NCBI GenBank assembly: GCA_946965045.2
Contig: OX337234.1
Location: forward strand, 310,001 to 374,000
Length of the DNA stretch: 64,000 bases
Reading direction: 5' to 3'
Source of the DNA: Epithemia pelagica
Lineage: Eukaryota; Protista; Bacillariophyta
The notes under the pieces were generated by a model. It was given only the letters and a program-made list of their open reading frames with translations, did no database searches and had not been told where the DNA came from. The translations under genes and the position numbers were made by a program. Below, piece after piece: positions 1-64,000 of this stretch. Every line of letters starts with the position of its first letter. Within the stretch, counting starts at the first letter, position 1.

Positions 1-318
1 CGTCTTACACGATTCTGCTCCAGATAGATGCAGCGTGAAACTACCACAGACTCATTGAGATTTTTACTTCTTGACGTAGAGTAAATTGCAGATACCAGAA
101 ACTATCAGACTTTTGCATGGCCGGCCCTCGCCAAAAGCTCTCTATCTCTTGGCGATGGCCATGCCCATATTGTGATTGATTGTCTCACTCATTCATCTCC
201 TCCCGTTCTCGATCCCATCATCTCTCCTTATTGGATCTACTATTCTCGATTGCAAGAAGAAATCCTGTTCAGTCTGTTTGGTGCGCGCACAAGACAACAA
301 CCACACTAAAACGAGAGT

Positions 319-1387
319 ATGCAGCAACCACAAGCACAACATGCCTCTGGAACAGGTGCCGCAACGCAGCATCCTGCTCCCCACAATTACCACTCCACCA
401 CCACGACAACGGCAACGACAACACCGGCATTGAATTCCTCCGCGTCTCGATTTGCGGCTGCGGCAGCCGCACCGCCCGCAGCGCATTCCGTCTCGCCTCC
501 TTCGCATGCCAGTACTACGACCACTGCCACTGCTGCGGTAAGTGTTTCCCATTATTTGGTGTGGTTTCACATCTTCCTGTTTGGTGTATCATGATGGAGA
601 GCATTGATTGGATTGGAATTTCTGATTCGTTCGTTCTCGACGTCTCTTTTTGGTTCTTCTCTTGTTTGAAATCTACCCTCTGCAGCAATCGCACAACCAC
701 AACAACTTTTCTGCCGCATCTTCTCCCGATGCTGCTGCTCCAGCCGTCAGCAAAAAGGAAGAATTTCGTCGCTTTTTGGAAAAGACGGGTGTTTTAGATG
801 CCTTGACCAAAGTGTTGGTCGGGTTGTACGAAGAACCGGAACGACCGGCCAATGCCGTCGATTATGTGCGACGCTATTTGGGACCCGCCGCCGCAACAAC
901 CAATACTACTAGTACCAACCACAACCACACCAATACGAATACAAGCTTGGCCACTTCCTTGGCAACCGCCGCTGCCGCCACGTCCGCTGCCTCGACAACC
1001 ACCACTGCTACGCCAGCCACCACCACCACAACGACCAATGTCGATGTGGTGGGTTTGCAACGAGAAAATGAAGAATTAAAGGCCCGATTGGAACGACTCA
1101 AACAACAATTGTACGAACGGAATACGAATACTTCAGCTGCAGCGGCTGCGACGAGTAGTGCGAATCCCTCAACCACCACCAATCCTACCAACAACGCCAA
1201 CAACAACAATAATCTTCCGTCTCCCTCCTATCGACATCAAGCGGCCAAGGGAGGAGGTGGCCATTCTCATGGGCATCACCATCATCATAACCACCATCAT
1301 CACAATCGTCACAAACAGCAGCAGCAGACACAAGCTACCAAACAAGCAGCCTCGTCGTCGTCGTTGAAGTCTTCTTCCAGACAATAA
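319..1387 (+). CDS. c-Myc-binding protein (MYCBP/AMY-1)-like protein, 2 exons: join(319..537,686..1387)
   Basis: Core SKKEEFRRFLEKTGVLDALTKVLVGLYEEPERPANAVDYVRRYLG matches the MYCBP family, followed by a coiled coil (LQRENEELKARLERLKQQL). GTAAGT donor at 538 and TGCAG acceptor ending at 685 join ORF 319.. and ORF 650.. in phase 0 (148 bp intron). Confidence 0.85.
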
Positions 1388-1707
1388 CACCACCACAATG
1401 TTCAACGAAAGGGGTCTTTGTGTATCATACCTACTACAAAATACAGTGTGTATTCTAGAATTTATAAATCAAGAGCTTTATCACGAGTCGTCGTCTTTTT
1501 CCAACAAACAGCGCATTCTCGTTTATGGTCGCATCATCATGAGCGCTTTTCTTCCTTTGAACTGTGGAGTCTCGTTCTATACTTTGTGGACCTTCTTTGT
1601 TGCGAAAAGAATCCTCTTGACCATCTCGCTCATGTTTAGACAAGTTGAAGACCTTGAGAGGTTTTAGACACATGGACAGAGACTGTTGGAGCACATGGAC
1701 ATGGAAA

Positions 1708-2478
1708 CTAATTGCCATTTGCCTTCCGCTTCTTGTAGGGGTTGACCTTGTCCAACAGGGGCTTGGACTTTTTCGTGATTGAAATTTCTGGCCCCGCCCG
1801 TGTCCACAGGTCGTCAAGCTCTGCCAAAAGGCCCGATGTGTCATAGTCTGGACCAAGAAGCACACCGTGTTTCGTATGACGGAGGCGGGATGCATAGGTG
1901 TAGTTGTACGACCCAATCATGGTTCCAGCAGTGGTCACCATGACGTTCGAATGAGAATACTTGGAGGAATGGCCGACCGCCTCATCTCGACCATATCTCT
2001 TGACGTGTAGACGAGCGACAGCTTTTTCACGGCTGGAATCTTGGCCCACAAACGATTCAAACGTTTCCAGCACCCAGGTCTTGGGGCCTAGAAGAATGTT
2101 CACGTCAAGGTCCGACACGTTGGCGTCCGCATAGTAACAAAGTTCGTCGACTACCATAAAATCAGTGAGGAAGGGAATGGAGATAAAGACCACGGACCTC
2201 TTGGCTGCAGCTTTCAGCAAGTGCACAAACGCGACAAAGGGGTGCTGGTCATGCGCATAGGATGATTCGTCACTGCTGCAAGTCAAGCGAGCTCCCGTAT
2301 GAAGAACAAGGGGTCGGTCGGCGGCGATTTCAGCCTCCTGAGCACTTTCACCGGCGCTTGGGAACAGCCAGTTCCGATTCACAAAACGGCCGTGGTCTCC
2401 AACCCAATCTGCTGCTTCTTGCTATTCTCTCTCGTATGCGAGATCAATAAACTCGTCTGCTTCACAACGGTTGTCCAT
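1708..2478 (-). pseudogene. PLD-superfamily (Nuc/Zucchini-like, single HKD-type motif) protein with premature stop
   Basis: Motifs FISIPFLTD and HSNVMV...MIGSYNYTYASRLRHTKHGVLL resemble the PLD HxK...GSxN(x)T...E motif. An in-frame ATG at 2478 (MDNRCEADEFIDLAYERE) is followed by TAG at 2424-2422, and the frame then stays open to 1708. Confidence 0.6.
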
Positions 2479-3152
2479 GGTTCAAACGCAACCACAACAG
2501 GTTGTTGTAATCACAGTGTGGGGGGATGTCTAGAGCGCGACGCGCGCTCAAAATCCTCGACCGTCACGGAAACGCCTATGGGTCGCCTTAAGTATGGAAG
2601 AAGGAGTATTAGCTATAGAGCAACTTTAGGAATACGGTGGCAAGCAAGCGGATGGTTTCCGGACACAATAATCATTCCCTTTATAGACTACTTATCATAT
2701 TATAGAGTCTCCACTATATATAAGATCTGTTGTTCTGTTCGCCCTACGAGCTCAGTTGGAAAGACGCGTCAATTTCCATGCTCTATGGAAACACAAACTC
2801 CATCATATGTGGATGGAAAAAGACTCCTAAAGAGAACGGCACAACACCGCACAGCATGATTGTTCCTGGCACAACCTGTGTGACCTTTTTTCTCTGTTGT
2901 GAACGAATCCCTAGAGCTATGCATCTCGTTGTTGCATCGGAAACGGGGGTTTTGGGTTTGGTGATGGAATGGATGGATGGTCGTTCGTTTGTCCCCCAAC
3001 AACAACAAGAACAACAACACAGGTGGATGAGATAAACCACCAAAACGGTTTGTCGTCGCCACCACACAATGCGCCGGTACACACGATGAGCTGGTGGTGG
3101 TTATGTTGGTGGGTTGTTGTTGTTGCTTGTTTGTTCTCATTGTCTCGTGGTA

Positions 3153-5042
3153 CTATGAGGAGGGCGGTTTCTTCTTGGTGGTGCTGCCAGTCTTGTCGTC
3201 GTCGTCGTTCGTCGTCCCCCCAAATACGGTTTGAAACAAGCGTGTGGCGGCCACACGAGCCGGTAATGGTGGATCGTCATTGTCGTTCTTGTCGTTTTGT
3301 TGTTGTTGTGGCGGCAACAAAGTCGTTTGCACATGTTGCTGGACTTGGGCTCCCAAGGCATGCCACATCCAATAGTCGTTTTGGGCCCGGCGTCGCGTCT
3401 CCCACGCACCCGAACGTTGACGATGCGCGGCGACTTGGCACAGGGCCGTCCACAAGTCGGCCAAGCCTTGACCGGTATGAGCACTGACGGTTCGGACGCG
3501 AGGAGAGGAATGGTGGTGGCAACTACTGGAGGACAGCTGCGACGACACGGAGAGGGCAGCTTGATAGTCGGCGGCCGTCGTTTGCGCTACCGATTCCAAG
3601 GCTCCATCGGCCTTGGTGACACAGACGACATCGGCCACTTCCAAAATACCCTTTTTGGCGCCTTGCAAGGCATCGCCACCGCCGGGTGGAATGAGCAACA
3701 GTGTCACATCGGAAACTTGGGAGACGTGGACTTCGGATTGTCCCACTCCCACGGTTTCAATCAAGAGGACGGGAGGTGGTGGTACTACGGATGAGGTCGT
3801 GGTGTTGTTGGACGTGGAGGAATCGGAGGATCCATCAGTCGTCTTGATAGAGTCCGGTCCCTCTTCTGTATTGACGTGGTCCTCCAATCGATGTGCTTGT
3901 TGTTGTTGTTGTTGTTGTTGTTGTGCTTGTTGTTGTTGCAGTTGTGCTTGTGATTCCAATACCGTCGTCAACAGTTGAACGGTATCGTACGTTTTACTGC
4001 CCGCCAAACCTCCCAAGGTTCCGGCCGACGACGGGACGGGTCGAACCAATACAGCCGGGTGACGGGCCAATTGGGGCATGCGCGTGACATCGCCCAAAAT
4101 GGATCCCCCCGATACCACACTGCTCGGATCGACACAGAGGACGGCCAGTTGCAAGAATGATAATGATGATGAGGAGGAGGAGGAATGGGTGGAAGTTCCT
4201 GCTGGATTCAATGTTTCGTCCGACGACGACGACAAGGACGACGACAAGACATGCAATCCCAAGGCTTCAATCAAGGTGGATTTTCCGGCTCCGGGAGGTC
4301 CGGCAATGCCAATCCGCAAGACTTGGCGATTGAGTTGCGGTTTGTATTGGTGTTGTTGGTGTTGTTGTTGTTGTTGTTGAAGATAGAGGAGCAAGGCCGT
4401 GCCTTGAGCTTGTGGGGTCGGTGCGTGACTTTCCAACAAGGTAATGGCTTGCGACAAGGCGCGTCGAAAGGTGGCATACGAATCATACGATACCGAGTCG
4501 TTGTCGTCTGGTGATGATGATACTGAAGATGATTGGGAGGAGTTACTCATCTTCTTGTTGTTGTTGTTGTGGTTGTTGTTGTGGTTGGGGACAGAACCAC
4601 CTGTAAGAAGAAGGACATTGGCCATGGCCCGTGTCGTGGCATGCAAGTGTCGAATTTCATCTTCCTCTTCTTCGTCCTGATTGTTGTCGTTGTTGTTGTT
4701 GGTACGAGGAATTGTGAAAGTTCGAATCCCAGTGTCCCGTTCAAGACGAGCCGTGGTGGTGAATGGTTGTTGTTGTTGTTGTTGTTGCCGCCGTACCATA
4801 CGATCGTTCCAGGCACATTCCAACGGTTCACGCATTCTTCTTCTTCTTGTTGTTCGTTTGGTTTGTTGATCCCATGAAACAGCCGAATCCGAATCTTGGG
4901 GGGACAGTGGTGTTGTTGCTCTAGTAGTAGTTGTGGAATAATAATAATAATGGCAGCGACCGTGTCTCGAGGCATTCGACGACAAGGGAGCCACCACCCC
5001 CCTGGGCCACCACAAATTCCAAGGAGGACAACAAGGCCTCAT
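3153..5042 (-). CDS. MMAA: MMAA/MeaB/ArgK-family GTPase (methylmalonyl-CoA mutase chaperone), probably mitochondrial
   Basis: RIGIAGPPGAGKSTLIEALG (P-loop), VDPSS..SGGSILGDVTRM, LIETVGVGQSE, GGGDALQGAKKGILEVAD, TKADG, VSAHTGQGL. The first ATG in the frame is at 5042 (inferred start). Low-complexity polyQ/S/T insertions are present. Confidence 0.92.
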   Translation of the reverse strand: MRPCCPPWNLWWPRGVVAPLSSNASRHGRCHYYYYSTTTTRATTPLSPQDSDSAVSWDQQTKRTTRRRRMREPLECAWNDRMVRRQQQQQQQPFTTTARLERDTGIRTFTIPRTNNNNDNNQDEEEEDEIRHLHATTRAMANVLLLTGGSVPNHNNNHNNNNKKMSNSSQSSSVSSSPDDNDSVSYDSYATFRRALSQAITLLESHAPTPQAQGTALLLYLQQQQQQHQQHQYKPQLNRQVLRIGIAGPPGAGKSTLIEALGLHVLSSSLSSSSDETLNPAGTSTHSSSSSSSLSFLQLAVLCVDPSSVVSGGSILGDVTRMPQLARHPAVLVRPVPSSAGTLGGLAGSKTYDTVQLLTTVLESQAQLQQQQAQQQQQQQQQAHRLEDHVNTEEGPDSIKTTDGSSDSSTSNNTTTSSVVPPPPVLLIETVGVGQSEVHVSQVSDVTLLLIPPGGGDALQGAKKGILEVADVVCVTKADGALESVAQTTAADYQAALSVSSQLSSSSCHHHSSPRVRTVSAHTGQGLADLWTALCQVAAHRQRSGAWETRRRAQNDYWMWHALGAQVQQHVQTTLLPPQQQQNDKNDNDDPPLPARVAATRLFQTVFGGTTNDDDDKTGSTTKKKPPSS

Positions 5043-5737
5043 GGTTGGTTGGTACGATGGAACACTGCCCGGGGTGTCGTTGTACCAGTGCGTGGCGTCG
5101 TGTCGTCTCGTTCGAGTCGCCGCCCCCCAAACTGGGAACCCACAGCGAGAACCAAACCAACGGTTGCCACGCGAGACAGGGCCAATCTCTCTCTCTCTCT
5201 TTCCCTCCCGGATACTCTTCCAGTCACAACAACAACACACACCGAAACCAAACAACAGAACCAACCAGAAAGGCCTCTTTGGTTGTTGTGATCCACACAA
5301 TCCACAAAGGTGAATGAAACATGTGTCCCATCCTGTTGCGCGACCGGGTGTTTCTCGCTCTCCGGTCGCGGAAAGGTCCTCATTTTAAAATGGTTGTTGA
5401 AGATCCATATTATATTATATCAATTATCAATTACTCGTACAAGCAGGATCAATCGTCGAAAGCCTCACCTCTTCGTCAGTTCACAGAAGAACAGGAAGGA
5501 TCCCGAACAGCATGTTGAAGTGGTACTGATGTCTGACAGAAATCCGGTCTCAACCGTCGTGCGTGCGTCTGCCGTCCTTACGTACTATTGTACGTACTCG
5601 TACTCGTTACTCGTACCTCCTACTACTTCTTACTACTCACGATCCACGAGAGCAATATCCAGTCCCACGTCCCGAAATGGGTCGCCCTTCAAGTCAGAAC
5701 AGGCTGAGGTTCGAAAGTTTCGTGAATTGCCACGCAC

Positions 5738-6305
5738 ATAGTTCAATGGTCTTCTCACCGTTCGGACGCTGGCTTGTTGCGTCTGTTGAGGATTGATTAT
5801 TGATTATTGGTCCATTGAAGCGAATGGATGATAGTTAGAGGTGGGACCCGCACCACGGTGCTGCGGATCGGATCCGCGGATCCGCGGTGCGGATCCCTGG
5901 AGCCGCAACGAAAGAGACTGGCGGGTCCGATCCGCGCTACCCGCACCGGGCACTGATTTGGTGCTTTCTAGGTCTGCCTGCCAGTACGTCAAATTTGTGC
6001 AGAGTACATAAAATCCAATAGTAGTGCGGAACTGCGGAACACGCGGGTATTTGGACCCGCGATGGCTGGGATGCGCGGTTAACCTACCCGCATCGATTTG
6101 AGCTCGCGGGTCCAGCCTCTTATGATAGTTCATCTGTCTTCTCCCCGTTCGGACGCTGGCTTGTTGCGTCTGCTGAGGATTGATTATTGATTATCGGTCC
6201 ATTGAAGCGAATGGATGATAGTTCAACTGTCTTCTCCCCGTTCGGACGCTGGCTTGTTGCGTCTGTTGAGGATTGATTATCGGTCCATTGAAGCGAATGG
6301 ATGAC
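5738..6305 (+). repeat. Three-copy ~90 bp tandem repeat, with a MITE at the end of the first copy
   Basis: The unit ...CCGTTCGGACGCTGGCTTGTTGCGTCTG(T/C)TGAGGATTGATTAT...GGTCCATTGAAGCGAATGGATGA recurs at ~5758, ~6146 and ~6238. Confidence 0.9.
5837..6121. mobile_element. Non-autonomous MITE, 285 bp, 15 bp imperfect TIRs, 9 bp TSD (Mutator-like by TSD length)
   Basis: Left end AGAGGTGGGACCCGC (5837-5851) versus reverse complement of 6106-6120, AGAGGCTGGACCCGC. ATGATAGTT flanks both sides (5828-5836, 6122-6130) and occurs once in the neighbouring uninterrupted repeat copy. The interior is GC-rich with GGATCCGCGG subterminal repeats. Confidence 0.85.
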
Positions 6306-6777
6306 AGCAGACTCTTTGGTTGTGTGCGTTGTGCTCGTTTGTGGATGCAGATGATTCCTGCTTCTTTCTTACACAGCATCATCGACCGCGCAACCAAAGA
6401 ACAACCTACGTCTCTCTCTGCTAGATCGTGGATCATCTCCTTGGAAGTGCTCCGTCACACTGCGTGTTATGTCATCCTCTGTTATCATTCTTATCGGTGG
6501 GAGGACGAGAGAAGTTTCCAGAAACAGTGTCCATTCCAGCTCATCCTCCTCCTCTTTGATCTTGGATAGAATAATACCCTTGGGACACCGAGGGGGGTGG
6601 CAAGCACTTGTGCAATCAAACTGTAACCACAACAACAACAACCCAACAAGACCCGAACAAAGAAAGAGAGTCGCCCATTGATTGGCCAGAAGAGAACGAG
6701 AACCCTTTTGTGTGTTCACCGTTGTCTCTCTCTTTTTCTCAGTACTACAAAACAAAAACCACAACCACCACCGCACC

Positions 6778-9700
6778 ATGTCGTCATCGTCGTCGTCGTC
6801 CCAAGCAACCACCACCACCACGACAAGGAGCTCACCACCACCTTCTTCTCCTCCTCCTTCTTCTCATGGTCCTCGCCAACGGCGTGTCTTTACCAAGGCC
6901 GACTTGGCCGTTTTGGACTTGGTCCAACATCCCATTCACATTTTTGATGTCCAACACAAGCTCATGTGGTGGGCCAATCATGCCGCCATTCAAACCTTGT
7001 GGCAGGCGAGCAGTTTGGAGGAATTGCTGGCGCGCGATTTTGGATCCGACATGAGCTTGGCCACCGAACGACGCTTGCAAGAATACCTTCGACGCTTTCA
7101 ACAACACGAAGCAGAAGAAGCAGCACAACCAGAAGACGAATCCACGAGTCGTAGTACTAGCAAAACAACAACGACAGTCATTCGCGATCAATGGACCTTT
7201 TATCCCAACAATGGACAATATCAAGTCACGGCCCAATTGTCCCTCTCTCCCATTTACATTCAAAATGATGACGATCCAAATCAAGAGCCTTATATGGCAC
7301 TGTTGAATGAATCGGATTTGCATTCCTTGCTCGTGCAACCCAACCAAGAAGCACCACAACAAGAAGCACCACAACCGCAAGAAGCACAATGGACTGCGAT
7401 GCAGGGTGAGTCACCATCCTCCACCCTACCCACAACCACAGCCGAGGAGGACGATCACAATCCTAGTACTACGACTACTACTTCCAGTGTTGGTTCCACT
7501 CCTACGACTTGTTGTAGCCCAAAAGACGAGACCCCGCAGCAAGTCGTGGCCGCCCAAGGCTTGCGCGGTGTGGAACTGCTGCGGCATTTGCCCGTGGCCG
7601 TGTCGCAATTTACCGTGCAAGGCCGGCTCATGGATCAAAATCCTCAAGCCCAACATTGGTTTGGAGATATCCCGGACGACAATAGCAACCCAAACCAAAC
7701 ATTTGAATCGGACTGGCATGGCCGCTTTGTCTGTCCCGAGTTGGCCCAGCAAGTCTTGCAAGCCGTTCAACAAGGACGCGAGACGCAAGTCGAAGCCCAA
7801 CAGTATTATTGGACGACTACGACTACTAGTAATAGTACGGAGGACGACACTTCCGTATCCCCCAAACACTCACAACCTCAACGAGTCCGATCCAAGGGAT
7901 GGTTTGCCTTGGAGGTCCGACCCTGGCAAGATCCCGTCACTCTTCAACCCGTCCTCTTGTACAGTGCCGTGGACGTCACTCAAGTTCGACAGGCCCAGGA
8001 AGCGGCTCAACACGCCAATGCCGAAAAATCTCAACTCTTGGCCGTTTTGGCGCATGAAATCAAGACACCCTTGCATCAAATGGTGGGCTTTATCGACCTC
8101 TTGCTCGATAGCAGTAGCAGCAGCAGTACCAATCACACCAATGACAACACTGCGGCAAGTTTCAACCGCGTGTCCAGTCCGTCCTCAGCATCCGCATCGC
8201 TCCAATCGTCCAAACTCCAACGAAGAAGTACGCATGGTTCCATGAACGACTTGCTCTTGGCGGCAGCCACCGCTGCTGCCGCAACTTCTTCCTCCTCCTC
8301 CACAACAAATTCCTTGCAGTCCGAATCCGCCGACCAGTTGCCCTTGGTTCCTCGTCCCGAACCTTCGTCGTCGTCGGTCTTGTCGGAGGAACAATTGGAA
8401 TTTGTCCAGTGTTTGCAAACCAGTTCCGTCTCCTTAATGACCATTATCAATCATGTGCTTGAATTTACCAAGTTGGAAGCGGGACAAGTCGAACTGCAAG
8501 AGGTAGGTACTTGCTGCCAGCGTTGGCAGGATGCTAGAGCAACGACATGTGTGTGGGGACCTTGTCTCATTCTGCTACTGGTTGCCTTTTATGTGTGTGT
8601 TCCTTGTGTTTTGAAAAAACCGATACCAATAGATCCCCTTTGATCCACGGGGTGTTTGCGAAGGTTGCATGGAAGTCGCACGATCCATGGCGGATAAGAA
8701 GGGTTTGGCCCTCCATTTGCACCATGACTCAACAACAACGCCATTACCACCACAACTCCACAGCGACGACCAAGCCTCCATGAAGAGTGCCGACCACCGG
8801 CAGTCCTCCCGCCGAAAAAGTCTAATGCCCAATGGTGTCCTGGGAGATCCCAACCGGATACGACAAATACTCTTGAACCTCTTATCCAATGCCATTAAAT
8901 TTACCGACCAGGGCAGCATTCGCTTGACGGTTCGGACCCTGTCCTACGAAACCGACCACAACCAGCAGCAGCAACAACAACAAGTCCTCGAATTTGTCGT
9001 TCAAGATACCGGCATTGGGATTCGTCCCCAAGATGTCACTCACATTTTCAAAAAGTATACGCACGCTCCCTCTCATGACAGTGTAGCCATGGAATCGGGT
9101 GGAACGGGTTTGGGATTGAGTATTTGTCATACCTTGGCCGAGGCCATGAATGGGACATTGACGGTCGACAGTGAATGGAAGGTGGGCTCCACGTTCACCT
9201 TGCGTATCCCCGTACGCATGGACCGAGGTCCGACTCCTCCTCTGGTCATGGAGGATAAGGCGAGTGCCTATGGTCCGGAGGAGGAACAGCCATTCCAACC
9301 ACAGCAATCCTCATCACCGCCCACCCAAAAGTCAACTTCGTTGTTGCGGCGCGAACCACAACAACAACAACGTCCTCTACGTATATTGGTTGTGGAAGAC
9401 AACAAAATGAATCAAAAATTGATTCGCGCCATGTTATCACGAGCTCTTTCCAGTAGGGACACGATTACGATTGTGGACAATGGGCAAATGGCAGTCCATG
9501 AATTGCAACGACTGCGTCCTTCGCCAGCACCCGGTGCTGCACAGGACGACAACAACATCGACGACATGTCGTCGTCGTGTCCGTATGATTTGGTCTTTAT
9601 GGACATTCAAATGCCCGTTCTCAATGGGTTGGATGCCACCCATCAAATCCGAACCGCGTTGGGGTGGAGCCCCGAGGACTTGACCATTGTCGGAGTCACG

Positions 9701-9841
9701 GCCAGTTTTCAAACCGCCGACCGGCAGCTGTATGTGGCCGCTGGAATGAACAATTGCATTGGCAAACCCGTACGATTTCACGTTCTCCAAAGCATTGTGC
9801 AACAAGTGCGACAGGAGCGAAACGAGAAACAAGATATATAG
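6778..9841 (+). CDS. Hybrid sensor histidine kinase (2 PAS-like + HisKA + HATPase_c + receiver), 2 exons: join(6778..8502,8633..9841)
   Basis: H-box LAVLAHEIKTPLHQMVGFIDLL; N-box GDPNRIRQILLNLLSNAIKFT; DTGIGI; GGTGLGLSIC; receiver ILVVEDNKMNQ / LVFMDIQMPVLNG / IGKP. GTAGGT donor at 8503 and AATAG acceptor ending at 8632 join ..ELQE|IPFDPRGVCEGCMEV.. in frame (130 bp intron). ATG at 6778. Confidence 0.93.
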
Positions 9842-10202
9842 CGATGCTCGATCGAAGCCAGACCAATGATCCTGCATTGTCAGGGGTATTTGTGGAACAG
9901 TGAACGTGGAGAGTGCTCGGCTCTGCACCTCCATGGTGGTGGCAGTCGCGTACCTCTGTTTCTTCCATACGGATTGGTATGTGCCCGTCTCAGAGTCGGA
10001 AGAAAAAGGTGCGTCCATTTCCATTCGGAGTGCATACTCTATACACTCCTTCGGAGCGAACCAAAAGCTCGCCAATACAGAGTCTCCGGTGAGAGAAAAC
10101 CGCAGCGGAGGCTGTGTGGGACGTTTCCTCGCTTCATACTCCACAACATTGTGACAGCTCTTGTGGCCAGGTACCAGTTTCATTATTATTATCATCCCAA
10201 CC

Positions 10203-11390
10203 ATGTGGATGTTTCGCAACCTCCGCTTTCGTCGACGACGACAACCACGAGAACAGCAAGAAGAGCGGAATGGCAGAGACCAAGTCAGTCGAGTACGTCA
10301 TGGTACTAGTGGGAAGCGCAAACAAGAGATCCAAAAGACAAGCGATCCTGAGGGCAATCCGGATTTGGCATTGTTACCGACAGGAAGTTCGGGTGATACA
10401 GGGGACGAAACAACGACGAGTACGGTGCCAGGTTTGAGCCATTCGAGTAACAGTTCGAGCCGAGACCACGACAGTGGTTCCGTTCGGGGAGAAGAAGACG
10501 TTTCATCCCATTTCTCTTCTCAACGGCCTGTTCCGAATCCAATTGTACACACCAGCCACTCGTCTGCACCACAGCATGCTGCCACGCCCGAGTACCGTCT
10601 TGGAGGCCGACCGCCGCGGTATCCGGCCAAGGTCCCGTCTCGTCGTTCCTCAACTCACGTGGACCAGCATTCGTTTGGTTTGTTTCCTGTTCCATTGAGA
10701 AACAAACAAGCCTTGTTCGATCAGTCCTTGTACGAAGAGGACGACGAAGATTCGGACGATGAAGATTCAGAAGAAGACTACCCAGACAGTGCTTCCGACG
10801 AAGATATGGAAATGGATCGTACGACGCTGGCCGTGGCTAATTTTTCCTACCAGAGCACCCAGAAGGATCGTTTGTCCACTCCGCGGTACCACCCTCCTCC
10901 TCCTACGACGTCTTCGCGTCTACCAAGAACTGCACCCGGTCAATTGGATGCCTTTGTGCAACGACACCATCGTCCTCCCAAATTTCGCGATGACGTGGAC
11001 GATGAGGATGCCGTATCGGTCCGGAGTGCCGCCGAATTGGCCGCCGCTTGGAAACTCAAGGCCTGGGCCAAGGAACACGATTCCTTGGCCTTGGGTGCCG
11101 CCGTAGCTCGTGCCGCAGCAGAAGCCGAGTGGGATGGCAACCACTCCGTGTCGTCCAGAAGCACCAGAAGTAGTCGTGGCCCATCCATGAGGAATCGTCC
11201 CACCACAACGACTCCCAAATCCATCTTGTCGTCGTCACCGTCGTGTGGTGTTGGCAGTGCCGGCCACACGACTCCAACCCACCCTTCCTACTATTACTAC
11301 TCTTGTATGGACCAACCGTCCTTGGGAATACGACAAAATTATGGTCAACACCCTCCCGAAACTGTCGAATCGTCATTTATGGAAGTGTAA
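10203..11390 (+). CDS. Hypothetical, largely disordered protein
   Basis: Long single open frame from ATG 10203. It has acidic and Ser/Thr tracts and one ordered-looking helical patch (AAELAAAWKLKAWAKEHDSLALGAAVARAAAEAEW). No family recognised. Confidence 0.65.
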   Translation: MWMFRNLRFRRRRQPREQQEERNGRDQVSRVRHGTSGKRKQEIQKTSDPEGNPDLALLPTGSSGDTGDETTTSTVPGLSHSSNSSSRDHDSGSVRGEEDVSSHFSSQRPVPNPIVHTSHSSAPQHAATPEYRLGGRPPRYPAKVPSRRSSTHVDQHSFGLFPVPLRNKQALFDQSLYEEDDEDSDDEDSEEDYPDSASDEDMEMDRTTLAVANFSYQSTQKDRLSTPRYHPPPPTTSSRLPRTAPGQLDAFVQRHHRPPKFRDDVDDEDAVSVRSAAELAAAWKLKAWAKEHDSLALGAAVARAAAEAEWDGNHSVSSRSTRSSRGPSMRNRPTTTTPKSILSSSPSCGVGSAGHTTPTHPSYYYYSCMDQPSLGIRQNYGQHPPETVESSFMEV

Positions 11391-11767
11391 GCAATGTACG
11401 AGAGTGCAAACGATGGTGTCTGTACGAGTCTATGGAGTGTGTAGTACCTAGTCAATATAGTGTGGATCGTCAAACCATGTCAGTGTAGACCTTTTGGATT
11501 GGGAATCGAAAACGTTTCCTATTAGAAACAACCGAATCTCGAAATGCCAAGGGTATATAACTATATACCCTGCGTATGGTTTTCTATAGAAAAGAAAGTG
11601 GTTGGTGGTGTGGTTGTTTTTTGGTGTAGCTCGATTCAGACCCGACCGAAACACTCATTTGAAATGTCCACGTTCTATTCCGATTGCACATCAATTGAGA
11701 CATACCAATAGAATGTATTCTGGAGTAGTGGCGGTACCATGCGTACTGTTTTTCTTGTCGTCTGTTC

Positions 11768-12751
11768 CTACACGGCCTTGCCAATCAAAAACAAGACGGC
11801 ATAATCTTGTTTGGTCGTACCGGCAATGGCCGGCATGGGAGCTCCTGGTCGCACGGGAAAATCGGCCACATTGGCTTGTTGTGGCGTGGCTACTGCTGCT
11901 GTTTCGGACGACGACGACGAAAGAATGGGTTGATAGCGGGCCGATCGACAGGGCAAATGCGTGACATCTCCCAGTACTGCACCCTCGTCCAAGGACCAGG
12001 TCCCATCAAGTCGCACCGTCAAACCCGTCATGACTTCTCGACCACCCGTAACCAAATACCGACCGGCCGGTATGGGAAAGGTGGGCGATTCCATAATCAA
12101 GCCATGTTCTTCAATCCACCAATCCTGGGGGTTGTACTGCCAATTGCCAATGGGTGCCACGTAGTCGCGTTGGACCAATTGCTGGTCAAAATTTTTCAAA
12201 TAGACTCCGCGAGGTCCCGGATCTTGACGCCAATAGCCCCAATCGTGGGCATTGGTACCGGACGATGCCGTGGGCGATCCCAAGGCGGCAATGTATTGCG
12301 TCGTGGGCAACCGGACAAAGCCAGCCGGGGTATACAAGGTGATGCGATACAATTGCCACGACGCGACACCCATGGCGCCCAACAAACCGGTGGCCACCAC
12401 ATTGATGAGAGTATTGCGCCGTTGTTGCGATTCGACCGCTTGCGATCGTTCTTCCATCCACAGCGGATCGAATTGTGCGGCTGGTTCGACAGTCTCTGTT
12501 GGATTCTCTTGCAGGGAGTCCGTGTTGTCATGGTCGCTGTTGCTGCTAGCTTGACGGCGGCTGGAGGATGGCTCCTTCTGCCACAAGCCTGTAGAAGTGG
12601 AAGAGAATGCGGTGCAGACTGGATGCAGGCGTCCAAGAGTCGGTGTGGTGGACAAGGACAATGGCCGCCTTGAAGTCAAACCAAAGGCAGCAACCATAGT
12701 ATAAGGGGTCCACGAAATTAGAAGTAGTAGCAGTGTCACCATCATCATCAT
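11768..12751 (-). CDS. Putative plastid (possibly thylakoid-lumen) protein of unknown function
   Basis: Signal peptide ending VAA|FG (diatom ASAFAP-like), Ser/Thr/Arg-rich transit region, then RRNTLINVVATGLLG (twin-Arg plus hydrophobic stretch). The rest is a compact Trp/Gly/Pro-rich globular domain (QYIAALG...DPGPRGV...WWIEEHGLIME...VTHLPCRSARY). Confidence 0.75.
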   Translation of the reverse strand: MMMMVTLLLLLISWTPYTMVAAFGLTSRRPLSLSTTPTLGRLHPVCTAFSSTSTGLWQKEPSSSRRQASSNSDHDNTDSLQENPTETVEPAAQFDPLWMEERSQAVESQQRRNTLINVVATGLLGAMGVASWQLYRITLYTPAGFVRLPTTQYIAALGSPTASSGTNAHDWGYWRQDPGPRGVYLKNFDQQLVQRDYVAPIGNWQYNPQDWWIEEHGLIMESPTFPIPAGRYLVTGGREVMTGLTVRLDGTWSLDEGAVLGDVTHLPCRSARYQPILSSSSSETAAVATPQQANVADFPVRPGAPMPAIAGTTKQDYAVLFLIGKAV

Positions 12752-13643
12752 GGTAGGGAAAAGAAATGATCAATCCAGAAACTTTTTGAAAAGAAAACAG
12801 TTTTGGCTGGTGTGCGCACTCTAGATTTTCTTTCGTTGGACAAGAGGACCTTTGTGCATCAACCAACGCCAATAAGTCCAGATCGCTTCTGGTTTCTGGT
12901 TCGACCGAGCAGAGCGAGAGCTATAATGCCGATGATCGATGTGTGCGCGCCATGGTCGCTCTCGGCAAAACACAAAAAAAACCACGTCACTGTGGCGTAC
13001 CAATGCTAAATGCTAAGCAATGCTATGTGGATATAGATTTTGCTTAGCCAATCAATATTAGCTCTGGTAGCTAAGGGACTATGAACGGATGGTCCTACGG
13101 CCTAGAAGGTATGGTGGCCTCCTCAGCACCGTCAAAAATCTTTCATCTCCGCTTCTTCTGCACAATCAATCACCACCTTCCGCAGGGAGAGATGTTCGCC
13201 ATCAGCTGCATCTCAGCTATCGAAAATCTTATGGTCTCTCGTGAGATGAGGAAGCAATCACTACTTTGTAGTGAGAGATGTTACATGGTGGCATATAGAG
13301 CTTCGTACAGGATTTGTGGAAAATGGATCATTGGAGCTCTAGCTCTAGAAGAAACAGAAAAAACGGGAATAAGGCTCTCTTTATCCTATGGTAGACAGAA
13401 CAAGAGCACAGCTGCTCGACCTAAAAGGAAAACGTTGAGTGTCCCTTCTATCTTCGGCAACTCGCATCATGATACCTTTCGATCCCTGCTACCAGTCCAC
13501 AAAGACAATATCCAGGATGGGAAACAATCGACCCAGAACACTACAGTCATGACCATAAAAGTTTTCATATCCTGGTGACCAGCACCCCGTCACCTCAAAC
13601 CCTCTTGAAACAGGGTCCGAATGAACATGAGTGTATCGTGATG

Positions 13644-14768
13644 TTAGCTTGGAACTTTGCCCATCTCCAACAAACGTGCAAAGAGCCAACTCTTCTTGTC
13701 CACAAGTGACAGTGTTTCACACGAAATTCTGTTTCCACTACTTTGAGTAATCACAGCAAGAGTATTCGACAAGGATATCATACCACAAATATCCCTCCTT
13801 ACTGTCAAGTCCGGAAGCTCCCACAACATGTTTCTCACAGTATCCAAAACCTCCACAGCATATACGGAAAAAAAGCTGTCATCGCATCCTCCTGCAACAA
13901 CAAGACAGGAACCTACTTGGACTGCAAATAATCGAGCTCTCGGTTTTTTCAGAATGAGTTCCTTGTGGACGGTCCAGGACTTTGTGGACAATGCAACACT
14001 GGATGTGGCAGTGGGAGCATCCAACCAGTCATCAAACTCCAAGTATTCGACCGATTCCGGGCAACTGGCGATTCCCCACCCACCAACAGCATAGATGCGC
14101 GAACGAACCACAGCCATTGCAAGTCCGCTTCGACCTTCTTTCAACGAGGGCCCAGATACGACCGAATACGGGTTCCCAGATGCGGTATCCAAGATATCAA
14201 CCGATGATACACAATTATCGAGGATAGAACTGCTTCCGCCCGCCACCACAATAAATCGGTCAGAAACAGAAACAGCGGCGCAGCTTAATCGTTTACTCGT
14301 CAAACGACAATTCAACATCTTCCATCCATTGGAGCTGTTACTGCAAGAAGAGGAAGACGATGATGAATGAAGTAAATCGCCGACATGGATACGTTCAATA
14401 GTATCCAAGGCAGTGTCGCCGTTGTATCCACCAATGACGTAAACAGCGCCATTGCATACCACAGAAGCAAGATTTCTTCGTTTTTCTTGTAAAGGCGGTC
14501 CAGTTTGCCATCTTAAATCGCCAACGTTCATGAGACTAACCAAATTTGTTGCACCATCAGAAATAGGGTCCGGCCATCCTCCCGACAACACCAACAACTT
14601 GTCGCGGTTCATGGCTGGATGATGAACGACAACCGACGCATGGCCCCAAACATACCGCCCCAAGAGTGGAGTCCAATTTTCACTAGATGGCCTCCACTGC
14701 GGTTCCATTTCGTCCTTTCTGTCGGCAAAGACCAATCCCGACAAGACAGCTTGTTCCTGGATCGTCAT
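13644..14768 (-). CDS. Kelch-repeat beta-propeller protein, array copy 1
   Basis: Repeats with GG doublets and W (VYVIGGYNG, IVVAGG, IYAVGGW, LVVAGG; RWQTGPPLQEKR) and the family C-terminus LVDKKSWLFARLLEMGKVPS. ATG at 14768 chosen by alignment to paralogues. Confidence 0.9.
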   Translation of the reverse strand: MTIQEQAVLSGLVFADRKDEMEPQWRPSSENWTPLLGRYVWGHASVVVHHPAMNRDKLLVLSGGWPDPISDGATNLVSLMNVGDLRWQTGPPLQEKRRNLASVVCNGAVYVIGGYNGDTALDTIERIHVGDLLHSSSSSSSCSNSSNGWKMLNCRLTSKRLSCAAVSVSDRFIVVAGGSSSILDNCVSSVDILDTASGNPYSVVSGPSLKEGRSGLAMAVVRSRIYAVGGWGIASCPESVEYLEFDDWLDAPTATSSVALSTKSWTVHKELILKKPRARLFAVQVGSCLVVAGGCDDSFFSVYAVEVLDTVRNMLWELPDLTVRRDICGMISLSNTLAVITQSSGNRISCETLSLVDKKSWLFARLLEMGKVPS

Positions 14769-16290
14769 CCTTGTGGGCCTTGGACTTTTTGTTGTGGAAC
14801 AGGTCGAAAAGGTCGTTACTCTACGAGAAGTGCTTGCTTTTTTGTGGCACCAAGACCCGTTTGGGTGGGTGCACATTGTTCTCTCCAAGGAACAAGGTTG
14901 TGTTTCGACTGAATGTTTCGTTTTCGTTCCTGGGAACTTGTTGGCGGGTTCCTGGAATCTTCTTGGCGTTAACACAATTCGACCGATCCAAATCCATCAT
15001 AGATGCTGTGTTGGGAGAATCAGTCGCCGTGTCGAAGGGAAAGCAGCGGGTTGAGAGGACACACCTCGACGGATCACCAGAGGTGCTGATTCGCACTGGA
15101 TCCCAGACAGGCGTGACATGTGCGTCAGAATGCTTTTGAGTCGAGAACGGTTGCTTGATTCGTCTCAGAGGGCAATCCGATGGACGACGTCCGAGCATGC
15201 ATATCTGATGCGTCGTTTTAGAGTACCATTCTCTTGACAAACGATCCTATACATTACGGACATCCAATGTTTGGTCCAGGTTCCGAAAGATCTACAGCTT
15301 GGCCACCTCCGCAAACCAACATGGTGGTCTCCTCAGCACCGTCAAAAATCTTCCATCTCCACTACTTCCGCACAATCAATCACTACCTTGGCAGGGAGAT
15401 GTTCGCCATCGGCTCCATCTCAACTATCATTGTTACCACCCTAGCCCAAAAACAACAGGCGATTCTTTTGCGAGGACGACGGCGTCGACCGGAACCCTAG
15501 GGTGGTCGTATAAGTTGAAGTTGCAATCGGAATGTTCTGATACTTGCCCTTGACTGTTTTCGTTGCTTCTTTTGCACTGCAATGTGCAAAGGATCGAGTC
15601 GTCGAGAATCATTGAGTGTTCCCACACTGCCCGACAGCATACCATTTACATGCATACACATTCATCACTATTTGTATCCCAGGTACAATGGCTTTCTGTG
15701 TTCGTACATTCATATCAATTTTTTTGGTCCCATCGTAAAGACTATATCTGCACTCATGTCAGCACATTCGTGTTCTCCGATGTTTTTGCAACCAACTGTA
15801 CAGAGAGCTCCAAGCAAAGAACAGTCCCCACAATAATTCACCGCAGGATCAGAAAGATCAGAGCAAGGCGCATACGTGCACGTAGATGTATCTGCTGACA
15901 AAGTACAGTAGGTTCTCTCATGACACGTGTGAAACCAATTAGCTTGCAAGCAATCTGACAGGAATCACCTAACCAAGAACAGTCCGCTGTGTACACAAAA
16001 ATATCTCTCCATCGTTGACATCAAGGCGTGGAACATCCCAGCACCCTTCTCCATCGTCAGATCAACAACAGTAAATCTTTGCTTTCATATCGCTCCTGAC
16101 CCACTATGGCCTGGCTAATACGCTTGCAGGAATTTCCGTAACGAAAACAGACGTCTTTGCCATCTCATCGCTCTTCATCAGTGATGCAACCAGACCCAGT
16201 TATTTTTGCGATCACACCTCTCTTCACCAGAAATTGTATTTCAAGCAACCTTGCAGGAATCTACCATCCAAGAACATTCGTCTCTGCCCC

Positions 16291-16365
16291 GTGCACGTAT
16301 ATTCCTTGCAATGACATGAGCTCTGCTCTGCAACGCACATGTCATTGCAAGGAATATACGGGCAC
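16291..16365. repeat. Inverted repeat/hairpin (23 bp perfect arms at 16296-16318 and 16338-16360, 19 nt loop), recurring in array spacers
   Basis: CGTATATTCCTTGCAATGACATG ... CATGTCATTGCAAGGAATATACG. Related imperfect hairpins at ~21559-21637, 27809-27881, 34376-34448, ~37727-37803 and 49960-50034. Confidence 0.85.
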
Positions 16366-16868
16366 GCATAACGTTCCCAAGAACAGTCGAGTCTGTGCTC
16401 ACACACATGCGACATGATGGTTCGGCTCATTCAGGAGGTCTTGGAGGTCGGGGTCCACCGCTCACGCTGTCCTTGGTCCGAGAGGACGACTGACTCCCTA
16501 TTTTTTCTTGCCACGATGTTGTTCTGGATGCTTACCCGTTTGCACTCCTTATCACCATGAACCCTTCATGGTATTGTATCGTCCAGTGGGTGTTCCTGTG
16601 GTCCTAGCGGGCCGGCAGATGCAGTACTTGTTGGACAACGGTCCGTTCCAAGAGGGACCAAACTGTCTCGTTCAACGAAGCAAAATCACCCGATCCAGCA
16701 TCCAACCCTGCATGCTGTTATTGATCAGGATAGTTTCACTCTCTCATGGATAAAAGTTGCCCTCATTCACACAAGAGGACAATGACCTTCCACTCAAACG
16801 CAAGGCAGCAACCATAATATTAGGGGTATAGGAAAGTAGAAGTAGTAGTAGCAGTAGCACCATCAACA

Positions 16869-17793
16869 TCATGGAAGGGAAAATACATGATCAAGAGACT
16901 TGCGTAGAAAACAGTTTTTGCTTGTGTGGGTAGTCAGCTGTATCAGGACAAAGTCCCAAGGCACCATCCGCCAAAACTCCTTTCTTATTGTTGTCGTTGT
17001 GATTGTTATGTGGATGAGGATGCACTGTGCGGTGGTTCCAGCGTCCAACAAAATGGGCGTACTGGTACAGGGCCGTCGCGCATTCATGTACAAATCGCGA
17101 GCAATCACGTGGGGTTGATCAGGTCGTCCACTGACGCCCAAACTCATGTAGGTATCTTCATGATCCAAGCCTCGGGTCAGTAATTCAAAAGCAATGGCAT
17201 CGGCGGCCATGGTGGACGATGTTCCATGCGAATGATGATCTGTACCTGCCGCTGCCGTTCCATCCAAGGTCCGCACAACTTTCCAACGAACTTGAAAATT
17301 GGGTGTTAAGGCTTCGCAATTGTAATGCGGTGGTGTGGCCGCAATCATGGTAGTGGGCAATTTGCGGTGAGTACTAGGTAGTAGTACTTGTTGTTGTTGT
17401 TGTTGCTGTTGTTGTTGTGGACTCGTTGTCACTTGGTACGAGGGAATTTCCATTAAATGTTGTGGTTGTGGTTTTTCTTCTTCTTTGCTGGTTTCGTTGT
17501 CGGGGTTCATCGGGTAAGACGATCCATTGTTTTTGTTGTGATGCTCTGTTGCTGGTTGTTGTGGTTGTGGTCGTCACTGGTTCGTTCTGGGCGGATGCAG
17601 CTTGTACCAAACCGTGCCGTGTGCTCGTGCTGCTTCCTCTGTGTCTGTCACACTCCCCACCCATAAAGACAACAACAAGGAATAAGAGTGCTGCCATACT
17701 AGTAAGCCACCGCCATTGGAGTGTTGTAGTCCTTGTGGTTGTCCTTGCGTGTCTTCCGACGGTGGGACGATGATTCGTGTTCCTCATCATCAT
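16869..17793 (-). pseudogene. Truncated, frameshifted secreted-protein gene with a partial DOMON-like domain
   Basis: The 17793 frame has a hydrophobic signal (WLTSMAALLFLVVVFMGG). A second frame has CEALTPNFQVRWKVV..IAFELLTRGLDHEDTYMSLGVSG, resembling a DOMON N-terminal half, and then runs into array spacer sequence. Confidence 0.5.
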
Positions 17794-19148
17794 TATGATA
17801 ATAATCGTTCCAGAACTTTTATTTGTGTACTATCCAACTGTCACTGCTGTAGGTGGGTATTGTTGTCGTTGGACAGAGAGTCGTCCATTCCCCTGGAATC
17901 CAAAGAGAGAGAGAGAGAGAGAGAGGCTCGTTCCTTTCACTACTGCTACTACTCGGAGAGCAGCGTGTCTCTCATCTGCCTTGTGTGTGTTCAAGCACAA
18001 ACAGCAGTAGGGATGCTACAATGTCGTCAACATGTAGAGACAGACAGATGTAGTATAATATGACGTCCAAATGAAACCAAGGATGTTCTGTTTGTGTTGT
18101 TGGTTTGTTTGTTTGGTGAGTTTGTTTGTCTATTGCTGTGATTCCAAAAAAACAAAAAAAGAGAGAAAGATGTCGAAGAAACACAGAAACAGCCAACAAA
18201 GCAGAACAGAAAACCTGGGAGAGCAACAACCAATCACACAATGGCACACTGTCAGACAGCGGACAGCTGCGCACCGACATGCATCATGTGGCGGCTGTCA
18301 CAACCGGACTGCATGACAGACTGTTGGAATGGCACTCCCGAGTCCCGAGAAAGGTGTGATTGTAATAGGAGTACTCGTAGAGCTACTCCAATCGAGTACC
18401 TCTAGAGCTCTAGAGAGGGAGGACAATGGCGGTAGACACTATGGGTATCAAACATGACACACCCTTTTCGCGTTCTCTTTTGCCTCATTCTTCCCGTAGG
18501 TACCTTATTAAAAGTCTAGCAGCGTTACCATAATCATGCTAGGGAAAATAAATGATCAACAGACTTGAGAGTAGAAAGTTTTTGGCTCTTGTGAGTCGCC
18601 CTAGCTTTGTTCGGTAGTAGAGTGGACGACCTCCTGCATTCACAAACACCAAGTCCAGATCTGTTCTGGGGTTCGTCCAAAAACAAAGACGGCACTAGAA
18701 AATCTTGCGCACCATGGTCTCTCGTGAGATGAGGAAGCAATCACCAGTTTAGTAAGAGAGGTGGCATATGGGGGCATAGAGAGTTTTATTCAGGATTTGT
18801 GGTTCGACTATGCTTCTTACAGAGAAAATGGATAATTTGAGGTCTAGCTTTAAAAGAAATTGGAAGGCTCTCTTTATCCCATGGGAGACAGAACAAGAGC
18901 ACAGCTTCTCGGCCTAAAAGGAAAATGTTGACCACTGTAGGTGTCCCTATCTATCTTTGGCAACTCGCATACTAATACCTTTTGCTCTCTGCCACCAGTG
19001 CACAAAGATAATATCCAGGATGGGAAACAATCGAACCAGAACACAACAGTCATGGCCAGAAACGGTTTCTATGCCGAGCTGTCGCGGCCTTTTTCAACAG
19101 AACCTCTTGACACAGAATCCGAAAGAAAAGCATGAGTGTGTTGTGCTT

Positions 19149-20273
19149 CTAGGTTGGAACTTTGCCGATCTCCAACAAACGTGCAAAGAGCCAACTCTTC
19201 TTATCCACAAGTGACAGTGTTTCACACGAAAACTCTTCTCGACTACTGCGACTAATCACAGCAAGAGTATTCGGCAAGGACACCAGGTCACAAACATGGT
19301 TCCTTACTGTCAAGTCCGGAAGCTCCCAAACCATGTTTCTCACAGTATCCAAAACCTCCACAGCATATACGGAAAAATAGCTGTCATCGCATCCTCCTGC
19401 AACAACAAGACAGGAACCCACTTGGACTACAGACAATCGAGCTCTCGGCATGTTCAAAATGAGTTTCTTGTGGATGGTCCAGGACTTTGTGGACAATGCG
19501 ACACTAGATGTGGCAGTGGGAGCATCCCACCAGTCGTCAAACTCCAGGTATTCGACAGATTCCCGGCAGGGGATACTCATCCCACACCCACCAATAGCAA
19601 AGATGCGTGAACCTACCACAGCCATTGCAAAACAACTTCGACCTTCTTTCAACGAGGGCCCAGATACGACCGAATACGGGTTCCCGGATGCCGTGTCCAG
19701 GATATCAACGGATGATAAAGGACTGCCGCTTCTAGAAATTCGTCCGCCCGCAGCCACAATAAATCGGTCACAAACAGCTACAGCGGCGCAGTTTAATCGT
19801 TTACTCGTCAAACGACAATTCAACATCTTCCATCCATTGGAGCTGTTACTGGAAGAAGAAGCTGATGATGAATGAACTAAATCGCCGACATGGATACGTT
19901 CAATAGTATCCAAGGCAGTGTGGCCATTGAATCCGCCAATGGCGTAAACAGCGCCATTGCATACCACGGAAGCAAGACTTCTTCGTTTTTCTTGTAGAGG
20001 CGGTCCAGTTTGCCACCTGTTCTCGCCAACGTTCCAGATACTAACCAAATCCGTTGCATCATAAAAAGACGTGCCCGGCCATCCTCCCAACAAAACCACC
20101 ATCTTGTCGTGGTTCGTGGCTGAATGATGAACGACAACCGACGCGTGGTTCCCCCCATGCAGTCCCATGAGTGGAGTCCTATTTTCACTAGATGGCCTCC
20201 ACTGCGGTTCTATTTCGTCCTTTCTGTCGGCAAAGACCAATCCTGACAACAACGCTTGTTCGTGGATCTTCAT
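19149..20273 (-). CDS. Kelch-repeat protein, array copy 2
   Basis: Intact 374 aa ORF colinear with copy 1. Confidence 0.9.
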   Translation of the reverse strand: MKIHEQALLSGLVFADRKDEIEPQWRPSSENRTPLMGLHGGNHASVVVHHSATNHDKMVVLLGGWPGTSFYDATDLVSIWNVGENRWQTGPPLQEKRRSLASVVCNGAVYAIGGFNGHTALDTIERIHVGDLVHSSSASSSSNSSNGWKMLNCRLTSKRLNCAAVAVCDRFIVAAGGRISRSGSPLSSVDILDTASGNPYSVVSGPSLKEGRSCFAMAVVGSRIFAIGGCGMSIPCRESVEYLEFDDWWDAPTATSSVALSTKSWTIHKKLILNMPRARLSVVQVGSCLVVAGGCDDSYFSVYAVEVLDTVRNMVWELPDLTVRNHVCDLVSLPNTLAVISRSSREEFSCETLSLVDKKSWLFARLLEIGKVPT

Positions 20274-23200
20274 CCTTGCGGGCCTTGGACTTTTTTTGTG
20301 GAACAGGTCAAAAAGGTCGTTATTCTACGAGGAGCGCTTTCTTTTTTGTGGCGTAAAGACACGTTTGGGTGGGTGCACACTGTTCCCTCTTAGGAACAAA
20401 AGATGTGTTATGAATGTGTTTCGACTGACTGTTTGCTTTTCGTTCCTGGAATCTGAAGGTTATGGGTGTTGGCGTTGATTACGACTGATTCGTGCTCCTT
20501 CTTCATCATACACAACTCGACCCATCCAAATCCATCAGAGATGCTGTGCTGGGAGAGTCCGTCGCCGTGTCGAAGGGAAAGCAGCGGAGGGGTTTCGATG
20601 GTTGATAGGACATACCTCGACGGATCACCAGAGGTGCTGAATCGCACTTGATTCCAGACAAGCGTGGCATGTGCGTCAGAATGCTTTTGAGTCGAGAACG
20701 GTTGCTCGATTCGTCTCAGAGGGCAATCCGATGGACGACATCCGAGCATGCATATCTGATGCGTCGTTTCATAGTACCATTCTCTTGACAAACGAGCCTA
20801 TACATTAGGACATCCAATGTTCGGTCCAGGTCCCAACATATCCACAGCTTTGCCACCTTCGAATTCCACCATGAGGCCTCCTGAGTCATGAGCACCGTCA
20901 AATACATCTTCCATCTTGGTTGCTTCTTCGGCACAATCAAGCCACGGGCATGTTCGCCACCAGCTGCACTCCACCATCATATTTACCAACACCCTTGCCC
21001 AAAGACAAGGGGCGATTCTTCTTGCGAGCGTGACGGCGACGACCGAAACACATGCCTTGCCTTGTTTTCCATCACCACAGTCATGATTGCTTCTTCGTCC
21101 TCCTTCTTCTTGTCACTACACTGTTCCGGAAAGGAATCGGCGTCCATCGTTCCAAAAGTAGCCAGAACGGCCCTGGGTGTCCTTCCAACAAGTCCTAGAA
21201 CAAGAATGGCTTGCATCGACAACCCGTACAATTTCATGATGATGTCTTGTTTGTGTCATTCTCTTCAGGAAATCGGCCCACCAGGTTGTGAATCACAATT
21301 TATGTATCGGATGGCCTTTCGCCACAACTAGTGATTGTCTCGAACGCCGGTGGAGGAGATCTTGTTGCCTTGTTCATTCAGGTCTCGAAAATGGGTACCA
21401 TCGCCTTTCCTTTTCCTTTGCTACAATGACCCATCGTCCATACCATTTGTCCAACATACATAGAGAGTGCAATCACAGCTCTCTCCCTCATCAATCAGCA
21501 ATGGTCTGGCAAGCATCCTTTCAGGAATCCATGAAGCAAGAACATTCGTCGTTGTCCCGTACGTGGGTATTCCGTGCAATGACATGAGCGCTGCTCTGCA
21601 ATGCTCCTATCAATGCAAGGAATAACCGCGCACGTATCATCATCAAGTTCCCAAGAACCGTCGAGTCTGTGCTCACAACATAATACTTGTGCATGATGGA
21701 TGACTGTCCATTGATATACCATCCCAAGCGCTACTCTGCAACACTCCTGTCATTGCAAGGAATATAATGACACGGATCGAGTTCCCAAGAACCGTCGAGT
21801 CTGTCCTCACAGAGTACCTCGTACGTTATGGATGACTGAACAAAAGAACCATTCGTAAAAGAAACACGTTCTCAAATACCAACGCCTGCTGTGTCATCAC
21901 AGTCATTGCGAGCAGTCCTGTACTATCTGCAAATCCAAATTCAAGCCGTCGACCCAAGAACACTCTTTTTGTTGGCCGCATTGGGCTTCGTTTCCACCAA
22001 TGCTTACTACTATACGCAATCAACCGTTGGTCGCAGAAAGAGCTACTTGGAACGTTTGCCATTCACTGGGAAAGAGACCACCCAGCCCGAAAAGGACTGG
22101 ATTCCGTCGGCAATGGCCGGATCGTACGGCTCATTCTGGAGCTCTTCGTGGAGGTTGGGGTCCACTGTTCCATACCCCAAGGGCTAAAACAACAAGATCT
22201 GCTTGCCCTGTTGATAGGGGACCCAGAAAAGACTTTTCTGGTTGTCCTCTCACAAAGACGAGTCCGTTACTTCTTGCCAAGATCTTCTTCTTCTTCTTGT
22301 TCAACCGTTAACAGCACTACTTAGTACCGTGAATCTTGACTGGTATTGGATCGTCCAATGGTTGTTCCTGTGGTAGCTGTGGCCGGCAGATGCAGTACTT
22401 TGTAGGACAAGGGTACGTTCCAACAGGGCCCGTTCTGTCTCGCTCCATGAAGCAAAATCACCCGGTCCATCCAAAACTGCATGATTATTGATCCGGAGAG
22501 TTTTACACGCTCATGAATAACAGTTGTCCCTCAGTGGCACACACGACGAGGACCAAACGGCCTGTTTGCAGTAGTCCCCCCAACAACGGCAGCCAACATA
22601 CTATCGCCACCGCCATTGCAGTTTTGTCGTGTGTCATGATGGTTGCGATAGTGGGTCAAGAATGGTTCGCATTCCTCATTCTTATAAGAATGATATTAGA
22701 TATACAACCACAACTCGGAGAACGGTCCATCTCTTATCTACCTTGTGTGCTCTTGCACAAAAACAGCAGCAGGGATGCTACAATGTCATCAACATGTAAT
22801 AGTAGAGAGACAACGAGAGAGATGTACGATGAATGCAAGCGAGGATGTCTTCCGTTTGCGATGTTGGTGTGTTGGTTTGTTATTACAAGAGTGTAACGTA
22901 TTGCTCTGTATGATATGGAATGATCCACAAGAGAACAAACGAGAGAGATTGAAGAACTGTAAACTTGGGAGAGCAACAACCACATATACTGTCTGCGCAC
23001 CTTGTCAAAACCGGACTGCATGACGGACTGTCCTGGAATCTAGGAGTAAGAGCGTATAGCTATGAGAACACATCTCCAATAGCGAGTACTCCTAGTGGCC
23101 ATCTAATATATAGAGTATGAGGACCATGATGGGTCCTCCGGAGACGGAAAAAACAAACAGGACGCCGAGAGAGAGAACCGTACGGCGTTGCGGTGGACGA

Positions 23201-23829
23201 GGAAGGCCTCCGGCGGCAGTCAGAAGGGGTCCAGGATATGAGAAAAAGTAGTAGTGCTACCATCATCATCCTGATAAGGAAAATCAATGATCAAGAGACT
23301 TGAGTAAAAGAAACACTCTTGGCTTGTACGGGCACTCTAGCTTTATTGTATGAAATCTAGAGAACCTTCTGCATTCACCAACACCAAGTCTAGAGCTTTT
23401 CCGGTTCATTAGAGACGGTGGTACAAAAAAACTCTTGCGCCCAATGATCTCTCATAGATGATGAAACAATCGAAACGAGGTCTTTGTACAAGATAGGTGG
23501 GTAAACGATGCTAACAAAGGAAGGATATTTTGGCTCTAACGATTGGTACTCATACGATGGCTCTTTCATCTTACGGGATAGGGGACAAGATCACAGTTTT
23601 TCAGGCTAATCGGAAAACCGGATGGCCAATGTAGGATGTATGCCCCTATCTGCCTTTGGCAAACCGCATACTGACACCACTAGCTCTCTGCTGCCAGTAC
23701 AAAGAGACCATTTCTAGGATGGGATACAATCGAACCAAAACACGACAGTCAATTCCTGGTGACCAGGACCCCGTCACCACACAACCTCTTGACACAGGGA
23801 CCGAAGAAAAACATGAGCTTGTTGTGCTG

Positions 23830-24948
23830 TTAGCTTGGAACTTTGCCAATCTCCAACAAACGTGCAAAGAGCCAACTCTTCTTGTCCACAAGTGACAGTG
23901 TTTCACGCGAAAATTTTTTTCCACTACTGCGAGTAATAACAGTAAGAGTATTCGGCAAGGACACCAGGTCACAAACATAGTTCCTTACTGTCAAGTCCGG
24001 AAGCTCCCAAACTATGTTTCTCACAGTATCCAGAACTTCCACAGCATATAAAGATTTATAGCTGTCATCGCATCCTCCTGCAACAACAAGACAGGAACCC
24101 ACTTGAACTGCAGACAATCCAGCTCTCGACTCATTCAAAGTGAGTTTCTTGTGGATGGTCCAGGACTTTGTGGACAATGCGACACTGGATGTGGCAGTGG
24201 GAGCATCCAACCAATCATCAAACTCCAGGTATTCAACCGAATCCAGACAACTGGCGGTTCCCAACCCACCAACAGCATAGATGCGCGAACCAACCACAGC
24301 CATAACAAAATCGAATCGACATTCTTTCAACGATGGCCCAGATTTGACCGAATACGGGTTCCCGGATACCGTGTCCAGGATATCAACGGATGATAAGAAG
24401 GTCTCGACACCAAAAATGCATCCGCCCGCCACCACAATAAATCTGTCAGAAACAGATACAGCGGCGCAGCCATGTCGTTTACTCGTCAAACGACAATTCA
24501 TTATCTTCCATCCATTGGAGCTGTTGCCGGAAGAAGAAGATGATGAATGAAGTAAATCGCCGACATGGATACGTTCAATAGTATCCAAGGCAGTGTGGCC
24601 GTTGAATCCGCCAATGGCGTAAACAGCGCCATTGCATACCACGGAAGCAAGATCTCTTCGTTTTTCTTGTAAAGGCGGCCCCTTTTGCCACCTGTTTTCG
24701 CCAACGTTCATGAGACTAACCAAATTCGTTGGACCACCAGAAGTAGGTCCCGCCCATCCTCCCAACAACACCAACAACTTGTCGTGGTTCGTGGTTGGGT
24801 GATTAACGACAATCAACCCTTTGCCCCACTCATGCCGTCCCAAGAGTGGAGGCCACCTATCACTAGATGGCCTCCACTTTGGTTCTATTTTGTCCTTGCT
24901 GTCGGCAAAGACCAATCCTGACAACGAAGCTTGTTCCTGGACCTTCAT
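23830..24948 (-). CDS. Kelch-repeat protein, array copy 3
   Basis: Intact 372 aa ORF with the same repeat architecture. Confidence 0.9.
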   Translation of the reverse strand: MKVQEQASLSGLVFADSKDKIEPKWRPSSDRWPPLLGRHEWGKGLIVVNHPTTNHDKLLVLLGGWAGPTSGGPTNLVSLMNVGENRWQKGPPLQEKRRDLASVVCNGAVYAIGGFNGHTALDTIERIHVGDLLHSSSSSSGNSSNGWKIMNCRLTSKRHGCAAVSVSDRFIVVAGGCIFGVETFLSSVDILDTVSGNPYSVKSGPSLKECRFDFVMAVVGSRIYAVGGLGTASCLDSVEYLEFDDWLDAPTATSSVALSTKSWTIHKKLTLNESRAGLSAVQVGSCLVVAGGCDDSYKSLYAVEVLDTVRNIVWELPDLTVRNYVCDLVSLPNTLTVITRSSGKKFSRETLSLVDKKSWLFARLLEIGKVPS

Positions 24949-25545
24949 CCTTTTGGGTATTGGACTATTTTTGTGGAACAGGTCAAAAAGGTTCTTTCTT
25001 CCTTCACGAGGGGCGGTTTCTTTTTGTTGATGGGTGCAGCCAAGTCAAATTCCAAGTGTTGTGGATGTTTCCGACTGACTGTTCCTGGACTGTGGAGGTT
25101 ATTGATGTTGGCCGTGGATGTTGTTGAAAACGACTGATTCGTGCTTGTTCTTCATCGAACACAAGTCCATCGTACATACTGTATTGGGAAAGTCAGTCGC
25201 CGATTGGAGGGAGTGGTTTCGATGACATGTACTCCCAAGCACATATTGAAATCAGGTCGCACCTGGGTCGCAAGCACGAGACGGATTGACTGAAGTTTTT
25301 TGATGTACCTTTAGGCACGACTTACAAGCGACCTAATTACTCTAGGCGTTTGGGAGTAGCACCGAGGCAGTCAAAACCGGACTAAGAGACGGACACCTAG
25401 GATGGCTACCCCACCAACCCTGCAAGCCATTATCGTCTCCGCTTTTGATCATGTGGATGCGAGAACAATTTGGGTAGCTATGACTTCGCTTGTATATGGA
25501 ACGAGAGCACAATTTCTCGGCCTAGAAAGAACAAGAACTGGAGAA

Positions 25546-28373
25546 CAATGGAAGTCTATCGGTCATTGGAGAATCCTATGCACCGACAGTGTTTCCAGTT
25601 CACAGAGACCACCAACATAATGGAACACAATCCAGTCGAAAAGCGAGACTGTCGTCAAATTCCAATCGGCATCTTGAAGTACGAGTACGAAATCTAGGTC
25701 ACAAAAGACTTTTTTCGTATTCCACGACAAGGGATGGATGCGTATGCACTATCAAAACTTGGAATCGAAACTATTTATGAGCGACAAAAGGATGCCAAGA
25801 AGAAACTTTGACACGACAGCACCGATCGATCGAGATAGTTGTGGACCAAAAAGCTTTTCTATCCTCCACTGCTTTTCCACTGATTTTTCATCATTCTTCC
25901 CGTTGAACGTTGCAACAAGTCATGGCAATAAAAAGATTTCAATTCTTATCTACCTACCAGGGCCCGTAACCACAGAACCTCTTTCACCAAGGGTGTAAAG
26001 AAAAGCATGTGAATAAGCATGTTGTACTGATTCCAAACACTTGTCCGGGTTAAGATGGAACTTTGCCAATCTCCAACAAACGTGCAAAGAGCCAACTCTT
26101 CTTATCCACAAGTGACAGTGTTTCACACGAAAACTCTTCTCCACTACTGCGACTAATCACAGCAAGAGTATTCGGCAAGGACACCAAGCCACAAACACTC
26201 CTCCACGCTGTCAAGTCCGGAAGCTCCCAAACCATGTTTCTCACAGTATCCAAAACCTCCACAGCATATACGGATTGATAGCTGTAATCGGATCCTCCTG
26301 CAACAACAAGACAGGATCCCAATTGGACTGCAGTAAATCCAGCTCGCGACTTGTTCAAAATTAGTTCCTTGTGGACGGTCCAGGACTTTTTGGACAATGC
26401 GACAGTGGATGCGGCAGTGGGAGCATTCAACCAGTCATCAAACTCAAGGTATTCGACAGATTCCCGATAATCCAAGGGGAATATACTCCCACCACACCCA
26501 CCAATAGCAAAGATGCGTGAACCTACCACAGCCATTGCAAAAAAGCTTCGAACTTCGTTCAACGATGGCCCAGATACGACCACACACGGGTTCCCGGATG
26601 CCGTGTCCAGGATCTCAACGGATGATAAGTGACTGTCGCCAGAAATGCGTCCACCCGCCACCACAATAAATCTGTCACAAACAGCTACCGCCGCGCAGCC
26701 ATATCGTTTACTTGTCAAACGACACTTCAACATCTTCCATCCTTTGGAGCTGCTCTTGAAAGATGATGATGACGATGATGAAGGAAGTAAATCGCCGACA
26801 GGGAAACGTTCAATAGTATCCAAGGCAGTGTCGCCGTTGTCTCCGCCAATGGCGTAAACAGCGCCATTGCAAACAACGGAAGCAAGGTTTCTTCGTTTTT
26901 CTTGTAGAGGCGGTCCAGTTTGCCATCTTTTCTCGTCAACGTTCCAGAGACTAACCAAATTCGTTGGACCCCCAGAAATAGGTTCCGGCCATCCTCCCAA
27001 CAAAACCACCATCTTGTCGCGGTTCATGGCTGGATGATGAACAAGAACCGACGCATGGCCCCCCCTATGCCGCCCCATGAGTGAGGTCCAGTTTTCACTA
27101 GATGGCCTCCACTTCGGTTCTATTTCGTCCTTTCTGTCGGCAAAGACCAATCCTGACAGCAAAGCTTGTTCCTGGACCTTCATCCTTGTGGGCATTGGAC
27201 TTTTTTTGTGGAACAGGTCAACAGGTTCTTTGTTCGTCTCAAGGAGCGCTTTCTTTTTCTGGCATCGAGAAACGTTTTTTCATGGATGTGTTTTGACTGA
27301 CTGGTAAGTTCTCGGTCCTTAGCTCTGAAGGTTATTGGTGATGACGATTGATTCGTGCTTGTTTTCCATCGAACACAATTTGACCGATCCAAATCCATCA
27401 TACATGTTGCGTTGGGAGAGTTCGAAGGGAAATAAGCGGAGCGGTTTCGATGGTTGAGAAGACACACCTCGACGGATCAGACAATAGGTGCTGATTCGCG
27501 CGTGACATGTGCTCGTTGAACTGTCCTAGTGGATCGATTGTTTTTTTCAGCGGACAACGGTTGCTTGATTCGTCTCCGAGGGCATTTCGATGGACGACGT
27601 CTTAGAATGCATATTTCCTCCTCCTTCTTTCTTGCCACTGAAATTGGTGTCATTGCTTTTCCGATTCATTTGCTACAATGACCAGTTGTCCATACCATCT
27701 GTGCAACATCTAGAGAATATGCAATCACAGCTCTCGTCATCATTAGCAATGGTCCGGCAAGCATCCTAGCAGGAATCTACCAGCCAAGAACACATTCGTC
27801 TCTGTCCCGTGCAAGGATATTTCTTGGAATGACCGGAGCGCTACTCTGCAACTCCTGCCATTGCAAGGAATATACTTGCACGAGTGTATGCTCGCCGAAT
27901 ACTTGTGTGCAATAAGGATGAAGAAAAGGACCATTCGTAGACGAAATACCATCCCAAATACAAACGCCTGCTGTAGAATCATCAGAGTCTTTGCGACCAG
28001 TCAGGTATCTGCCATCGAAATTCCAACCGTCTGCTCCAGAACAACACACTCTTTTGGTTCCCTTCAGGGGCCGAGGTCTCCACCAATGCCTACTACGCAT
28101 TGCCGAACGAGCTGCTCGGAACGTTGGCGACTCTTTGTATTAAAGAGACAGACCACCCAGCCAAGCCTCCACGATTCCTGGACCCCGACCTTCACGGATC
28201 TCCAGAAGGAGCCGAACCATCATCCCACAGCATCGTGCGGCTCATTCGGGAGGTCGTGAAGGTTGGGGTCCACCGTTCCATACATAGTACCCCAAAAGGA
28301 CAAAAACAACAACCACAAGAGCCTCCCATCACGACCACTCCCTCTCTTTTGGCCAAGATCTTGTTGTGGTTGT
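25546..28373. repeat. Recent segmental duplication, unit A (near-identical to 32110-34940)
   Basis: Offset ~6564-6567 bp. Flanking shadow ORFs are identical (e.g. 25738..25998 = 32302..32562). Unit B lacks ~0.93 kb equivalent to 28374-29300 and then matches 29300-30040 again. Confidence 0.9.
26050..27195 (-). CDS. Kelch-repeat protein, array copy 4
   Basis: Intact 381 aa ORF. Confidence 0.9.
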   Translation of the reverse strand: MPTRMKVQEQALLSGLVFADRKDEIEPKWRPSSENWTSLMGRHRGGHASVLVHHPAMNRDKMVVLLGGWPEPISGGPTNLVSLWNVDEKRWQTGPPLQEKRRNLASVVCNGAVYAIGGDNGDTALDTIERFPVGDLLPSSSSSSSFKSSSKGWKMLKCRLTSKRYGCAAVAVCDRFIVVAGGRISGDSHLSSVEILDTASGNPCVVVSGPSLNEVRSFFAMAVVGSRIFAIGGCGGSIFPLDYRESVEYLEFDDWLNAPTAASTVALSKKSWTVHKELILNKSRAGFTAVQLGSCLVVAGGSDYSYQSVYAVEVLDTVRNMVWELPDLTAWRSVCGLVSLPNTLAVISRSSGEEFSCETLSLVDKKSWLFARLLEIGKVPS

Positions 28374-29147
28374 TGTACATCCGTGAATATAGCAGCACGA
28401 TGACTCTTGAATGGTAGTGCCTCGTCCAGTGGTTGTGAATGTGGTAGCTTGCCGGCAGGTGCAGTACTTTGTACATCGGCCCGTTCTGTCTCGTTCTACG
28501 AAGCACAATGACCCGGTCCATCCAACCCTGCCTGCTTTGGATGCGGAAACGAGTTTGACACGCGGATGAATAAAACAAGTTATGCGGATGGATGAAATAA
28601 AAGTTGACCCTCATTTTTGCAGACACGACGACAGGACCAAACGGCCTACTAGCAGAAGCCAACACAACCAAACAGAGAAACGGAATCACCAATATCACAA
28701 CACACGGATACACGCTGTCCGACAGCGGACAGCTTCGCACACCGCCATTGCCAATTATTTGTTGTTGTTGTTTCTAATCCGCACCGGAAAGGAAACCATG
28801 CGCGCGTGATCATCACCACGCCGGGTCGCGCATTGCGGAGGAGTGTAGCGCGCGCAACGTCTCACAAAATTCCAAGAACGCGAAAGAAAAAAGTGAAGAC
28901 CACATTCCAAACAAGACACAAGACAAAGGAGGAGAAGAGGAGGGGGACGAGACTTTAGTGGCTTACGAATGTCAGGACAACCACAACGACAACAACAACA
29001 ACAACAACAACAGCAGCAGCAAAACCACCACCCAAAGGGTCTCGTACTGCCACTGCCAACACAACCATCACTCAAGTGCTGGAACCGAACTATGCGGATA
29101 CCACTGAACCCATTCCTCCCACAACACCAACAAAAATACCCACCCAG

Positions 29148-29149
<2 letters not shown>

Positions 29150-29185
<36 letters not shown>

Positions 29186-29186
29186 G
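29150..29186 (+). repeat. (ACA)n microsatellite
   Basis: About 12 uninterrupted ACA units. The paralogous site near 50905 has only a few. Confidence 0.85.
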
Positions 29187-30037
29187 AAGAAAAGGCATTC
29201 TTCTTTTTGCCCTGGCGACTGGAGGTGACACCCGGTTATCTATGGGGAATGGTGGAATCTGGAGGCTGCACCAGAACAAACAGAGAAACCACACCATCCG
29301 AACCAATCATTCAAACTCCCGAACGTTGATTCGTCATGATGCAACAATGGGCGCAATGGAATCGACGACAACCACCACCACCACCCATTGTAGATAGAAG
29401 TAGCGCCACTGAGCCGTCGTCGCCATGGTCCTGGGAGCCACACCCTGGGACATGCTGAAGGTCCTTCCGTCTGCTCCAACAGCAACCGCAATAAAGGGAA
29501 TCCAACCACACGGAGAGAATGCGTCATGATCCCATATGGTCCCCGGTCGATAACCATATGTCATGCATAATTTGAGTACTCCGTTTCGTTTTGGTTTTTT
29601 GGGTACACCATCGAGTCAAGAATCCTCCCATCTCCAAACAACATGGATTCGGCTTCCTATAACCTTTTCCGCATTCACCAATACCAGATCTTCACAGTGA
29701 GATGGTCTTTGTACAGGATTTGCGGGTGGACTAAGCTAAAAGCCAAAGGATATTATTTAGCACTAGCTCTTGCAGTGAGATGTATCTCTATACACCATGG
29801 GAGACGGAACGATATCACAGTTTCTCGACCTAAACGGAAAACGGATGACCAATGTCGGCCGATACTGTCTTTGGCAAATCGCCTACAGACACCACTCTCG
29901 ATCTCTGCTGCCAGTATGCATAGACCATATCCAGGATGGGACACAATCGAACCAAAACACGACAGTCAATTCCTACCCCGTCACCACAGAACCTCTTGAC
30001 ACAGGGTCCGAAAGAAAAGCATGAGTGTATTGTGCTG

Positions 30038-31177
30038 TTAGCTTGGAACTTCGCCGATCTCCAACAGACGTGCAAAGAGCCAACTCTTCTTGTCCACAAG
30101 TGAAAGCGTTTTACACGAAAACTCTTCTCCACTACTGCGAGTAATCACAGCAAGAGTATTCGACAAGGACAACAGGCCACAACCACCCCACTTCTCTGTC
30201 AAGTCCGGAAGCTCCCAAACCATGTTTCTCACAGTATCCAAAACCTCCAAAGCATATACGGTTTTACCGTTGTCATCGCATCCTCCTGCAACAACAAGAC
30301 AGGAACCCAATTGGACCGCAGAAAATACCACTTGGCCTGGAGAAACTACAATTCTCGGCTTGCTCAAAACGAGTTTCTTGTGGACGGTCCAAGACTTTGT
30401 CGACAATGCGACAGTGGATGTGGCAGGATCCAACCAGTCATCAAACTCAAGGTATTCGACCGAATCCAGGCATCTGGCGAACAGATTCCGCCACCCACCA
30501 ACAGCATAGATGCGTGGACCTACCACAGCCATAACAAAGTCGCTTCGACCTACGTTCAACGATGGCCCAGATACGACCGAATACGGGTTCCCAGATGCCG
30601 TGTCCAGGATCTCAACGGATGATAAGTGACGGTCGCCAGAAATGCGTCCACCCGCCACCACAATAAATCTGTCAGAAACAGCTACAGCGGCGCAGCCCTT
30701 GCGTTTACTCGTCAAACGACACTTCAGCATCTTCCATCCCTTGGTGCTGATGCTGGAAGAAGAACATGATGATGAATAATGAAGTAAATCGCCGACATGG
30801 ATACGTTCAATAGTATCCAAGACAGTGTGGCCATTGAATCCGCCAATGACGTAAACAGCGCCATTGCATACCACGGTAGCAAGGTTTCTTCGTTTTTCTT
30901 GTAGAGGCGGTCCATTTTGCCACCTATTCTCCCCAACATTCCAGAGACTAACCAAATTTGTTGGACAAGAAAGTCGACCTCCCAACACAATCACCATCTT
31001 GTGGTTCATGGCTGGATGATGCACGAGTACCAACCCGTAGCCCCACACATGCCGTCCCAAGAGTGGAGGCCCAATATTACTAGATGGCCTCCATTGCGGT
31101 TCTATTTTGTCCTTGCTATCGGCAAAGACCAATCCTGACAACGAAGCTTGTTCCTGGATCTTCATCTTTGAGGGCAT
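30038..31177 (-). CDS. Kelch-repeat protein, array copy 5
   Basis: Intact ORF. ATG at 31177 (MPSKMKIQEQ) by alignment. It carries a short insertion (IVVSPGQVV) shared with copy 9. Confidence 0.9.
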   Translation of the reverse strand: MPSKMKIQEQASLSGLVFADSKDKIEPQWRPSSNIGPPLLGRHVWGYGLVLVHHPAMNHKMVIVLGGRLSCPTNLVSLWNVGENRWQNGPPLQEKRRNLATVVCNGAVYVIGGFNGHTVLDTIERIHVGDLLHYSSSCSSSSISTKGWKMLKCRLTSKRKGCAAVAVSDRFIVVAGGRISGDRHLSSVEILDTASGNPYSVVSGPSLNVGRSDFVMAVVGPRIYAVGGWRNLFARCLDSVEYLEFDDWLDPATSTVALSTKSWTVHKKLVLSKPRIVVSPGQVVFSAVQLGSCLVVAGGCDDNGKTVYALEVLDTVRNMVWELPDLTEKWGGCGLLSLSNTLAVITRSSGEEFSCKTLSLVDKKSWLFARLLEIGEVPS

Positions 31178-32109
31178 TGAGGTTTTTGTGGAACAGGTGA
31201 AAAAGGTCGTTACTCTACGAGAAGCTTTTTCTTTTTTGTGGCATAAAGACACGTTTTGGCCGCTTTCTTTTTGCGGCATCAAGAATCGTTGTGTGATGGA
31301 TGTGTTTCGACTGACTGTTTCGCTTTCGTTCCTGGAATCTGAAGGTTATTGGTGTTGGCGTAGTTTGTTATTGATAGCGACTGATTCGTGCTCGTTCTTA
31401 ATCGAACACAATTCGACCGATCCAGATCCATCCTACATGCTGTATTCGGAAAGTCAGTCGCCGATTGGAAGGGAAAGGAGCGGAGCGGTTTCGATGGTTG
31501 AGAAGACACACCTCGACGGATCTCAAGCTGATTCGCACTGTATACCGGCCAGGCGTGACATGTGCTCGTTGAACTGTCCGCCTTTTCAGCGGACCACGGT
31601 TGCTTGATTCGTCTCCGAGGCATTTCGAGGGACGATGTCCTAGCATGCAAAACTGATGCGTCGCTTCATAGTTCGATTGTTGGTTGACAATTGAACCTAT
31701 ACATTACCTACTTCCAATGTCCAGACACATTCACAGCTTGGCCACCTCATAGCACGATTCATGGTAGACATCAACTTCTACATTACGGATTTCCACCGTC
31801 AAATAGATCTTCCATATCCACCCCGGCAAGGACATGTTCGCCACCAGCTGCACTCCACCATCATCAATCAATAGCATCATCACAACACAAGGATACACCC
31901 TGTTCGACCGCGCTCACCCCCGCCATCGCCATTGCAAGGCAAAATTTGATGTGTGGTTGTGGGTTGTGCAATCACCGTCGCTGGTAGGTCGCTTTTGACC
32001 ATGTGGATGCGAAAAATTTGGGTAGCTATGTGTGGATGGCCCATCGCTAGTACTCCTAAATGGAACGAGAGCACAATTTCTCGGCCTAGGAAGAACAAGA
32101 AATGGTGAC

Positions 32110-34940
32110 CAATGAAAGTCTATCGGTCATTGGAGAATCCTATGCACCGACAGTGTTTCCAGTTCACAGAGACCACCAACATAATGGAACACAATCCAGT
32201 CGAAAAGCGAGACTGTCGTCAAATTCCAATCGGCATCTTGAAGTACGAGTACGAAATCTAGGTCACAAAAGACTTTTTTCGTATTCCACGACAAGGGATG
32301 GATGCGTATGCACTATCAAAACTTGGAATCGAAACTATTTATGAGCGACAAAAGGATGCCAAGAAGAAACTTTGACACGACAGCACCGATCGATCGAGAT
32401 AGTTGTGGACCAAAAAGCTTTTCTATCCTCCACTGCTTTTCCACTGATTTTTCATCATTCTTCCCGTTGAACGTTGCAACAAGTCATGGCAATAAAAAGA
32501 TTTCAATTCTTATCTACCTACCAGGGCCCGTAACCACAGAACCTCTTTCACCAAGGGTGTAAAGAAAAGCATGTGAATAAGCATGTTGTACTGATTCCAA
32601 ACACTTGTCCGGGTTAAGATGGAACTTTGCCAATCTCCAACAAACGTGCAAAGAGCCAACTCTTCTTATCCACAAGTGACAGTGTTTCACACGAAAACTC
32701 TTCTCCACTACTGCGACTAATCACAGCAAGAGTATTGGGCAAGGACACCAAGCCACAAACACTCCTCCACGCTGTCAAGTCCGGAAGCTCCCAAACCATG
32801 TTTCTCACAGTATCCAAAACCTCCACAGCATATACGGATTGATAGCTGTAATCGGATCCTCCTGCAACAACAAGACAGGAACCCAATTGGACTGCAGTAA
32901 ATCCAGCTCGCGACTTGTTCAAAATTAGTTCCTTGTGGACGGTCCAGGACTTTTTGGACAATGCGACAGTGGATGGGGCAGTGGGAGCATTCAACCAGTC
33001 ATCAAACTCAAGGTATTCGACAGATTCCCGGCAATCCAAGGGGAATATACTCCCCCCACACCCACCAATAGCAAAGATGCGTGAACCTACCACAGCCATT
33101 GCAAAAAAGCTTCGAACTTCGTTCAACGATGGCCCAGAAAGGACTGAATACGGGTTCCCGGATGCCGTGTCAAGTATATCAACGGATGATAAAGGACTGT
33201 CGTTTGTAGAAATTTGTCCGCCCGCCACCACAATAAATCTGTCACAAACAGCAACAGCGGCGCAGCCATGTCGTTTACTCGTCAAACGACAATTCATCAT
33301 CTTCCATCCATTTGAGCTGTTACTGGAAGAAGATGATGACGATGATGAAGGAAGTAAATCTCCGACAGGAATACGTTCAATAGTATCCAAGGTAGTGTGG
33401 CCATTGAATCCGCCAATGACGTAAACAGCGCCATTGCATACCACAGAAGCAAGATTTCTTCGTTTTTCTTGTAAAGGCGGTCCTGTTTGCCATCTTTTCT
33501 CGTCAACGTTCCAGAGACTAACCAAATTCGTTGGACCCCCAGAAATAGGTTCCGGCAATCCTCCCAACAAAACCACCATCTTGTCGCGGTTCATGGCTGG
33601 ATGATGAACAAGAACCGACGCATGGCCCCCCATATGCCGCCCCATGAGTGAGGTCCAGTTTTCATTAGATGGCCTCCACTTCGGTTCTATTTCGTCCTTT
33701 CTGTCGGCAAAGACCAATCCTGACAGCAAAGCTTGTTCCTGGACCTTCATCCTTGTGGGCATTGGACTTTTTTTGTGGAACAGGTCAACAGGTTCTTTGT
33801 TCGTCTCAAGGAGCGCTTTCTTTTTCTGGCATCGAGAAACGTTTTTTCATGGATGTGTTTTGACTGACTGGTAAGTTCTCGGTCCTAAGCTCTGGAGGTT
33901 ATTGGTGATGACGATTGATTCGTGCTTGTTTTCCATCGAACACAATTTGACCGATCCAAATCCATCATACATGTTGCGTTGGGAGAGTTCGAAGGGAAAT
34001 AAGCGGAGCGATTTCGATGGTTGAGAAGACACACCTCGACGGATCAGACAATAGGTGCTGATTCGCGCGTGACATGTGCTCGTTGAACTGTCCGAGTGGA
34101 TCGATTGTTTTTTTCAGCGGACAACGGTTGCTTGATTCGTCTCCGAGGGCATTTCGATGGACGACGTCTTAGAATGCATATTTCCTCCTCCTTCTTTCTT
34201 GCCACTGAAATTGGTGTCATTGCTTTTCCGATTCATTTGCTACAATGACCAGTTGTCCATACCATTTGTGCAACATCTAGAGAATATGCAATCACAGCTC
34301 TCGTCATCATTAGCAATGGTCCGGCAAGCATCCTTGCAGGAATCTACCAGCCAAGAACACATTCGTCTCTGTCCCGTGCAAGGATATTTCTTGGAATGAC
34401 CGGAGCGCTACTCTGCAACTCCTGCCATTGCAAGGAATATACTTGCACGAGTGTATGCTCGCCGAATACTTGTGTGCAATAAGGATGAAGAAAAGGACCA
34501 TTCGTAGACGAAATACCATCCCAAATACAAACGCCTGCTGTAGAATCATCAGAGTCTTTGCAACCAGTCAGGTATCTGCCATCGAAATTCCAACCGTCTG
34601 CTCCAGAACAACACACTCTTTTGGTTTCCTGCAGGGGCCGAGGTCTCCACCAATGCCTACTACGCATTGCCGAACGAGCTGCTGGGAACGTTGGCGACTC
34701 TTGGTATTAAAGAGTCAGACCACCCAGCCAAGCCACCACGATTCCTGGACCCCGACCTGCACTAATCTCCAGAATGAGCCGAACCATCATCCCACAGCAT
34801 CGTGCGGCTCATTCGGGAGGTCGTGAAGGTTGGGGTCCACCGTTCCATACATAGTACCCCAATAGGACAAAAACAACAACCACAAGAGCCTCCCATCACG
34901 ACGACTCCATCTCTTTTGGCCAAGATCTTGTTGTGGTTGA
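32110..34940. repeat. Recent segmental duplication, unit B (copy of 25546-28373)
   Basis: See unit A. Confidence 0.9.
32614..33762 (-). CDS. Kelch-repeat protein, array copy 6 (mosaic of copies 4 and 7)
   Basis: Intact 382 aa ORF. Both ends match copy 4; the central ~350 bp match copy 7. Confidence 0.9.
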   Translation of the reverse strand: MPTRMKVQEQALLSGLVFADRKDEIEPKWRPSNENWTSLMGRHMGGHASVLVHHPAMNRDKMVVLLGGLPEPISGGPTNLVSLWNVDEKRWQTGPPLQEKRRNLASVVCNGAVYVIGGFNGHTTLDTIERIPVGDLLPSSSSSSSSSNSSNGWKMMNCRLTSKRHGCAAVAVCDRFIVVAGGQISTNDSPLSSVDILDTASGNPYSVLSGPSLNEVRSFFAMAVVGSRIFAIGGCGGSIFPLDCRESVEYLEFDDWLNAPTAPSTVALSKKSWTVHKELILNKSRAGFTAVQLGSCLVVAGGSDYSYQSVYAVEVLDTVRNMVWELPDLTAWRSVCGLVSLPNTLAVISRSSGEEFSCETLSLVDKKSWLFARLLEIGKVPS

Positions 34941-35692
34941 ACCAATGATTCAAACTCCCGAACGTTGATTCGTCAGGATGCAACAACGGGCGCAATGGAA
35001 TCAACTACAACCACCACCACCACCACCACCACCCATTGTAGATAGAAGTAGCGCCACTGAGCCGTCGTCGCCATGGTCCTGGGAGCCACACCCTGGGACA
35101 TGCTGAAGGTCCTTCCGTCTGCTCCAACAGCAACCGCAATAAAGGGAATCCAACCACACGGAGAGAATGCGTCATGATCACATATGGTCCCCGGTCGACC
35201 ACCAGAACATACACAATTTGATTACTCCGTTTCGTTTTGGTTTTTTGGGTACACCAGCGAGTCAAGAATCCTCCCATCTCCAAACAACATGGATTCGGCT
35301 TCCTATAACCTTTTCCACCAACACCAGAACTTCACAGTGAGATGGGGCATAAAGGTCTTTGTACAAGATTTGTGGGTGGACTAAGCTAACAGCCAAAGGA
35401 TATGTTTTAGCACTATAGATCTACTCCTAGCAGTAAGATGAATCTGTATGCCTATGGGAGACGGAACGATATCACAGTTTCTCGACCTAAACGGAAAACC
35501 GGATGACCGACGTCGGTCCATACTGTCTTTGGCAAATCGCATACAGACACCACTCTCGATCTCTGCTGCCAGAACACAGAGACCACATCTAGGATGGGAA
35601 ACAAACGAACCAAAACACGACAGTCAATTCCTACCCCGTCAACACAGAACCTCTTGACACAGGGGCCGCATATACAAGAGTGTATTGTGCTC

Positions 35693-36841
35693 CTAGGTTG
35701 GAACTTTGCCGATCTCCAACAAACGTGCAAAGAGCCAACTCTTCATGTCCATAAGTGACAGTGTTTCACACGAAAATCTTTTCCCACTGCTTTGAGTAAT
35801 CACAGAAAGAGTATTCGACAAAGACACCAGGTCACAAACATCCCTCCTCTTTGTCAAGTCCGGAAGCTCCCAAACCATGTTTCTCACAGTATCCAAAACC
35901 TCCACAGCATAGACGGATTTATAGCTGTCATCGTATCCTCCTGCAACAACCAGACAGGAGCCCACTTGGACTGCAGTAAATCCAGCTTGCGACTTGTTCA
36001 AAATGAGTTCCTTGTGGACGGTCCAGGACTTTGTGGACAATGTGACACTGGATGTGGCAGTGGGAGCATCCAACCAGTCATCAAACTCAAGGTATTCGAC
36101 AGATTGCCGGGAAACCAAGGGGAATATACTCCTCCCACGCCCACCAATAGCAAAGATGCGTGAACCTACCACAGCCATTGCAAAAAAGCTTCGACCTTCT
36201 TTCAACGATGGCCCAGAAAGGACTGAATACGGGTTCCCGGATGCCGTGTCAAGTATATCAACGGATGATAAAGGACTGTCGTTTGTAGAAATTTGTCCGC
36301 CCGCCACCACAATAAATCTGTCACAAACAGCAACAGCGGCGCAGCCATGTCGTTTACTCGTCAAACGACAATTCATCATCTTCCATCCATTTGAGCTGTT
36401 ACTGGAAGAAGATGATGAGGATGATGAATGAAGTAAATCTCCGACAGGAATACGTTCAATAGTATCCAAGGTAGTGTGGCCATTGAATCCGCCAATGACG
36501 TAAACAGCGCCATTGCATACCACAGAAGCAAGATTTCTTCGTTTTTCTTGTAAAGGCGGTCCTGTTTGCCATCTTGAATCGCCAACGTTCATGAGACTAA
36601 CCAAATTTGTTGCACCATCAGAAATAGGGCCCGGCCATCCTCCCGACAACACCAACAACTTGTCGCGGTTCATGGCTGGATGATGAACAAGAACCGACGC
36701 ATGGCCCCACACATGCCGCCCCATGAGTGGAGTCCAATTTTTACTAGATGGCCTCCACTGCGGTTTTATTTCGTCCTTTCTGTCGGCAAAGACCAATCCT
36801 GACAACAACGCTTGTTCCTGGACCTTCATCCTTGTGGGCAT
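35693..36841 (-). CDS. Kelch-repeat protein, array copy 7
   Basis: Intact ORF; ATG at 36841 (MPTRMKVQEQ). Confidence 0.9.
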   Translation of the reverse strand: MPTRMKVQEQALLSGLVFADRKDEIKPQWRPSSKNWTPLMGRHVWGHASVLVHHPAMNRDKLLVLSGGWPGPISDGATNLVSLMNVGDSRWQTGPPLQEKRRNLASVVCNGAVYVIGGFNGHTTLDTIERIPVGDLLHSSSSSSSSSNSSNGWKMMNCRLTSKRHGCAAVAVCDRFIVVAGGQISTNDSPLSSVDILDTASGNPYSVLSGPSLKEGRSFFAMAVVGSRIFAIGGRGRSIFPLVSRQSVEYLEFDDWLDAPTATSSVTLSTKSWTVHKELILNKSQAGFTAVQVGSCLVVAGGYDDSYKSVYAVEVLDTVRNMVWELPDLTKRRDVCDLVSLSNTLSVITQSSGKRFSCETLSLMDMKSWLFARLLEIGKVPT

Positions 36842-38884
36842 TGGTTTTTTTGGGGAACAGGTCAAAAGGTCGTTTCTCTACGAGAAGCGCTTCCTTTTTT
36901 GTGGCATAAACACACGTTTTGGTGGGTGCACATTGTTCCCTCCAAGGAACAAGATGTGTTAGTGATGTGTTTCGACTGACTGTTTCATTTTCGTTCCTGT
37001 AATCTAATGTTTATGGGTGTTGGCGTGGATTGCGAGTGATTTGTGCTCGTTCTCCATCGAACACAATTCGACCGATCCACATCCATCAGTCAGAAAGGGA
37101 ACGAAAGGAAGCGGTTTCGATGGTTGAGAGGACGCACCTCGACGGATCACAAGAGGTGCTGATTCGGACTGGATCCCAAGCATGCGTTTCATGTGCTAAT
37201 GGATGGATTCCCTTTTTTCGTATAACGCTAGGATGCATTTCTGGCGCGTCGCTTCGAAGTATGATTCTGGGCTGACAATCGATCCTATACATAACGGACT
37301 TCCAATGTCTCTACATATCCACAGCTCGGCCACATCCGAAATCCACCACGGTGGCCACCTCAGCGCCGGCACATACATCTTCTATGTCTGCGTCTTTGGA
37401 CAATCAATCACCACCCCGGCAACCAGCTGCATCTCCACCATCAACTTTACCACTACTCTTGCCCCAAACCAAGAAGCGATTCTTCTTGCGAGCACCACGG
37501 AGACCTGAACCCAAGGCCCTGTCCCAATCCATATTTCCTCCTCCTCCTTTCTTGCCACTGAAATTGGTGCCATCGCCTTTCCAATTCCTTTGCTACAATG
37601 ACCCATCGTCCATACCATTTGTTCAACATCTAGAGAATATGCAATCACAGCTCTCGTCATCATTAGCAATGGTCCGGCAAGCATCCTAGTAGGAATCTAC
37701 CAACCAAGAAGATTCGTCTATGTCCCGTGCAAGGATATTTCTTGGAATGACCTGAGCGCTATACTCTGCAAGACTCTTGTCATTGCAAGGAATAAACTTG
37801 CATGCATCACGTTTCCAAGCACCGTCGAGTGTGTGCTCGCCGAATACTTGTGTGCAATATGGATGACGGAACCACAAAGGACCATTAGCACACGAAAATA
37901 CCTTCTCAAATACAAACGCCTGGTGTAGTATCATCACAGTGCTTGCTACCAGTCAGGGATCTGCCATCCAAATTTCGACCGTCTGTTTCAGAACAACACA
38001 CACTCTCGGTTTACTGCATGGGACGAGGTCTCCACCAATGCCTACCACGCATTGCCGAACGAGCTGCTGGGAACGTTGGCGACTCATGGTATTAAAGAGA
38101 CGCACAACCCAGCCAAGAGTAACAGGGAAACAGGTGGATCCAAGCGACGACTCACCCGGTCCACTTTTCCTGCTGATGGAAATCTTGTTGTCGTCCTTGT
38201 TTCGATGATCGATTTGGGGATGGAAACAAAAGCAGCAGAGTGTCAGGAATGGTTGATGCTTTTCCGCTTTTCTCATCCTCCTCTTGAGAAGAACGGTCAT
38301 TGTTTCCGTTGAAAATTGTAGTGGGTCGCTCGATTCTCGTCTACTGTAGTCTCCAGGGAGCGACGGCTCCAGACAACGGTCATCTTCATGGCCATGTGTG
38401 TTTGTGGTGTCATTGGTGGGAATGACTCCCCATCGAGAGCTATCGTATCTTTGCTGGCCTTTGCATTATTTATATTCTTGCAGTGATTCGAACGTGCGGG
38501 TCCCTGATCGCGCGGGATTTTGGCCTTTTGCCTCTGCTACCCGTGCTACCTTATGTGGTATGATTTTCGTAACGCCATGGCACATTATCAGGAAAAGTTT
38601 GTACCATCCATGAGAGCTGGTTACATGGCACACTTTGTACCCACCTTGGAATGTGGTTGTTTGTATTCAGAATTGGTTTTAACAAGCAAAAGCTATGTTG
38701 TGCCATCCAGGACAGACTACCTCAGAATTTGACAAGTATCTAATGCGACATGCAGCTCTTGTTTTGGAACCTGATTCCTCGTTGTCATAGCGACAGTCAT
38801 GATGCATGCATACCAAATGGTCAGTCATTATTGGAAGGCTTGCGTCGTTTCCTTTGCCTAGGCGAAGGATCCTGGTACGAGGTA

Positions 38885-41800
38885 TCACCTTCGTTGCCCA
38901 AATGACCAAAAAATTATGCAAATGCACCGACGCTCTCGTCTATTTGAGAGGGCGAGGGCGTGTTCCTGATGAATTTTGAAACAAGTGACTGCCTTTTTTG
39001 CAACCACCTTCACGTGACCAACCAACTGTTTGTATCTGGAATCTGTTCCGTTCAAGTCCATAGTAGCAACAACAACAAGACATTCGCTTAGGTCCAGTTC
39101 AAGAAGTCCCACATGAATTATTCCTACCAGTACTTGCCCTGCAACGCTTACCATACACATTTTCGCCAGTGATTTCACAAATTTGCATGGTCGGTAATCG
39201 GGTAGGAAAGAGACAACAGAAATCATCGAGCCACTTCTTGGCGCTTCTAGTGGTAGGTATATCAGTATTGTGCTTTGATGTGTCTGGTATTGATACACTT
39301 GCTGTAGCACGACAAGACGGGAGGACCCAATGACATCCTGGAAAGGCATCCACAATCACTCGACTGACACCCGTCCATGGGCAAACAGTCTCGTTCCGCG
39401 CCAAAGCACACAATAGCTCAGCGATACACCATTTCTTTTGAACATAGTGTGTCGATGTCACACATACCACAACTCGCGCTGTAAGAGCATTCGTCAACAT
39501 GGTAACAAGCGGATCAGACTGTTGTCCAGCATGCATTGTTTTTTCCGCCACAAAGATATTGAGTGTGTTGCCACCACCAGCCGTGTCTTGTAACTGCTGC
39601 TCCAACCTGGTCACATAGTCAAACTCTAGCTCCTTTCGAACTTCCCCCGCAAAGGAAATGAAAACGTGGTATTTTGGTTTTTGGTTTTCAGAAGGCAGCT
39701 TTTTATGCATCATCTTTGCCAAATCGATTCCAAATGTCATTATTTCTTGAAGTTTCTTCAATCTATGCGGATTCAACTGTTTCAGCTCCTCTTTCCTGGA
39801 TGTCATCTGAAGTCGGATCTGGTTGATCCTTCCAAGTGATGCTGATACTTCCAAAAGTCGTTCGCCAAGTTCCACGAAACGCAAAAACATTATCGTTTCC
39901 AACTTGGCGATCAGCGTCACACCATATTGAATGGCCATGTCCAGGGATGTATCCAAACACTGCATATTCTCACCAACTTGAGCATCAACTCTTCCTTCTA
40001 CTTTGACCGCGGCCGTATACGTCGAATCATTCTTAGTCTTAACGATAAGCCTTCCTTCCTGGATGCTTTCCCTGTTCGTGACCGTAGAAGAACCGGCTGT
40101 CAACAACAATGGGAGTTTCCTAAGACCTTGAATCGACGTAGGAGGTTTGTATTCCATCGATTTCCACGTTGGATCAGCATTTGTTAGAGTTTTAACAGCA
40201 TGTGCTCCAAGCTGTAGTTGATCATTGTACCGCATATCCATAGTATGCCAATCAACATTATTCTCCAATGCTTCTAATACCTGTTTCATATCATGGTCAG
40301 TCATGTTGGTATTTCCAACATCAAACTTACGCCAGCGTGAGTTTTCGCGCAGTGCCATGGCCAATCGAATGGCACCTTCATCATGAAGACTGCAATGAGA
40401 AAATCGCAAGTGTTGCCATGACGATGATTCCCCATCATTCAGGGCCTCTGACAAGGTCTTGAGACCACGGTCGGTGATGTGAGTAAAACCAACATCCACT
40501 GTATGCCATTCGCGATCTTCAAGGACAAATGCCAATTTGCTCACTCCTGCATTAGATGTGTCCGTGTTTGCTATGGAAAAGTAAGACCATCTGTCGTTCC
40601 CATCTAGCGCCCGTCCTAATTTCCGTGCTCCGTGTGTACCAATCTTGCTGCGAGACACATTCATACAACGCCAATCACGATTGCTCTTCATACCCTCAAC
40701 CAGCGCCTTGATCCCAGTGTCATCAAGAGCCGTATGTGCCAGATCAAAGATTTGCCATTGATGACTGTTTTGTAACAGGTCCGCAATGACATTGGCTCCG
40801 TCATTCCCAATGTCCAGATGACTCAACGACAAACGAACCCAATGGACATTGCCTTGTCGTCTAGATATAAGAACGGCTAATGGCTTGGAAGCACTGGTGC
40901 TATCAGTGTTCTTAGCTGTTGCACCATCGCCTTGGATTGACTGGATCATTCGAAGGGCTGCTAGAAAAGTCAACCGTGGTGTGTGGTGCAATGAAATGGT
41001 TCGAGGAATGGTAAACGGTCGACCGACGCGGAGTGCACCGTCCGAAGGCAGCATGCACAAATCCATCGATTGCCAGCATTGTCCCAAATACTCTGCCATT
41101 TCAAGGGCATCGGTTGCTTTTTCATGATTTGTGAGGAATAAATTGGAAATGGCATCTGCCGTAACTCCAATTTCGTCCGGATGCTTCTCAAGCAGAAAGG
41201 GTAGGTGGTGAATGGGGTTGACGTAGCCACGCTTGTGCGGAAACCAAAGCTTGTTCGGAAACCAAAGCACCAACGAGTTCCAATGCTTCTCCAACCGTTG
41301 GAGAATGGCTGGACCAATAACCTTGAGCCACGGCCCAATTTCGTCCAATCGTACATGTAAAACAAACCGTTCCCAGCTTGGTGACGTTTTTAGTAGATTG
41401 GCTAGCATTTCCACACCTTGGTCTGGAGTGCCATAAGGGAGACTCAAAGCAATATATTTCCAAGAGGTTTGTCGACGGAGACCCGTGGTCAGTATGTGGA
41501 CATGTTTGGTCTTGTCTAAATCCAGATCAAACACTCGCCAGACACTGTTGCCATGCAGTGATTTGGCAACGGATACCAGTCCTCCATCAAAATCAGATGG
41601 ACATCCATAGCGGAACGTTTCCCAGCATTGATTGCGACGCAAGGCATGTGACAATGCTTCCAATTCACAGTCGTCGATCAGAGCTGGCTCATCAAATAGT
41701 GAGCCCTCAAGTTGGAATGATTTCCATGTTTTGTTGACACTCAAGGCTTCACCCAAGGCTTTGACTCCATTCATAGAAGAAAACCGTACGTACCAGAGCC

Positions 41801-42539
41801 TGAAGTTGGTCCATTGGGTATTTTGCTGCAGTGCTTCTGCCAGTGCTTCGACTCCTTCATCTTCAAGGTTCCTTTCAACAAGCTCCAACTTTTGCCAACC
41901 ATGATTATGGCTCAAAGCGCCAACCAGTGCTTTCCATCCACGCGATCCAAAATTGCATTGCTGAAAAAACAACGTCGCCCAGGACGGATTTGTATTGAGG
42001 GCATTCGCCAACCCAACTGCCATTTCGTCGTCCAGGGCTTTTACGTCCGACAATGTTATGCTGGGATCTGGTGAGGAGGTTTTGACAAATGCACGGGCGA
42101 GTGCTTCAATGCCCACGTCACCAATATTCGTATCGTCGAGCCACAGATAGAACCAATCCACAGTAGCACGTCTTTTGTCCCCAACGTCTCTATCGATATC
42201 CAAATCTAGAATGACTTGCGCTCCTCGATCGGTCACTTGTGTATTGGTCAAGGTTGGCAACGATCGTTCCCCAAAGTGCTTCACCAGTACTCGTTTCATG
42301 ATGAAGCTGATCCGGGTGCCTTTCAATTGATCTGGATCACAGTCGTCCAACAACAAATCGTCGTTCGTGTCATGGTAGTTTTCCGCAATCGAGAGCAAAG
42401 CACTCGCCGTTTCTTCTTCCTCGTTGTTTCCCTGAATCGTGGTTTCCTGGAGAGACATGTGGCGGTCCATTGGCTCGTTGAGGTCGAAAGTCGTCGTTGT
42501 CGTCGTTTTAATGGGGGTATGATGTATGATCCACTTCAT
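38885..42539 (-). CDS. Cytosolic LRR (RNI/NLRC3-like) - helical linker - C-terminal TIR-domain protein; probable join(complement(38885..39042,39152..42539))
   Basis: Two blocks of ~28-residue LRRs (e.g. ALAEALQQNTQWTNFRL, LDDTGIKALVEGMKSNRDWRCM). TIR from ~39670: YHVFISFAGE..IFVAEKTMHAG..VVVCVTSTHYVQKKWCIAELLCAL. GTAAGC donor at 39151 and AACAG acceptor at 39043 would splice in phase 1 onto ORF 38885..39355 (109 bp intron, inferred). Confidence 0.85.
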
Positions 42540-43492
42540 TCATCCACCGCGAGGAGAGCAAAAAAGATCTTTTGTTTGTGCCGCCATTCCACCTCAACGG
42601 GGATCATGTGAGTGGATACAATCTTCTCTATACTGATGTGTATGCGAAGCGCGAGGAAGCCTTTGAGGTCGCAAGTCGCAACCTCTTGCAAGTGGGATCG
42701 GATTCTCAGAAATCCAGTGTCACTTTTGTGTCGTCATCTACAGCATACAATAGAGTTATTTTAACATGCGACACAATACGAGACAGAAAAGAAGAACAGC
42801 AGAACAAAAGAGAACCACCGTGACTGCTCGACGGAACAAACCGTCCTCTCTCATCGTCATGTCTGTGGTCGACGACAATGGACGAAATGGACCGACTGTC
42901 GGTGGGTTCGCGTCCATCTCTCTCAAGTGTTCCACTGTTGGATGCTTTTCAACCACATCAGATGAATTGGGCAACTCTACAGCAATCGTTCCGCCGTCCT
43001 TACCTACATGCTCGTTCGTCTTTACTTGTCGTTGCTTTTAGTAAAAGACTCCGAACGAGGTTCACAGTTTGCATGCACCGTACCAAGCCATGTCAGCAGC
43101 AAATGACCTTGGCGCTTTCTATTGCTGGTGTTCTTCGCGAGAGGCACCACGACACACTCATCTACGACTAGGACGACGCATCCCGAAAATTACACAGTAA
43201 TGGCAGCATGGAACAACAAGAGCAGTGCCAACAAACCTGAAGTTTATTCCGGTATCCAATAACACTTCCACGGTACTCCGAACAAGAATGCGTGATCTTC
43301 TTCATTGCGTGGCTACGGTCACGATTTGTCTCGTGACGAAAGCTCCTAAGGTACCCCTCTTTGGTCCATTTCGTCAAGTCAGTCGTGCTTCCAGTCCGCA
43401 CCCATCAGCATTAGAACAGCAGAGCAAACCTACTTGTCTCTTACAAGACAGTGTCGATCCTCATAAATTTTGCAGTCGAAACGTTTGAACCC

Positions 43493-44639
43493 ATGAGCAT
43501 GACACTGAAAGAACAAGCATGGCAGTCGGGCCTTGTCCTTTTCAACGAGACAGCACAATGGAATGAAAACGACTGGCCTCCTCTTGTGGGAGGAGCGCGC
43601 AATCATCATGCTACGGTCGTACTCGATCATCCTGATAAGGAGAACGACAACAACAACAACAACAACAAGAAACAAACGGTCGTCGTGTTGGGAGGATGGC
43701 AACAAGGTCAAGGCTTTGTCAAATCCGTTATTGTATTAAATTTAGAAGAATCAAACAAGCAGTGGCGAGAAGGGCCACCCATGAACAAGATACGTCGTGG
43801 ACATGCCGCTGTTGTTTGCAATGGAAGTGTCTACGTGATGGGAGGATACAAGATAGAAGGAGGATATTTGGATTGTATCGAACAAATTGATGTCAGTGAA
43901 TTGCTGCAATCATCTTTAACAAACAGCAACACACATGCGAGTAATTGGACGACATTAACTTGTCGATTATCAACGCAGCGATGGGGATGTTGTGCTGTTG
44001 CGGTTCTCAATCGATACATCGTTGTAATGGGTGGACGCAGGAGTGTGCAATACTTGTCGTCGATTGAGATTATTGATACCCGCCACCACGCTGTTATAGC
44101 AGGACCAAGCATGACTGTTCCTCGACAATTCTGTGCCAGTGCGGTCATTGGTCACCGCATTTTTGTCGTTGGAGGAGGCGACAACGAGCATGACAATTTT
44201 GACTCGGTGGAGTATTTGGACTTTGCAATGGACGACAATCTGACTACAGCCATTTCCTTCTCGTCCGCTTGGACCATTCACCCTGATTTGGTACGTTCCG
44301 ACCATCGTTCCTCTTGTACAGTGGTTACCGTGGGATCTTGTCTGGTGGTGCCGGGAGGACGAGGCAATTTTAGTGTGGAAGTCTTGGATACGCACCACAA
44401 CCGTGTGTGGAATCTCCCACCATTCGTGGATTACCGCAGTGGCTGCAGTATGGTGACTGTTGCCAATCATGTTGCCGTGATTGGTGGATGGGACAATCCT
44501 ACCTGTGCGACATTGCCACTAATCGACAAGAATACGTGGTGTTTTTCGTCGACTCTGTGAGCAGCAGCCCAACGGATGGTACCATTTTCGGGAAGCAATG
44601 GTAGTTCGCCCCTCCACCTTGACCTCAAAATCTGAATGA
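43493..44639 (+). CDS. Divergent kelch-repeat protein, array copy 8 (opposite strand; apparent +1 frameshift near C-terminus)
   Basis: MSMTLKEQAWQSGLVLF aligns to the family start MKVQEQALLSGLVF, and six GG-bearing blades follow. The ORF stops at 44560. Removing one T from the T5 run at 44542-44546 restores WCFRRLCEQ (family WLFARLLE) with a stop at 44639. Confidence 0.85.
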
Positions 44640-44874
44640 ACGACGACCACAATACGTACTGTAATGATAACGGCAAGGATGAAACATAAAATGGGCAACA
44701 TGTTTGCATGTATGTCCTACAAAAGGGGATCTATTATATAGGGATATCAATTGGTTCTTTGACCATTGTCTTGCTGTTTACAATAAAAGTATTCATTTCC
44801 TGGTGACCAGGACCCCGTCACCACAAAACCTTTTGACACAGGGTCCGAAAGAAAAGCATGAGTGTAGTGTGCTG

Positions 44875-46018
44875 TTAGGTTGGAACTTTGCCGATCTCCA
44901 ACAAACGTGCACAGAGCCAACTCTTCTTGTCCACAAGTGATAGTGTTTTACACGAAAACTCTTCTCCACTACTGCGAGTAATCACAGCAAGAGTATTCGA
45001 CAAGGACAACAGGCCACAACCACCCCACTTCTCTGTCAAGTCCGGAAGCTCCCAAACCATGTTTCTCACAGTATCCAAAACCTCCAAAGCATATACGGTA
45101 TTACCGCTGTCATTACATCCTCCTGCAACAACAAGACAGGAACCCAATTGGACCGCAGAAAATACCACTTGGACTGGAGAAACTGCAATTCTCGGCTTGT
45201 TCAAAATGAGTTCTTGTGGATGGTCCAAGACTTTGTGAACAATGCGACACTGGATATGGCAGTAGGCGCATCCAATCAGTCATCAAACTCAAGGTATTCG
45301 ACCGAATCCAGGCATCTGGCGAACAGCCGCCACCCACCAACAGCATAGATGCGTGGACCTACCACAGCCATTGCAAAAAAGCTTCGACCTACGTTCAACG
45401 ATGGCCCAGATACGACCGAATACGGGTTCCCGGATGCCGTGTCCAGGATATCAACGGATGATAAAGGACTGTCGCCAGAAATGCGTCCACCCGCCACCAC
45501 AATAAACTGTCAGAAACAGCTACAGCGGTGCAGCCCTTGCGTTTACTCGTCAAACGACACTTCAGCATCTTCCATCCCTTGGTGCGGTTGCTGGAAAAAG
45601 AACATGATGATGAATTATGAAGTAAATCGCCGACATTGATACGTTCAATCGTATCCAAGACATTTTGGCCATTGAATCCGCCAATGGCGTAAACAGCGCC
45701 ATTGCATACCACGGTAGCAAGGTTTCTTCGTTTTTCTTGTAAAGGCGGTCCATTTTGCCACTTTTTCTCGCCAACGTTCATGAGACTGACCAAATTTGTT
45801 GGACCATCAGAAGTAGGTGCCGCCCATCCTCCCAACACAATCACCATCTTGTCGTGGTTAATGGCTGGATGATGAACGACAACCGACGCATGGCCCCACA
45901 AATGCCGTTCCATGAGTGGAGTCCAATTTGCACTAGATGGCCTCCACTGCGGTTCTATTTCGTCCTTTCTGTCGGCAAAGACCAATCCTGACAACAATGC
46001 TTGTTCCTGGACCTTCAT
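44875..46018 (-). pseudogene. Kelch-repeat array copy 9, two 1-bp deletions
   Basis: Missing base at ~45506 (AATAAACTGT vs AATAAATCTGT) and at ~45212 (GAGTTCTTG vs GAGTTTCTTG). This splits the gene into ORFs 45395..46018, 45276..45500 and 44875..45228. Assembly error cannot be excluded. Confidence 0.8.
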
Positions 46019-46359
46019 CCTTTTGGGTATTGGACTATTTTTGTGGACCAGGTCAAAAAGTTCGTTATTCTACGAGAGAGGCTTTCTTTTTTGTGGCATA
46101 AAGACGAGTTTTGGTGGGTGCTTGTTGTTCCCTCCAAGGAACAAGATGTGTTTTGGATGCGTTTCGACGGACTGTTTCGTTTTCGTTCCTGGAATCTGAA
46201 GGTTATGGGTGTTGGCGTTGATTACGACTAATTCGTGCCCGTTCTTCATCGAACACAATTCGACCGATCCAAATAAATCATACACGTCGCCGTGTCGAAG
46301 GGAGCGATTTCGATGGTTGAGAAGACACACCTCCACGGATCAGACAAGAGGTGCTGATT

Positions 46360-47189
46360 CGCACTGGAGCGTGAATAACCCACACTTGTTCCGCATCAAT
46401 CATCTCTCCGCATTTCATTGCGCGGTCATAGTGCTCTTCCAGTTCCTTGTCACTTGATGTTGCCTCCAATTCAAGCACGAAACGTCTTTCTGCAACTCCA
46501 TCGACGTCAAGACTCTCTTCTTCCAACACGAAATCAAGGGCGTTTCCGATTACCATCCATTCGAACTTCGGGGAAGAAGCGCCACTCTGCAGGAATCCAT
46601 GCGCAAACAGCAAACGCTTCGACAGAGTCCTTCGACAAGATTCTTGCAACTCCTTTCCGCCACTGAGGTCAGACTCGATACTTCTTGTTGTGGGAAAATT
46701 ATCGATCCAGCGACAAAGTCCGCCACGCACCCTCTGTAGCCATACCCGAAGCGTCAGAACTGGCCGATGCTGAGAATCAGATCTTTCAGACAATAGATCC
46801 ATTCGAATTTCTTCGTCGATTGCCTTGCCACACATATTGACAAGCCCTGCGTGGCCACCAGTCCGATGGAAAATATCTGGGACGACAGTCGCCTCGACAT
46901 CCAACTCGCGACAACGTTTGTAATCGTCAAACATATCTTGAACTTGTTCGAGTGTCAAGAGTGGGGCAGGAAACGGATTTCCAACATTGCAAGGAGACAT
47001 TGCAGCGGGGGTGCTTAGACGAACCATGGAAAACACGCCGACGGCAACCACATTGTGAATCCGATTCCTTGAGCCCGCGAAAGAGCTGATTGTACTTCTT
47101 TTTCCTCGTCTTCCGCTCTTTGGTCGCATGGATTCACCTGAGTTTTCGTATGTACCTTTAGGTACGACTTGTATGCGACCTGTGTCCAC
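46360..47189 (-). pseudogene. Remnant of a Crinkler-associated P-loop NTPase + PD-(D/E)xK nuclease gene
   Basis: VVAVGVFSMVRL...SPCNVGNPFPAPLLTLEQVQDMF...DIFHRTGGHAGLVNMCGKAI (post-NTPase GxP-like module) and FVLELEATSSDKELEEHYDRAMKCGEMIDAEQVWVIH (nuclease strand). No Walker A is present. The frame then runs into kelch upstream spacer (APVRISTS..). Confidence 0.65.
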
Positions 47190-47884
47190 AAAGCGCTTGG
47201 GAGTAGCTACCCAGACAGCTAGGATGGCTACCCCACCTTTGATCCGAACAATCTAGCTGGTTTGGGTAGGAGTAGCTATGAGTGGATGGCCCATCGCTAG
47301 TTCTCCTAAATGGAAAGAGAGCACAATTTCTCGGCCTAGAAAGAACAAGAAATGGTGACCAATGAAAGTCTATCGGTCATTGGAGAATCCTATGCACCGA
47401 CAGTGTTTCCAGTTCACAGAGCCTACCAACATGATCGGAAGCAATCTAGCCGAAAAACGAGACTGTCCTCAAATTCCAATCGGCATCGTGAAGTAGGAGT
47501 ACAAAATCTAGTTCACAAAAAGACTTTTTTCGTATACCGCGGTGAGGGATGGATGCATATGCACTGTCAAAACTTGAGCATTTGTTCAGAGCTGAAACAA
47601 CAGCCTGGAATCGAAGCTCTTTATGAGCGAGAAAAGGATGCCAAGAAGAAACTTTGACACGACAGCACCGATCAATCGAGATATTTGTGGACCAAAAAAG
47701 CTTTCCATCCTCCACTGCTTTTTCATCCTTCTTCCCGTTTAACGTTGCAACAAATCATGTCAATTAAAAGTTTTCAATTCCTAGCTACCTACCAGGGCCC
47801 GTAAGATCAAAACCTCTTTCACCAAGGGTCCAAACAAAAGCATGTGAATAAGCATGTTGTACTGCTTCCAAAAAATTGTCCGGG

Positions 47885-49018
47885 TTAAGATGGAACTTTG
47901 CCGATCTCCAACAAACGTGCAAAGAGCCAACTCTTCTTATCCACAAGTGACAGTGTTTCACACGAAAACTCTTCTCCACTACTGCGACTAATCACAGCAA
48001 GAGTATTCGGCAAGGACACCAGGTCACAAACACTCCTCCTCTTTGTCAAGCCCGGAAGCTCCCATACCATGTTTCTCACAGTATCCAAAACCTCCACAGA
48101 ATGAACGTCTTCATACCTGTCGCCGAATCCTCCTGCAACAACCAGACAGGAACCCACTTGGACTGCAGAAAATACAGCTCTCGGCTTGTTCAAAATGAGT
48201 TTCTTGTGGATGGTCCAGGACTTTGTGGACAATGCGACACTGGATGTGGCAGGATCCAACCGGTCATCAAACTCCAGGTATTCGACCGATTCTAGGCAAC
48301 AAAAGGGGTATATACTCCCACACCCACCAATAGCAAAGATGCGTGAACCTACCACAGCCATAACAAAGTCGCTTCGACCTTCTTTCAACGACGGCCCAGA
48401 TACGACCGAATACGAGTTCCCGGATGCCGTGTCCAAGATATCAACGGATGATAAGCAATTGTCGCTACGAAAAACGCATCCGCCCGCCACCACAATAAAT
48501 CTGTCAGAAACAGCGACAGCGGCGAAGTCTAATCGTTTACTCGTCAATCGGCAATTCAACATCTTCCATCCCTTTGTGTTGTTGCCAAAAGAAGAAGACG
48601 ATGAATGAAGCAAGTCGTCGACAGGGATACGTTCAATTGTATCCAAGACAGTTTGGCCGTTCCATCCTCCAATGGCGTAAACAGCGCCGTTGCAAACCAC
48701 GGCAGCAAGACTTGCTCGTTTTTCTTGTAAAGGCGGTCCAGTTTGCCATCTTTTCTCGCCAACGTTCAAGAGACTAACCAAATTTGTTGGACCACCAGAA
48801 GTAGGTTCCGGCCATCCTCCCAACAACACCAACGACTTGTCGTGGTTTGTGGCTGGATGATTAACGACAACCAACCCTTTGCCCCACACATGCTGTCCTA
48901 ATCGTGGAGGCCAAATACTACTAGATGGCCTCCAATGTGGTTCGGTTTTGTCCTTGCTATCGACAAAGGCCAATTCTGACAACGAAGCTTGTTCCTGGAT
49001 CTTCATCCTTGTGGGCAT
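47885..49018 (-). CDS. Kelch-repeat protein, array copy 10
   Basis: Intact ORF; ATG at 49018 (MPTRMKIQEQ). Confidence 0.9.
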   Translation of the reverse strand: MPTRMKIQEQASLSELAFVDSKDKTEPHWRPSSSIWPPRLGQHVWGKGLVVVNHPATNHDKSLVLLGGWPEPTSGGPTNLVSLLNVGEKRWQTGPPLQEKRASLAAVVCNGAVYAIGGWNGQTVLDTIERIPVDDLLHSSSSSFGNNTKGWKMLNCRLTSKRLDFAAVAVSDRFIVVAGGCVFRSDNCLSSVDILDTASGNSYSVVSGPSLKEGRSDFVMAVVGSRIFAIGGCGSIYPFCCLESVEYLEFDDRLDPATSSVALSTKSWTIHKKLILNKPRAVFSAVQVGSCLVVAGGFGDRYEDVHSVEVLDTVRNMVWELPGLTKRRSVCDLVSLPNTLAVISRSSGEEFSCETLSLVDKKSWLFARLLEIGKVPS

Positions 49019-51752
49019 TGCGTTTTTTGTGGAACAGGTCAAAAATATTGTTCTGCGCTTTCTTTTTGTGGCATCCAGGAACGTTGTGATGTGTGCAGTC
49101 AAGTCAAATTCCAAAGAACAAGATGTGTTTCGACTGACTCTTTCGTTTTTCGTTGCTGTGTTATCTGGAGGTTATAGGTGTTGGCCTTTGTTGTTGTTGA
49201 TAACGACTGATTCGTGCTCGTTCGTCATCGAACACAATTCCATCAATCCACATCCATCATACACGCTGTGTTGGTAGAGTCAGTCGCCGTTTGGAAAGGA
49301 AAGAAGCCGAGATGTTTTGATGGTTGAGAGGGCACACCTCGACGGATCAGACAAGAGGTGCTGATTCGCACTGGATCCCAAGCTGCCATGTCATTGCCTC
49401 GTTAAACAGAATGGATGGATTCCCTTTTTGGGGATAATGTTAGGAAGGCTGCATTTCGGGCGCGTCGCTTCGTAGTATGATTCTGGGCTGACAATCGAAC
49501 CTAGACATTCGGTCCAGGTCCCTACATATCCACAGCTCGGCCACATCCGAAATCCACCACGGTGGCTCCTCAGCGCCGTCAAATAGATCTTCTATGTCCG
49601 CTTCTATGACACAATCAATCAACCACCCCAACAGGGAAATGTTCGCCACCAACGCATCTCCACCATTGTCTTTACCACCACCCTTTGCAAAAACGCTATT
49701 CTTCTTGGGAGCACAATGACGACGACAAAAAGACATGCCCTTGTCTCCTTTATATTACCACAGTCATAATTGCTTCTTCCTCCTCCTCCTTATTTCTTGC
49801 CACTACCCACTTCCGGAAGGGAATCGGCCTCCGATTCCTTTGCTACAATGACATCGTCCATACCATTTGTCCACCATATAGAGAATATGAAATCACCGCT
49901 GTCTTCATCATAAGCAATCTTGCAGGAATCTACCAACCAAGAACATTCGTCTCTGTCCCGTGCAAGGATATTTCTTGGAATGACCGGAGCGCTACTCTGC
50001 AACACTCCTGTCATTGCAAGGAATAAACTTGCACGCATCCAAGTACCGTCGAGTCTGTGCTCGCCGAATACTTGTGTGCACGATGCATAATGGAACCAAA
50101 GGGCCATTCGTTTCTTTTGGCCAAGATCTTGTTGTTGTGGTTGTTGTACATCCGTGAATATAGCAGCACGATGACTCTTGAATGGTAGTGCCTCGTCCAG
50201 TGATTGTGAATGTGGTAGCTTGCCGGAAGATGCAGTACTTTGTGGGACAACGGCCCGTTCTGTCTCGTTCTACGAAGCACAATGACCCGGTCCATCCAAC
50301 CCTGCCTAGTTTGACACGCGGATGAATAACACAAGTGATGCGGATGGGTAAAATAAAAGTTGACCCTCATTTTTGCACACACGACGACAGGACCAAACGT
50401 CCTACAAACAGAAGCAGCAATAACCATCAACACAACCAAACAGAAAAACGGAATCACCAATATCACAACACACGGATACACCCTGTCCGACAGCGGACAG
50501 CTTCGCACACCGCCATTGCCAATTATTTGTCTTGCTGTTTTTCCTAGTCCGCACCGGAAACGAGAGGACAGACAAAAACCATCCGCGCGTGATCATCATC
50601 ACGCCGGGTCGCGCATGGCGGAGGAGTGTCGGGCGCGCAGCGGCTCACAAAATTCCAAAAAATTACCATTCCAAACAGGACACAAGACAAAGCAGGAGAA
50701 GAGGAGTGGGACGAGACTTCAGTGGTACGAATGTCAGGACAACGATAACAACAACAACAGCAGCAGCAGCAGCAGCAGCAGCAACCACCACCCAGAGGGT
50801 CTCGTACTGCCAATGCCAACACAACCATCATTCAAGTGCTGGAACCGACCTATGCGGATACCACTGCACCCATTCCTCCCACAACACCAACAAAAATACC
50901 CACCCAGAACAACAACGACGAGACGAGGCGTTCTTCTTTTTGTGGAAGATGTCCAAGGGGAATTGTGGAATCTGAAGGCTACACCAGAACAAGAAGAGGA
51001 ACCACCATCCGAACCAATCATTCAAACTCCAAACGTTGATTCGTCATGATGCAACAACGGGCGCAATGGAATCGACGACAACCACCACCACCACCCATTG
51101 TAGATAGAAGTAGCGCCACTGAGCCGTCGTCCCCATGGTCCTAGGAGCCACACCCTGGGACATGCTGAAGGTCCTTCCGTCTGCTCCAACAGCAACCGCA
51201 ATATAGGGAATTTTCAACCACAAGGAGAGAATGCGTCATGATCCCATATGGTCCCCGGTCGACCACCAGAACATGCACAATTTGATTACTCCGTTTCATT
51301 TTGGTTGTTCGGGTACCAGCGAGTCAAGAATCCTCCCATCTCCAAACAACATGGATTCGACTTCCTATAACCTTTCCGCATTCACCAACACCAGAACTTC
51401 ACAGTGAGATAGGGCATAAAGGTCGTTGTACAGGATTTGTGGGTGGACTAAGCTAAAAGCCAAAGGATATTATTTAGCACTAGCTCTAGCAGTAAGATGA
51501 ATCTCTATACACCATGGGAGACGGAACGATATCACAGTTTCTCGACCTAAACGGAAAACCAAATGACCGACGTCGGTCCATACTGTCTTTGGCAAATCCT
51601 ATACAGACACCACTCTCAATCTCTGCTGCCAGAACACAGAGACCACATCTAGGATGGGAAACAAACGAACCAAAACACGACAGTCAATTCCTACCCCGTC
51701 AACACAGAACCTCTTGACACAGGGGCCGCATCAACAAGAGTGTATTGTGCTG

Positions 51753-52895
51753 CTAGGTTGGAACTTTGCCGATCTCGAACAAACGTGCAAAGAGCCAACT
51801 CTTCTTATCCAAAAGTGACAGTATTTCACATGAAAACTCTTCTCCACTACTGTGACTAATCACAGCAAGAGTATTCGACAAAGACACCAGGTCACAACCA
51901 CCCCTCCTCTTTGTCAAGTCCGGAAGCTCCCAAACCATGTTTCTAACAGTATCCAAAACCTCCACAGCATAGACGGATTTATAGCTGTCATCGTATCCTC
52001 CTGCAACAACCAGACAGGAACCCACTTGGACTGCAGAAAATCCAGCTCACGACTTGTTCAAAATGAGTTCCTTGTGGACGGTCCAGGACTTTGTGGACAA
52101 TGTGACACTGGATGTGGCAGTGGGAGCATCCAACCAGTCATCAAACTCCAGGTATTCGACCGATTCTTGGCAACAAAGGGGGTATATACTCCCACACCCA
52201 CCCAAAGCATAGATGCGTGAACCTACCACAGCCATGGCAAAATCGCTTCGACCTTCTTTCAACGATGGTCCAGATGCGACCAAACATGGGTTCCCAAATG
52301 CCGCGTCCAAGATATCAACGGATGATAAGCAATTGTCGTAACAAGAAATGCATCCGCTCGCCACCACAATAAATCTGTCAGAAACAGCGACAGCGGCGCA
52401 GCCAACTCGTTTACTCGTCAATCGACAATTCAACATCTTCCATCCATTGGAGCTGTTCCTGGAAGATAACGAGGATGATGAAGGAAGTAACTCGCTGACA
52501 TGGATACGTTCAATAGTATCCAAGGCAGTGTGGCCGTTGTATCCACCAATGGCGTAAACAGCGCCATTGCATACCACGGAAGCAAGATTTCTTCGTTTTT
52601 CTTGTAAAGGCGGTCCAGTTTGCCATCTTGAATCGCCAACGTTCCAGAGACTAACCAAATTCGTAGGACCATCAGAAGAAGGTTCCGGCCATCCTCCCAA
52701 CAAAACCACCATCTTGTCGCGGTTCATGGCTGGATGATGAACAAGAACCGACGCATGGCCCCACACATGCCGCCCCATGAGTGGAGTCCAATTATCGCTA
52801 GATGGCCTCCACTGTGGTTCTATTTCGTCCTTTCTGTCGGCAAAGACCAATCCTGACAACGAAGCTTGTTCCTGGATCTTCATCCTTGTTGACAT
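51753..52895 (-). pseudogene. Kelch-repeat array copy 11, single nonsense mutation
   Basis: TGA at 52049-52047 where paralogues have CGA/CAA (NKSRAGF/NKSQAGF). The frame continues unbroken to the normal C-terminus at 51753. Confidence 0.85.
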
Positions 52896-54142
52896 TGCGT
52901 TTTTTTGTGGAACAGGTCAAAAAGGTCGTTATTCTACGAGAAGCGCTTTCTTTTTTGTGGCATAAAGACACGTTTTGGTGGGTGCACATTGTTCCCTCCA
53001 AGGAACAAGATGTGTTATGGATGTGTTTCGACTGACTGTTTCGTTCTCGTTCCTGGAATCTTGTTGGCGTTGATTACGACTGATTCGTTGTCGTTATCCA
53101 TCGAACACAATTCGACCGATCCAAATCCATCATACATGCTATGCTGGGAAAGAAAGTCGCCGATTGGAAGGGAAAGAAGCGGAGCGTTGAGAAGACACAT
53201 TTCGACGGATCAGACAAGAGGTGCTGATTCGCACTGTATCCCAGGCAGGCGTGACATGTGCTCGTTGAACTGTCCGAATGAGTCGACTGCCTTTTCAGCG
53301 GACAACGGCGCTTGATTCGTCTCCGAGGGCATTTCGGGGGACGACCTGGACCGAACATATCCACAGCTTTGCCACCTCCGAAATCCACCATGATGGCCTT
53401 CTGAGCGCCGTCAAATACATCTTCCATCTCGGTTGCTTCTTCGGCACAATCAATAACCACCCCGACAGGGACATGTTCGCCACCAACGCATCTCGACCAA
53501 CGTCTTTACCACCACCCTTTCCAAAAACACTTTTATTCTTGCTCCCTTTTCCACCACCACAGTCATGATTGCTTCTTCTTTTTCCTCCCTCCTCCTCCTT
53601 CGTTCCAACAGTAGCCAAAACGGTCCTGGGTTACCTTCCAACAAGTGCTAGAATAAGAATGGTTGGCATCGATGCCCTGTAGACTTTCATGATGATGTCC
53701 CGTTTGTTTCACTCTTGTTGGGAAATCTACCTACCAGGTTGTGTTTCACAAGAATAAATGTCTGATGGCTCGTCACCGCAAGTAGTGATTGTCCCTAACG
53801 CCTCGTTCGAAGGGGTCTTGTTGCTTTGTTCATTCAGGTATTGAACATTGGTGCCATCGCCTTCTCAATTCTTTTGCTACAATGATCCATCGTCCATACC
53901 ATTTGTCCACCATATAGAGAATATGCAATCACAGCTCTCGTCGTCATCAGCAATCTTGCAGGTATCTACCAGCCAAGAACACATTCGTCTCTGTCCCGTG
54001 CTGCGCATACCGCCATGGTCATTCGTCATGCATCATTCCGCGTTTTTGTTGCGGTGGGGCGTGGGGAATTGGGGATGCCCCCACCGGATAGGAGGACAGA
54101 CAGACACCAGCCGCATGATCATCACCCTGCCGGCGTGCGCAT

Positions 54143-54156
54143 CAGGGTGTGGAAGT
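54143..54156 (+). repeat. Left TIR of hAT element
   Basis: CAGGGTGTGGAAGT preceded by GTGCGCAT. Confidence 0.95.
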
Positions 54157-54560
54157 TGGAAAATCAGCCATTAGACTTAACTTCCCAACTAATAATTCAT
54201 TAGACAGTTTACTGTGATGCGACTTGTACCCACTAGTTAATGCAACATGTATGATTAACTTAACTTAAACTAATCAAATCACAAAACCACGATACAGAAT
54301 GAACTTGCAACTAATAGTCTAACACGACTAAGGTACTAACTTGACTAGATTAAATATGGTTCCAAAACCTGCAACTTAACTTAGACTAACTTTGAAAGTC
54401 GTAGTTTCTTTTCTGAGTATGCAACTAGACTAAACAAGTCCAAGTTGCAACTTTGCCCCTTGTAATTAAACTTCATCCCTCTGTCACCTCCATAGTTACA
54501 ACTATTAGTTGCAACTTCTTTGTTGTCGTAGTCACAAACAACAACTTTTATTCAGAGGAA
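54157..54560. repeat. AT-rich left subterminal region with repeated AACTT/GACTT/TTGCAACT motifs
   Basis: Many copies of AACTTAAC, (A)GTTGCAACT and AGACT(A/T), including the palindrome AAGTTGCAACTT at 54442-54453. Similar motifs recur at ~60700-61050. Confidence 0.7.
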
Positions 54561-54849
54561 CCATTCACTCTTATCTGTTTCTACGTATTTATTCACACTC
54601 TTCCTGCACATATTTACCAATATCACTCCCAGAGGAGTAGAACGTTCACGACTCACGACAGAGGTTCAACCAACACTCACAACTCACAACTCTTAACCTC
54701 TCAACATTCACCAATCCACTGTCACCTGTCACCTTTACCTCTGTTCCTTTCCATCAACGACACAACCTTCAGTTTTCCTGCCCTTCTCATTTCTCATTGC
54801 CACTATTATTTCCCCATCCTCAACCCCATGCATCTTATATTCAAGTACA

Positions 54850-56691
54850 ATGGAAGCATCAGATGACCGTACCATCAACCTCGATGTGACTTGTCACCAA
54901 GTCATCACTGTGACCCATATTCCAATGTCGTTCATGACCATGATGCTAGAGGACTCAACTTTGTTAACCACTCCCTTGGAAAAGGCGACACAAGACTTGG
55001 CAATGGAGAACATAAAAGATGTGGTGTTGCTGTGGCTTACCCGGTACAATGGAAGTCTGCACTACCAACAAGTCGACTATCCATCCAACACAAGCCACCC
55101 TTGTTTATCTCCCAGTCGCATGTCATTCGAAAGCTTACTGAACACTGTCTGTCGAATAGTGTTTACGGGTCTGTATTCCCAAGAAGATGACTCATTCCAA
55201 GTCACATACGAGATGAACCCCCCCACCGACGACCTCCCCTTCATCTCCATTGAAGGAAAATGCCGACCAATATTTTCTTTGCCTTCCTCCAATGGTCTCA
55301 GAGCTTTTCAAAAATTCAATGCCAATTACCATCAGCAAAACAACTACACTAAACTTTCCGTGGAATGGAATCTTCTAACCTGGATGACCCGACACAATGC
55401 CAGAATCCAGGTTAGAAATTCCTTTGACCTACGGACAGAGTGTCCTATTTGTATTAGTCCAAGCATCGACATCGTTGTTGAGGACATTGTTGCGCATACT
55501 AAGAAGAGCACGAAGGAGGACGACCGTTACTCAATGAAACTGGATACAACAACGTCCCCTCCTCCTATTGATACAAGTCCTCCATCAACTCCAGTTGCCA
55601 AAGCTTCTCAATCTACCATGGGCCCAAATAGCAACAACGCTTCTACTTCTGTCACCCATGAATATTGGGCTTCTTCTCCTGTCATTGATGAATATTGGAC
55701 CAAGCGACAATTTTCCCCCACTGCCCATGTCTTGACTCGGCAAAGAAAAACTGTTCTCTGCCATGCTTTATTGCAATCATGTTCCGCCAAGGAACAGATA
55801 GTCTATGGCGACAGACACATGCCTGGGACACCTGCAATTACCAAACCTGTCATGACCAGAATGTTTCGCCCTTCCATCCCCATTAGAAACCAATCCACAA
55901 TTGATTCCCGGCTGTTTTTACTTGATATTCTTTCCCATTTACGTCGGTATTTCCTTCAGTCTGGTTTGGAAGCCCCCAGAGACACATGGTCCGAATGGAT
56001 TACCAACAATATGTCGGAATATGAAGACTCTGACCCAGCCTTCATGTGTCTCATTGTTATCTTGATGAGCTCGGCCACATCAGATCAAAGTCTCTCTCAA
56101 GTGATCCCTCGCTTATTCCAATCGGGCATCACTAGTGCACAAGGAACAATTGAAGTGTCTACATATTTTGGGATGGATGTTTTCTGTAGTTTGTTTGCAG
56201 AAACAGGACGGTATCGTGTCAATGCGGAACGCATAGTCAACGCCGCGGACTATTTCGTCCAGCGACACAAAGGTCGCATTCCTAAAGACATTTCCCTTAC
56301 TGAGCTTATGACCTTACCTGGAATTGGCCACAAGACGGGAACAATCATTCTACAAACGGCATTTGGCCGGACGGAAGGAATTCCCTCAGATATTCATGTT
56401 ATCCGATCAACTAAGGTTCTCAATTGGACAGAGTCTCATATCAATGACGGCATGGAATGCTCTTTGAACCTTCAATCATGGCTTCCTAAAGAACGATGGG
56501 AGGAAATCAATCCTTTATTTGGTTCTCTAGGACAACTACTTAACAAACCACAGACCAGAAGCAAGTGCCAAGAACAAATGGAGTCTTTTATTGTGGCTCA
56601 CTCTCATGACAAATCCGAATCTAAATCTCCAGCGAATCTTCGCCATCTCAAGTATTTCTTTCTGCAGTTGATAAAAGAATATACTAAATGA
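54850..56691 (+). CDS. Endonuclease III (Nth)-like HhH-GPD DNA glycosylase/AP lyase with a ~390 aa uncharacterised N-terminal region (transposon cargo)
   Basis: FMCLIVILMSSATSDQ; HhH ELMTLPGIGHKTG with catalytic Lys (56332-56334); GIPSDIHVIR with catalytic Asp (56389-56391); WLPKERWEEINPLFGSLGQ. Intact 613 aa single ORF with no C-terminal 4Fe-4S Cys motif. Confidence 0.9.
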   Translation: MEASDDRTINLDVTCHQVITVTHIPMSFMTMMLEDSTLLTTPLEKATQDLAMENIKDVVLLWLTRYNGSLHYQQVDYPSNTSHPCLSPSRMSFESLLNTVCRIVFTGLYSQEDDSFQVTYEMNPPTDDLPFISIEGKCRPIFSLPSSNGLRAFQKFNANYHQQNNYTKLSVEWNLLTWMTRHNARIQVRNSFDLRTECPICISPSIDIVVEDIVAHTKKSTKEDDRYSMKLDTTTSPPPIDTSPPSTPVAKASQSTMGPNSNNASTSVTHEYWASSPVIDEYWTKRQFSPTAHVLTRQRKTVLCHALLQSCSAKEQIVYGDRHMPGTPAITKPVMTRMFRPSIPIRNQSTIDSRLFLLDILSHLRRYFLQSGLEAPRDTWSEWITNNMSEYEDSDPAFMCLIVILMSSATSDQSLSQVIPRLFQSGITSAQGTIEVSTYFGMDVFCSLFAETGRYRVNAERIVNAADYFVQRHKGRIPKDISLTELMTLPGIGHKTGTIILQTAFGRTEGIPSDIHVIRSTKVLNWTESHINDGMECSLNLQSWLPKERWEEINPLFGSLGQLLNKPQTRSKCQEQMESFIVAHSHDKSESKSPANLRHLKYFFLQLIKEYTK

Positions 56692-56793
56692 CTGTCAATA
56701 TATTATATTTACCAAAATGCACTGCGATTATGGATGTATAGTTTCCGTGACGTTTCTTCCATTGTCACCTTCAGTGACGTTCGTGGTCGGAGA

Positions 56794-59700
56794 TCAACTG
56801 GTACCGTCATTGTCCGCACTTGAGACTTCCTTCTCTGCAAGTCTTGGGCTTCTTCTCGTTGGCGAGTCGTTTGGGGTTGGGGGTGGTTTGCGATTGTCTT
56901 TCTTGCGTGGTGTTCTAACCACAGTTCTTGCGAGTGCCTCAGAGAGTGAATTCTGCTTCGTCCGTTTCCTTCCTTTTTGAATAGTTGAAGAGGCTTTACG
57001 TTTCCCACTATCTCCTTTCGTGCCTTCATTGGCATTTGCAACGGGCAGACTAGCAACAGTCTTCTCCAACGCGGTTTGTTGAATGAGTTCATTCTTTCTT
57101 TCCTGGATGGCTTCTTTTAACGCCGTGTCAGAATCTTCCTTGTCTTCGTCATCGTCGTAAGGAGCAACAACTTTTCGATCCAAAGCCTCTAGTTGGTCTT
57201 CATCTCGTTGATCGTCTACCAGATCAACCAATTCGACGTCGTCCCATGTCGCATCGCTCACAACTGTCTTCTTATCAACCTTTTTGACCGACTTGAACTT
57301 GTAACTTGTTTCCGCCTCTATGCCGTGGGCACCAATAGTTCCGGACAGTTCGTAGAGTTCCAGCTTCGACGTTGCTCGTAGTACCGTTTCCATCCGAGTC
57401 ATATCGGATTGTGTCGGTGTGGCTTTTTCCAGTGGGACAACAGGAACTTGTGTTCCTGCTGCCGGGGTGCGTTGTTGTGCGGTCTGTTGTACCTGACTGA
57501 CTTCTTCCCCTTTAGATTCCTGGCTGAGATCTATCACCTTCTTTGCTTGGCGGCCACTGGCTGCCTTTTTTTCGTCGGAGGTCGCGCCTTGTTTGAGTAG
57601 CTCTTCATTCTTGACAATCTCAGAGCGCACCTCCCTTGTAATACTTTCCATAGTGCGCATTTCAAAGTTCTTGTCTAGTTGGCGTCTCATTAAGGGATTC
57701 CTATCCATGAACGACGACCGAGAGAACACGCGTTCCTGGAATGCGTTTGTCGCAGGTTTCGATATCCAAATCAAGGCACTAGGAAAGAGTTTGGGGAATA
57801 GCATCTTGTTGTCGGACCACCATTTCAAGACGTCAAAATATTTCCCAACGACATGGAAATAGTGTTCCGTACAGGCCAACTTGAATTCTTGTTGTTTTTC
57901 AGGGTTCCACGAACCAGATAGTTTCAGAAATGCGGCAGTGGGATACTGGCGAATCAAGTCCTCCCAGGATCCATGGACAACGTTCTCGCAAAATTCGAGA
58001 TAGCGTCCGAACTGTTCATCACACATCTTGTATAGCTTGGCTCTATCAACTTGGTCATCTGTACTGGTACTTGTCGCCGTCGCCTCCATTAGTGCAGCAT
58101 TTTCTTTCTCCTTGGTGATGCGATGTGTCTTGAAGATGTTAAAGCAGTCCATTACATTCGAGACAGCTTTTGGGACTGAAGACTCTTCCTCTTTGTCCTC
58201 GATGATCTCCACAGGTGTACTTTCCTTTTGTTGTTCACGTTCCTGCTGATTCGACTTGGATTGGGGATTGGTGCCATTCTTCTTTGGCTGCGAGAACTTG
58301 CGGACAATGTCCATCACAAATTCTTTCCGAATCCGTTTAAGACTCTCATCGTCGTAAACATTTATGGTTTTCAGTATGTTGGGACCATAAGATGCAAGGA
58401 AAGGATGTCCACACATGGCGTGTTCAGCGTGGGAGTCATGGCCTTCCTCAATGTAGTTTGTATATTCCACAAGTACTCGCTCGATCAACAATTGACTCTT
58501 TTCTGACAATTTGTCGTATGTTACAATGTCTCGATACGATTGAAGCTTGGCGATGGTGAGACTATCATCCCATGGGCGTGCATTAGGCCCAGTAACAGTC
58601 AACACGGGCACTCCCTTATCTTTCATAACTTCCACACAATGCTTACTGGTGAAGATTTCCAGCAATGAACAAGCCGATGCAGAAGGGTCGTCAACTTGGA
58701 GTGACATGGAGACTTGTTTGAGTGGGGCCAAGATTCCCTCGAATTCGGCCAAGAGCTGCCAGTCCTCTTCAGAGGGATAATGTTTAATGAATTCGTCGTC
58801 CTTGTACTCAAATTGCTCTTTTGCATACATATCCGTTACAAATTTGTTCCGGAATAGGTCATGAAAGGTAATGATGCAGCCTCCAACACGGGTTGTATTT
58901 GGCATAGAGACTTTGATGACCTTCCTCCCATGTTTTAGGGCGTAGGAACGTATCTTTTCAAATCTTTTGGCACGCGAACTCATCATCCATGCTGCAAATT
59001 TGAAGAATTTTCTATAAACAGTCATGAATTCCTCGTTACTGTCCACCACTTCGCCTTTTTTTTTCCGGACTGCCAGACCTGTGGAGTGTTTCAAGATCAG
59101 TTCGGCCCTGTGCATGTCGCACTTGCCGCCTGTCTTATTACCCACTATATACTTTCCAGCCAACACGGCGGAGTTCGTGTTGTCATTCACGGAGGCAGAG
59201 AGGTCTTGTTGCGTAAAGCCGACAGCGTTGAGGATTGATGAGGTGTGGTCGGCTACTTGTTTTGCTGTATGACCCTTTGTTGAGCAAAGGCCAATCGGGA
59301 GTCTGTAAGATTTACAGTTCCGAGGATCGGTGAACATCAAACAAACCCCAAGGACATCCTTGTCATTTCCCTGCCAGATGTCGTGTGTTATCGTAGAAAA
59401 GGCGATGGGTTTGTTGCATAGATCATGGTACGCTTGTCGTACGTTTTCTCCAAGTTCCGTAACGGTCTTGAGAAAATCATTGTAGGACTCCAATCTCATC
59501 CGAGTGATTGCTTTGTTGCTTATGGAACAGTCCTTTTCCTTGAGCTTTGGGGCGTTGGCAATTGCACACTTAAGAAGATCTCTAAACGATTCCTTCTCAA
59601 CAGTTGATGCCGGGAAACCACAGTCATTCACGAACTTATAAATTGACTGATGAAACATTACTCTGGCATCTTGTTTGCTAACCATTGTGCCAGAATACAT

Positions 59701-59940
59701 GGAAATGGGTTGTTGAGTAGGGTCGGTTGCAACAGAGGCAGTATCTTCCACGACTTCGGGGTGGTATTTACCAAAGTGTGTGCTGATGTTGGACGAAAGG
59801 CCTCTGCCAAGACCAAGGAGACATTTGTCGAGACTAACAGTCGGGTCGTTGAAGCAATGTGGACAAACAACAAGCTTCTTTACAATGGAATGATAGCCAT
59901 CGTTCATTTCTTTGTCTTCATCAGAAGCTGACTCTAACAA
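56794..59940 (-). CDS. hAT transposase (BED-type finger, DDE RNase H-like core, hAT dimerisation domain)
   Basis: CPHC...SNISTHFGKYH (BED-type); TITHDIW (D1); SVNDNTNSA (D2); CDMH (CxxH); VLKWWSDNKMLFPKL...PATNAFQERVFS (dimerisation domain, catalytic E). The track start at 59940 is TTG, so the real start is probably upstream. Confidence 0.93.
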   Translation of the reverse strand: MLESASDEDKEMNDGYHSIVKKLVVCPHCFNDPTVSLDKCLLGLGRGLSSNISTHFGKYHPEVVEDTASVATDPTQQPISMYSGTMVSKQDARVMFHQSIYKFVNDCGFPASTVEKESFRDLLKCAIANAPKLKEKDCSISNKAITRMRLESYNDFLKTVTELGENVRQAYHDLCNKPIAFSTITHDIWQGNDKDVLGVCLMFTDPRNCKSYRLPIGLCSTKGHTAKQVADHTSSILNAVGFTQQDLSASVNDNTNSAVLAGKYIVGNKTGGKCDMHRAELILKHSTGLAVRKKKGEVVDSNEEFMTVYRKFFKFAAWMMSSRAKRFEKIRSYALKHGRKVIKVSMPNTTRVGGCIITFHDLFRNKFVTDMYAKEQFEYKDDEFIKHYPSEEDWQLLAEFEGILAPLKQVSMSLQVDDPSASACSLLEIFTSKHCVEVMKDKGVPVLTVTGPNARPWDDSLTIAKLQSYRDIVTYDKLSEKSQLLIERVLVEYTNYIEEGHDSHAEHAMCGHPFLASYGPNILKTINVYDDESLKRIRKEFVMDIVRKFSQPKKNGTNPQSKSNQQEREQQKESTPVEIIEDKEEESSVPKAVSNVMDCFNIFKTHRITKEKENAALMEATATSTSTDDQVDRAKLYKMCDEQFGRYLEFCENVVHGSWEDLIRQYPTAAFLKLSGSWNPEKQQEFKLACTEHYFHVVGKYFDVLKWWSDNKMLFPKLFPSALIWISKPATNAFQERVFSRSSFMDRNPLMRRQLDKNFEMRTMESITREVRSEIVKNEELLKQGATSDEKKAASGRQAKKVIDLSQESKGEEVSQVQQTAQQRTPAAGTQVPVVPLEKATPTQSDMTRMETVLRATSKLELYELSGTIGAHGIEAETSYKFKSVKKVDKKTVVSDATWDDVELVDLVDDQRDEDQLEALDRKVVAPYDDDEDKEDSDTALKEAIQERKNELIQQTALEKTVASLPVANANEGTKGDSGKRKASSTIQKGRKRTKQNSLSEALARTVVRTPRKKDNRKPPPTPNDSPTRRSPRLAEKEVSSADNDGTS

Positions 59941-59955
59941 TTGCAGACACGAAAA

Positions 59956-60459
59956 TTAACCTGGCATTTTCCCCAAATTGACAGCGGGGTTTGATTTTAA
60001 GGTCTTCTTCGTGCTGGTCAATTTCTTGAAGTTCAGGTAACGAACTTTTCCAAAGAACGAATTTTGGAAATTTCGAAAGAGCTTCTTCGGAGGTGGACAA
60101 AACGAGACATATGATTTCTCTTGTTTGATTTCATCCTTTCGGCTTTGTGTCAAGGGTCCCTCGTCCGTAGGAGCAGGAGCAGCAACTTGTTGAGAGTTGT
60201 CTTCATTGTTGGCTGTTGTAGGAGGCGCCTGGTTTTCATTTTCTCTTTCATTGGTTGTTGTCGGTGGGTTCGTGGGTTCTTCATTGTTGTCGTCACCTCC
60301 AGTTGCTGACGATAGTCGAGCTTCTTTGGAGGATTGAGATGACTGCTGTTGATTCTTTCTTTGGGGAGCCATGGCATACATGAATGTCGCTGATGAAAGA
60401 CTGGAAACAGCAGGGGAGTTCAAATCTACTTCAATGTCCTCGATTGGCAACAAAGACAT
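59956..60459 (-). CDS. Probable N-terminal segment/first exon of the hAT transposase
   Basis: Same strand and frame as the transposase ORF. Only a TAA (59958-59956) plus 5 sense codons separate them. Disordered N-terminus followed by a basic/aromatic segment. Confidence 0.65.
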   Translation of the reverse strand: MSLLPIEDIEVDLNSPAVSSLSSATFMYAMAPQRKNQQQSSQSSKEARLSSATGGDDNNEEPTNPPTTTNERENENQAPPTTANNEDNSQQVAAPAPTDEGPLTQSRKDEIKQEKSYVSFCPPPKKLFRNFQNSFFGKVRYLNFKKLTSTKKTLKSNPAVNLGKMPG

Positions 60460-61052
60460 GTGCTTTCAACCAGAGATTGGTTGTTTGATTCCGACAGTGT
60501 CAACTGGAAAAATCACACCTCATTCGTGTGCTGTAACGCTGCAACAAGCCACAGCAGAGGTGAAGAGATTGTGTTTTGGGTTCAGTGTTAAGAGGTAAGA
60601 AAGAGGTAAGGGGCCAGTACCGATTATATCTTGTTGACTGTGTTTGTTACTGTAGGATAGTGCGAAGTGACCAAGTGTCAAGTGTCGACAGTCGACACTG
60701 ACACTAGTTGCAATGAAGTAAAATTACAACTTGATTTGGAGAATTTAGTTCTAATCTTGAGACTTGCAATTAGACTTCAGACTTCGAGTCACTAAGTGGA
60801 GACATGTAACTTGATTGAACTATGTGAGAAAATTGCAACTTGGATAATTACATTAGTGTGTGCCAATGTTCCGGTAATAAGAGCTTGTAAATAACTAAGT
60901 TGGATGGGTCCAAGTCAAGTTCGATGAAAAATGTGAGCAATTTGACTTTGTGAAAAAAGTTCGTTTGAGAAAGGCTAGTAATGTGATTTGATTTGTGAAA
61001 TTATGGTGAAAAAGTTCAAAAGTTGCAGAACTTAGAAAATTTTTCGCTAGTG

Positions 61053-61066
61053 ACTTCCACACCCTG
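61053..61066 (-). repeat. Right TIR of hAT element
   Basis: ACTTCCACACCCTG followed by GTGCGCAT. Confidence 0.95.
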
Positions 61067-61783
61067 GTGCGCATGGAGGGTCGTTTGGGGGGAGTGTCGG
61101 GCGCGCAACGGCTCACAAATTCCAAACCCACAGCCCATCAAACCAAAAAAAGTGGCCATGGCGTCGGTGCCGTCCTCGAAATGGTTCTGTCATCCCCCCA
61201 TAAAAGAGAACATGAAGAAGATGAAGGAGAAGAAGGCGATTGCAGTGGTACGAATGGCAGAACAACCACAACAACAACAATGGCAACCGATCGAGTTCAA
61301 CGGTGGATTGTTGTGGGTCTGTTGTGTTTGTGGAGTGCCTCGATTCCCTTTCGGTATTCGTACGGAACAACAAGCACTAGGATGATTCGTACTACCACCA
61401 CACTCACTCTCACCCAATCACCACCACCACAACGACGGCAGTTGCAACCATGGTCGTCATCACCAACAACACCTCCATCCTCCTGTGGCGGCTAAGCTCA
61501 AGCAGCAAGATGAATCTCTATACATTATGGGAGAGGAAACGATATCACAGTTCCTCGGCCCAAACGGAAAACCGGCTGGCCAATGTAGGCCCCTGTCTAT
61601 CTTTGGCATATCGCATTCGATCTCTGCTGCCAGAACACAGAGACCATATCTACGATGGGACACAGTCGAACCAAAACACGACAGTCATGACAATAAAAGT
61701 ATTCATTTCCTGGCGACCAAGACCCGTCTCCACAGAACCTGTTGACACAGGGTCCGAAAGAAAAGCATGAGTGTGTTGTGCTG

Positions 61784-62911
61784 TTAGCTTGGAACTTTGC
61801 CGATCTCCAAAAAACGTGCAAAGAGCCAACTCTTCTTATCCACAAGTGACAGTGTTTCACACGAAAACTCTTCTCCACTACTGTGACTAATCACAGCAAG
61901 AGTATTCGACGAAGACACCAGGTCACAACCACCCCTCCTCTTTGTCAAGTCCGGAAGCTCCCAAACCAGGTTTCTCACAGTATCCAAAACCTCCACAGCA
62001 AATACGGATTGATAGCTGTCATCGCATCCTCCTGCAACGACAAGACAGGAGCCCACTTGGACTGCAGAAAATACAGCTCTCGACTTGTTCAAAACGAGTT
62101 TCTTGTGGACGGTCCAAGACTTTGTCGACAATGCGACAGTGGATGCGGCAGTAGGAGCATCCAACCAGCCATCAAACTCCAGGTATTCGACAGATTTCAG
62201 GCAACTGGCGAAAAGTGTTTTCCACCCACCAACAGCATAGATGCGTGGACCTACCACAGCTAAAGCAAAAGCGCTTCGACCTTCTTTCAATGGTGGCCCA
62301 GATACGACCGAATACGGATTCCCAGATGCCGTATCCAGGATCTCCACGGATGATAAGCAATTGTCGTATCCAGAAATGCATCCGCCCGTCACCACAATAA
62401 ATCTGTCGGAAACAGCGACAGCCGCGCAGCCATATCGTTTACTGGTCAAACGACAATTCAACATCTTCCATCCCGTGGAGCTGTTACTGCAAGATGATGA
62501 TGATGAAGGAAGTAAATCGCCGACATGGATACGTTCAATAGTATCCAAGGCAGTTCGGCCATTGTGTCCGCCAATGGCATAAACAGCGCCATTGCATACC
62601 ACGGAAGCAAGTCTTCTTCGTTTTTCTTGTAAAGGCGGTCCAGTTTGCCATCTTGAATCGTCAACGTTCCAGAGACTTACTGAATTTGTTGCACCATGAA
62701 CCGGCCATCCTCCCAACAAAACCACCATCTTGTCGCGGTTCATGGCTGGATGATGAACAAGAACCGACGCATGGCCCCCCATATGCCGCCCCATGAGTGT
62801 AGTCCAGTTTTCACTAGATGGCCTCCACTGTGGTTCTATTTTGTCCTTGCTGTCGGTAAAGACCAATCCTGACAACAACGCTTGTTCCTGAACCTTCATA
62901 CTTGCGGGCAT
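61784..62911 (-). CDS. Kelch-repeat protein, array copy 12
   Basis: Intact ORF; ATG at 62911 (MPASMKVQEQ). Upstream spacer modules continue to the window edge, so the array may extend further. Confidence 0.9.
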   Translation of the reverse strand: MPASMKVQEQALLSGLVFTDSKDKIEPQWRPSSENWTTLMGRHMGGHASVLVHHPAMNRDKMVVLLGGWPVHGATNSVSLWNVDDSRWQTGPPLQEKRRRLASVVCNGAVYAIGGHNGRTALDTIERIHVGDLLPSSSSSCSNSSTGWKMLNCRLTSKRYGCAAVAVSDRFIVVTGGCISGYDNCLSSVEILDTASGNPYSVVSGPPLKEGRSAFALAVVGPRIYAVGGWKTLFASCLKSVEYLEFDGWLDAPTAASTVALSTKSWTVHKKLVLNKSRAVFSAVQVGSCLVVAGGCDDSYQSVFAVEVLDTVRNLVWELPDLTKRRGGCDLVSSSNTLAVISHSSGEEFSCETLSLVDKKSWLFARFLEIGKVPS

Positions 62912-64000
62912 TGGACTTTTTTTGTGGAACAGGTGAAAAAGGTCCTTTTCCTCTGCGTGGGGCGCTTTCTTTTTGTGGCACAAAGACGAGTTTTGGTGGG
63001 TGCTTGTTGTTCCCTCCAAAGAAACAATATGTGTTTTGGATGTGTTCCGATTGACTGTTGCGTTCTCGTTCCTGGAATCTGAAGGTTATGGGGGTTGGCG
63101 TTGACTACGACTGATTCGTGCTCGTTCTTTATCCAACATCATTCGACCGATCCAAATCAGTCATATGTTGGGAAAGTCAGCCACTGATTGGAAGGGAAAG
63201 CAGTGGAGCGGTTTCGATGGTTGAGAGGAGACACCTCGACGGATCACAAGAGGTGCTGATTCGCACCGGATCCCAGGCAGGTGTGGCATGTCTGTCCGAA
63301 TGGATCGATTGCCTTTTCAGCAGACAACGGTTGCTTGATTCGTCTCCGAGGGCATTTAGAGGGATGCCGTCTTAGAATGCATAACTGATGCGTCGCTTCA
63401 TAGCACGATTCATGGTAGATAAGACAATCACCTTCGACATCACGGATTTCCAATATTCGGTCCAGGTCCCGACCTATCCACAACTTTGCCACCTCGGAAA
63501 TCCACCATGATGGCCTTCTGAGCGCCGTCACATACATCTTCCATGTCGGTTGCTTTTTTGGCACAATCAATCACCACCCCAACAGGGATATCTTGGCGAT
63601 TCTTCTTGCGAGCACGATGGCGACGAAGAGAAACCATCCCCTTGTCTTGATTGCTTCTTCTTCTTCCTCCTCCTTATTTCTTGCCACTACCCACTTCCGG
63701 AAGGGAATCGGCGTCCATCGTTCGAAAAGTAGCCAGAACGGCCCTGGGTGTCCTTCCAACAAGTACTATAGAACAAGAATGACATCCATTCCATCATCAG
63801 TACTGCAGACTCAACCGAACGAACCACGAAACAACGGGGCAGAACCATCGCTGCAGAGATGGATTGGGGTGTCGTCAGAACTTGTAGATTGGAAAAACTG
63901 GGCGATCGTCTCAATCGTGGACAGGAATTTGACTCCATGAAGCAGATCTCGTTCCCATGGCGGTAATCTTGCAAGATGTTGTTGTAGAGTGTTGGGGACA

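Follow-up and report, generated by a model that had tools for sequence, protein, structure and literature searches.

Does a tandem array of Kelch genes in the diatom Epithemia pelagica encode a set of proteins that recognise changing targets, or has its variation simply accumulated by drift? An earlier note on this DNA had described twelve copies with hypervariable loops on one propeller face and had suggested a diversifying recognition repertoire. The recognition of viruses, bacteria, parasites and mating partners by diatoms is, to our knowledge, little understood, and for none of these has a variable receptor family been implicated. The Kelch family described here would be a concrete candidate, with its hundreds of intact genes, its positively selected face, its alleles made by conversion and its mixing with TIR-domain genes. 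It would also offer natural examples of the re-specification of a Kelch pocket on a fixed scaffold, which would be useful to binder design. Should drift in a region prone to duplication account for all of this, the family would still be a warning case for the use of dN/dS in recombining tandem families. In the literature searched, no paper was found on Kelch arrays in diatoms or describing the Kelch family of the array. The window referred to below is the whole stretch of DNA that was analysed (64,000 nucleotides).

Copies, duplication and exchange

The twelve copies of the earlier note were recovered by tblastn (query 19149-20273, minus strand) as eleven close minus-strand paralogues, with 71-80% amino acid identity, and one plus-strand copy at 39% (Table 1). 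Ten of the twelve are intact and two, k09 and k11, are broken. The genes of the array are intron-less, about 374 amino acids long and Kelch-only. In k05 the loop of blade 1 is short and there is a 7-residue insertion ahead of blade 5, and in the mosaic k07 the partner (k01, k06 or k11) changes with the gene segment. The probable start Met of k08 lies about 40 nt into its ORF. The identity of this copy to the array copies is 39%, but over 100 members of the main subfamily match it at 64-70%; it is a member of the genome's largest Kelch subfamily and not a diverged member of the array. The same genome carries a silicon transporter.

Table 1. Kelch copies and the LRR-TIR gene in the window.
Feature	Position	Strand	Remarks
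k01, Kelch copy	13644..14768	-	Intact; 374 aa counted from conserved Met
k02, Kelch copy	19149..20273	-	Intact; chosen for structure model
k03, Kelch copy	23830..24948	-	Intact
k04, Kelch copy	26050..27183	-	Intact; inside recent 2.9-kb duplication
k05, Kelch copy	30038..31165	-	Intact
k06, Kelch copy	32614..33750	-	Intact; recent duplicate of k04
k07, Kelch copy	35693..36829	-	Intact; mosaic
LRR(RNI-type)-TIR gene	39099..42539	-	1146 aa; within Kelch array, head-to-head with k08
k08, Kelch copy	43451..44560	+	Intact; larger subfamily
k09, Kelch pseudogene	44878..46018	-	Two frameshifts, near 45500-45509 and 45210-45216
k10, Kelch copy	47885..49006	-	Intact
k11, Kelch copy, broken	51753..52883	-	One premature TGA at 52047-52049, rest in frame
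k12, Kelch copy	61784..62899	-	Intact

Birth-and-death evolution, as previously proposed, is borne out by tandem and segmental duplications, by the two pseudogenes among the twelve copies and by the hundreds of Kelch paralogues across the genome. The recent 2.9-kb duplication joins 25440-28372 to 31990-34939 at 96.5% identity. The DNA upstream of the copies diverges neutrally and contains indels, and so gives no sign of a conserved upstream exon. A transposon origin was set aside, as the copies have in common only short flanks which diverge at the neutral rate.

Gene conversion in the array is strong (PHI p=0.0005), and the trees of different segments are discordant. The two haplotypes seen differ by 2-6% in the array genes, and the allele of k02 on the other haplotype has 89% protein identity. 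Outside discrete patches the alleles are 99-100% identical; within them the sequence is closer to another paralogue than to the copy at its own locus. Judged from these patterns, ectopic gene conversion between copies, a process missing from the earlier note, is the main engine of diversity. Variants arise via tandem duplication, point mutation and short-tract conversion between paralogues, and the outcome is mosaic genes and strongly differing alleles on the two haplotypes.

The public sequencing comprises four runs from one study, of a type not stated, kept as Logan contigs, and includes no run recorded as RNA. In one of the four, X4, the coverage pattern resembles that of transcripts, which is suggestive only; contigs from X4 match k03 exactly. 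In metagenomes no close relative was found: the matches were to generic Kelch proteins whose identity was 22-29%, reaching 30-44% in a few short matched segments. A second assembly contains a relative at 36-45%.

Domain content and predicted fold

In all seven copies scanned against Pfam, the Kelch_1 score was 62-117 bits (cut-off 20.1), and Kelch_KLHDC2_KLHL20_DRC7 exceeded its cut-off of 50. No BTB, BACK or F-box domain was found at E<=0.1, with the longest possible ORF extensions included, and the N-terminus, judged by eye on the sequence, carries no hydrophobic signal-type segment. The Pfam matches are to Kelch families only, in agreement with the earlier statement that no BTB, F-box or signal peptide is evident. 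In the AF2 model the N-terminus is part of the fold.

The model of k02 (pLDDT 87.4, pTM 0.89) shows a six-bladed propeller in which the N-terminal strand completes the last blade, and each blade contributes variable sites. The assignment of top and bottom faces rests on the strand topology of this model. The C-terminal helix, whose conservation was rightly pointed out before, occupies residues 358-368 of k02 and is modelled confidently; it may simply be structural, and not the adaptor-binding motif proposed as possible in the earlier note. Foldseek placed designed SAKe6 Kelch propellers at the top of its PDB matches, followed by the Kelch domains of KLHL3, KLHL20 and Keap1, with target-normalised TM-scores of 0.75-0.86 and E-values of about 1e-17 to 1e-19 among the matches listed. 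The ESM Atlas gave generic KLHL-type clusters, and phmmer alignments against the PDB cover single repeats only. As part of the explanation preferred below, and to be weighed together with it, the sequences and the model suggest that the array copies are probably cytosolic, stand-alone six-bladed Kelch propellers.

Such propellers could also be housekeeping-type adaptors, ie ubiquitin-ligase receptors whose docking motif has escaped recognition, or Kelch enzymes of the oxidase or epimerase type, diversified in either case for endogenous substrates and not for non-self. The nearest solved natural folds are indeed those of CRL3 substrate receptors, a docking element might be formed by the conserved motif at the N-terminus and the C-terminal helix, and there are weak, sub-threshold matches to NanM (NANM, only 14.6-26.5 bits, cut-off 45) and to glyoxal oxidase (Glyoxal_oxid_N, 24 bits, cut-off 37.5). 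However, no BTB, BACK, F-box or signal peptide was found, and no enzyme-family match above its cut-off, and hundreds of copies, a binding-face omega above 1 and conversion patches between haplotypes are untypical of receptors for endogenous substrates. We consider a housekeeping role improbable.

Selection on scaffold, loops and single residues

All the loop strings quoted in the earlier note are present in the alignment, and the variable columns do concentrate after each GG doublet and beside the conserved Arg. Its description of the strands as nearly invariant was too strong: they are conserved relative to the loops, but their dN/dS is 0.42 (CI 0.28-0.60), and the bottom loops give an equal value. 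Gene-wide, dN/dS is 0.59 with dS about 0.21, and between the alleles of the two haplotypes omega is 0.75-1.0. The scaffold of the array proteins, ie beta-strands, bottom loops, N-terminal closure and C-terminal helix, is under purifying selection, from which it seems likely that the proteins are made and folded. Ten of the twelve ORFs have stayed open in spite of the dS of about 0.21.

The BC and DA loops of the top face, taken whole, have an omega of 0.87 (CI 0.64-1.19), which is not above 1, so that the loops as such are not positively selected. In the BC loops dS is itself raised, at 0.28 compared with 0.18. These averages suit neutral birth-and-death ('genomic drift'), in which the family grows by tandem duplication, the scaffold is kept for folding, the loops are merely unconstrained and the variation is non-adaptive. 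The whole-loop interval spans 1, the gene-wide and allelic values do not exceed 1, two of the twelve copies are pseudogenes, and large plant F-box families have reportedly been read as genomic drift in one study.

Codon site models (M1a versus M2a) were fitted with separate trees per segment because gene conversion is strong. Their branch lengths were nucleotide lengths, scaled and then kept fixed, and the synonymous rate was taken as constant. With 1, 3 and 6 segment trees, 2dlnL was 89.7, 56.4 and 38.3, respectively, and M2a gave an omega2 of 3.7-4.8 in 4-10% of sites. When all gap-adjacent columns were taken out 2dlnL was 24.4, and for 21 close paralogues it was 125, with an omega2 of 3.0 in 14.6% of sites. 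Of 27 sites with P>0.9, 25 fall in BC or DA loops and all six blades are represented. The enrichment is far beyond chance (Fisher p=2e-11), as these loops account for about one third of the columns. Five of the 27 lie in the length-variable loop of blade 4, and some selected columns are in an indel-rich loop. Site models mapped on a predicted structure had been proposed as a check, with M7 versus M8; the comparison of M1a with M2a favours M2a, and by strand topology the sites are on the BC/DA face.

An independent clade on other chromosomes (C13/C10) gave a 2dlnL of 115 and an omega2 of 4.8. At the sites picked in that clade, a tree-free estimate of dN/dS in the window was 1.46 (n=16, P(<=1)=0.035), and 1.65 for a wider set (n=34, CI 1.20-2.27, P(<=1)=0.002). 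The lower bound for the strict set is 0.97, and the excess over 1 is modest. Sites outside the picked sets have a dN/dS of 0.51-0.57 in the window. Measured against local dS the ratios at the picked sites still exceed 1 (0.300/0.180 and 0.339/0.229), and the dN of 0.30-0.34 at these cross-validated sites is higher than the divergence of the upstream flanks (K=0.24), which is near dS. The signal is carried by about 15-30 codons.

Positive selection might be mimicked by gene conversion, by misaligned indel-rich loops or by local mutation input. Recombination is strong, the likelihood ratio falls from its one-tree to its six-tree value, dS is raised in the BC loops, and five sites sit in the blade-4 loop of variable length. 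Nevertheless, the signal persists with six segment trees and without the gap-adjacent columns, and pairwise estimation without a tree, at sites picked in other genes, still gives a value above 1, also against local dS, leaving only a slight chance that the method created it. Drift, too, fits poorly with the preference for M2a over the nearly-neutral M1a under all tree schemes, and with the picking of the same structural positions in an independent clade, dN there exceeding both dS and flank divergence in the window. Furthermore, the selected sites are on one face only and not in all loops, the bottom loops being constrained like strands. Drift is in our judgement unlikely, if somewhat less so than an artefact.

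Diversifying selection on the ligand face, as claimed in the earlier note, is supported for a subset of loop residues (site-model omega 3-4.8 in 4-15% of sites, 1.46-1.65 on cross-validation) and not for the BC and DA loops as a whole. A loop dN/dS at or below 1, explained by relaxed constraint, had been named as evidence against that claim; the whole loops stand at this level, and the subset lies above it. The result, to be weighed jointly with the explanation that follows, is that a small number of residues in each blade outpace synonymous change; they lie in the BC loop, behind the GG doublet, and in the DA loop, by the conserved Arg.

A candidate binding repertoire and its relatives

Our preferred explanation, which we hold with somewhat better than even confidence, is that a constrained scaffold, selected BC/DA residues and variants made by conversion together constitute a binding repertoire. 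The substrate surface of KLHL20 is built from its BC and DA loops (PMC6720452). Since the substrate face of solved Kelch domains is made of these loops, each copy probably has a peptide or protein of its own as ligand, and the Kelch family would be a germline-encoded binding repertoire following changing targets.

The Kelch array surrounds the LRR-TIR gene at 39099..42539, and 16 of the 18 LRR-TIR loci of the genome have Kelch genes nearby, one 10-kb flank having been examined per locus. In Pfam searches the Kelch polypeptide itself has no signalling or death domain; LRR-TIR genes are physically linked at those 16 of 18 loci. This linkage could arise because both kinds of gene lie in distal chromosome regions that are prone to duplication. 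The presence of LRR-TIR genes inside the Kelch arrays suggests that the targets may be non-self. One might speculate that they come from a virus, a bacterium, a parasite or other cells of the same species, and that the propellers act ahead of TIR signalling as sensors, decoys or adaptors. A role in immune or effector recognition is more speculative than the binding repertoire, linkage to the LRR-TIR genes being its sole support. In its fullest form the proposal would be an undescribed innate recognition system in this lineage of diatoms, in which hundreds of germline-encoded, stand-alone Kelch propellers with conversion-shuffled, selected pockets act as variable sensors or decoys feeding the LRR-TIR proteins of the same arrays, ie a cytosolic immune or allorecognition repertoire on a fold new to such use; this we regard as doubtful.

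Large lineage-specific expansions are known in plant Kelch-repeat F-box (KFB) and other ubiquitin-adaptor families, and some lineage-specific members are under positive selection. The KFB families resemble the diatom family in this expansion of Kelch-containing proteins, whereas the array is without an F-box, intron-less, tightly tandem and linked to LRR-TIR genes. In the KLHL and KBTBD receptors, N-terminal BTB and BACK domains bind Cul3. The array proteins share with the Kelch domains of KLHL20, KLHL3 and Keap1 the six blades and a GG doublet which closes strand B, and the loops which vary in the array are the substrate-surface BC and DA loops of those domains. Compared to these BTB-Kelch CRL3 receptors, however, they have 17-22% sequence identity, no BTB or BACK, and an extra conserved N-terminal helix-strand and C-terminal helix; their genes are in tandem, with hundreds of paralogues and positively selected face residues.

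Diversifying recognition repertoires are exemplified by the LRRs of plant NLRs and by fungal HNWD genes. A parallel in mode of evolution may be drawn with the HNWD non-self recognition family (het-d/het-e) of Podospora anserina, whose genes encode NACHT-WD40 proteins with a few positively selected surface residues per repeat, exchange between paralogues and some pseudogenes (PMC1805685). Both are beta-propeller repeats with diversifying selection on an interaction surface, paralogue exchange and pseudogenes. The HNWD propellers are of the WD40 type, encoded by about 10 genes and fused to NACHT and HET domains, whereas those of the array are Kelch, number in the hundreds and stand alone. Exchange homogenises the HNWD repeats within genes, but the blades within an array protein are unlike one another, and any signalling partner of the array would be the product of a separate, linked LRR-TIR gene.

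Kelch copies in the window and in the genome

With k02 as query, tblastn identified eleven minus-strand copies in the window at 71-80% amino-acid identity and a twelfth, k08, on the plus strand at 39%, and the twelve kelch copies described in an earlier note were thus borne out. Nine of the minus-strand copies and k08 are intact. Each copy is a single ORF of about 374 aa from a conserved Met. Pfam matched them to Kelch families only, and no BTB, BACK or F-box was found, even when the longest upstream ORF extensions were included. Nucleotide identity between copies is approximately 81-92%, mostly 83-88%, and the array contains a recent duplication of 2.9 kb (96.5% identical). k08 is not a decayed array member: it shares 64-70% identity with over 100 proteins belonging to the largest Kelch subfamily of the genome.

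The window spans 310001-374000 of contig C7 in the Epithemia pelagica assembly (60.5 Mb, 23 contigs). Across that assembly the first-look search gave at least 862-875 Kelch candidates. All 110 scored matches had E<1e-59; nearly all were full-length open frames, and most lay in arrays whose genes are spaced a few kilobases apart. As expected of a diatom, the genome has silicon-transporter genes (PF03842), of which at least 12 are full-length. At the 50% identity level an exhaustive protein search returned 96 clusters with E<=1e-30, whose sampled members all came from ENA assemblies. JGI metagenomes yielded generic Kelch proteins only, with 22-29% identity in the fuller matches and 30-44% in a few short segments. 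Locus L101 of a second assembly (ENA ERZ25042306 ctg3324l) encodes a full-length relative, 36% identical to k02 and at most 45% to any copy in the Epithemia pelagica genome; its N-terminal motif is kept, its C-terminal helix is absent, and no array is evident over the 11 kb covered. The family thus extends beyond a single assembly. Its large expansion has been documented in the Epithemia pelagica genome only, and full-text literature searches gave no account of such a Kelch family in diatoms.

The public sequencing runs on record include no RNA run. One of them, X4, of unspecified type, assembles to 39 Mb of short contigs, which match k03 exactly and extend 156 nt upstream of its ATG. Over window positions 23500-29499 X4 covers the coding regions of the Kelch genes plus some 150 nt upstream and is nearly blank over intergenic 25100-25900 and 27900-29100, both of which the three other runs cover. 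This pattern is no more than a hint of a transcriptome, as the run is of unspecified type and paralogue contigs pile up on the coding regions.

Features of the window and of the collinear locus L001
Feature	Position	Strand	Remarks
k02	19149-20273	-	search query and modelled copy
k03	23830-24948	-
k05	30038-31165	-
k09	44878-46018	-	two frameshifts
k11	51753-52883	-	one premature TGA
LRR(RNI-type)-TIR gene	39099-42539		head-to-head with k08; enclosed by array
303-aa ORF	46278-47189	-	between k09 and k10
hAT-type transposase ORF (1048 aa, Dimer_Tnp_hAT) and adjoining HhH-GPD glycosylase-domain ORF (613 aa)	54850-59940		split array between k11 and k12
Repeated intergenic units	28192-29306 and 50011-51049		86% identical
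Insertion, 4.5 kb	L001:2812-7322		absent from window
Insertion, 6.3 kb	L001:12461-18803		absent from window; 1361-aa RVT_2 (Copia) ORF

The propeller and its variable loops

The AlphaFold2 model of k02, made with a family alignment of 101 sequences, had a pLDDT of 87.4 and a pTM of 0.89. It has six blades of four strands each, with a GG doublet after strand B in five of the six. The sixth blade is closed by an N-terminal strand (residues 12-14) preceded by a short helix, and the C-terminal helix spans residues 358-368. The sole low-confidence stretch is a poly-Ser insertion in the blade 2 CD loop. This tract (k02 residues 134-147) is on the bottom face and is present in all copies at varying length. 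The top Foldseek matches in the PDB were designed SAKe6 Kelch propellers, followed by the Kelch domains of KLHL3, KLHL20, KLHL12 and Keap1; among the matches listed, target-normalised TM was 0.75-0.86 and identity 17-22%.

The loop variation reported earlier was confirmed. The loops described as following each GG are the BC loops, and the residues described as Arg-adjacent sit where the DA loops end. BC and DA loops together build the substrate surface of KLHL20 (PMC6720452). The earlier note also offers a possible immune or effector-recognition role for the family and a possible adaptor-binding role for its C-terminal helix.

Selection and recombination among copies

Pairwise means across copies were dN 0.122, dS 0.208 and omega 0.59 (Nei-Gojobori). 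Codons were then partitioned by the strand topology of the model, without use of variability. Omega was 0.42 for strands (CI 0.28-0.60) and 0.42 for the bottom AB and CD loops, so the scaffold is under purifying selection. It was 0.85 for BC loops, 0.89 for DA loops and 0.87 for the whole top face (CI 0.64-1.19), and the loops taken whole are therefore not above 1. Synonymous divergence over k01-k12 codons reaches 0.28 in BC loops, compared with 0.18 in strands; loop segments may coalesce deeper, mutation or conversion input may act locally, or some misalignment may persist.

Recombination among the copies is strong: the PHI statistic was 0.394, compared with 0.513±0.008 under permutation (p=0.0005), and the gene thirds give discordant trees. 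Site models were fitted with our own codon-likelihood program, using F3x4 frequencies and a separate, freely scaled ML tree for each segment. For the window set M2a was favoured over M1a with 2dlnL of 89.7, 56.4 and 38.3 for 1, 3 and 6 segments, and omega2 was 3.7-4.8 in 4-10% of sites. After all gap-adjacent columns were dropped 2dlnL was 24.4 (p=5e-6) and omega2 3.6. Addition of 11 close paralogues from elsewhere on contigs C7 and C2 (21 sequences, 6 segments) gave 2dlnL = 125, with omega2 3.0 in 14.6% of sites. Sites with P>0.9 fell in BC or DA loops in 25 of 27 cases, over all six blades (Fisher p=2e-11), and these sites show enrichment of Tyr, Phe, His, Gln, Cys and Gly.

An independent clade of nine genes, located on contigs C13 and C10 and sharing about 55% identity with those of the window, also favours M2a (2dlnL = 115, omega2 4.8). 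In a non-circular test, sites were chosen in that clade and tree-free pairwise dN/dS was measured in the window array. It was 1.46 (CI 0.97-2.13, P(<=1)=0.035) for the 16 sites with P>0.9, 1.65 (CI 1.20-2.27, P(<=1)=0.002) for the 34 with P>0.5, and 0.51-0.57 outside the chosen sets. At the chosen sites dN (0.30-0.34) is higher than dS and than the K of 0.24 in the 250 bp of upstream flank that could be aligned, which relaxed constraint should not produce by itself; the margin is modest, and few codons contribute to it. The earlier proposal of diversifying selection thus finds support at a small number of top-face residues and fails for the loops as a whole.

Locus L001 (ENA ERZ21939226 ctg1288l) is collinear with window 16004-25756 except for extra insertions that it carries, and represents either the other haplotype or a very closely related strain. 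Assemblies of DNA-type runs from the organism come to about 120 Mb, some two times the size of the genome. In the flanks the haplotypes are only 90-98% identical. Allelic dN/dS is 0.75 for k03 and 1.00 for k02. Compared in 90-nt bins, the alleles agree at 99-100% along most of the gene, with a few patches at 83-90% where another paralogue fits better; the clearest such patch is around the blade-1 loop in the k02 allele (94% to k05, 83% to k02). Such patches indicate mosaic alleles made by short-tract ectopic gene conversion between array members. Together with tandem and segmental duplication and occasional gene death, this describes a recombining birth-and-death family.

Neighbouring genes and comparison with known systems

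The LRR-TIR gene within the array, which with its head-to-head neighbour k08 takes up window 39099-44560, lacks an NB domain and has paralogues at about 18 genome loci. Sixteen of the 18 adjacent 10-kb flanks fetched there hold at least one Kelch-family gene. This amounts to 30 Kelch genes in 180 kb of flank, compared with a density of roughly one candidate per 69 kb in the genome at large. That baseline is approximate, since candidates were counted as a minimum and both families tend to lie distally on contigs. The 303-aa ORF had no Pfam match at E<=0.01. Long ORFs in the repeated intergenic units, with poly-Val, poly-Cys and poly-Asn/Ser runs, are probably low-complexity DNA, not genes.

The fold resembles that of KLHL Kelch domains and, judged from the model, the variable residues would fall on the matching substrate face. 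However, BTB/BACK and F-box, the modules defining KLHL and KFB proteins, are missing, and the window copies are therefore members of neither. The closest analogue in evolutionary mode is the fungal HNWD family of Podospora, in which positive diversifying selection acts on a few surface residues of each WD40 repeat and paralogues swap repeats with one another (PMC1805685). The diatom family differs in being Kelch, not WD40, in its stand-alone proteins, in its hundreds of genes, and in having LRR-TIR genes that are separate but linked.

What the first reader, a model, noticed from the sequence alone, without database searches (positions are those of the whole stretch)
38885..42539. Cytosolic LRR-helical-TIR protein with no NB domain or TM helix, with a putatively catalytic TIR
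Seen: two LRR blocks in which the usual N-x-x-L is systematically N-x-x-W (NPSWATL, NHGWQKL, NTQWTNF, NKTWKSF, NRDWRCM, NSRWRKF, NVDWHTM). A ~100 aa amphipathic helical segment follows, then a TIR domain retaining the Glu in WCIAEL (39419-39417). No P-loop, signal peptide or TM segment is visible. Established: this Glu is catalytic in NADase TIRs (SARM1, plant and bacterial TIRs). Inference: a receptor-executor fusion resembling a soluble TLR, a candidate innate-immunity protein in an alga. The helical segment might be a four-helix-bundle oligomerisation or cell-death module.
Basis: partly seen in the sequence, partly recalled or inferred. Interest (0 to 1): 0.78.

Follow-up and report, generated by a model that had tools for sequence, protein, structure and literature searches.

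The report
Diatom soluble LRR–helix bundle–TIR gene
This is a real gene in a probable diatom that joins a tryptophan-rich LRR sensor-type domain, through a three-helix bundle, to a plant-like TIR domain with its key glutamate; it belongs to a fast-changing chromosome-end gene family and looks like an innate-immune sensor that lacks the usual ATPase switch, but no activity or expression has been shown.

Summary
A 1146-codon minus-strand ORF (39099-42539) carries about 20 RI-type LRR units that each start with Trp instead of Leu. A three-helix bundle and a TIR domain follow. There is no P-loop, NB-ARC/NACHT, TM helix or signal peptide. The Glu at 39419-39417 aligns with the catalytic Glu of Roq1 and RUN1. 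Together with the Trp four residues upstream, it is one of only two residues invariant in 33 family members.

The gene is therefore 42539..39152 plus 39042..38885, 1181 aa.

The helical segment models as a three-helix bundle, not a four-helix one. It resembles no known cell-death domain. It travels with this TIR subtype in many other proteins, including short, ankyrin-fused and reversed LRR forms.

The family has at least 10 copies near chromosome ends, inside very large kelch gene arrays. Some copies are broken. The TIR is under purifying selection (dN/dS 0.2-0.3). LRR block A is nearly neutral (0.7-1.0).

NB-less LRR+TIR proteins are common in bacteria, so this is a new variant of a known kind. 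Enzyme activity, immune role and expression are untested. Other windows of this scan have already noted copies of this family in the same genome.

The parts
39152..42539 (-). Exon 1 of the LRR-3-helix-TIR gene (codons 1-1129 plus the first base of codon 1130)
   Evidence: Uninterrupted ORF. The donor G|GTAAG at 39152|39151 is invariant in 13 paralogues.
39043..39151 (-). Intron, 109 nt, GT..AG, phase 1
   Evidence: In the 12 copies where the script found the acceptor, the intron is 83-109 nt long, with lengths that are not multiples of three. Its sequence diverges while the flanking exons stay conserved. A contig of run X4 fits 39152-39453 and leaves the window exactly at 39152.
38885..39042 (-). 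Exon 2: last TIR helix (alpha-E) plus a tail, with the stop at 38887-38885
   Evidence: The frame is kept in 12 copies, with a shared motif SRY.QLV.HV..VA. It aligns to the C-terminal region of Epithemia P0014 at E 8e-4. Matching helices lie contiguous in P0019, P0034, P0036 and P0039.
38898..38925 (-). 28-nt insertion specific to the window allele; it shifts the frame of the C-terminal tail
   Evidence: Absent from the other assembly's allele L001 and from the paralogues. Their tails end ...PRQ(R/K)KRRKPSNND.
42300..42539 (-). Acidic, polar N-terminal region (residues 1-80) with no signal peptide
   Evidence: Sequence and hydropathy; no meaningful Pfam hit.
41355..42299 (-). LRR block A (residues 81-395): RI-type units of about 28 residues, each starting with Trp
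   Evidence: dN/dS is 0.69-1.02.
40845..41354 (-). Conserved island (residues 396-565) with irregular W-units and the motifs W.SLVLWFP and MAEYLGQCWQSMD
   Evidence: It has the second-highest conservation among paralogues (0.74) and invariant residues shared with Epithemia. There is no Pfam hit. Language-model neighbours are RI-type LRR clusters, but the scores are below 0.9, so this is only a lead. This part was not modelled.
40140..40844 (-). LRR block B (residues 566-800), nine W-units
   Evidence: The best PDB sequence matches are NLRP14, NLRP5, ribonuclease inhibitor, NOD2 and DRC5. Some paralogues lack about four of these units.
39990..40139 (-). Variable linker (residues 801-850)
   Evidence: Lowest conservation of any part (0.47). 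pLDDT was below 50 in model 1.
39702..39989 (-). Three-helix bundle (residues 851-946)
   Evidence: Model m19cfff5800a8 has helices at its residues 2-26, 39-63 and 75-97, with block pLDDT mostly above 90. The bundle occurs together with the TIR in about 35 proteins of several architectures.
39152..39677 (-). TIR domain, part encoded by exon 1 (residues 955-1129; beta-A to beta-E)
   Evidence: Pfam TIR 24.9 bits. A family profile matches Roq1 at 6.8e-11, and RUN1, AtTIR and L6 at about 3e-8. VIA Z is 10-12.6. dN/dS is 0.21-0.33.
39417..39419 (-). Codon of Glu1041, the putative catalytic residue
   Evidence: Invariant in 33 family members. It aligns with the Glu of the WCxxEL motif in Roq1 and RUN1 and in RPS4 and AtTIR.
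39429..39431 (-). Codon of Trp1037, the only other invariant residue of the family
   Evidence: It aligns with the Trp of WCxxEL in plant TIRs.

Best explanation
The gene encodes a soluble 1181-aa protein with three working parts.

1. A solenoid of about 20 RI/NLR-type LRR units, in which the first core Leu of every unit is Trp, interrupted by a conserved island.
2. A three-helix bundle.
3. A plant-type TIR domain with an intact Trp/Glu active-site pair.

It is one copy of a diatom family that duplicates, recombines and decays near chromosome ends, inside kelch gene arrays.

Most likely mechanism (inferred): the LRR solenoid holds the C-terminal bundle-TIR module inactive and binds a ligand, either foreign (virus or parasite) or a danger signal. 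Binding lets the bundle-TIR modules of several molecules associate. This builds the composite TIR active site around Glu1041, which then cleaves NAD+, either depleting it or making a nucleotide signal. The outcome would be defence or cell death. No STAND ATPase step is involved. The closest working analogy is SARM1 (repeat domain, oligomerisation domain, TIR).

Shown here: domain composition, fold, gene model, conservation and selection pattern. Inferred: ligand binding, self-association, catalysis and the immune role.
For: Gene and domains.

TIR fold: model 2 has pLDDT 85 and pTM 0.85. TIR domains fill nearly all of the Foldseek top 50 and reach VIA Z 12.6-10, including SARM1 at 11.1 and RPS4 at 10.7.

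Catalytic Glu: it aligns with that of Roq1 and RUN1. It and Trp1037 are the only two invariant residues across 33 members that are otherwise 23-80% identical to the window protein.

Selection: purifying selection on the TIR (dN/dS 0.21-0.33) against 0.69-1.02 on LRR block A. Repeat number varies between copies.

Modularity: the bundle-TIR module recurs with other N- or C-terminal domains, including ankyrin repeats, TM segments and plant-type LRRs. This fits a common executor joined to exchangeable sensors.

Genomic setting: at least 10 copies within roughly 10-350 kb of contig ends, some with stop codons. This is the usual pattern for receptor families in arms races.

Literature: TIR genes with the conserved Glu are induced in virus-infected and virus-resistant cells of the haptophyte G. 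huxleyi (PMC12489294).
Against: No biochemical, genetic or expression evidence exists. No sequencing run is on record as RNA.

The beta-strand x positions of the LRR units are not more variable than the rest of the unit. The raised dN/dS of block A may therefore reflect relaxed constraint rather than diversifying selection.

This copy carries a tail frameshift, and its other allele has a 5-nt frameshift at about codon 361. Several paralogues are broken. Constraint on any single copy is therefore weak.

Self-association could not be assessed.

Arg34 of the RUN1 SFRG motif is Ala in this family (SFAG; alignment, residue numbering from memory).
Confidence: 0.55

Rival explanations
1. The TIR acts as a non-enzymatic assembly scaffold, as in TLR/MyD88 signalling, and recruits other TIR proteins. 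This genome has many of them, according to other notes of this scan.
For: The best structural matches by Z are animal adaptor or receptor TIRs: IL-1RAcPb, TIRAP and MyD88 at Z 11.5-12.6. The genome holds other TIR architectures (unchecked notes).
Against: Glu1041 and Trp1037 are the only invariant residues in 33 members. That pattern is expected for a catalytic site and not for a docking surface. By sequence the nearest relatives are enzymatic plant and bacterial TIRs: Roq1, RUN1, PdTIR and AbTir.
Confidence: 0.12
2. The protein is an active TIR enzyme with a role outside pathogen defence. Examples are stress- or nutrient-triggered programmed cell death, self/non-self or mating recognition, or NAD+-linked signalling.
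For: Nothing ties the gene to infection. The family sits with hundreds of kelch genes of unknown role. SARM1 shows that the same layout can serve metabolic sensing rather than immunity (established knowledge).
Against: Rapid copy turnover, mosaic recombination and a chromosome-end location are more typical of conflict-driven families. However, allorecognition loci show the same pattern, so the evidence against is weak.
Confidence: 0.2
3. This particular copy is a decaying, non-functional member of a birth-and-death family. The family may work, but this gene does not.
For: A 28-nt insertion shifts the tail frame in the window allele. A 5-nt insertion breaks the other allele at about codon 361. 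Many paralogues have stops or are fragments. Depth on the gene in the only possibly RNA-like run is low and patchy.
Against: The 1129-codon exon 1 is intact. The tail change lies after the last TIR helix. Comparisons between this copy and its paralogues still give TIR dN/dS of 0.2-0.3. A contig of run X4 matches this locus at 301 of 302 bases and leaves it exactly at the donor site, which suggests a spliced transcript of this very gene.
Confidence: 0.13

Closest known systems
Plant TIR-NB-LRR receptors and TIR-only proteins (Roq1, RUN1, RPS4, L6, AtTIR)
   Same: These are the closest TIRs by sequence (profile E 6.8e-11 to 3e-8). They share the motifs FxSFxGE and WCxxEL, including the catalytic Glu. 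They are intracellular, and in TNLs the TIR is linked to an LRR sensor.
   Different: The domain order is reversed: here the LRR comes first and the TIR last. There is no NB-ARC ATPase. The LRRs are RI/NLR-type with Trp, not plant-type. A three-helix bundle precedes the TIR, and the loop between beta-D and alpha-D is about 30 residues longer.
SARM1 (ARM-SAM-TIR NADase)
   Same: It shares the working layout: an N-terminal repeat solenoid, a small helical domain, then a C-terminal TIR with the catalytic Glu, and no ATPase. The TIR match is Z 11.1.
   Different: No ARM or SAM domains are detected, and oligomerisation by the three-helix bundle is not shown. This is an analogy, not membership.
Animal Toll-like receptors
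   Same: The LRR domain is N-terminal to a C-terminal TIR.
   Different: There is no signal peptide, no TM helix and no LRRNT/LRRCT caps. The LRR class is RI-type, which is intracellular. The TIR is of the enzyme type.
Animal NLRs (NOD2, NLRP5, NLRP14) and ribonuclease inhibitor
   Same: They share the RI-type LRR class of 28-29 residues (E 6e-11 to 5e-8).
   Different: There is no NACHT domain, and Trp replaces the first core Leu in all 20 recognised units.
Bacterial and archaeal LRR+TIR_2 proteins, and bacterial coiled-coil-TIR proteins (PdTIR, AbTir, TcpB)
   Same: NB-less LRR+TIR architectures exist in many prokaryotic clusters. Bacterial Tcp-type proteins also place a helical region before the TIR. 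PdTIR is the third-best PDB row, after two entries for Roq1 (5e-9). The PADLOC candidate PDC-S66 matches residues 918-1048.
   Different: The prokaryotic LRRs are LRR_4/LRR_8 type. The atlas scores are below 0.9, so they are leads only. No homology of the helical parts was shown.

Membership tests
TIR domain (Pfam PF01582 / PF13676) | Profile match at or above the curated threshold | tested here: met
   PF01582 scores 24.9 bits against 21.3. TIR_2 scores 26.1 against 28, just under its threshold. The family profile matches solved TIRs down to 6.8e-11.
TIR domain (Pfam PF01582 / PF13676) | Flavodoxin-like alpha/beta fold with five parallel strands | tested here: met
   Model 2 (pLDDT 85.2) has beta-A to beta-E with alpha-A to alpha-D. 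VIA Z is 12.6-10 over model residues 105-280. TIRs fill nearly all of the Foldseek top 50, though E-values are only 0.013-0.4. Alpha-E lies in exon 2 and was not modelled.
Enzymatic (NADase-type) TIRs | Catalytic Glu at the start of alpha-C (RUN1 E100, SARM1 E642) | tested here: met
   E1041 aligns with the Glu of WCLEEL in Roq1 and WCLDEL in RUN1 and of RPS4 and AtTIR. It is invariant in 33 members.
Enzymatic (NADase-type) TIRs | NAD+ cleavage that depends on self-association | not testable with these tools
   The homodimer prediction gave no answer. An enzyme assay is needed.
RI-type LRR (Pfam LRR_6) | Tandem 28-29-residue units with LxxLxLxxN and an amphipathic helix | tested here: met
   LRR_6 scores 43.8 bits against 23.4. 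There are 20 units at a period of about 28. PDB matches are RI, NLRP and NOD2. As a variant, position 1 is Trp in all 20 units, and the Asn position is not conserved.
Toll-like receptors | Signal peptide, extracellular LRR and a single TM helix before the TIR | tested here: not met
   No hydrophobic segment is present: the highest 19-residue hydropathy mean is 1.52, and it lies inside the TIR. The N-terminus is acidic.
NLR / STAND receptors (plant TNL, animal NLR) | Central NB-ARC or NACHT P-loop NTPase | tested here: not met
   No such hit in Pfam, NCBIfam or PADLOC. No [GA]xxxxGK[ST] motif.
SARM1 family | ARM repeats and tandem SAM domains before the TIR | tested here: not met
   No ARM or SAM hits. 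The helical part is a three-helix bundle with only generic matches.
HeLo / MLKL / plant CC four-helix-bundle cell-death domains | Four-helix bundle with family-specific sequence or fold similarity | tested here: not met
   The model has three helices. There is no Pfam hit. None of these families appears among the 50 rows listed by VIA, where the helical matches have Z <= 8.7. A missing match is weak evidence.

The most novel reading that the evidence does not exclude
The Trp-LRR / three-helix bundle / TIR proteins are a class of eukaryotic intracellular immune receptors that work without an ATPase. Ligand binding to the LRR would directly release a bundle-driven TIR assembly that cleaves NAD+. 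The same bundle-TIR executor would be reused across diatoms behind different sensors (RI-type LRR, ankyrin repeats, membrane-anchored plant-type LRR). The family would diversify together with the neighbouring kelch arrays as one recognition locus.
Probability: 0.25. Interest if true: 0.8.

Novelty: new variant of a known kind. Interest (0 to 1): 0.55.

Why it matters
TIR enzymes are shared immune executors of bacteria, plants and animals, but almost nothing is known about them in diatoms, which are major primary producers with many viruses and parasites. A 2025 study of a haptophyte states that TIR-based antiviral systems had not been described in microalgae, and that its TIR genes had no LRR or NBS partners (PMC12489294). 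An older survey found no effector domain attached to diatom LRR receptors (PMC2939053).

This family provides a directly testable case of a sensor-type LRR fused to a catalytic-type TIR without a STAND ATPase. It raises the question of how TIR assembly is triggered in such a protein. The unbroken Trp ladder in the LRR core is also a structural curiosity.

On the practical side, the public protein models of the family that I examined (P0001-P0005, P0007 and P0008, and the alignment) run into the conserved intron. Their TIR C-termini are therefore wrong.

Tried and rejected
1. First structure job (10-sequence alignment, residues 805-1129): mean pLDDT was 53, so it was not used. The second job with 33 sequences gave a usable model.

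2. Complex prediction on two copies of residues 850-1129: 'no answer', score 0.00, and the alignment was not used. This is not evidence either way.

3. Expression: no run is on record as RNA. X1-X3 behave as DNA. X4 is of unknown type, with patchy depth of 3-25 on the gene and none on exon 2, so expression remains open.

4. I tested whether the X4 contig that ends at the donor site comes from a paralogue. It does not: the nearest fetched paralogue is only 95% identical there, against one mismatch in 302 bases for the contig.

5. Hypervariable concave LRR face: not seen. The x positions of the strand have identity 0.65-0.72, against 0.49-0.56 in the following loop.

6. Four-helix-bundle or cell-death reading of the helical part: rejected.

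7. Word search with the family profile for named short relatives found only 6 proteins and no new names. Cluster look-ups named only Epithemia clementina.

8. Atlas fold search gave only generic TIR clusters with TM below 0.5.

9. Paper searches for a Trp-ladder LRR, or for LRR-TIR proteins in diatoms, found no description.

10. The spliced protein was not joined. The exons were searched and compared by reference only, so the last TIR helix is missing from the model.
Full report
**What is there**

The window is G000:C7:310001-374000, from a 60.5-Mb assembly of 23 contigs. The minus strand carries one uninterrupted ORF, 39099..42539, of 1146 aa.

Pfam finds RI-type LRRs (LRR_6, 43.8 bits, cut-off 23.4) and a TIR domain (PF01582, 24.9 bits, cut-off 21.3; TIR_2 26.1 against 28). 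Pfam, NCBIfam and PADLOC give no NB-ARC, NACHT or other NTPase hit. A script found no Walker A motif and no hydrophobic stretch. The highest 19-residue hydropathy mean is 1.52, and it lies inside the TIR core. The N-terminus is acidic.

**The Trp repeats**

In total 20 units of the form W-x-x-h-x-h follow each other at about 28 residues, and they use 20 of the 31 Trp. Trp is the best-conserved position of the unit among paralogues, with pairwise identity 0.93.

This is a family trait. Six family members, including three from Epithemia clementina, have 18-22 W-units and 0-1 canonical N..L units. Three unrelated RI-type LRR proteins have 0-3 W-units and 7-14 N..L units.

By sequence the LRR part is closest to ribonuclease inhibitor, NLRP14, NLRP5, NOD2, DRC5 and LRRC34, which are all intracellular RI-type LRRs.

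Between the two regular blocks lies a strongly conserved island, residues 396-565, with irregular W-units. It has no Pfam hit. I could not model it.

**Gene model**

The donor G|GTAAG is invariant in 13 copies from this genome.
- In the 12 copies where my script found the acceptor, the intron is 83-109 nt, with lengths that are not multiples of three. Its sequence diverges while the flanks stay conserved.
- The frame of exon 2 is kept in those 12 copies (SRY.QLV.HV..VA).
- The exon 2 translation aligns with the C-terminal region of an Epithemia homologue (E 8e-4).
- Several distant members carry the matching helix contiguously. ORF-style models of others end in G-K or a similar pair at the same place, which means they read into the same intron.
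- The gene is therefore 42539..39152 plus 39042..38885, giving 1181 aa.
The last TIR helix is therefore missing from the model.

**The TIR**

A first model from 10 sequences was poor (pLDDT 53). The exhaustive profile search supplied about 35 relatives that cover both the helical part and the TIR. With 33 sequences the model of residues 850-1129 reached pLDDT 85.2 and pTM 0.85.

- Model residues 105-280 match solved TIR domains at VIA Z 12.6-10: IL-1RAcPb, TIRAP, MyD88, SARM1 (11.1), RPS4 (10.7), RPP1 and AtTIR.
- TIRs fill nearly all of the Foldseek top 50, with weak E-values of 0.013-0.4.
- The family profile hits Roq1 at 6.8e-11, PdTIR at 5e-9, RUN1, AtTIR and L6 at about 3e-8, AbTir at 8.5e-7 and SARM1 at 4e-4.
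- In these alignments the family's W-x-x-A-E-L lies on WCLEEL of Roq1 and WCLDEL of RUN1. Glu1041 (39419-39417) is therefore the homologue of the catalytic Glu.
- Across the 33 members, which are 23-80% identical to the window protein, Trp1037 and Glu1041 are the only invariant residues.

**The helical segment**

Residues 851-946 model as three long helices with high confidence. Structural matches are generic three-helix bundles at Z 8.7 or less, which is uninformative for helical folds. There is no Pfam hit.

The segment is a constant companion of this TIR subtype. Profile matches span both parts in short proteins of 230-330 aa. They also do so in an ankyrin-repeat fusion (P0026), in a protein whose hydrophobic N-terminal segments I read by eye (P0024), and in one with a plant-type LRR C-terminal to the TIR (P0036). 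I read it as part of the executor module, perhaps for assembly or regulation. That role is inferred. The homodimer prediction gave no answer.

**Family and setting**

The genome holds at least 10 copies, some with stop codons or reduced to fragments. Measured against the contig lengths, the copies on contigs of known length lie roughly 10-350 kb from a contig end.

The same regions hold a very large kelch family, with 935 candidates of which 111 were scored. In three loci, including this one, a kelch gene sits head-to-head about 1 kb upstream of the LRR-TIR gene. Kelch genes are so dense there that this adjacency alone proves little.

Pairwise dN/dS values:

| Part | dN/dS |
|---|---|
| TIR | 0.21-0.33 |
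| Three-helix bundle | 0.31-0.53 |
| LRR block B | 0.33-0.50 |
| Island | 0.40-0.50 |
| LRR block A | 0.69-1.02 |

dS differs several-fold between domains of the same pair, which points to gene conversion. The copies on C6 and C13 are almost identical (dS 0.003).

The strand x positions are not the most variable part of the LRR unit, so diversifying selection is not demonstrated.

**State of this copy**

Compared with the allele in another public assembly (L001, 98.8% identical), the window has a 28-nt insertion at 38898-38925. It shifts the tail after the last TIR helix and removes the basic ending ...PRQ(R/K)KRRKPSNND that the other allele and most paralogues keep. The other allele in turn has a 5-nt insertion at about 41456 that breaks the frame near codon 361.

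**Expression**

No run is on record as RNA. Three runs behave as DNA. A fourth, X4, is of unknown type and covers the gene patchily at depth 3-25. It has no depth on the intron or on exon 2.

X4 holds a 315-letter contig that matches 39152-39453 with one mismatch and departs from the window exactly at the donor site. No fetched paralogue is closer than 95% there. This suggests a spliced transcript of this locus but does not prove one.

**Comparison and novelty**

- This is not a TLR: it has no signal peptide or TM helix, and the LRR class is different.
- It is not an NLR: it has no NTPase.
- It is not SARM1-like by descent.
- Its TIR is nearest to plant TNL TIRs, and its LRRs are nearest to animal NLR and RI LRRs.
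- NB-less LRR+TIR proteins form many bacterial and some archaeal clusters (scores are only leads). TIR-LRR genes in bacteria are mentioned in PMC7145615. The bare architecture is therefore not new.
- New, as far as my searches reach, are the eukaryotic RI-type Trp-LRR, the bundle-TIR module and its spread in diatom-like sequences.
- PMC12489294 reports Glu-bearing TIR genes induced in virus-infected and resistant G. huxleyi, without LRR or NBS partners. It states that TIR-based antiviral systems had not been described in microalgae.
- PMC2939053 found no effector domains on diatom LRR receptors.
- Other windows of this scan had already noted copies of this family and its link with kelch arrays in the same genome. 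I treated those notes as leads and checked co-location and the intron myself.

**Verdict**

The best reading, at about 0.55, is an ATPase-independent intracellular sensor-executor with a catalytic-type TIR. The function is untested, and this copy is mildly damaged.

Noticed in passing
window 19149-63019 and G000 contig ends (C6 0-390 kb, C9 2.73-3.57 Mb, C13 3.07-3.30 Mb, C17 2.97-3.17 Mb, C10, C11, C18): There is a very large family of kelch genes of about 370-410 aa: 935 first-look candidates, of which 111 were scored, at 66-73% identity. They are arrayed near contig ends, in the same regions as the LRR-TIR copies. In the window most kelch ORFs are on the minus strand, but the one next to the LRR-TIR gene (43451-44560) is on the plus strand, head-to-head with it.
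   Followed up: partly
L001 about 2948-2952 (equivalent to window about 41456): The allele of this gene in another public assembly has a 5-nt insertion (TATAT) that breaks the frame near codon 361. The public gene calls there split it into 343-aa and 769-aa products.
   Followed up: yes
window 38898-38925: A 28-nt insertion is private to the window allele. It removes a conserved basic tail (RKRRK-type, a possible nuclear signal) that is kept in the other allele and in most paralogues.
   Followed up: yes
paralogue pairs win/C6, C10/C17 and C6/C10 (L014-L017): Synonymous divergence differs up to about 70-fold between domains of the same gene pair; for C6 against C10 it is 0.015 in the N-terminus, 0.12 in LRR block A and 1.06 in LRR block B. 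This indicates mosaic gene conversion between copies. The copies at C6:342 kb and C13:3.117 Mb are nearly identical (dS 0.003), which means a very recent exchange between two chromosome ends.
   Followed up: partly
public proteins P0001-P0005, P0007 and P0008, and several distant members: The database protein models of this family that I examined read through the conserved phase-1 intron and end in spurious residues after ...NVYG-K. The true last TIR helix is therefore missing from public annotations.
   Followed up: yes
window 38679-38753 and 42513-42675: DNA-like runs X1-X3 hold contigs that skip 73 nt downstream of the gene and 161-168 nt just upstream of its start codon. These are probably indel alleles in the flanks.
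   Followed up: no
P0036 (665 aa, unnamed Logan contig): One member of the same bundle-TIR family has plant-type LRRs C-terminal to the TIR, preceded by a hydrophobic stretch (my reading by eye). This is the reverse of a Toll-like receptor. Notes from other windows of this scan describe the same kind of gene in this genome.
   Followed up: partly

What the first reader, a model, noticed from the sequence alone, without database searches (positions are those of the whole stretch)
54143..61066. hAT transposon carrying an intact base-excision DNA glycosylase: candidate TE-encoded anti-silencing or self-repair system
Seen: exact TIRs and an exact 8 bp TSD bracket two convergent genes whose stop codons lie 102 bp apart, a hAT transposase and a 613 aa HhH-GPD glycosylase with intact catalytic Lys and Asp. 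The glycosylase is therefore inside the mobile unit. Established: HhH-GPD enzymes include Nth (oxidised pyrimidines), MBD4/MIG (T:G from 5mC deamination) and DEMETER/ROS1 (5mC excision). Diatom TEs are CG-methylated. Some TEs carry epigenetic counter-defence genes (VANC in Arabidopsis VANDAL elements; TET/JBP with fungal KDZ elements). I do not know of hAT elements with a glycosylase cargo. Inference: the enzyme may remove 5mC or its deamination/oxidation products from the element, or its AP-lyase activity may help process hairpinned excision ends or target DNA.
Basis: partly seen in the sequence, partly recalled or inferred. Interest (0 to 1): 0.93.

Follow-up and report, generated by a model that had tools for sequence, protein, structure and literature searches.

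The report
hAT transposon with its own DNA glycosylase
This is one recently inserted copy of an old family of cut-and-paste (hAT) transposons, probably in a diatom, that carry beside the transposase their own endonuclease III-like base-excision enzyme; I found no description of such a cargo, and it may let the element remove silencing or damage marks from DNA.

Summary
Exact 14-bp TIRs (CAGGGTGTGGAAGT) and an exact 8-bp TSD (GTGCGCAT) bracket a 6,924-bp element. It holds a 613-aa Nth-like glycosylase and a convergent hAT transposase 102 bp apart. DNA runs of the same organism contain the precise empty site with one TSD copy at about half depth, so the insertion is polymorphic and recent.

The glycosylase is not a one-off capture. 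Ten further elements were examined: eight in one genome assembly, one on a sediment-metagenome contig and one on a Logan contig. All ten have both genes, and nine have them inside TIRs. All eight genome-assembly elements have their own TSD.

Glycosylase and transposase trees have the same topology. dS is saturated and dN/dS is about 0.13 for both genes. The catalytic Lys and Asp are kept in every complete family member. The family forms one clade apart from cellular Nth, lacks the Fe-S loop, and has a duplicated N-terminal module of unknown fold.

This copy's transposase carries a private nonsense codon. Intact sister copies exist. A related glycosylase-less lineage in another genome shows the enzyme is dispensable in cis.

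Function is untested. The likeliest role is anti-silencing or base editing for the element's benefit (about 0.35). The scan had already found this family elsewhere in this genome.

The parts
54135..54142 (.). left copy of the 8-bp target site duplication GTGCGCAT
   Evidence: The empty-site contig in X1 and X2 keeps a single copy.
54143..54156 (+). left terminal inverted repeat CAGGGTGTGGAAGT
   Evidence: The same 14-mer ends the elements in L001, L002, L003, L006 and L011.
54157..54849 (+). left subterminal region, presumed glycosylase promoter, with TTGCAAC repeats
   Evidence: Five of the window's 27 TTGCAAC matches lie at 54305-54515. Binding and promoter roles are inferred.
54850..56691 (+). 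glycosylase gene, 613 aa, intact
54862..55533 (+). N-terminal domain (aa 5-228): two homologous repeats of about 110 aa, unknown fold
   Evidence: AF2 pLDDT 85.8. hhalign repeat 1 against repeat 2 gives 96.8%, E 2.8e-10. No Pfam or fold match.
55975..56574 (+). Nth-like HhH-GPD domain (aa 376-575) with K495 (56332-56334) and D514 (56389-56391); no Fe-S loop
56692..56793 (.). 102-bp spacer between the two convergent stop codons
56794..60459 (-). hAT transposase frame (1,221 codons), broken by one in-frame TAA at 59956-59958
   Evidence: D 59380-59382, D 59182-59184, C/H 59119-59121 and 59110-59112, E 57733-57735. TRV in place of TRW at 58885-58887.
60460..61052 (-). right subterminal region, presumed transposase promoter, with TTGCAAC repeats
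   Evidence: Function is inferred.
61053..61066 (-). right terminal inverted repeat
61067..61074 (.). right copy of the TSD GTGCGCAT

Best explanation
SHOWN. This is one copy of a two-gene hAT transposon family. One end drives a DDE transposase. The other end drives a convergent Nth-type bifunctional glycosylase/AP-lyase that lacks the Fe-S cluster and carries a duplicated N-terminal module unique to the family. The glycosylase was acquired once, long ago, and has been inherited together with the transposase. It is under purifying selection and keeps its catalytic Lys and Asp. The window copy inserted recently: the empty allele still segregates. It has since lost its transposase to a private nonsense mutation, so it now depends on intact sister copies such as L011.

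INFERRED. The enzyme is made from the element and removes a modified base from DNA. Candidates are 5-methylcytosine or an oxidised or deaminated derivative of it. Host base-excision repair then restores an unmodified C. This would counter methylation-based silencing of the family, much as TET/JBP genes in fungal transposons and VANC in VANDAL elements are thought to. The N-terminal repeats would supply targeting, to the element's DNA or to the transposase.

CONFIDENCE. About 0.95 for the architecture and co-inheritance. About 0.7 for catalytic competence. About 0.35 for the anti-silencing mechanism; that last figure is the one given as the confidence of this statement as a whole.
For: The element's boundaries and the empty site are established. 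Both genes lie inside TIRs with their own exact or near-exact TSDs in L001, L002, L003 inner, L003 outer, L004, L006 and L011. In L010, a sediment metagenome contig, both genes lie inside TIRs but the TSD is cut off by the contig end; in L009, a Logan contig, both genes are present. The glycosylase and transposase trees of 8 paired elements have identical unrooted topologies. dS is saturated and dN/dS is about 0.13 for both genes. K and D motifs are present in every family representative with a complete domain. The family has about 41 representatives at 50% identity and forms a single clade with SH-aLRT 99, apart from 93 cellular Nth-like representatives. The fold matches NTHL1 and endonuclease III with TM 0.73-0.76. 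Intact copies exist. The glycosylase-less relative L008 has a transposase cluster of 205 members, so the enzyme is an accessory and not part of the cut-and-paste chemistry. CpG transitions are mildly enriched among private substitutions, at 3.3 times the non-CpG rate, which fits CpG methylation of the copies. Precedent exists for TE-borne demethylation genes, including hAT7 elements with TET/JBP (PMC12730594).
Against: There is no expression, methylation or biochemical data; no RNA run was available. By sequence and fold the enzyme is closest to Nth/NTHL1, which excise oxidised pyrimidines. It is not close to DEMETER/ROS1 or MBD4, and it lacks the Fe-S cluster that DME/ROS1 have. CpG is still somewhat depleted in the elements (observed/expected 0.69-0.75 against 0.85-0.96 in the flanks), and CpG transitions still occur. 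So neither methylation nor deamination damage is fully prevented. The host was not identified independently, so its methylation system is assumed.
Confidence: 0.35

Rival explanations
1. Transposition cofactor. The glycosylase-like protein works with the transposase at the element's ends or at the target. Its HhH and N-terminal repeats could bind the subterminal repeats or the transposase. Its base-flipping or AP-lyase chemistry could help to process donor or target DNA. It would play the part that the Myb-like second protein plays in PIF/Harbinger.
For: The two genes are strictly co-inherited, with matching trees and similar selective constraint. The N-terminal module is family-specific and duplicated. 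The whole transposase clade has Val where Hermes has the hairpin-stabilising Trp of CPTRWNS.
Against: The related L008 lineage has the same TIR type, an exact 8-bp TSD and a transposase cluster of 205 members, but no trace of a glycosylase in cis. It also has TRV. No known step of hAT transposition needs a glycosylase (established knowledge of Hermes and Ac). The retained catalytic residues point to an enzyme and not merely an architectural protein.
Confidence: 0.2
2. Self-repair. The enzyme removes oxidised or deaminated pyrimidines (thymine glycol, 5-OH-C, U or T opposite G) and so slows mutational decay of heavily methylated or exposed transposon DNA. Alternatively it repairs damage linked to excision and gap filling.
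For: Its closest relatives are classical Nth/NTHL1 enzymes. Clusterless Nth homologues such as yeast Ntg1 are active (own knowledge). The intact copy L011 shows 0 CpG transitions in 22 private substitutions, against 8 in 33 in the two transposase-dead copies (Fisher p 0.016, a post hoc comparison).
Against: A diffusible repair enzyme would help the whole genome, not the element, unless it is targeted. The host presumably has its own Nth. CpG transitions do accumulate in copies whose glycosylase is intact.
Confidence: 0.2
3. Passenger without function. A host glycosylase gene was captured and is merely carried along.
For: hAT and other DNA transposons do capture host fragments. Private substitutions in young copies look nearly neutral in the glycosylase alone (7 nonsynonymous to 6 synonymous).
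Against: ORFs of 543-715 aa remain intact in lineages only 30-54% identical. dN/dS is about 0.13. Catalytic residues are invariant. The tree matches the transposase tree. The clade is separate from cellular Nth.
Confidence: 0.03

Closest known systems
hAT7 and other fungal DNA transposons that encode a TET/JBP dioxygenase (Kojima 2025, PMC12730594; KDZ elements of Iyer et al. 2014)
   Same: An autonomous DNA transposon, hAT included, carries a DNA-base-modifying enzyme gene inside its TIRs. The gene is kept in several families and is proposed to counter cytosine methylation.
   Different: The enzyme here is a HhH-GPD glycosylase/AP-lyase, not a dioxygenase. The genes are convergent. There is one ancient acquisition with co-diversification, not frequent transfer between superfamilies. 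The TSD is 8 bp, not 7. The host is probably a diatom, not a fungus.
Endonuclease III / NTHL1 / yeast Ntg1 (Nth branch of the HhH-GPD superfamily)
   Same: It has the same fold, the HhH-GPD motif with the nucleophilic Lys and the catalytic Asp, and it scores best against this branch by sequence and structure. Like Ntg1 (own knowledge) it has no Fe-S cluster.
   Different: It forms a separate clade. It has a 390-aa N-terminal extension with a duplicated module of unknown fold. It is encoded in a transposon. Its substrate is unknown.
DEMETER/ROS1 5-methylcytosine glycosylases of plants
   Same: They are bifunctional HhH-GPD enzymes with the same Lys/Asp chemistry, and their biological role would match the anti-silencing reading.
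   Different: DME/ROS1 have an Fe-S cluster and flanking domains A and B. None of these was found here, and no DME/ROS1 structure appears among the sequence or fold matches.
Ac, Hermes, hobo, Tol2 (classical one-gene hAT elements)
   Same: Shared features are the 8-bp TSD fitting nTnnnnAn, short TIRs starting CAG, the DDE and CxxH residues, the C-terminal hAT dimerisation domain and a BED-like finger.
   Different: This family has a second conserved gene. Its transposase is about twice as long (about 1,220-1,360 aa) with low-complexity tails. It has Val in place of the conserved Trp of the TRW(NS) motif.
VANC anti-silencing proteins of Arabidopsis VANDAL (Mutator-like) elements
   Same: Both are a transposon-borne accessory gene thought to act against the host's DNA methylation of the element.
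   Different: VANC is not an enzyme of base excision, the transposon superfamily differs, and function is demonstrated for VANC but not here.

Membership tests
hAT superfamily of DNA transposons | 8-bp target site duplication | tested here: met
   GTGCGCAT is exact at both ends. Eight further insertions have their own TSD, seven exact and one with a 1-base ambiguity. The empty site holds one copy.
hAT superfamily of DNA transposons | short terminal inverted repeats (about 10-25 bp, usually starting CAG or TAG) | tested here: met
   Exact 14-bp CAGGGTGTGGAAGT. It is conserved across lineages and genomes as CAGGGTnnnGAAGT.
hAT superfamily of DNA transposons | DDE catalytic triad with CxxH motif and C-terminal hAT dimerisation domain | tested here: met
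   PF05699 scores 28.6 bits. Alignment to Hermes D180, D248, CxxH and E572. All conserved in the 36 clade sequences wherever the motif region is present (a few truncated sequences lack it).
hAT superfamily of DNA transposons | conserved Trp (Hermes W319, TRWNS motif) | tested here: not met
   The family has PNxTRVxG about 75 residues after CxxH. Hermes CPTRWNST is seen. Val (one Ile) is found in all 36 sequences. The residue correspondence is by motif and spacing only, not by a scored alignment.
hAT superfamily of DNA transposons | N-terminal BED zinc finger | tested here: inconclusive
   CPHC...HFGKYH (CxxC-x26-HxxxxH) lies at residues 199-233 of the frame, but there is no Pfam zf-BED hit.
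hAT superfamily of DNA transposons | target preference nTnnnnAn | tested here: met
   T at position 2 in 7 of 9 TSDs and A at position 7 in 8 of 9.
Endonuclease III (Nth) family, HhH-GPD superfamily | HhH-GPD fold | tested here: met
   Pfam 26.6 bits against a cut-off of 26.2. NTHL1 at E 1e-16. Foldseek matches NTHL1 and EndoIII with TM by target 0.73-0.76.
Endonuclease III (Nth) family, HhH-GPD superfamily | nucleophilic Lys after the hairpin and catalytic Asp about 18-20 residues later (bifunctional type) | tested here: met
   K495 and D514 are invariant in alignment A1. Both motifs are present in all representatives with a complete domain.
Endonuclease III (Nth) family, HhH-GPD superfamily | [4Fe-4S] cluster loop C-x6-C-x2-C-x5-C | tested here: not met
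   Absent from the window protein and from the full-length family members P0001-P0007 and P0064-P0082. It is present in 40 of 107 non-family hits. Clusterless active members such as yeast Ntg1 exist (own knowledge).
Endonuclease III (Nth) family, HhH-GPD superfamily | excision of oxidised pyrimidines and AP-lyase activity | not testable with these tools
   This needs biochemistry.
DEMETER/ROS1 5mC glycosylases | Fe-S cluster and conserved domains A and B flanking a split glycosylase domain | tested here: not met
   There is no Fe-S motif. The N-terminal 390 aa have no Pfam or fold match. No DME/ROS1 entry appears among the PDB matches.
Transposon-borne anti-silencing systems (TET/JBP-bearing transposons, VANC) | accessory gene kept inside the TIRs across diverged lineages of the transposon | tested here: met
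   Eleven elements in at least three data sources, with congruent trees.
Transposon-borne anti-silencing systems (TET/JBP-bearing transposons, VANC) | loss of DNA methylation or silencing at the element when the gene is expressed | not testable with these tools
   No RNA or methylation data could be reached. The runs found are DNA and Hi-C.

The most novel reading that the evidence does not exclude
The family encodes a new lineage of DNA demethylase. It would be an Nth-derived, cluster-less glycosylase that excises 5-methylcytosine, or an oxidised form of it, and is aimed at the transposon by its duplicated N-terminal module. That would be the first glycosylase-based anti-silencing weapon of a transposon, and an origin of active 5mC excision independent of plant DEMETER/ROS1.
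Probability: 0.25. Interest if true: 0.9.

Novelty: new variant of a known kind. Interest (0 to 1): 0.72.

Why it matters
DNA transposons with enzymatic cargo that acts on DNA bases are rare. The only well-described cases are TET/JBP genes in fungal elements. Here a base-excision enzyme has co-evolved with a hAT transposase over a divergence deep enough to saturate synonymous sites, and the family is still moving. That makes a concrete question testable: can a transposon edit or demethylate DNA for its own benefit in a stramenopile alga, where no active demethylase is known? It also offers three practical things. One is a compact, naturally active two-gene hAT system, with an intact copy at L011 and defined TIRs, that could be tested for diatom genetics. 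Another is a cluster-less Nth enzyme with possibly new specificity. The third is a new protein module of unknown fold.

Tried and rejected
1. RNA evidence. Both run searches returned only X1-X3. Contig sizes and GATC junctions show these are DNA and Hi-C, so expression could not be tested.

2. The scan of JGI metagenome contigs with the family alignment found nothing.

3. Precise dN/dS. NG86 and YN00 fail because dS is saturated. Only the LWL85 estimates of about 0.13 are given, and they are rough.

4. The N-terminal domain has no match. This covers Pfam on the protein and on 22 relatives, Foldseek against PDB and AFDB clusters, VIA-align wide (best Z 5.6, below the noise level) and the Atlas structure search. 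Only weak likeness to the diatom domain DUF6824 appeared, with TM no higher than 0.37.

5. The idea that Val replacing the hairpin Trp of the transposase is tied to the glycosylase is rejected. The glycosylase-less L008 lineage has Val too.

6. The convergent ORF after the glycosylase on JGI contig L005 could not be confirmed as a transposase tail (E about 0.6).

7. The organism was not identified. The run names are coded, and the Atlas only points to Bacillariophyta for the nearest Nth cluster and for DUF6824.

8. CpG observed/expected and CpG-transition counts are suggestive of methylation only.

9. Five literature searches found no hAT or other transposon with a glycosylase.
Full report
THE OBSERVATION

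The element is real and sharply bounded. The 14-mer CAGGGTGTGGAAGT at 54143-54156 is repeated exactly in inverted orientation at 61053-61066. These are the only two exact matches in the 64-kb window. Each repeat is flanked on the outside by GTGCGCAT, at 54135-54142 and at 61067-61074.

Inside lie a 613-aa ORF on the + strand (54850-56691) and a long frame on the - strand (60459-56794). Their stop codons are 102 bp apart.

The + ORF reaches the Pfam HhH-GPD threshold (26.6 bits against 26.2). It matches human NTHL1 at E 1e-16 over residues 398-567, with the Lys of LPGIGHK and the Asp of PSDIHV in place.

The - frame has the hAT dimerisation domain. Aligned to Hermes, it shows the two Asp, the CxxH motif and the Glu of the catalytic site.

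The transposase frame of this copy carries a single in-frame TAA at 59956-59958 (codon 168). It therefore reads as a 167-aa ORF and a 1,048-aa ORF. The sister copy L001 and the collapsed consensus of all copies have TTA (Leu) at that position, so the stop is private to this copy.

PROOF OF MOBILITY

Two short-read DNA assemblies of the same organism (X1, X2) were laid on the region. Both contain a contig that runs from the left flank through 54142 and continues directly with the sequence of 61075 onward. The same contig is seen from the right side. This is the empty site with one copy of GTGCGCAT.

The empty-site contig carries two flank SNPs and has about half of the flank depth (about 85-90 of about 165). 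The insertion is therefore heterozygous or polymorphic.

Depth over the element is roughly 6-12 times the flank depth, which fits a multi-copy family. The tool warns that this depth measure is not a copy number.

X3 is a Hi-C library (GATC junctions). No RNA run was available.

NOT A ONE-OFF CAPTURE

A protein search found the glycosylase in clusters of 17, 6, 5 and 5 near-identical members at 99, 51, 40 and 34% identity. It also found metagenome relatives.

I fetched the surroundings of representatives. Every glycosylase on a contig with enough downstream sequence (all except the short contigs L005 and L007) is followed, 40-210 bp downstream, by a convergent hAT transposase.

Elements with defined ends, all with both genes inside the TIRs:
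- L001: 7313-14210, TSD CTTCTCAC.
- L002: 7340-14083, TSD CTTGTGAT.
- L003 inner: 7467-14392, TSD AGTAGAAT.
- L003 outer: 301-14710, TIR CAGGGTTGTGAAGT, TSD CTCATGAC. The inner element is nested in it, and it has its own glycosylase and transposase.
- L004: 7588-14231, TSD GTTCAAAC with a 1-base ambiguity.
- L006: 7526-14339, TSD CTCAAAAC.
- L011: 3404-10315, TSD ATTAAAGC.

Starting from the transposase side gave the same picture. A Logan contig (L009) and a sediment-metagenome contig (L010, TIRs CAGGGTTACGAAGT) also carry the convergent pair.

The nine TSDs fit the hAT target consensus nTnnnnAn: T at position 2 in 7 of 9, and A at position 7 in 8 of 9.

CO-INHERITANCE AND SELECTION

Maximum-likelihood trees of the glycosylases and of the transposases from the eight paired elements have the same unrooted topology, with most branches well supported. 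The topology is ((window, L002), L003 inner), (L004, L006), against L003 outer and (L009, L010). This points to one ancient acquisition followed by co-diversification.

Between lineages, synonymous sites are saturated (dS above 2) while dN is 0.29-0.6. The only estimator that converges gives dN/dS of about 0.13 for the glycosylase and 0.12-0.13 for the transposase.

An exhaustive profile search of 1.84 billion representatives found 41 family representatives at E no greater than 1e-30, followed by ordinary Nth-like proteins. About 25 of them are full length. In all representatives with a complete domain the Lys and Asp motifs are kept, and none of the full-length members has the Fe-S motif.

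In a domain tree with 93 of the nearest non-family proteins, the 26 family members form one clade (SH-aLRT 99). So the gene is neither unique to this copy nor a near copy of a host NTH1.

STATE OF THE WINDOW'S SUBFAMILY

Three copies (window, L001, L011) differ from their consensus by 16, 17 and 22 substitutions, or 0.23-0.32%.
- The window copy has the nonsense codon.
- L001 has a 1-bp deletion in the transposase.
- L011 has both genes intact, with a 1,221-aa transposase and a 613-aa glycosylase, and looks autonomous.

The transposase cluster holds further members of 1,218-1,220 aa. The private substitutions split 7 nonsynonymous to 6 synonymous in the glycosylase and 17 to 13 in the transposase.

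THE PROTEINS

AlphaFold2 with a 34-sequence family alignment gives mean pLDDT 80.8. The model has:
- a confident N-terminal domain (residues 5-228);
- a disordered linker (226-294);
- a helical C-terminal domain whose best PDB matches are NTHL1 and endonuclease III (TM by target 0.73-0.76), ahead of MIG, MutY, MagIII and OGG1.

The N-terminal domain was modelled alone at pLDDT 85.8 and pTM 0.73. It consists of two homologous repeats with strand-strand-helix-helix-strand-helix order (hhalign 96.8%, E 2.8e-10).

That domain has no Pfam match and no convincing fold match. The best Foldseek E is 0.03, the best VIA Z is 5.6, and there is only weak likeness to the diatom domain DUF6824.

The transposases are unusually long (about 1,220-1,360 aa), with a BED-like CxxC...HxxxxH and long low-complexity tails. 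The whole clade has TRV where Hermes has the TRW of CPTRWNST.

A GLYCOSYLASE-LESS RELATIVE

In another genome assembly (L008) a transposase of the same clade is 35-36% identical. It also has TRV, and its cluster has 205 members. It sits in a 7,065-bp element with TIRs CAGGGTTTGGAAGT and the exact TSD AGCACCAC.

Neither tblastn nor a full-sensitivity profile search finds any glycosylase remnant there. The 3.3 kb behind the transposase has no long ORF.

On the transposase tree L008 groups with L009 and L010 (support 93/90), which hints at loss. The tree is unrooted, however.

This lineage shows that the clade can multiply without a glycosylase in cis, unless one is supplied in trans. That weighs against an essential role in the transposition chemistry. 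It also uncouples the Trp-to-Val change from the glycosylase.

WHAT IT MOST LIKELY DOES

Shown: it is a conserved, selected accessory gene that is very probably catalytically competent as a bifunctional glycosylase/AP-lyase. It belongs to an active hAT family.

Inferred: its benefit to the element. I rank the readings as follows.
- Anti-silencing by excision of 5mC or a derivative: about 0.35. It explains why a selfish element would keep such a gene, and it has precedents in TE-borne TET/JBP (PMC12730594) and VANC.
- Transposition cofactor: about 0.2.
- Repair of oxidised or deaminated bases in the element: about 0.2.
- Functionless passenger: about 0.03.

Indirect signs of CpG methylation are mild. 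CpG observed/expected is 0.69-0.75 in the elements against 0.85-0.96 in the flanks. CpG transitions occur at 3.3 times the non-CpG rate (8 of 55 substitutions, p 0.047).

Against the favoured reading, the enzyme looks like Nth and not like DEMETER/ROS1, and nothing about expression or methylation could be measured.

NOVELTY

Five full-text searches found no transposon described with a DNA glycosylase. The closest described case is hAT7 and other fungal transposons with TET/JBP.

I class this as a new variant of a known kind: a hAT element with a new, conserved enzymatic accessory gene.

The scan had already met this family on other pieces of the same genome. Several follow-up reports reached similar conclusions.

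New for this locus and report:
- the empty allele;
- the private nonsense codon;
- the intact sister copy;
- the identical gene trees;
- the glycosylase-less sister lineage;
- the internal duplication of the N-terminal module.

Noticed in passing
L003:301-14710 (outer) and L003:7467-14392 (inner): One glycosylase-hAT element (TSD AGTAGAAT) is nested inside another, more distant family member. The outer element has TIR CAGGGTTGTGAAGT and TSD CTCATGAC, and its own genes are a 543-aa glycosylase (892-2523) and a 1,283-aa transposase (2576-6427).
   Followed up: partly
L008:6950-14014 (assembly ERZ25042306): A related hAT element has the same TIR type and the exact TSD AGCACCAC. Its transposase cluster has 205 members. 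It has no glycosylase, and the 3.3 kb behind the transposase lack any long ORF.
   Followed up: yes
window 58885-58887 (-); all 36 clade transposases: Val (one Ile) stands where Hermes and other hATs have the conserved Trp of the TRW(NS) motif, which stabilises the hairpin intermediate. The change is clade-wide and also occurs in the glycosylase-less lineage.
   Followed up: partly
window element, L001:7313-14210, L011:3404-10315: CpG transitions make up 8 of 33 private substitutions in the two transposase-dead copies but 0 of 22 in the fully intact copy (Fisher p 0.016). The comparison is post hoc and the numbers are small.
   Followed up: partly
window 61078-61130 and the left flank near 54120-54142: X1 and X2 hold a further contig with a diverged version of the joined flanks (...CACCCCGCCGGCGCGCGCATCGGGGG...). 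It looks like a paralogous or third-haplotype empty site in this repeat-rich kelch region.
   Followed up: no
window 58628-58641 (-) and L001:11779-11792: A TIR-like 14-mer (CATTGTGTGGAAGT, 2 mismatches) lies inside the transposase ORF and is kept in the sister copy. It may be chance or an internal binding site.
   Followed up: no
window 56692-56793: Only 102 bp separate the convergent stop codons (40-210 bp in other lineages). The 3' ends of the two transcripts probably overlap, which could produce double-stranded RNA and self-regulation by small RNAs.
   Followed up: no
window 56794-60459 (-); L002, L003, L004, L006 transposases: The transposases are about twice the usual hAT length (about 1,220-1,360 aa). 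They have about 190 residues before the BED-like finger and an acidic/basic low-complexity tail of about 300 residues.
   Followed up: no
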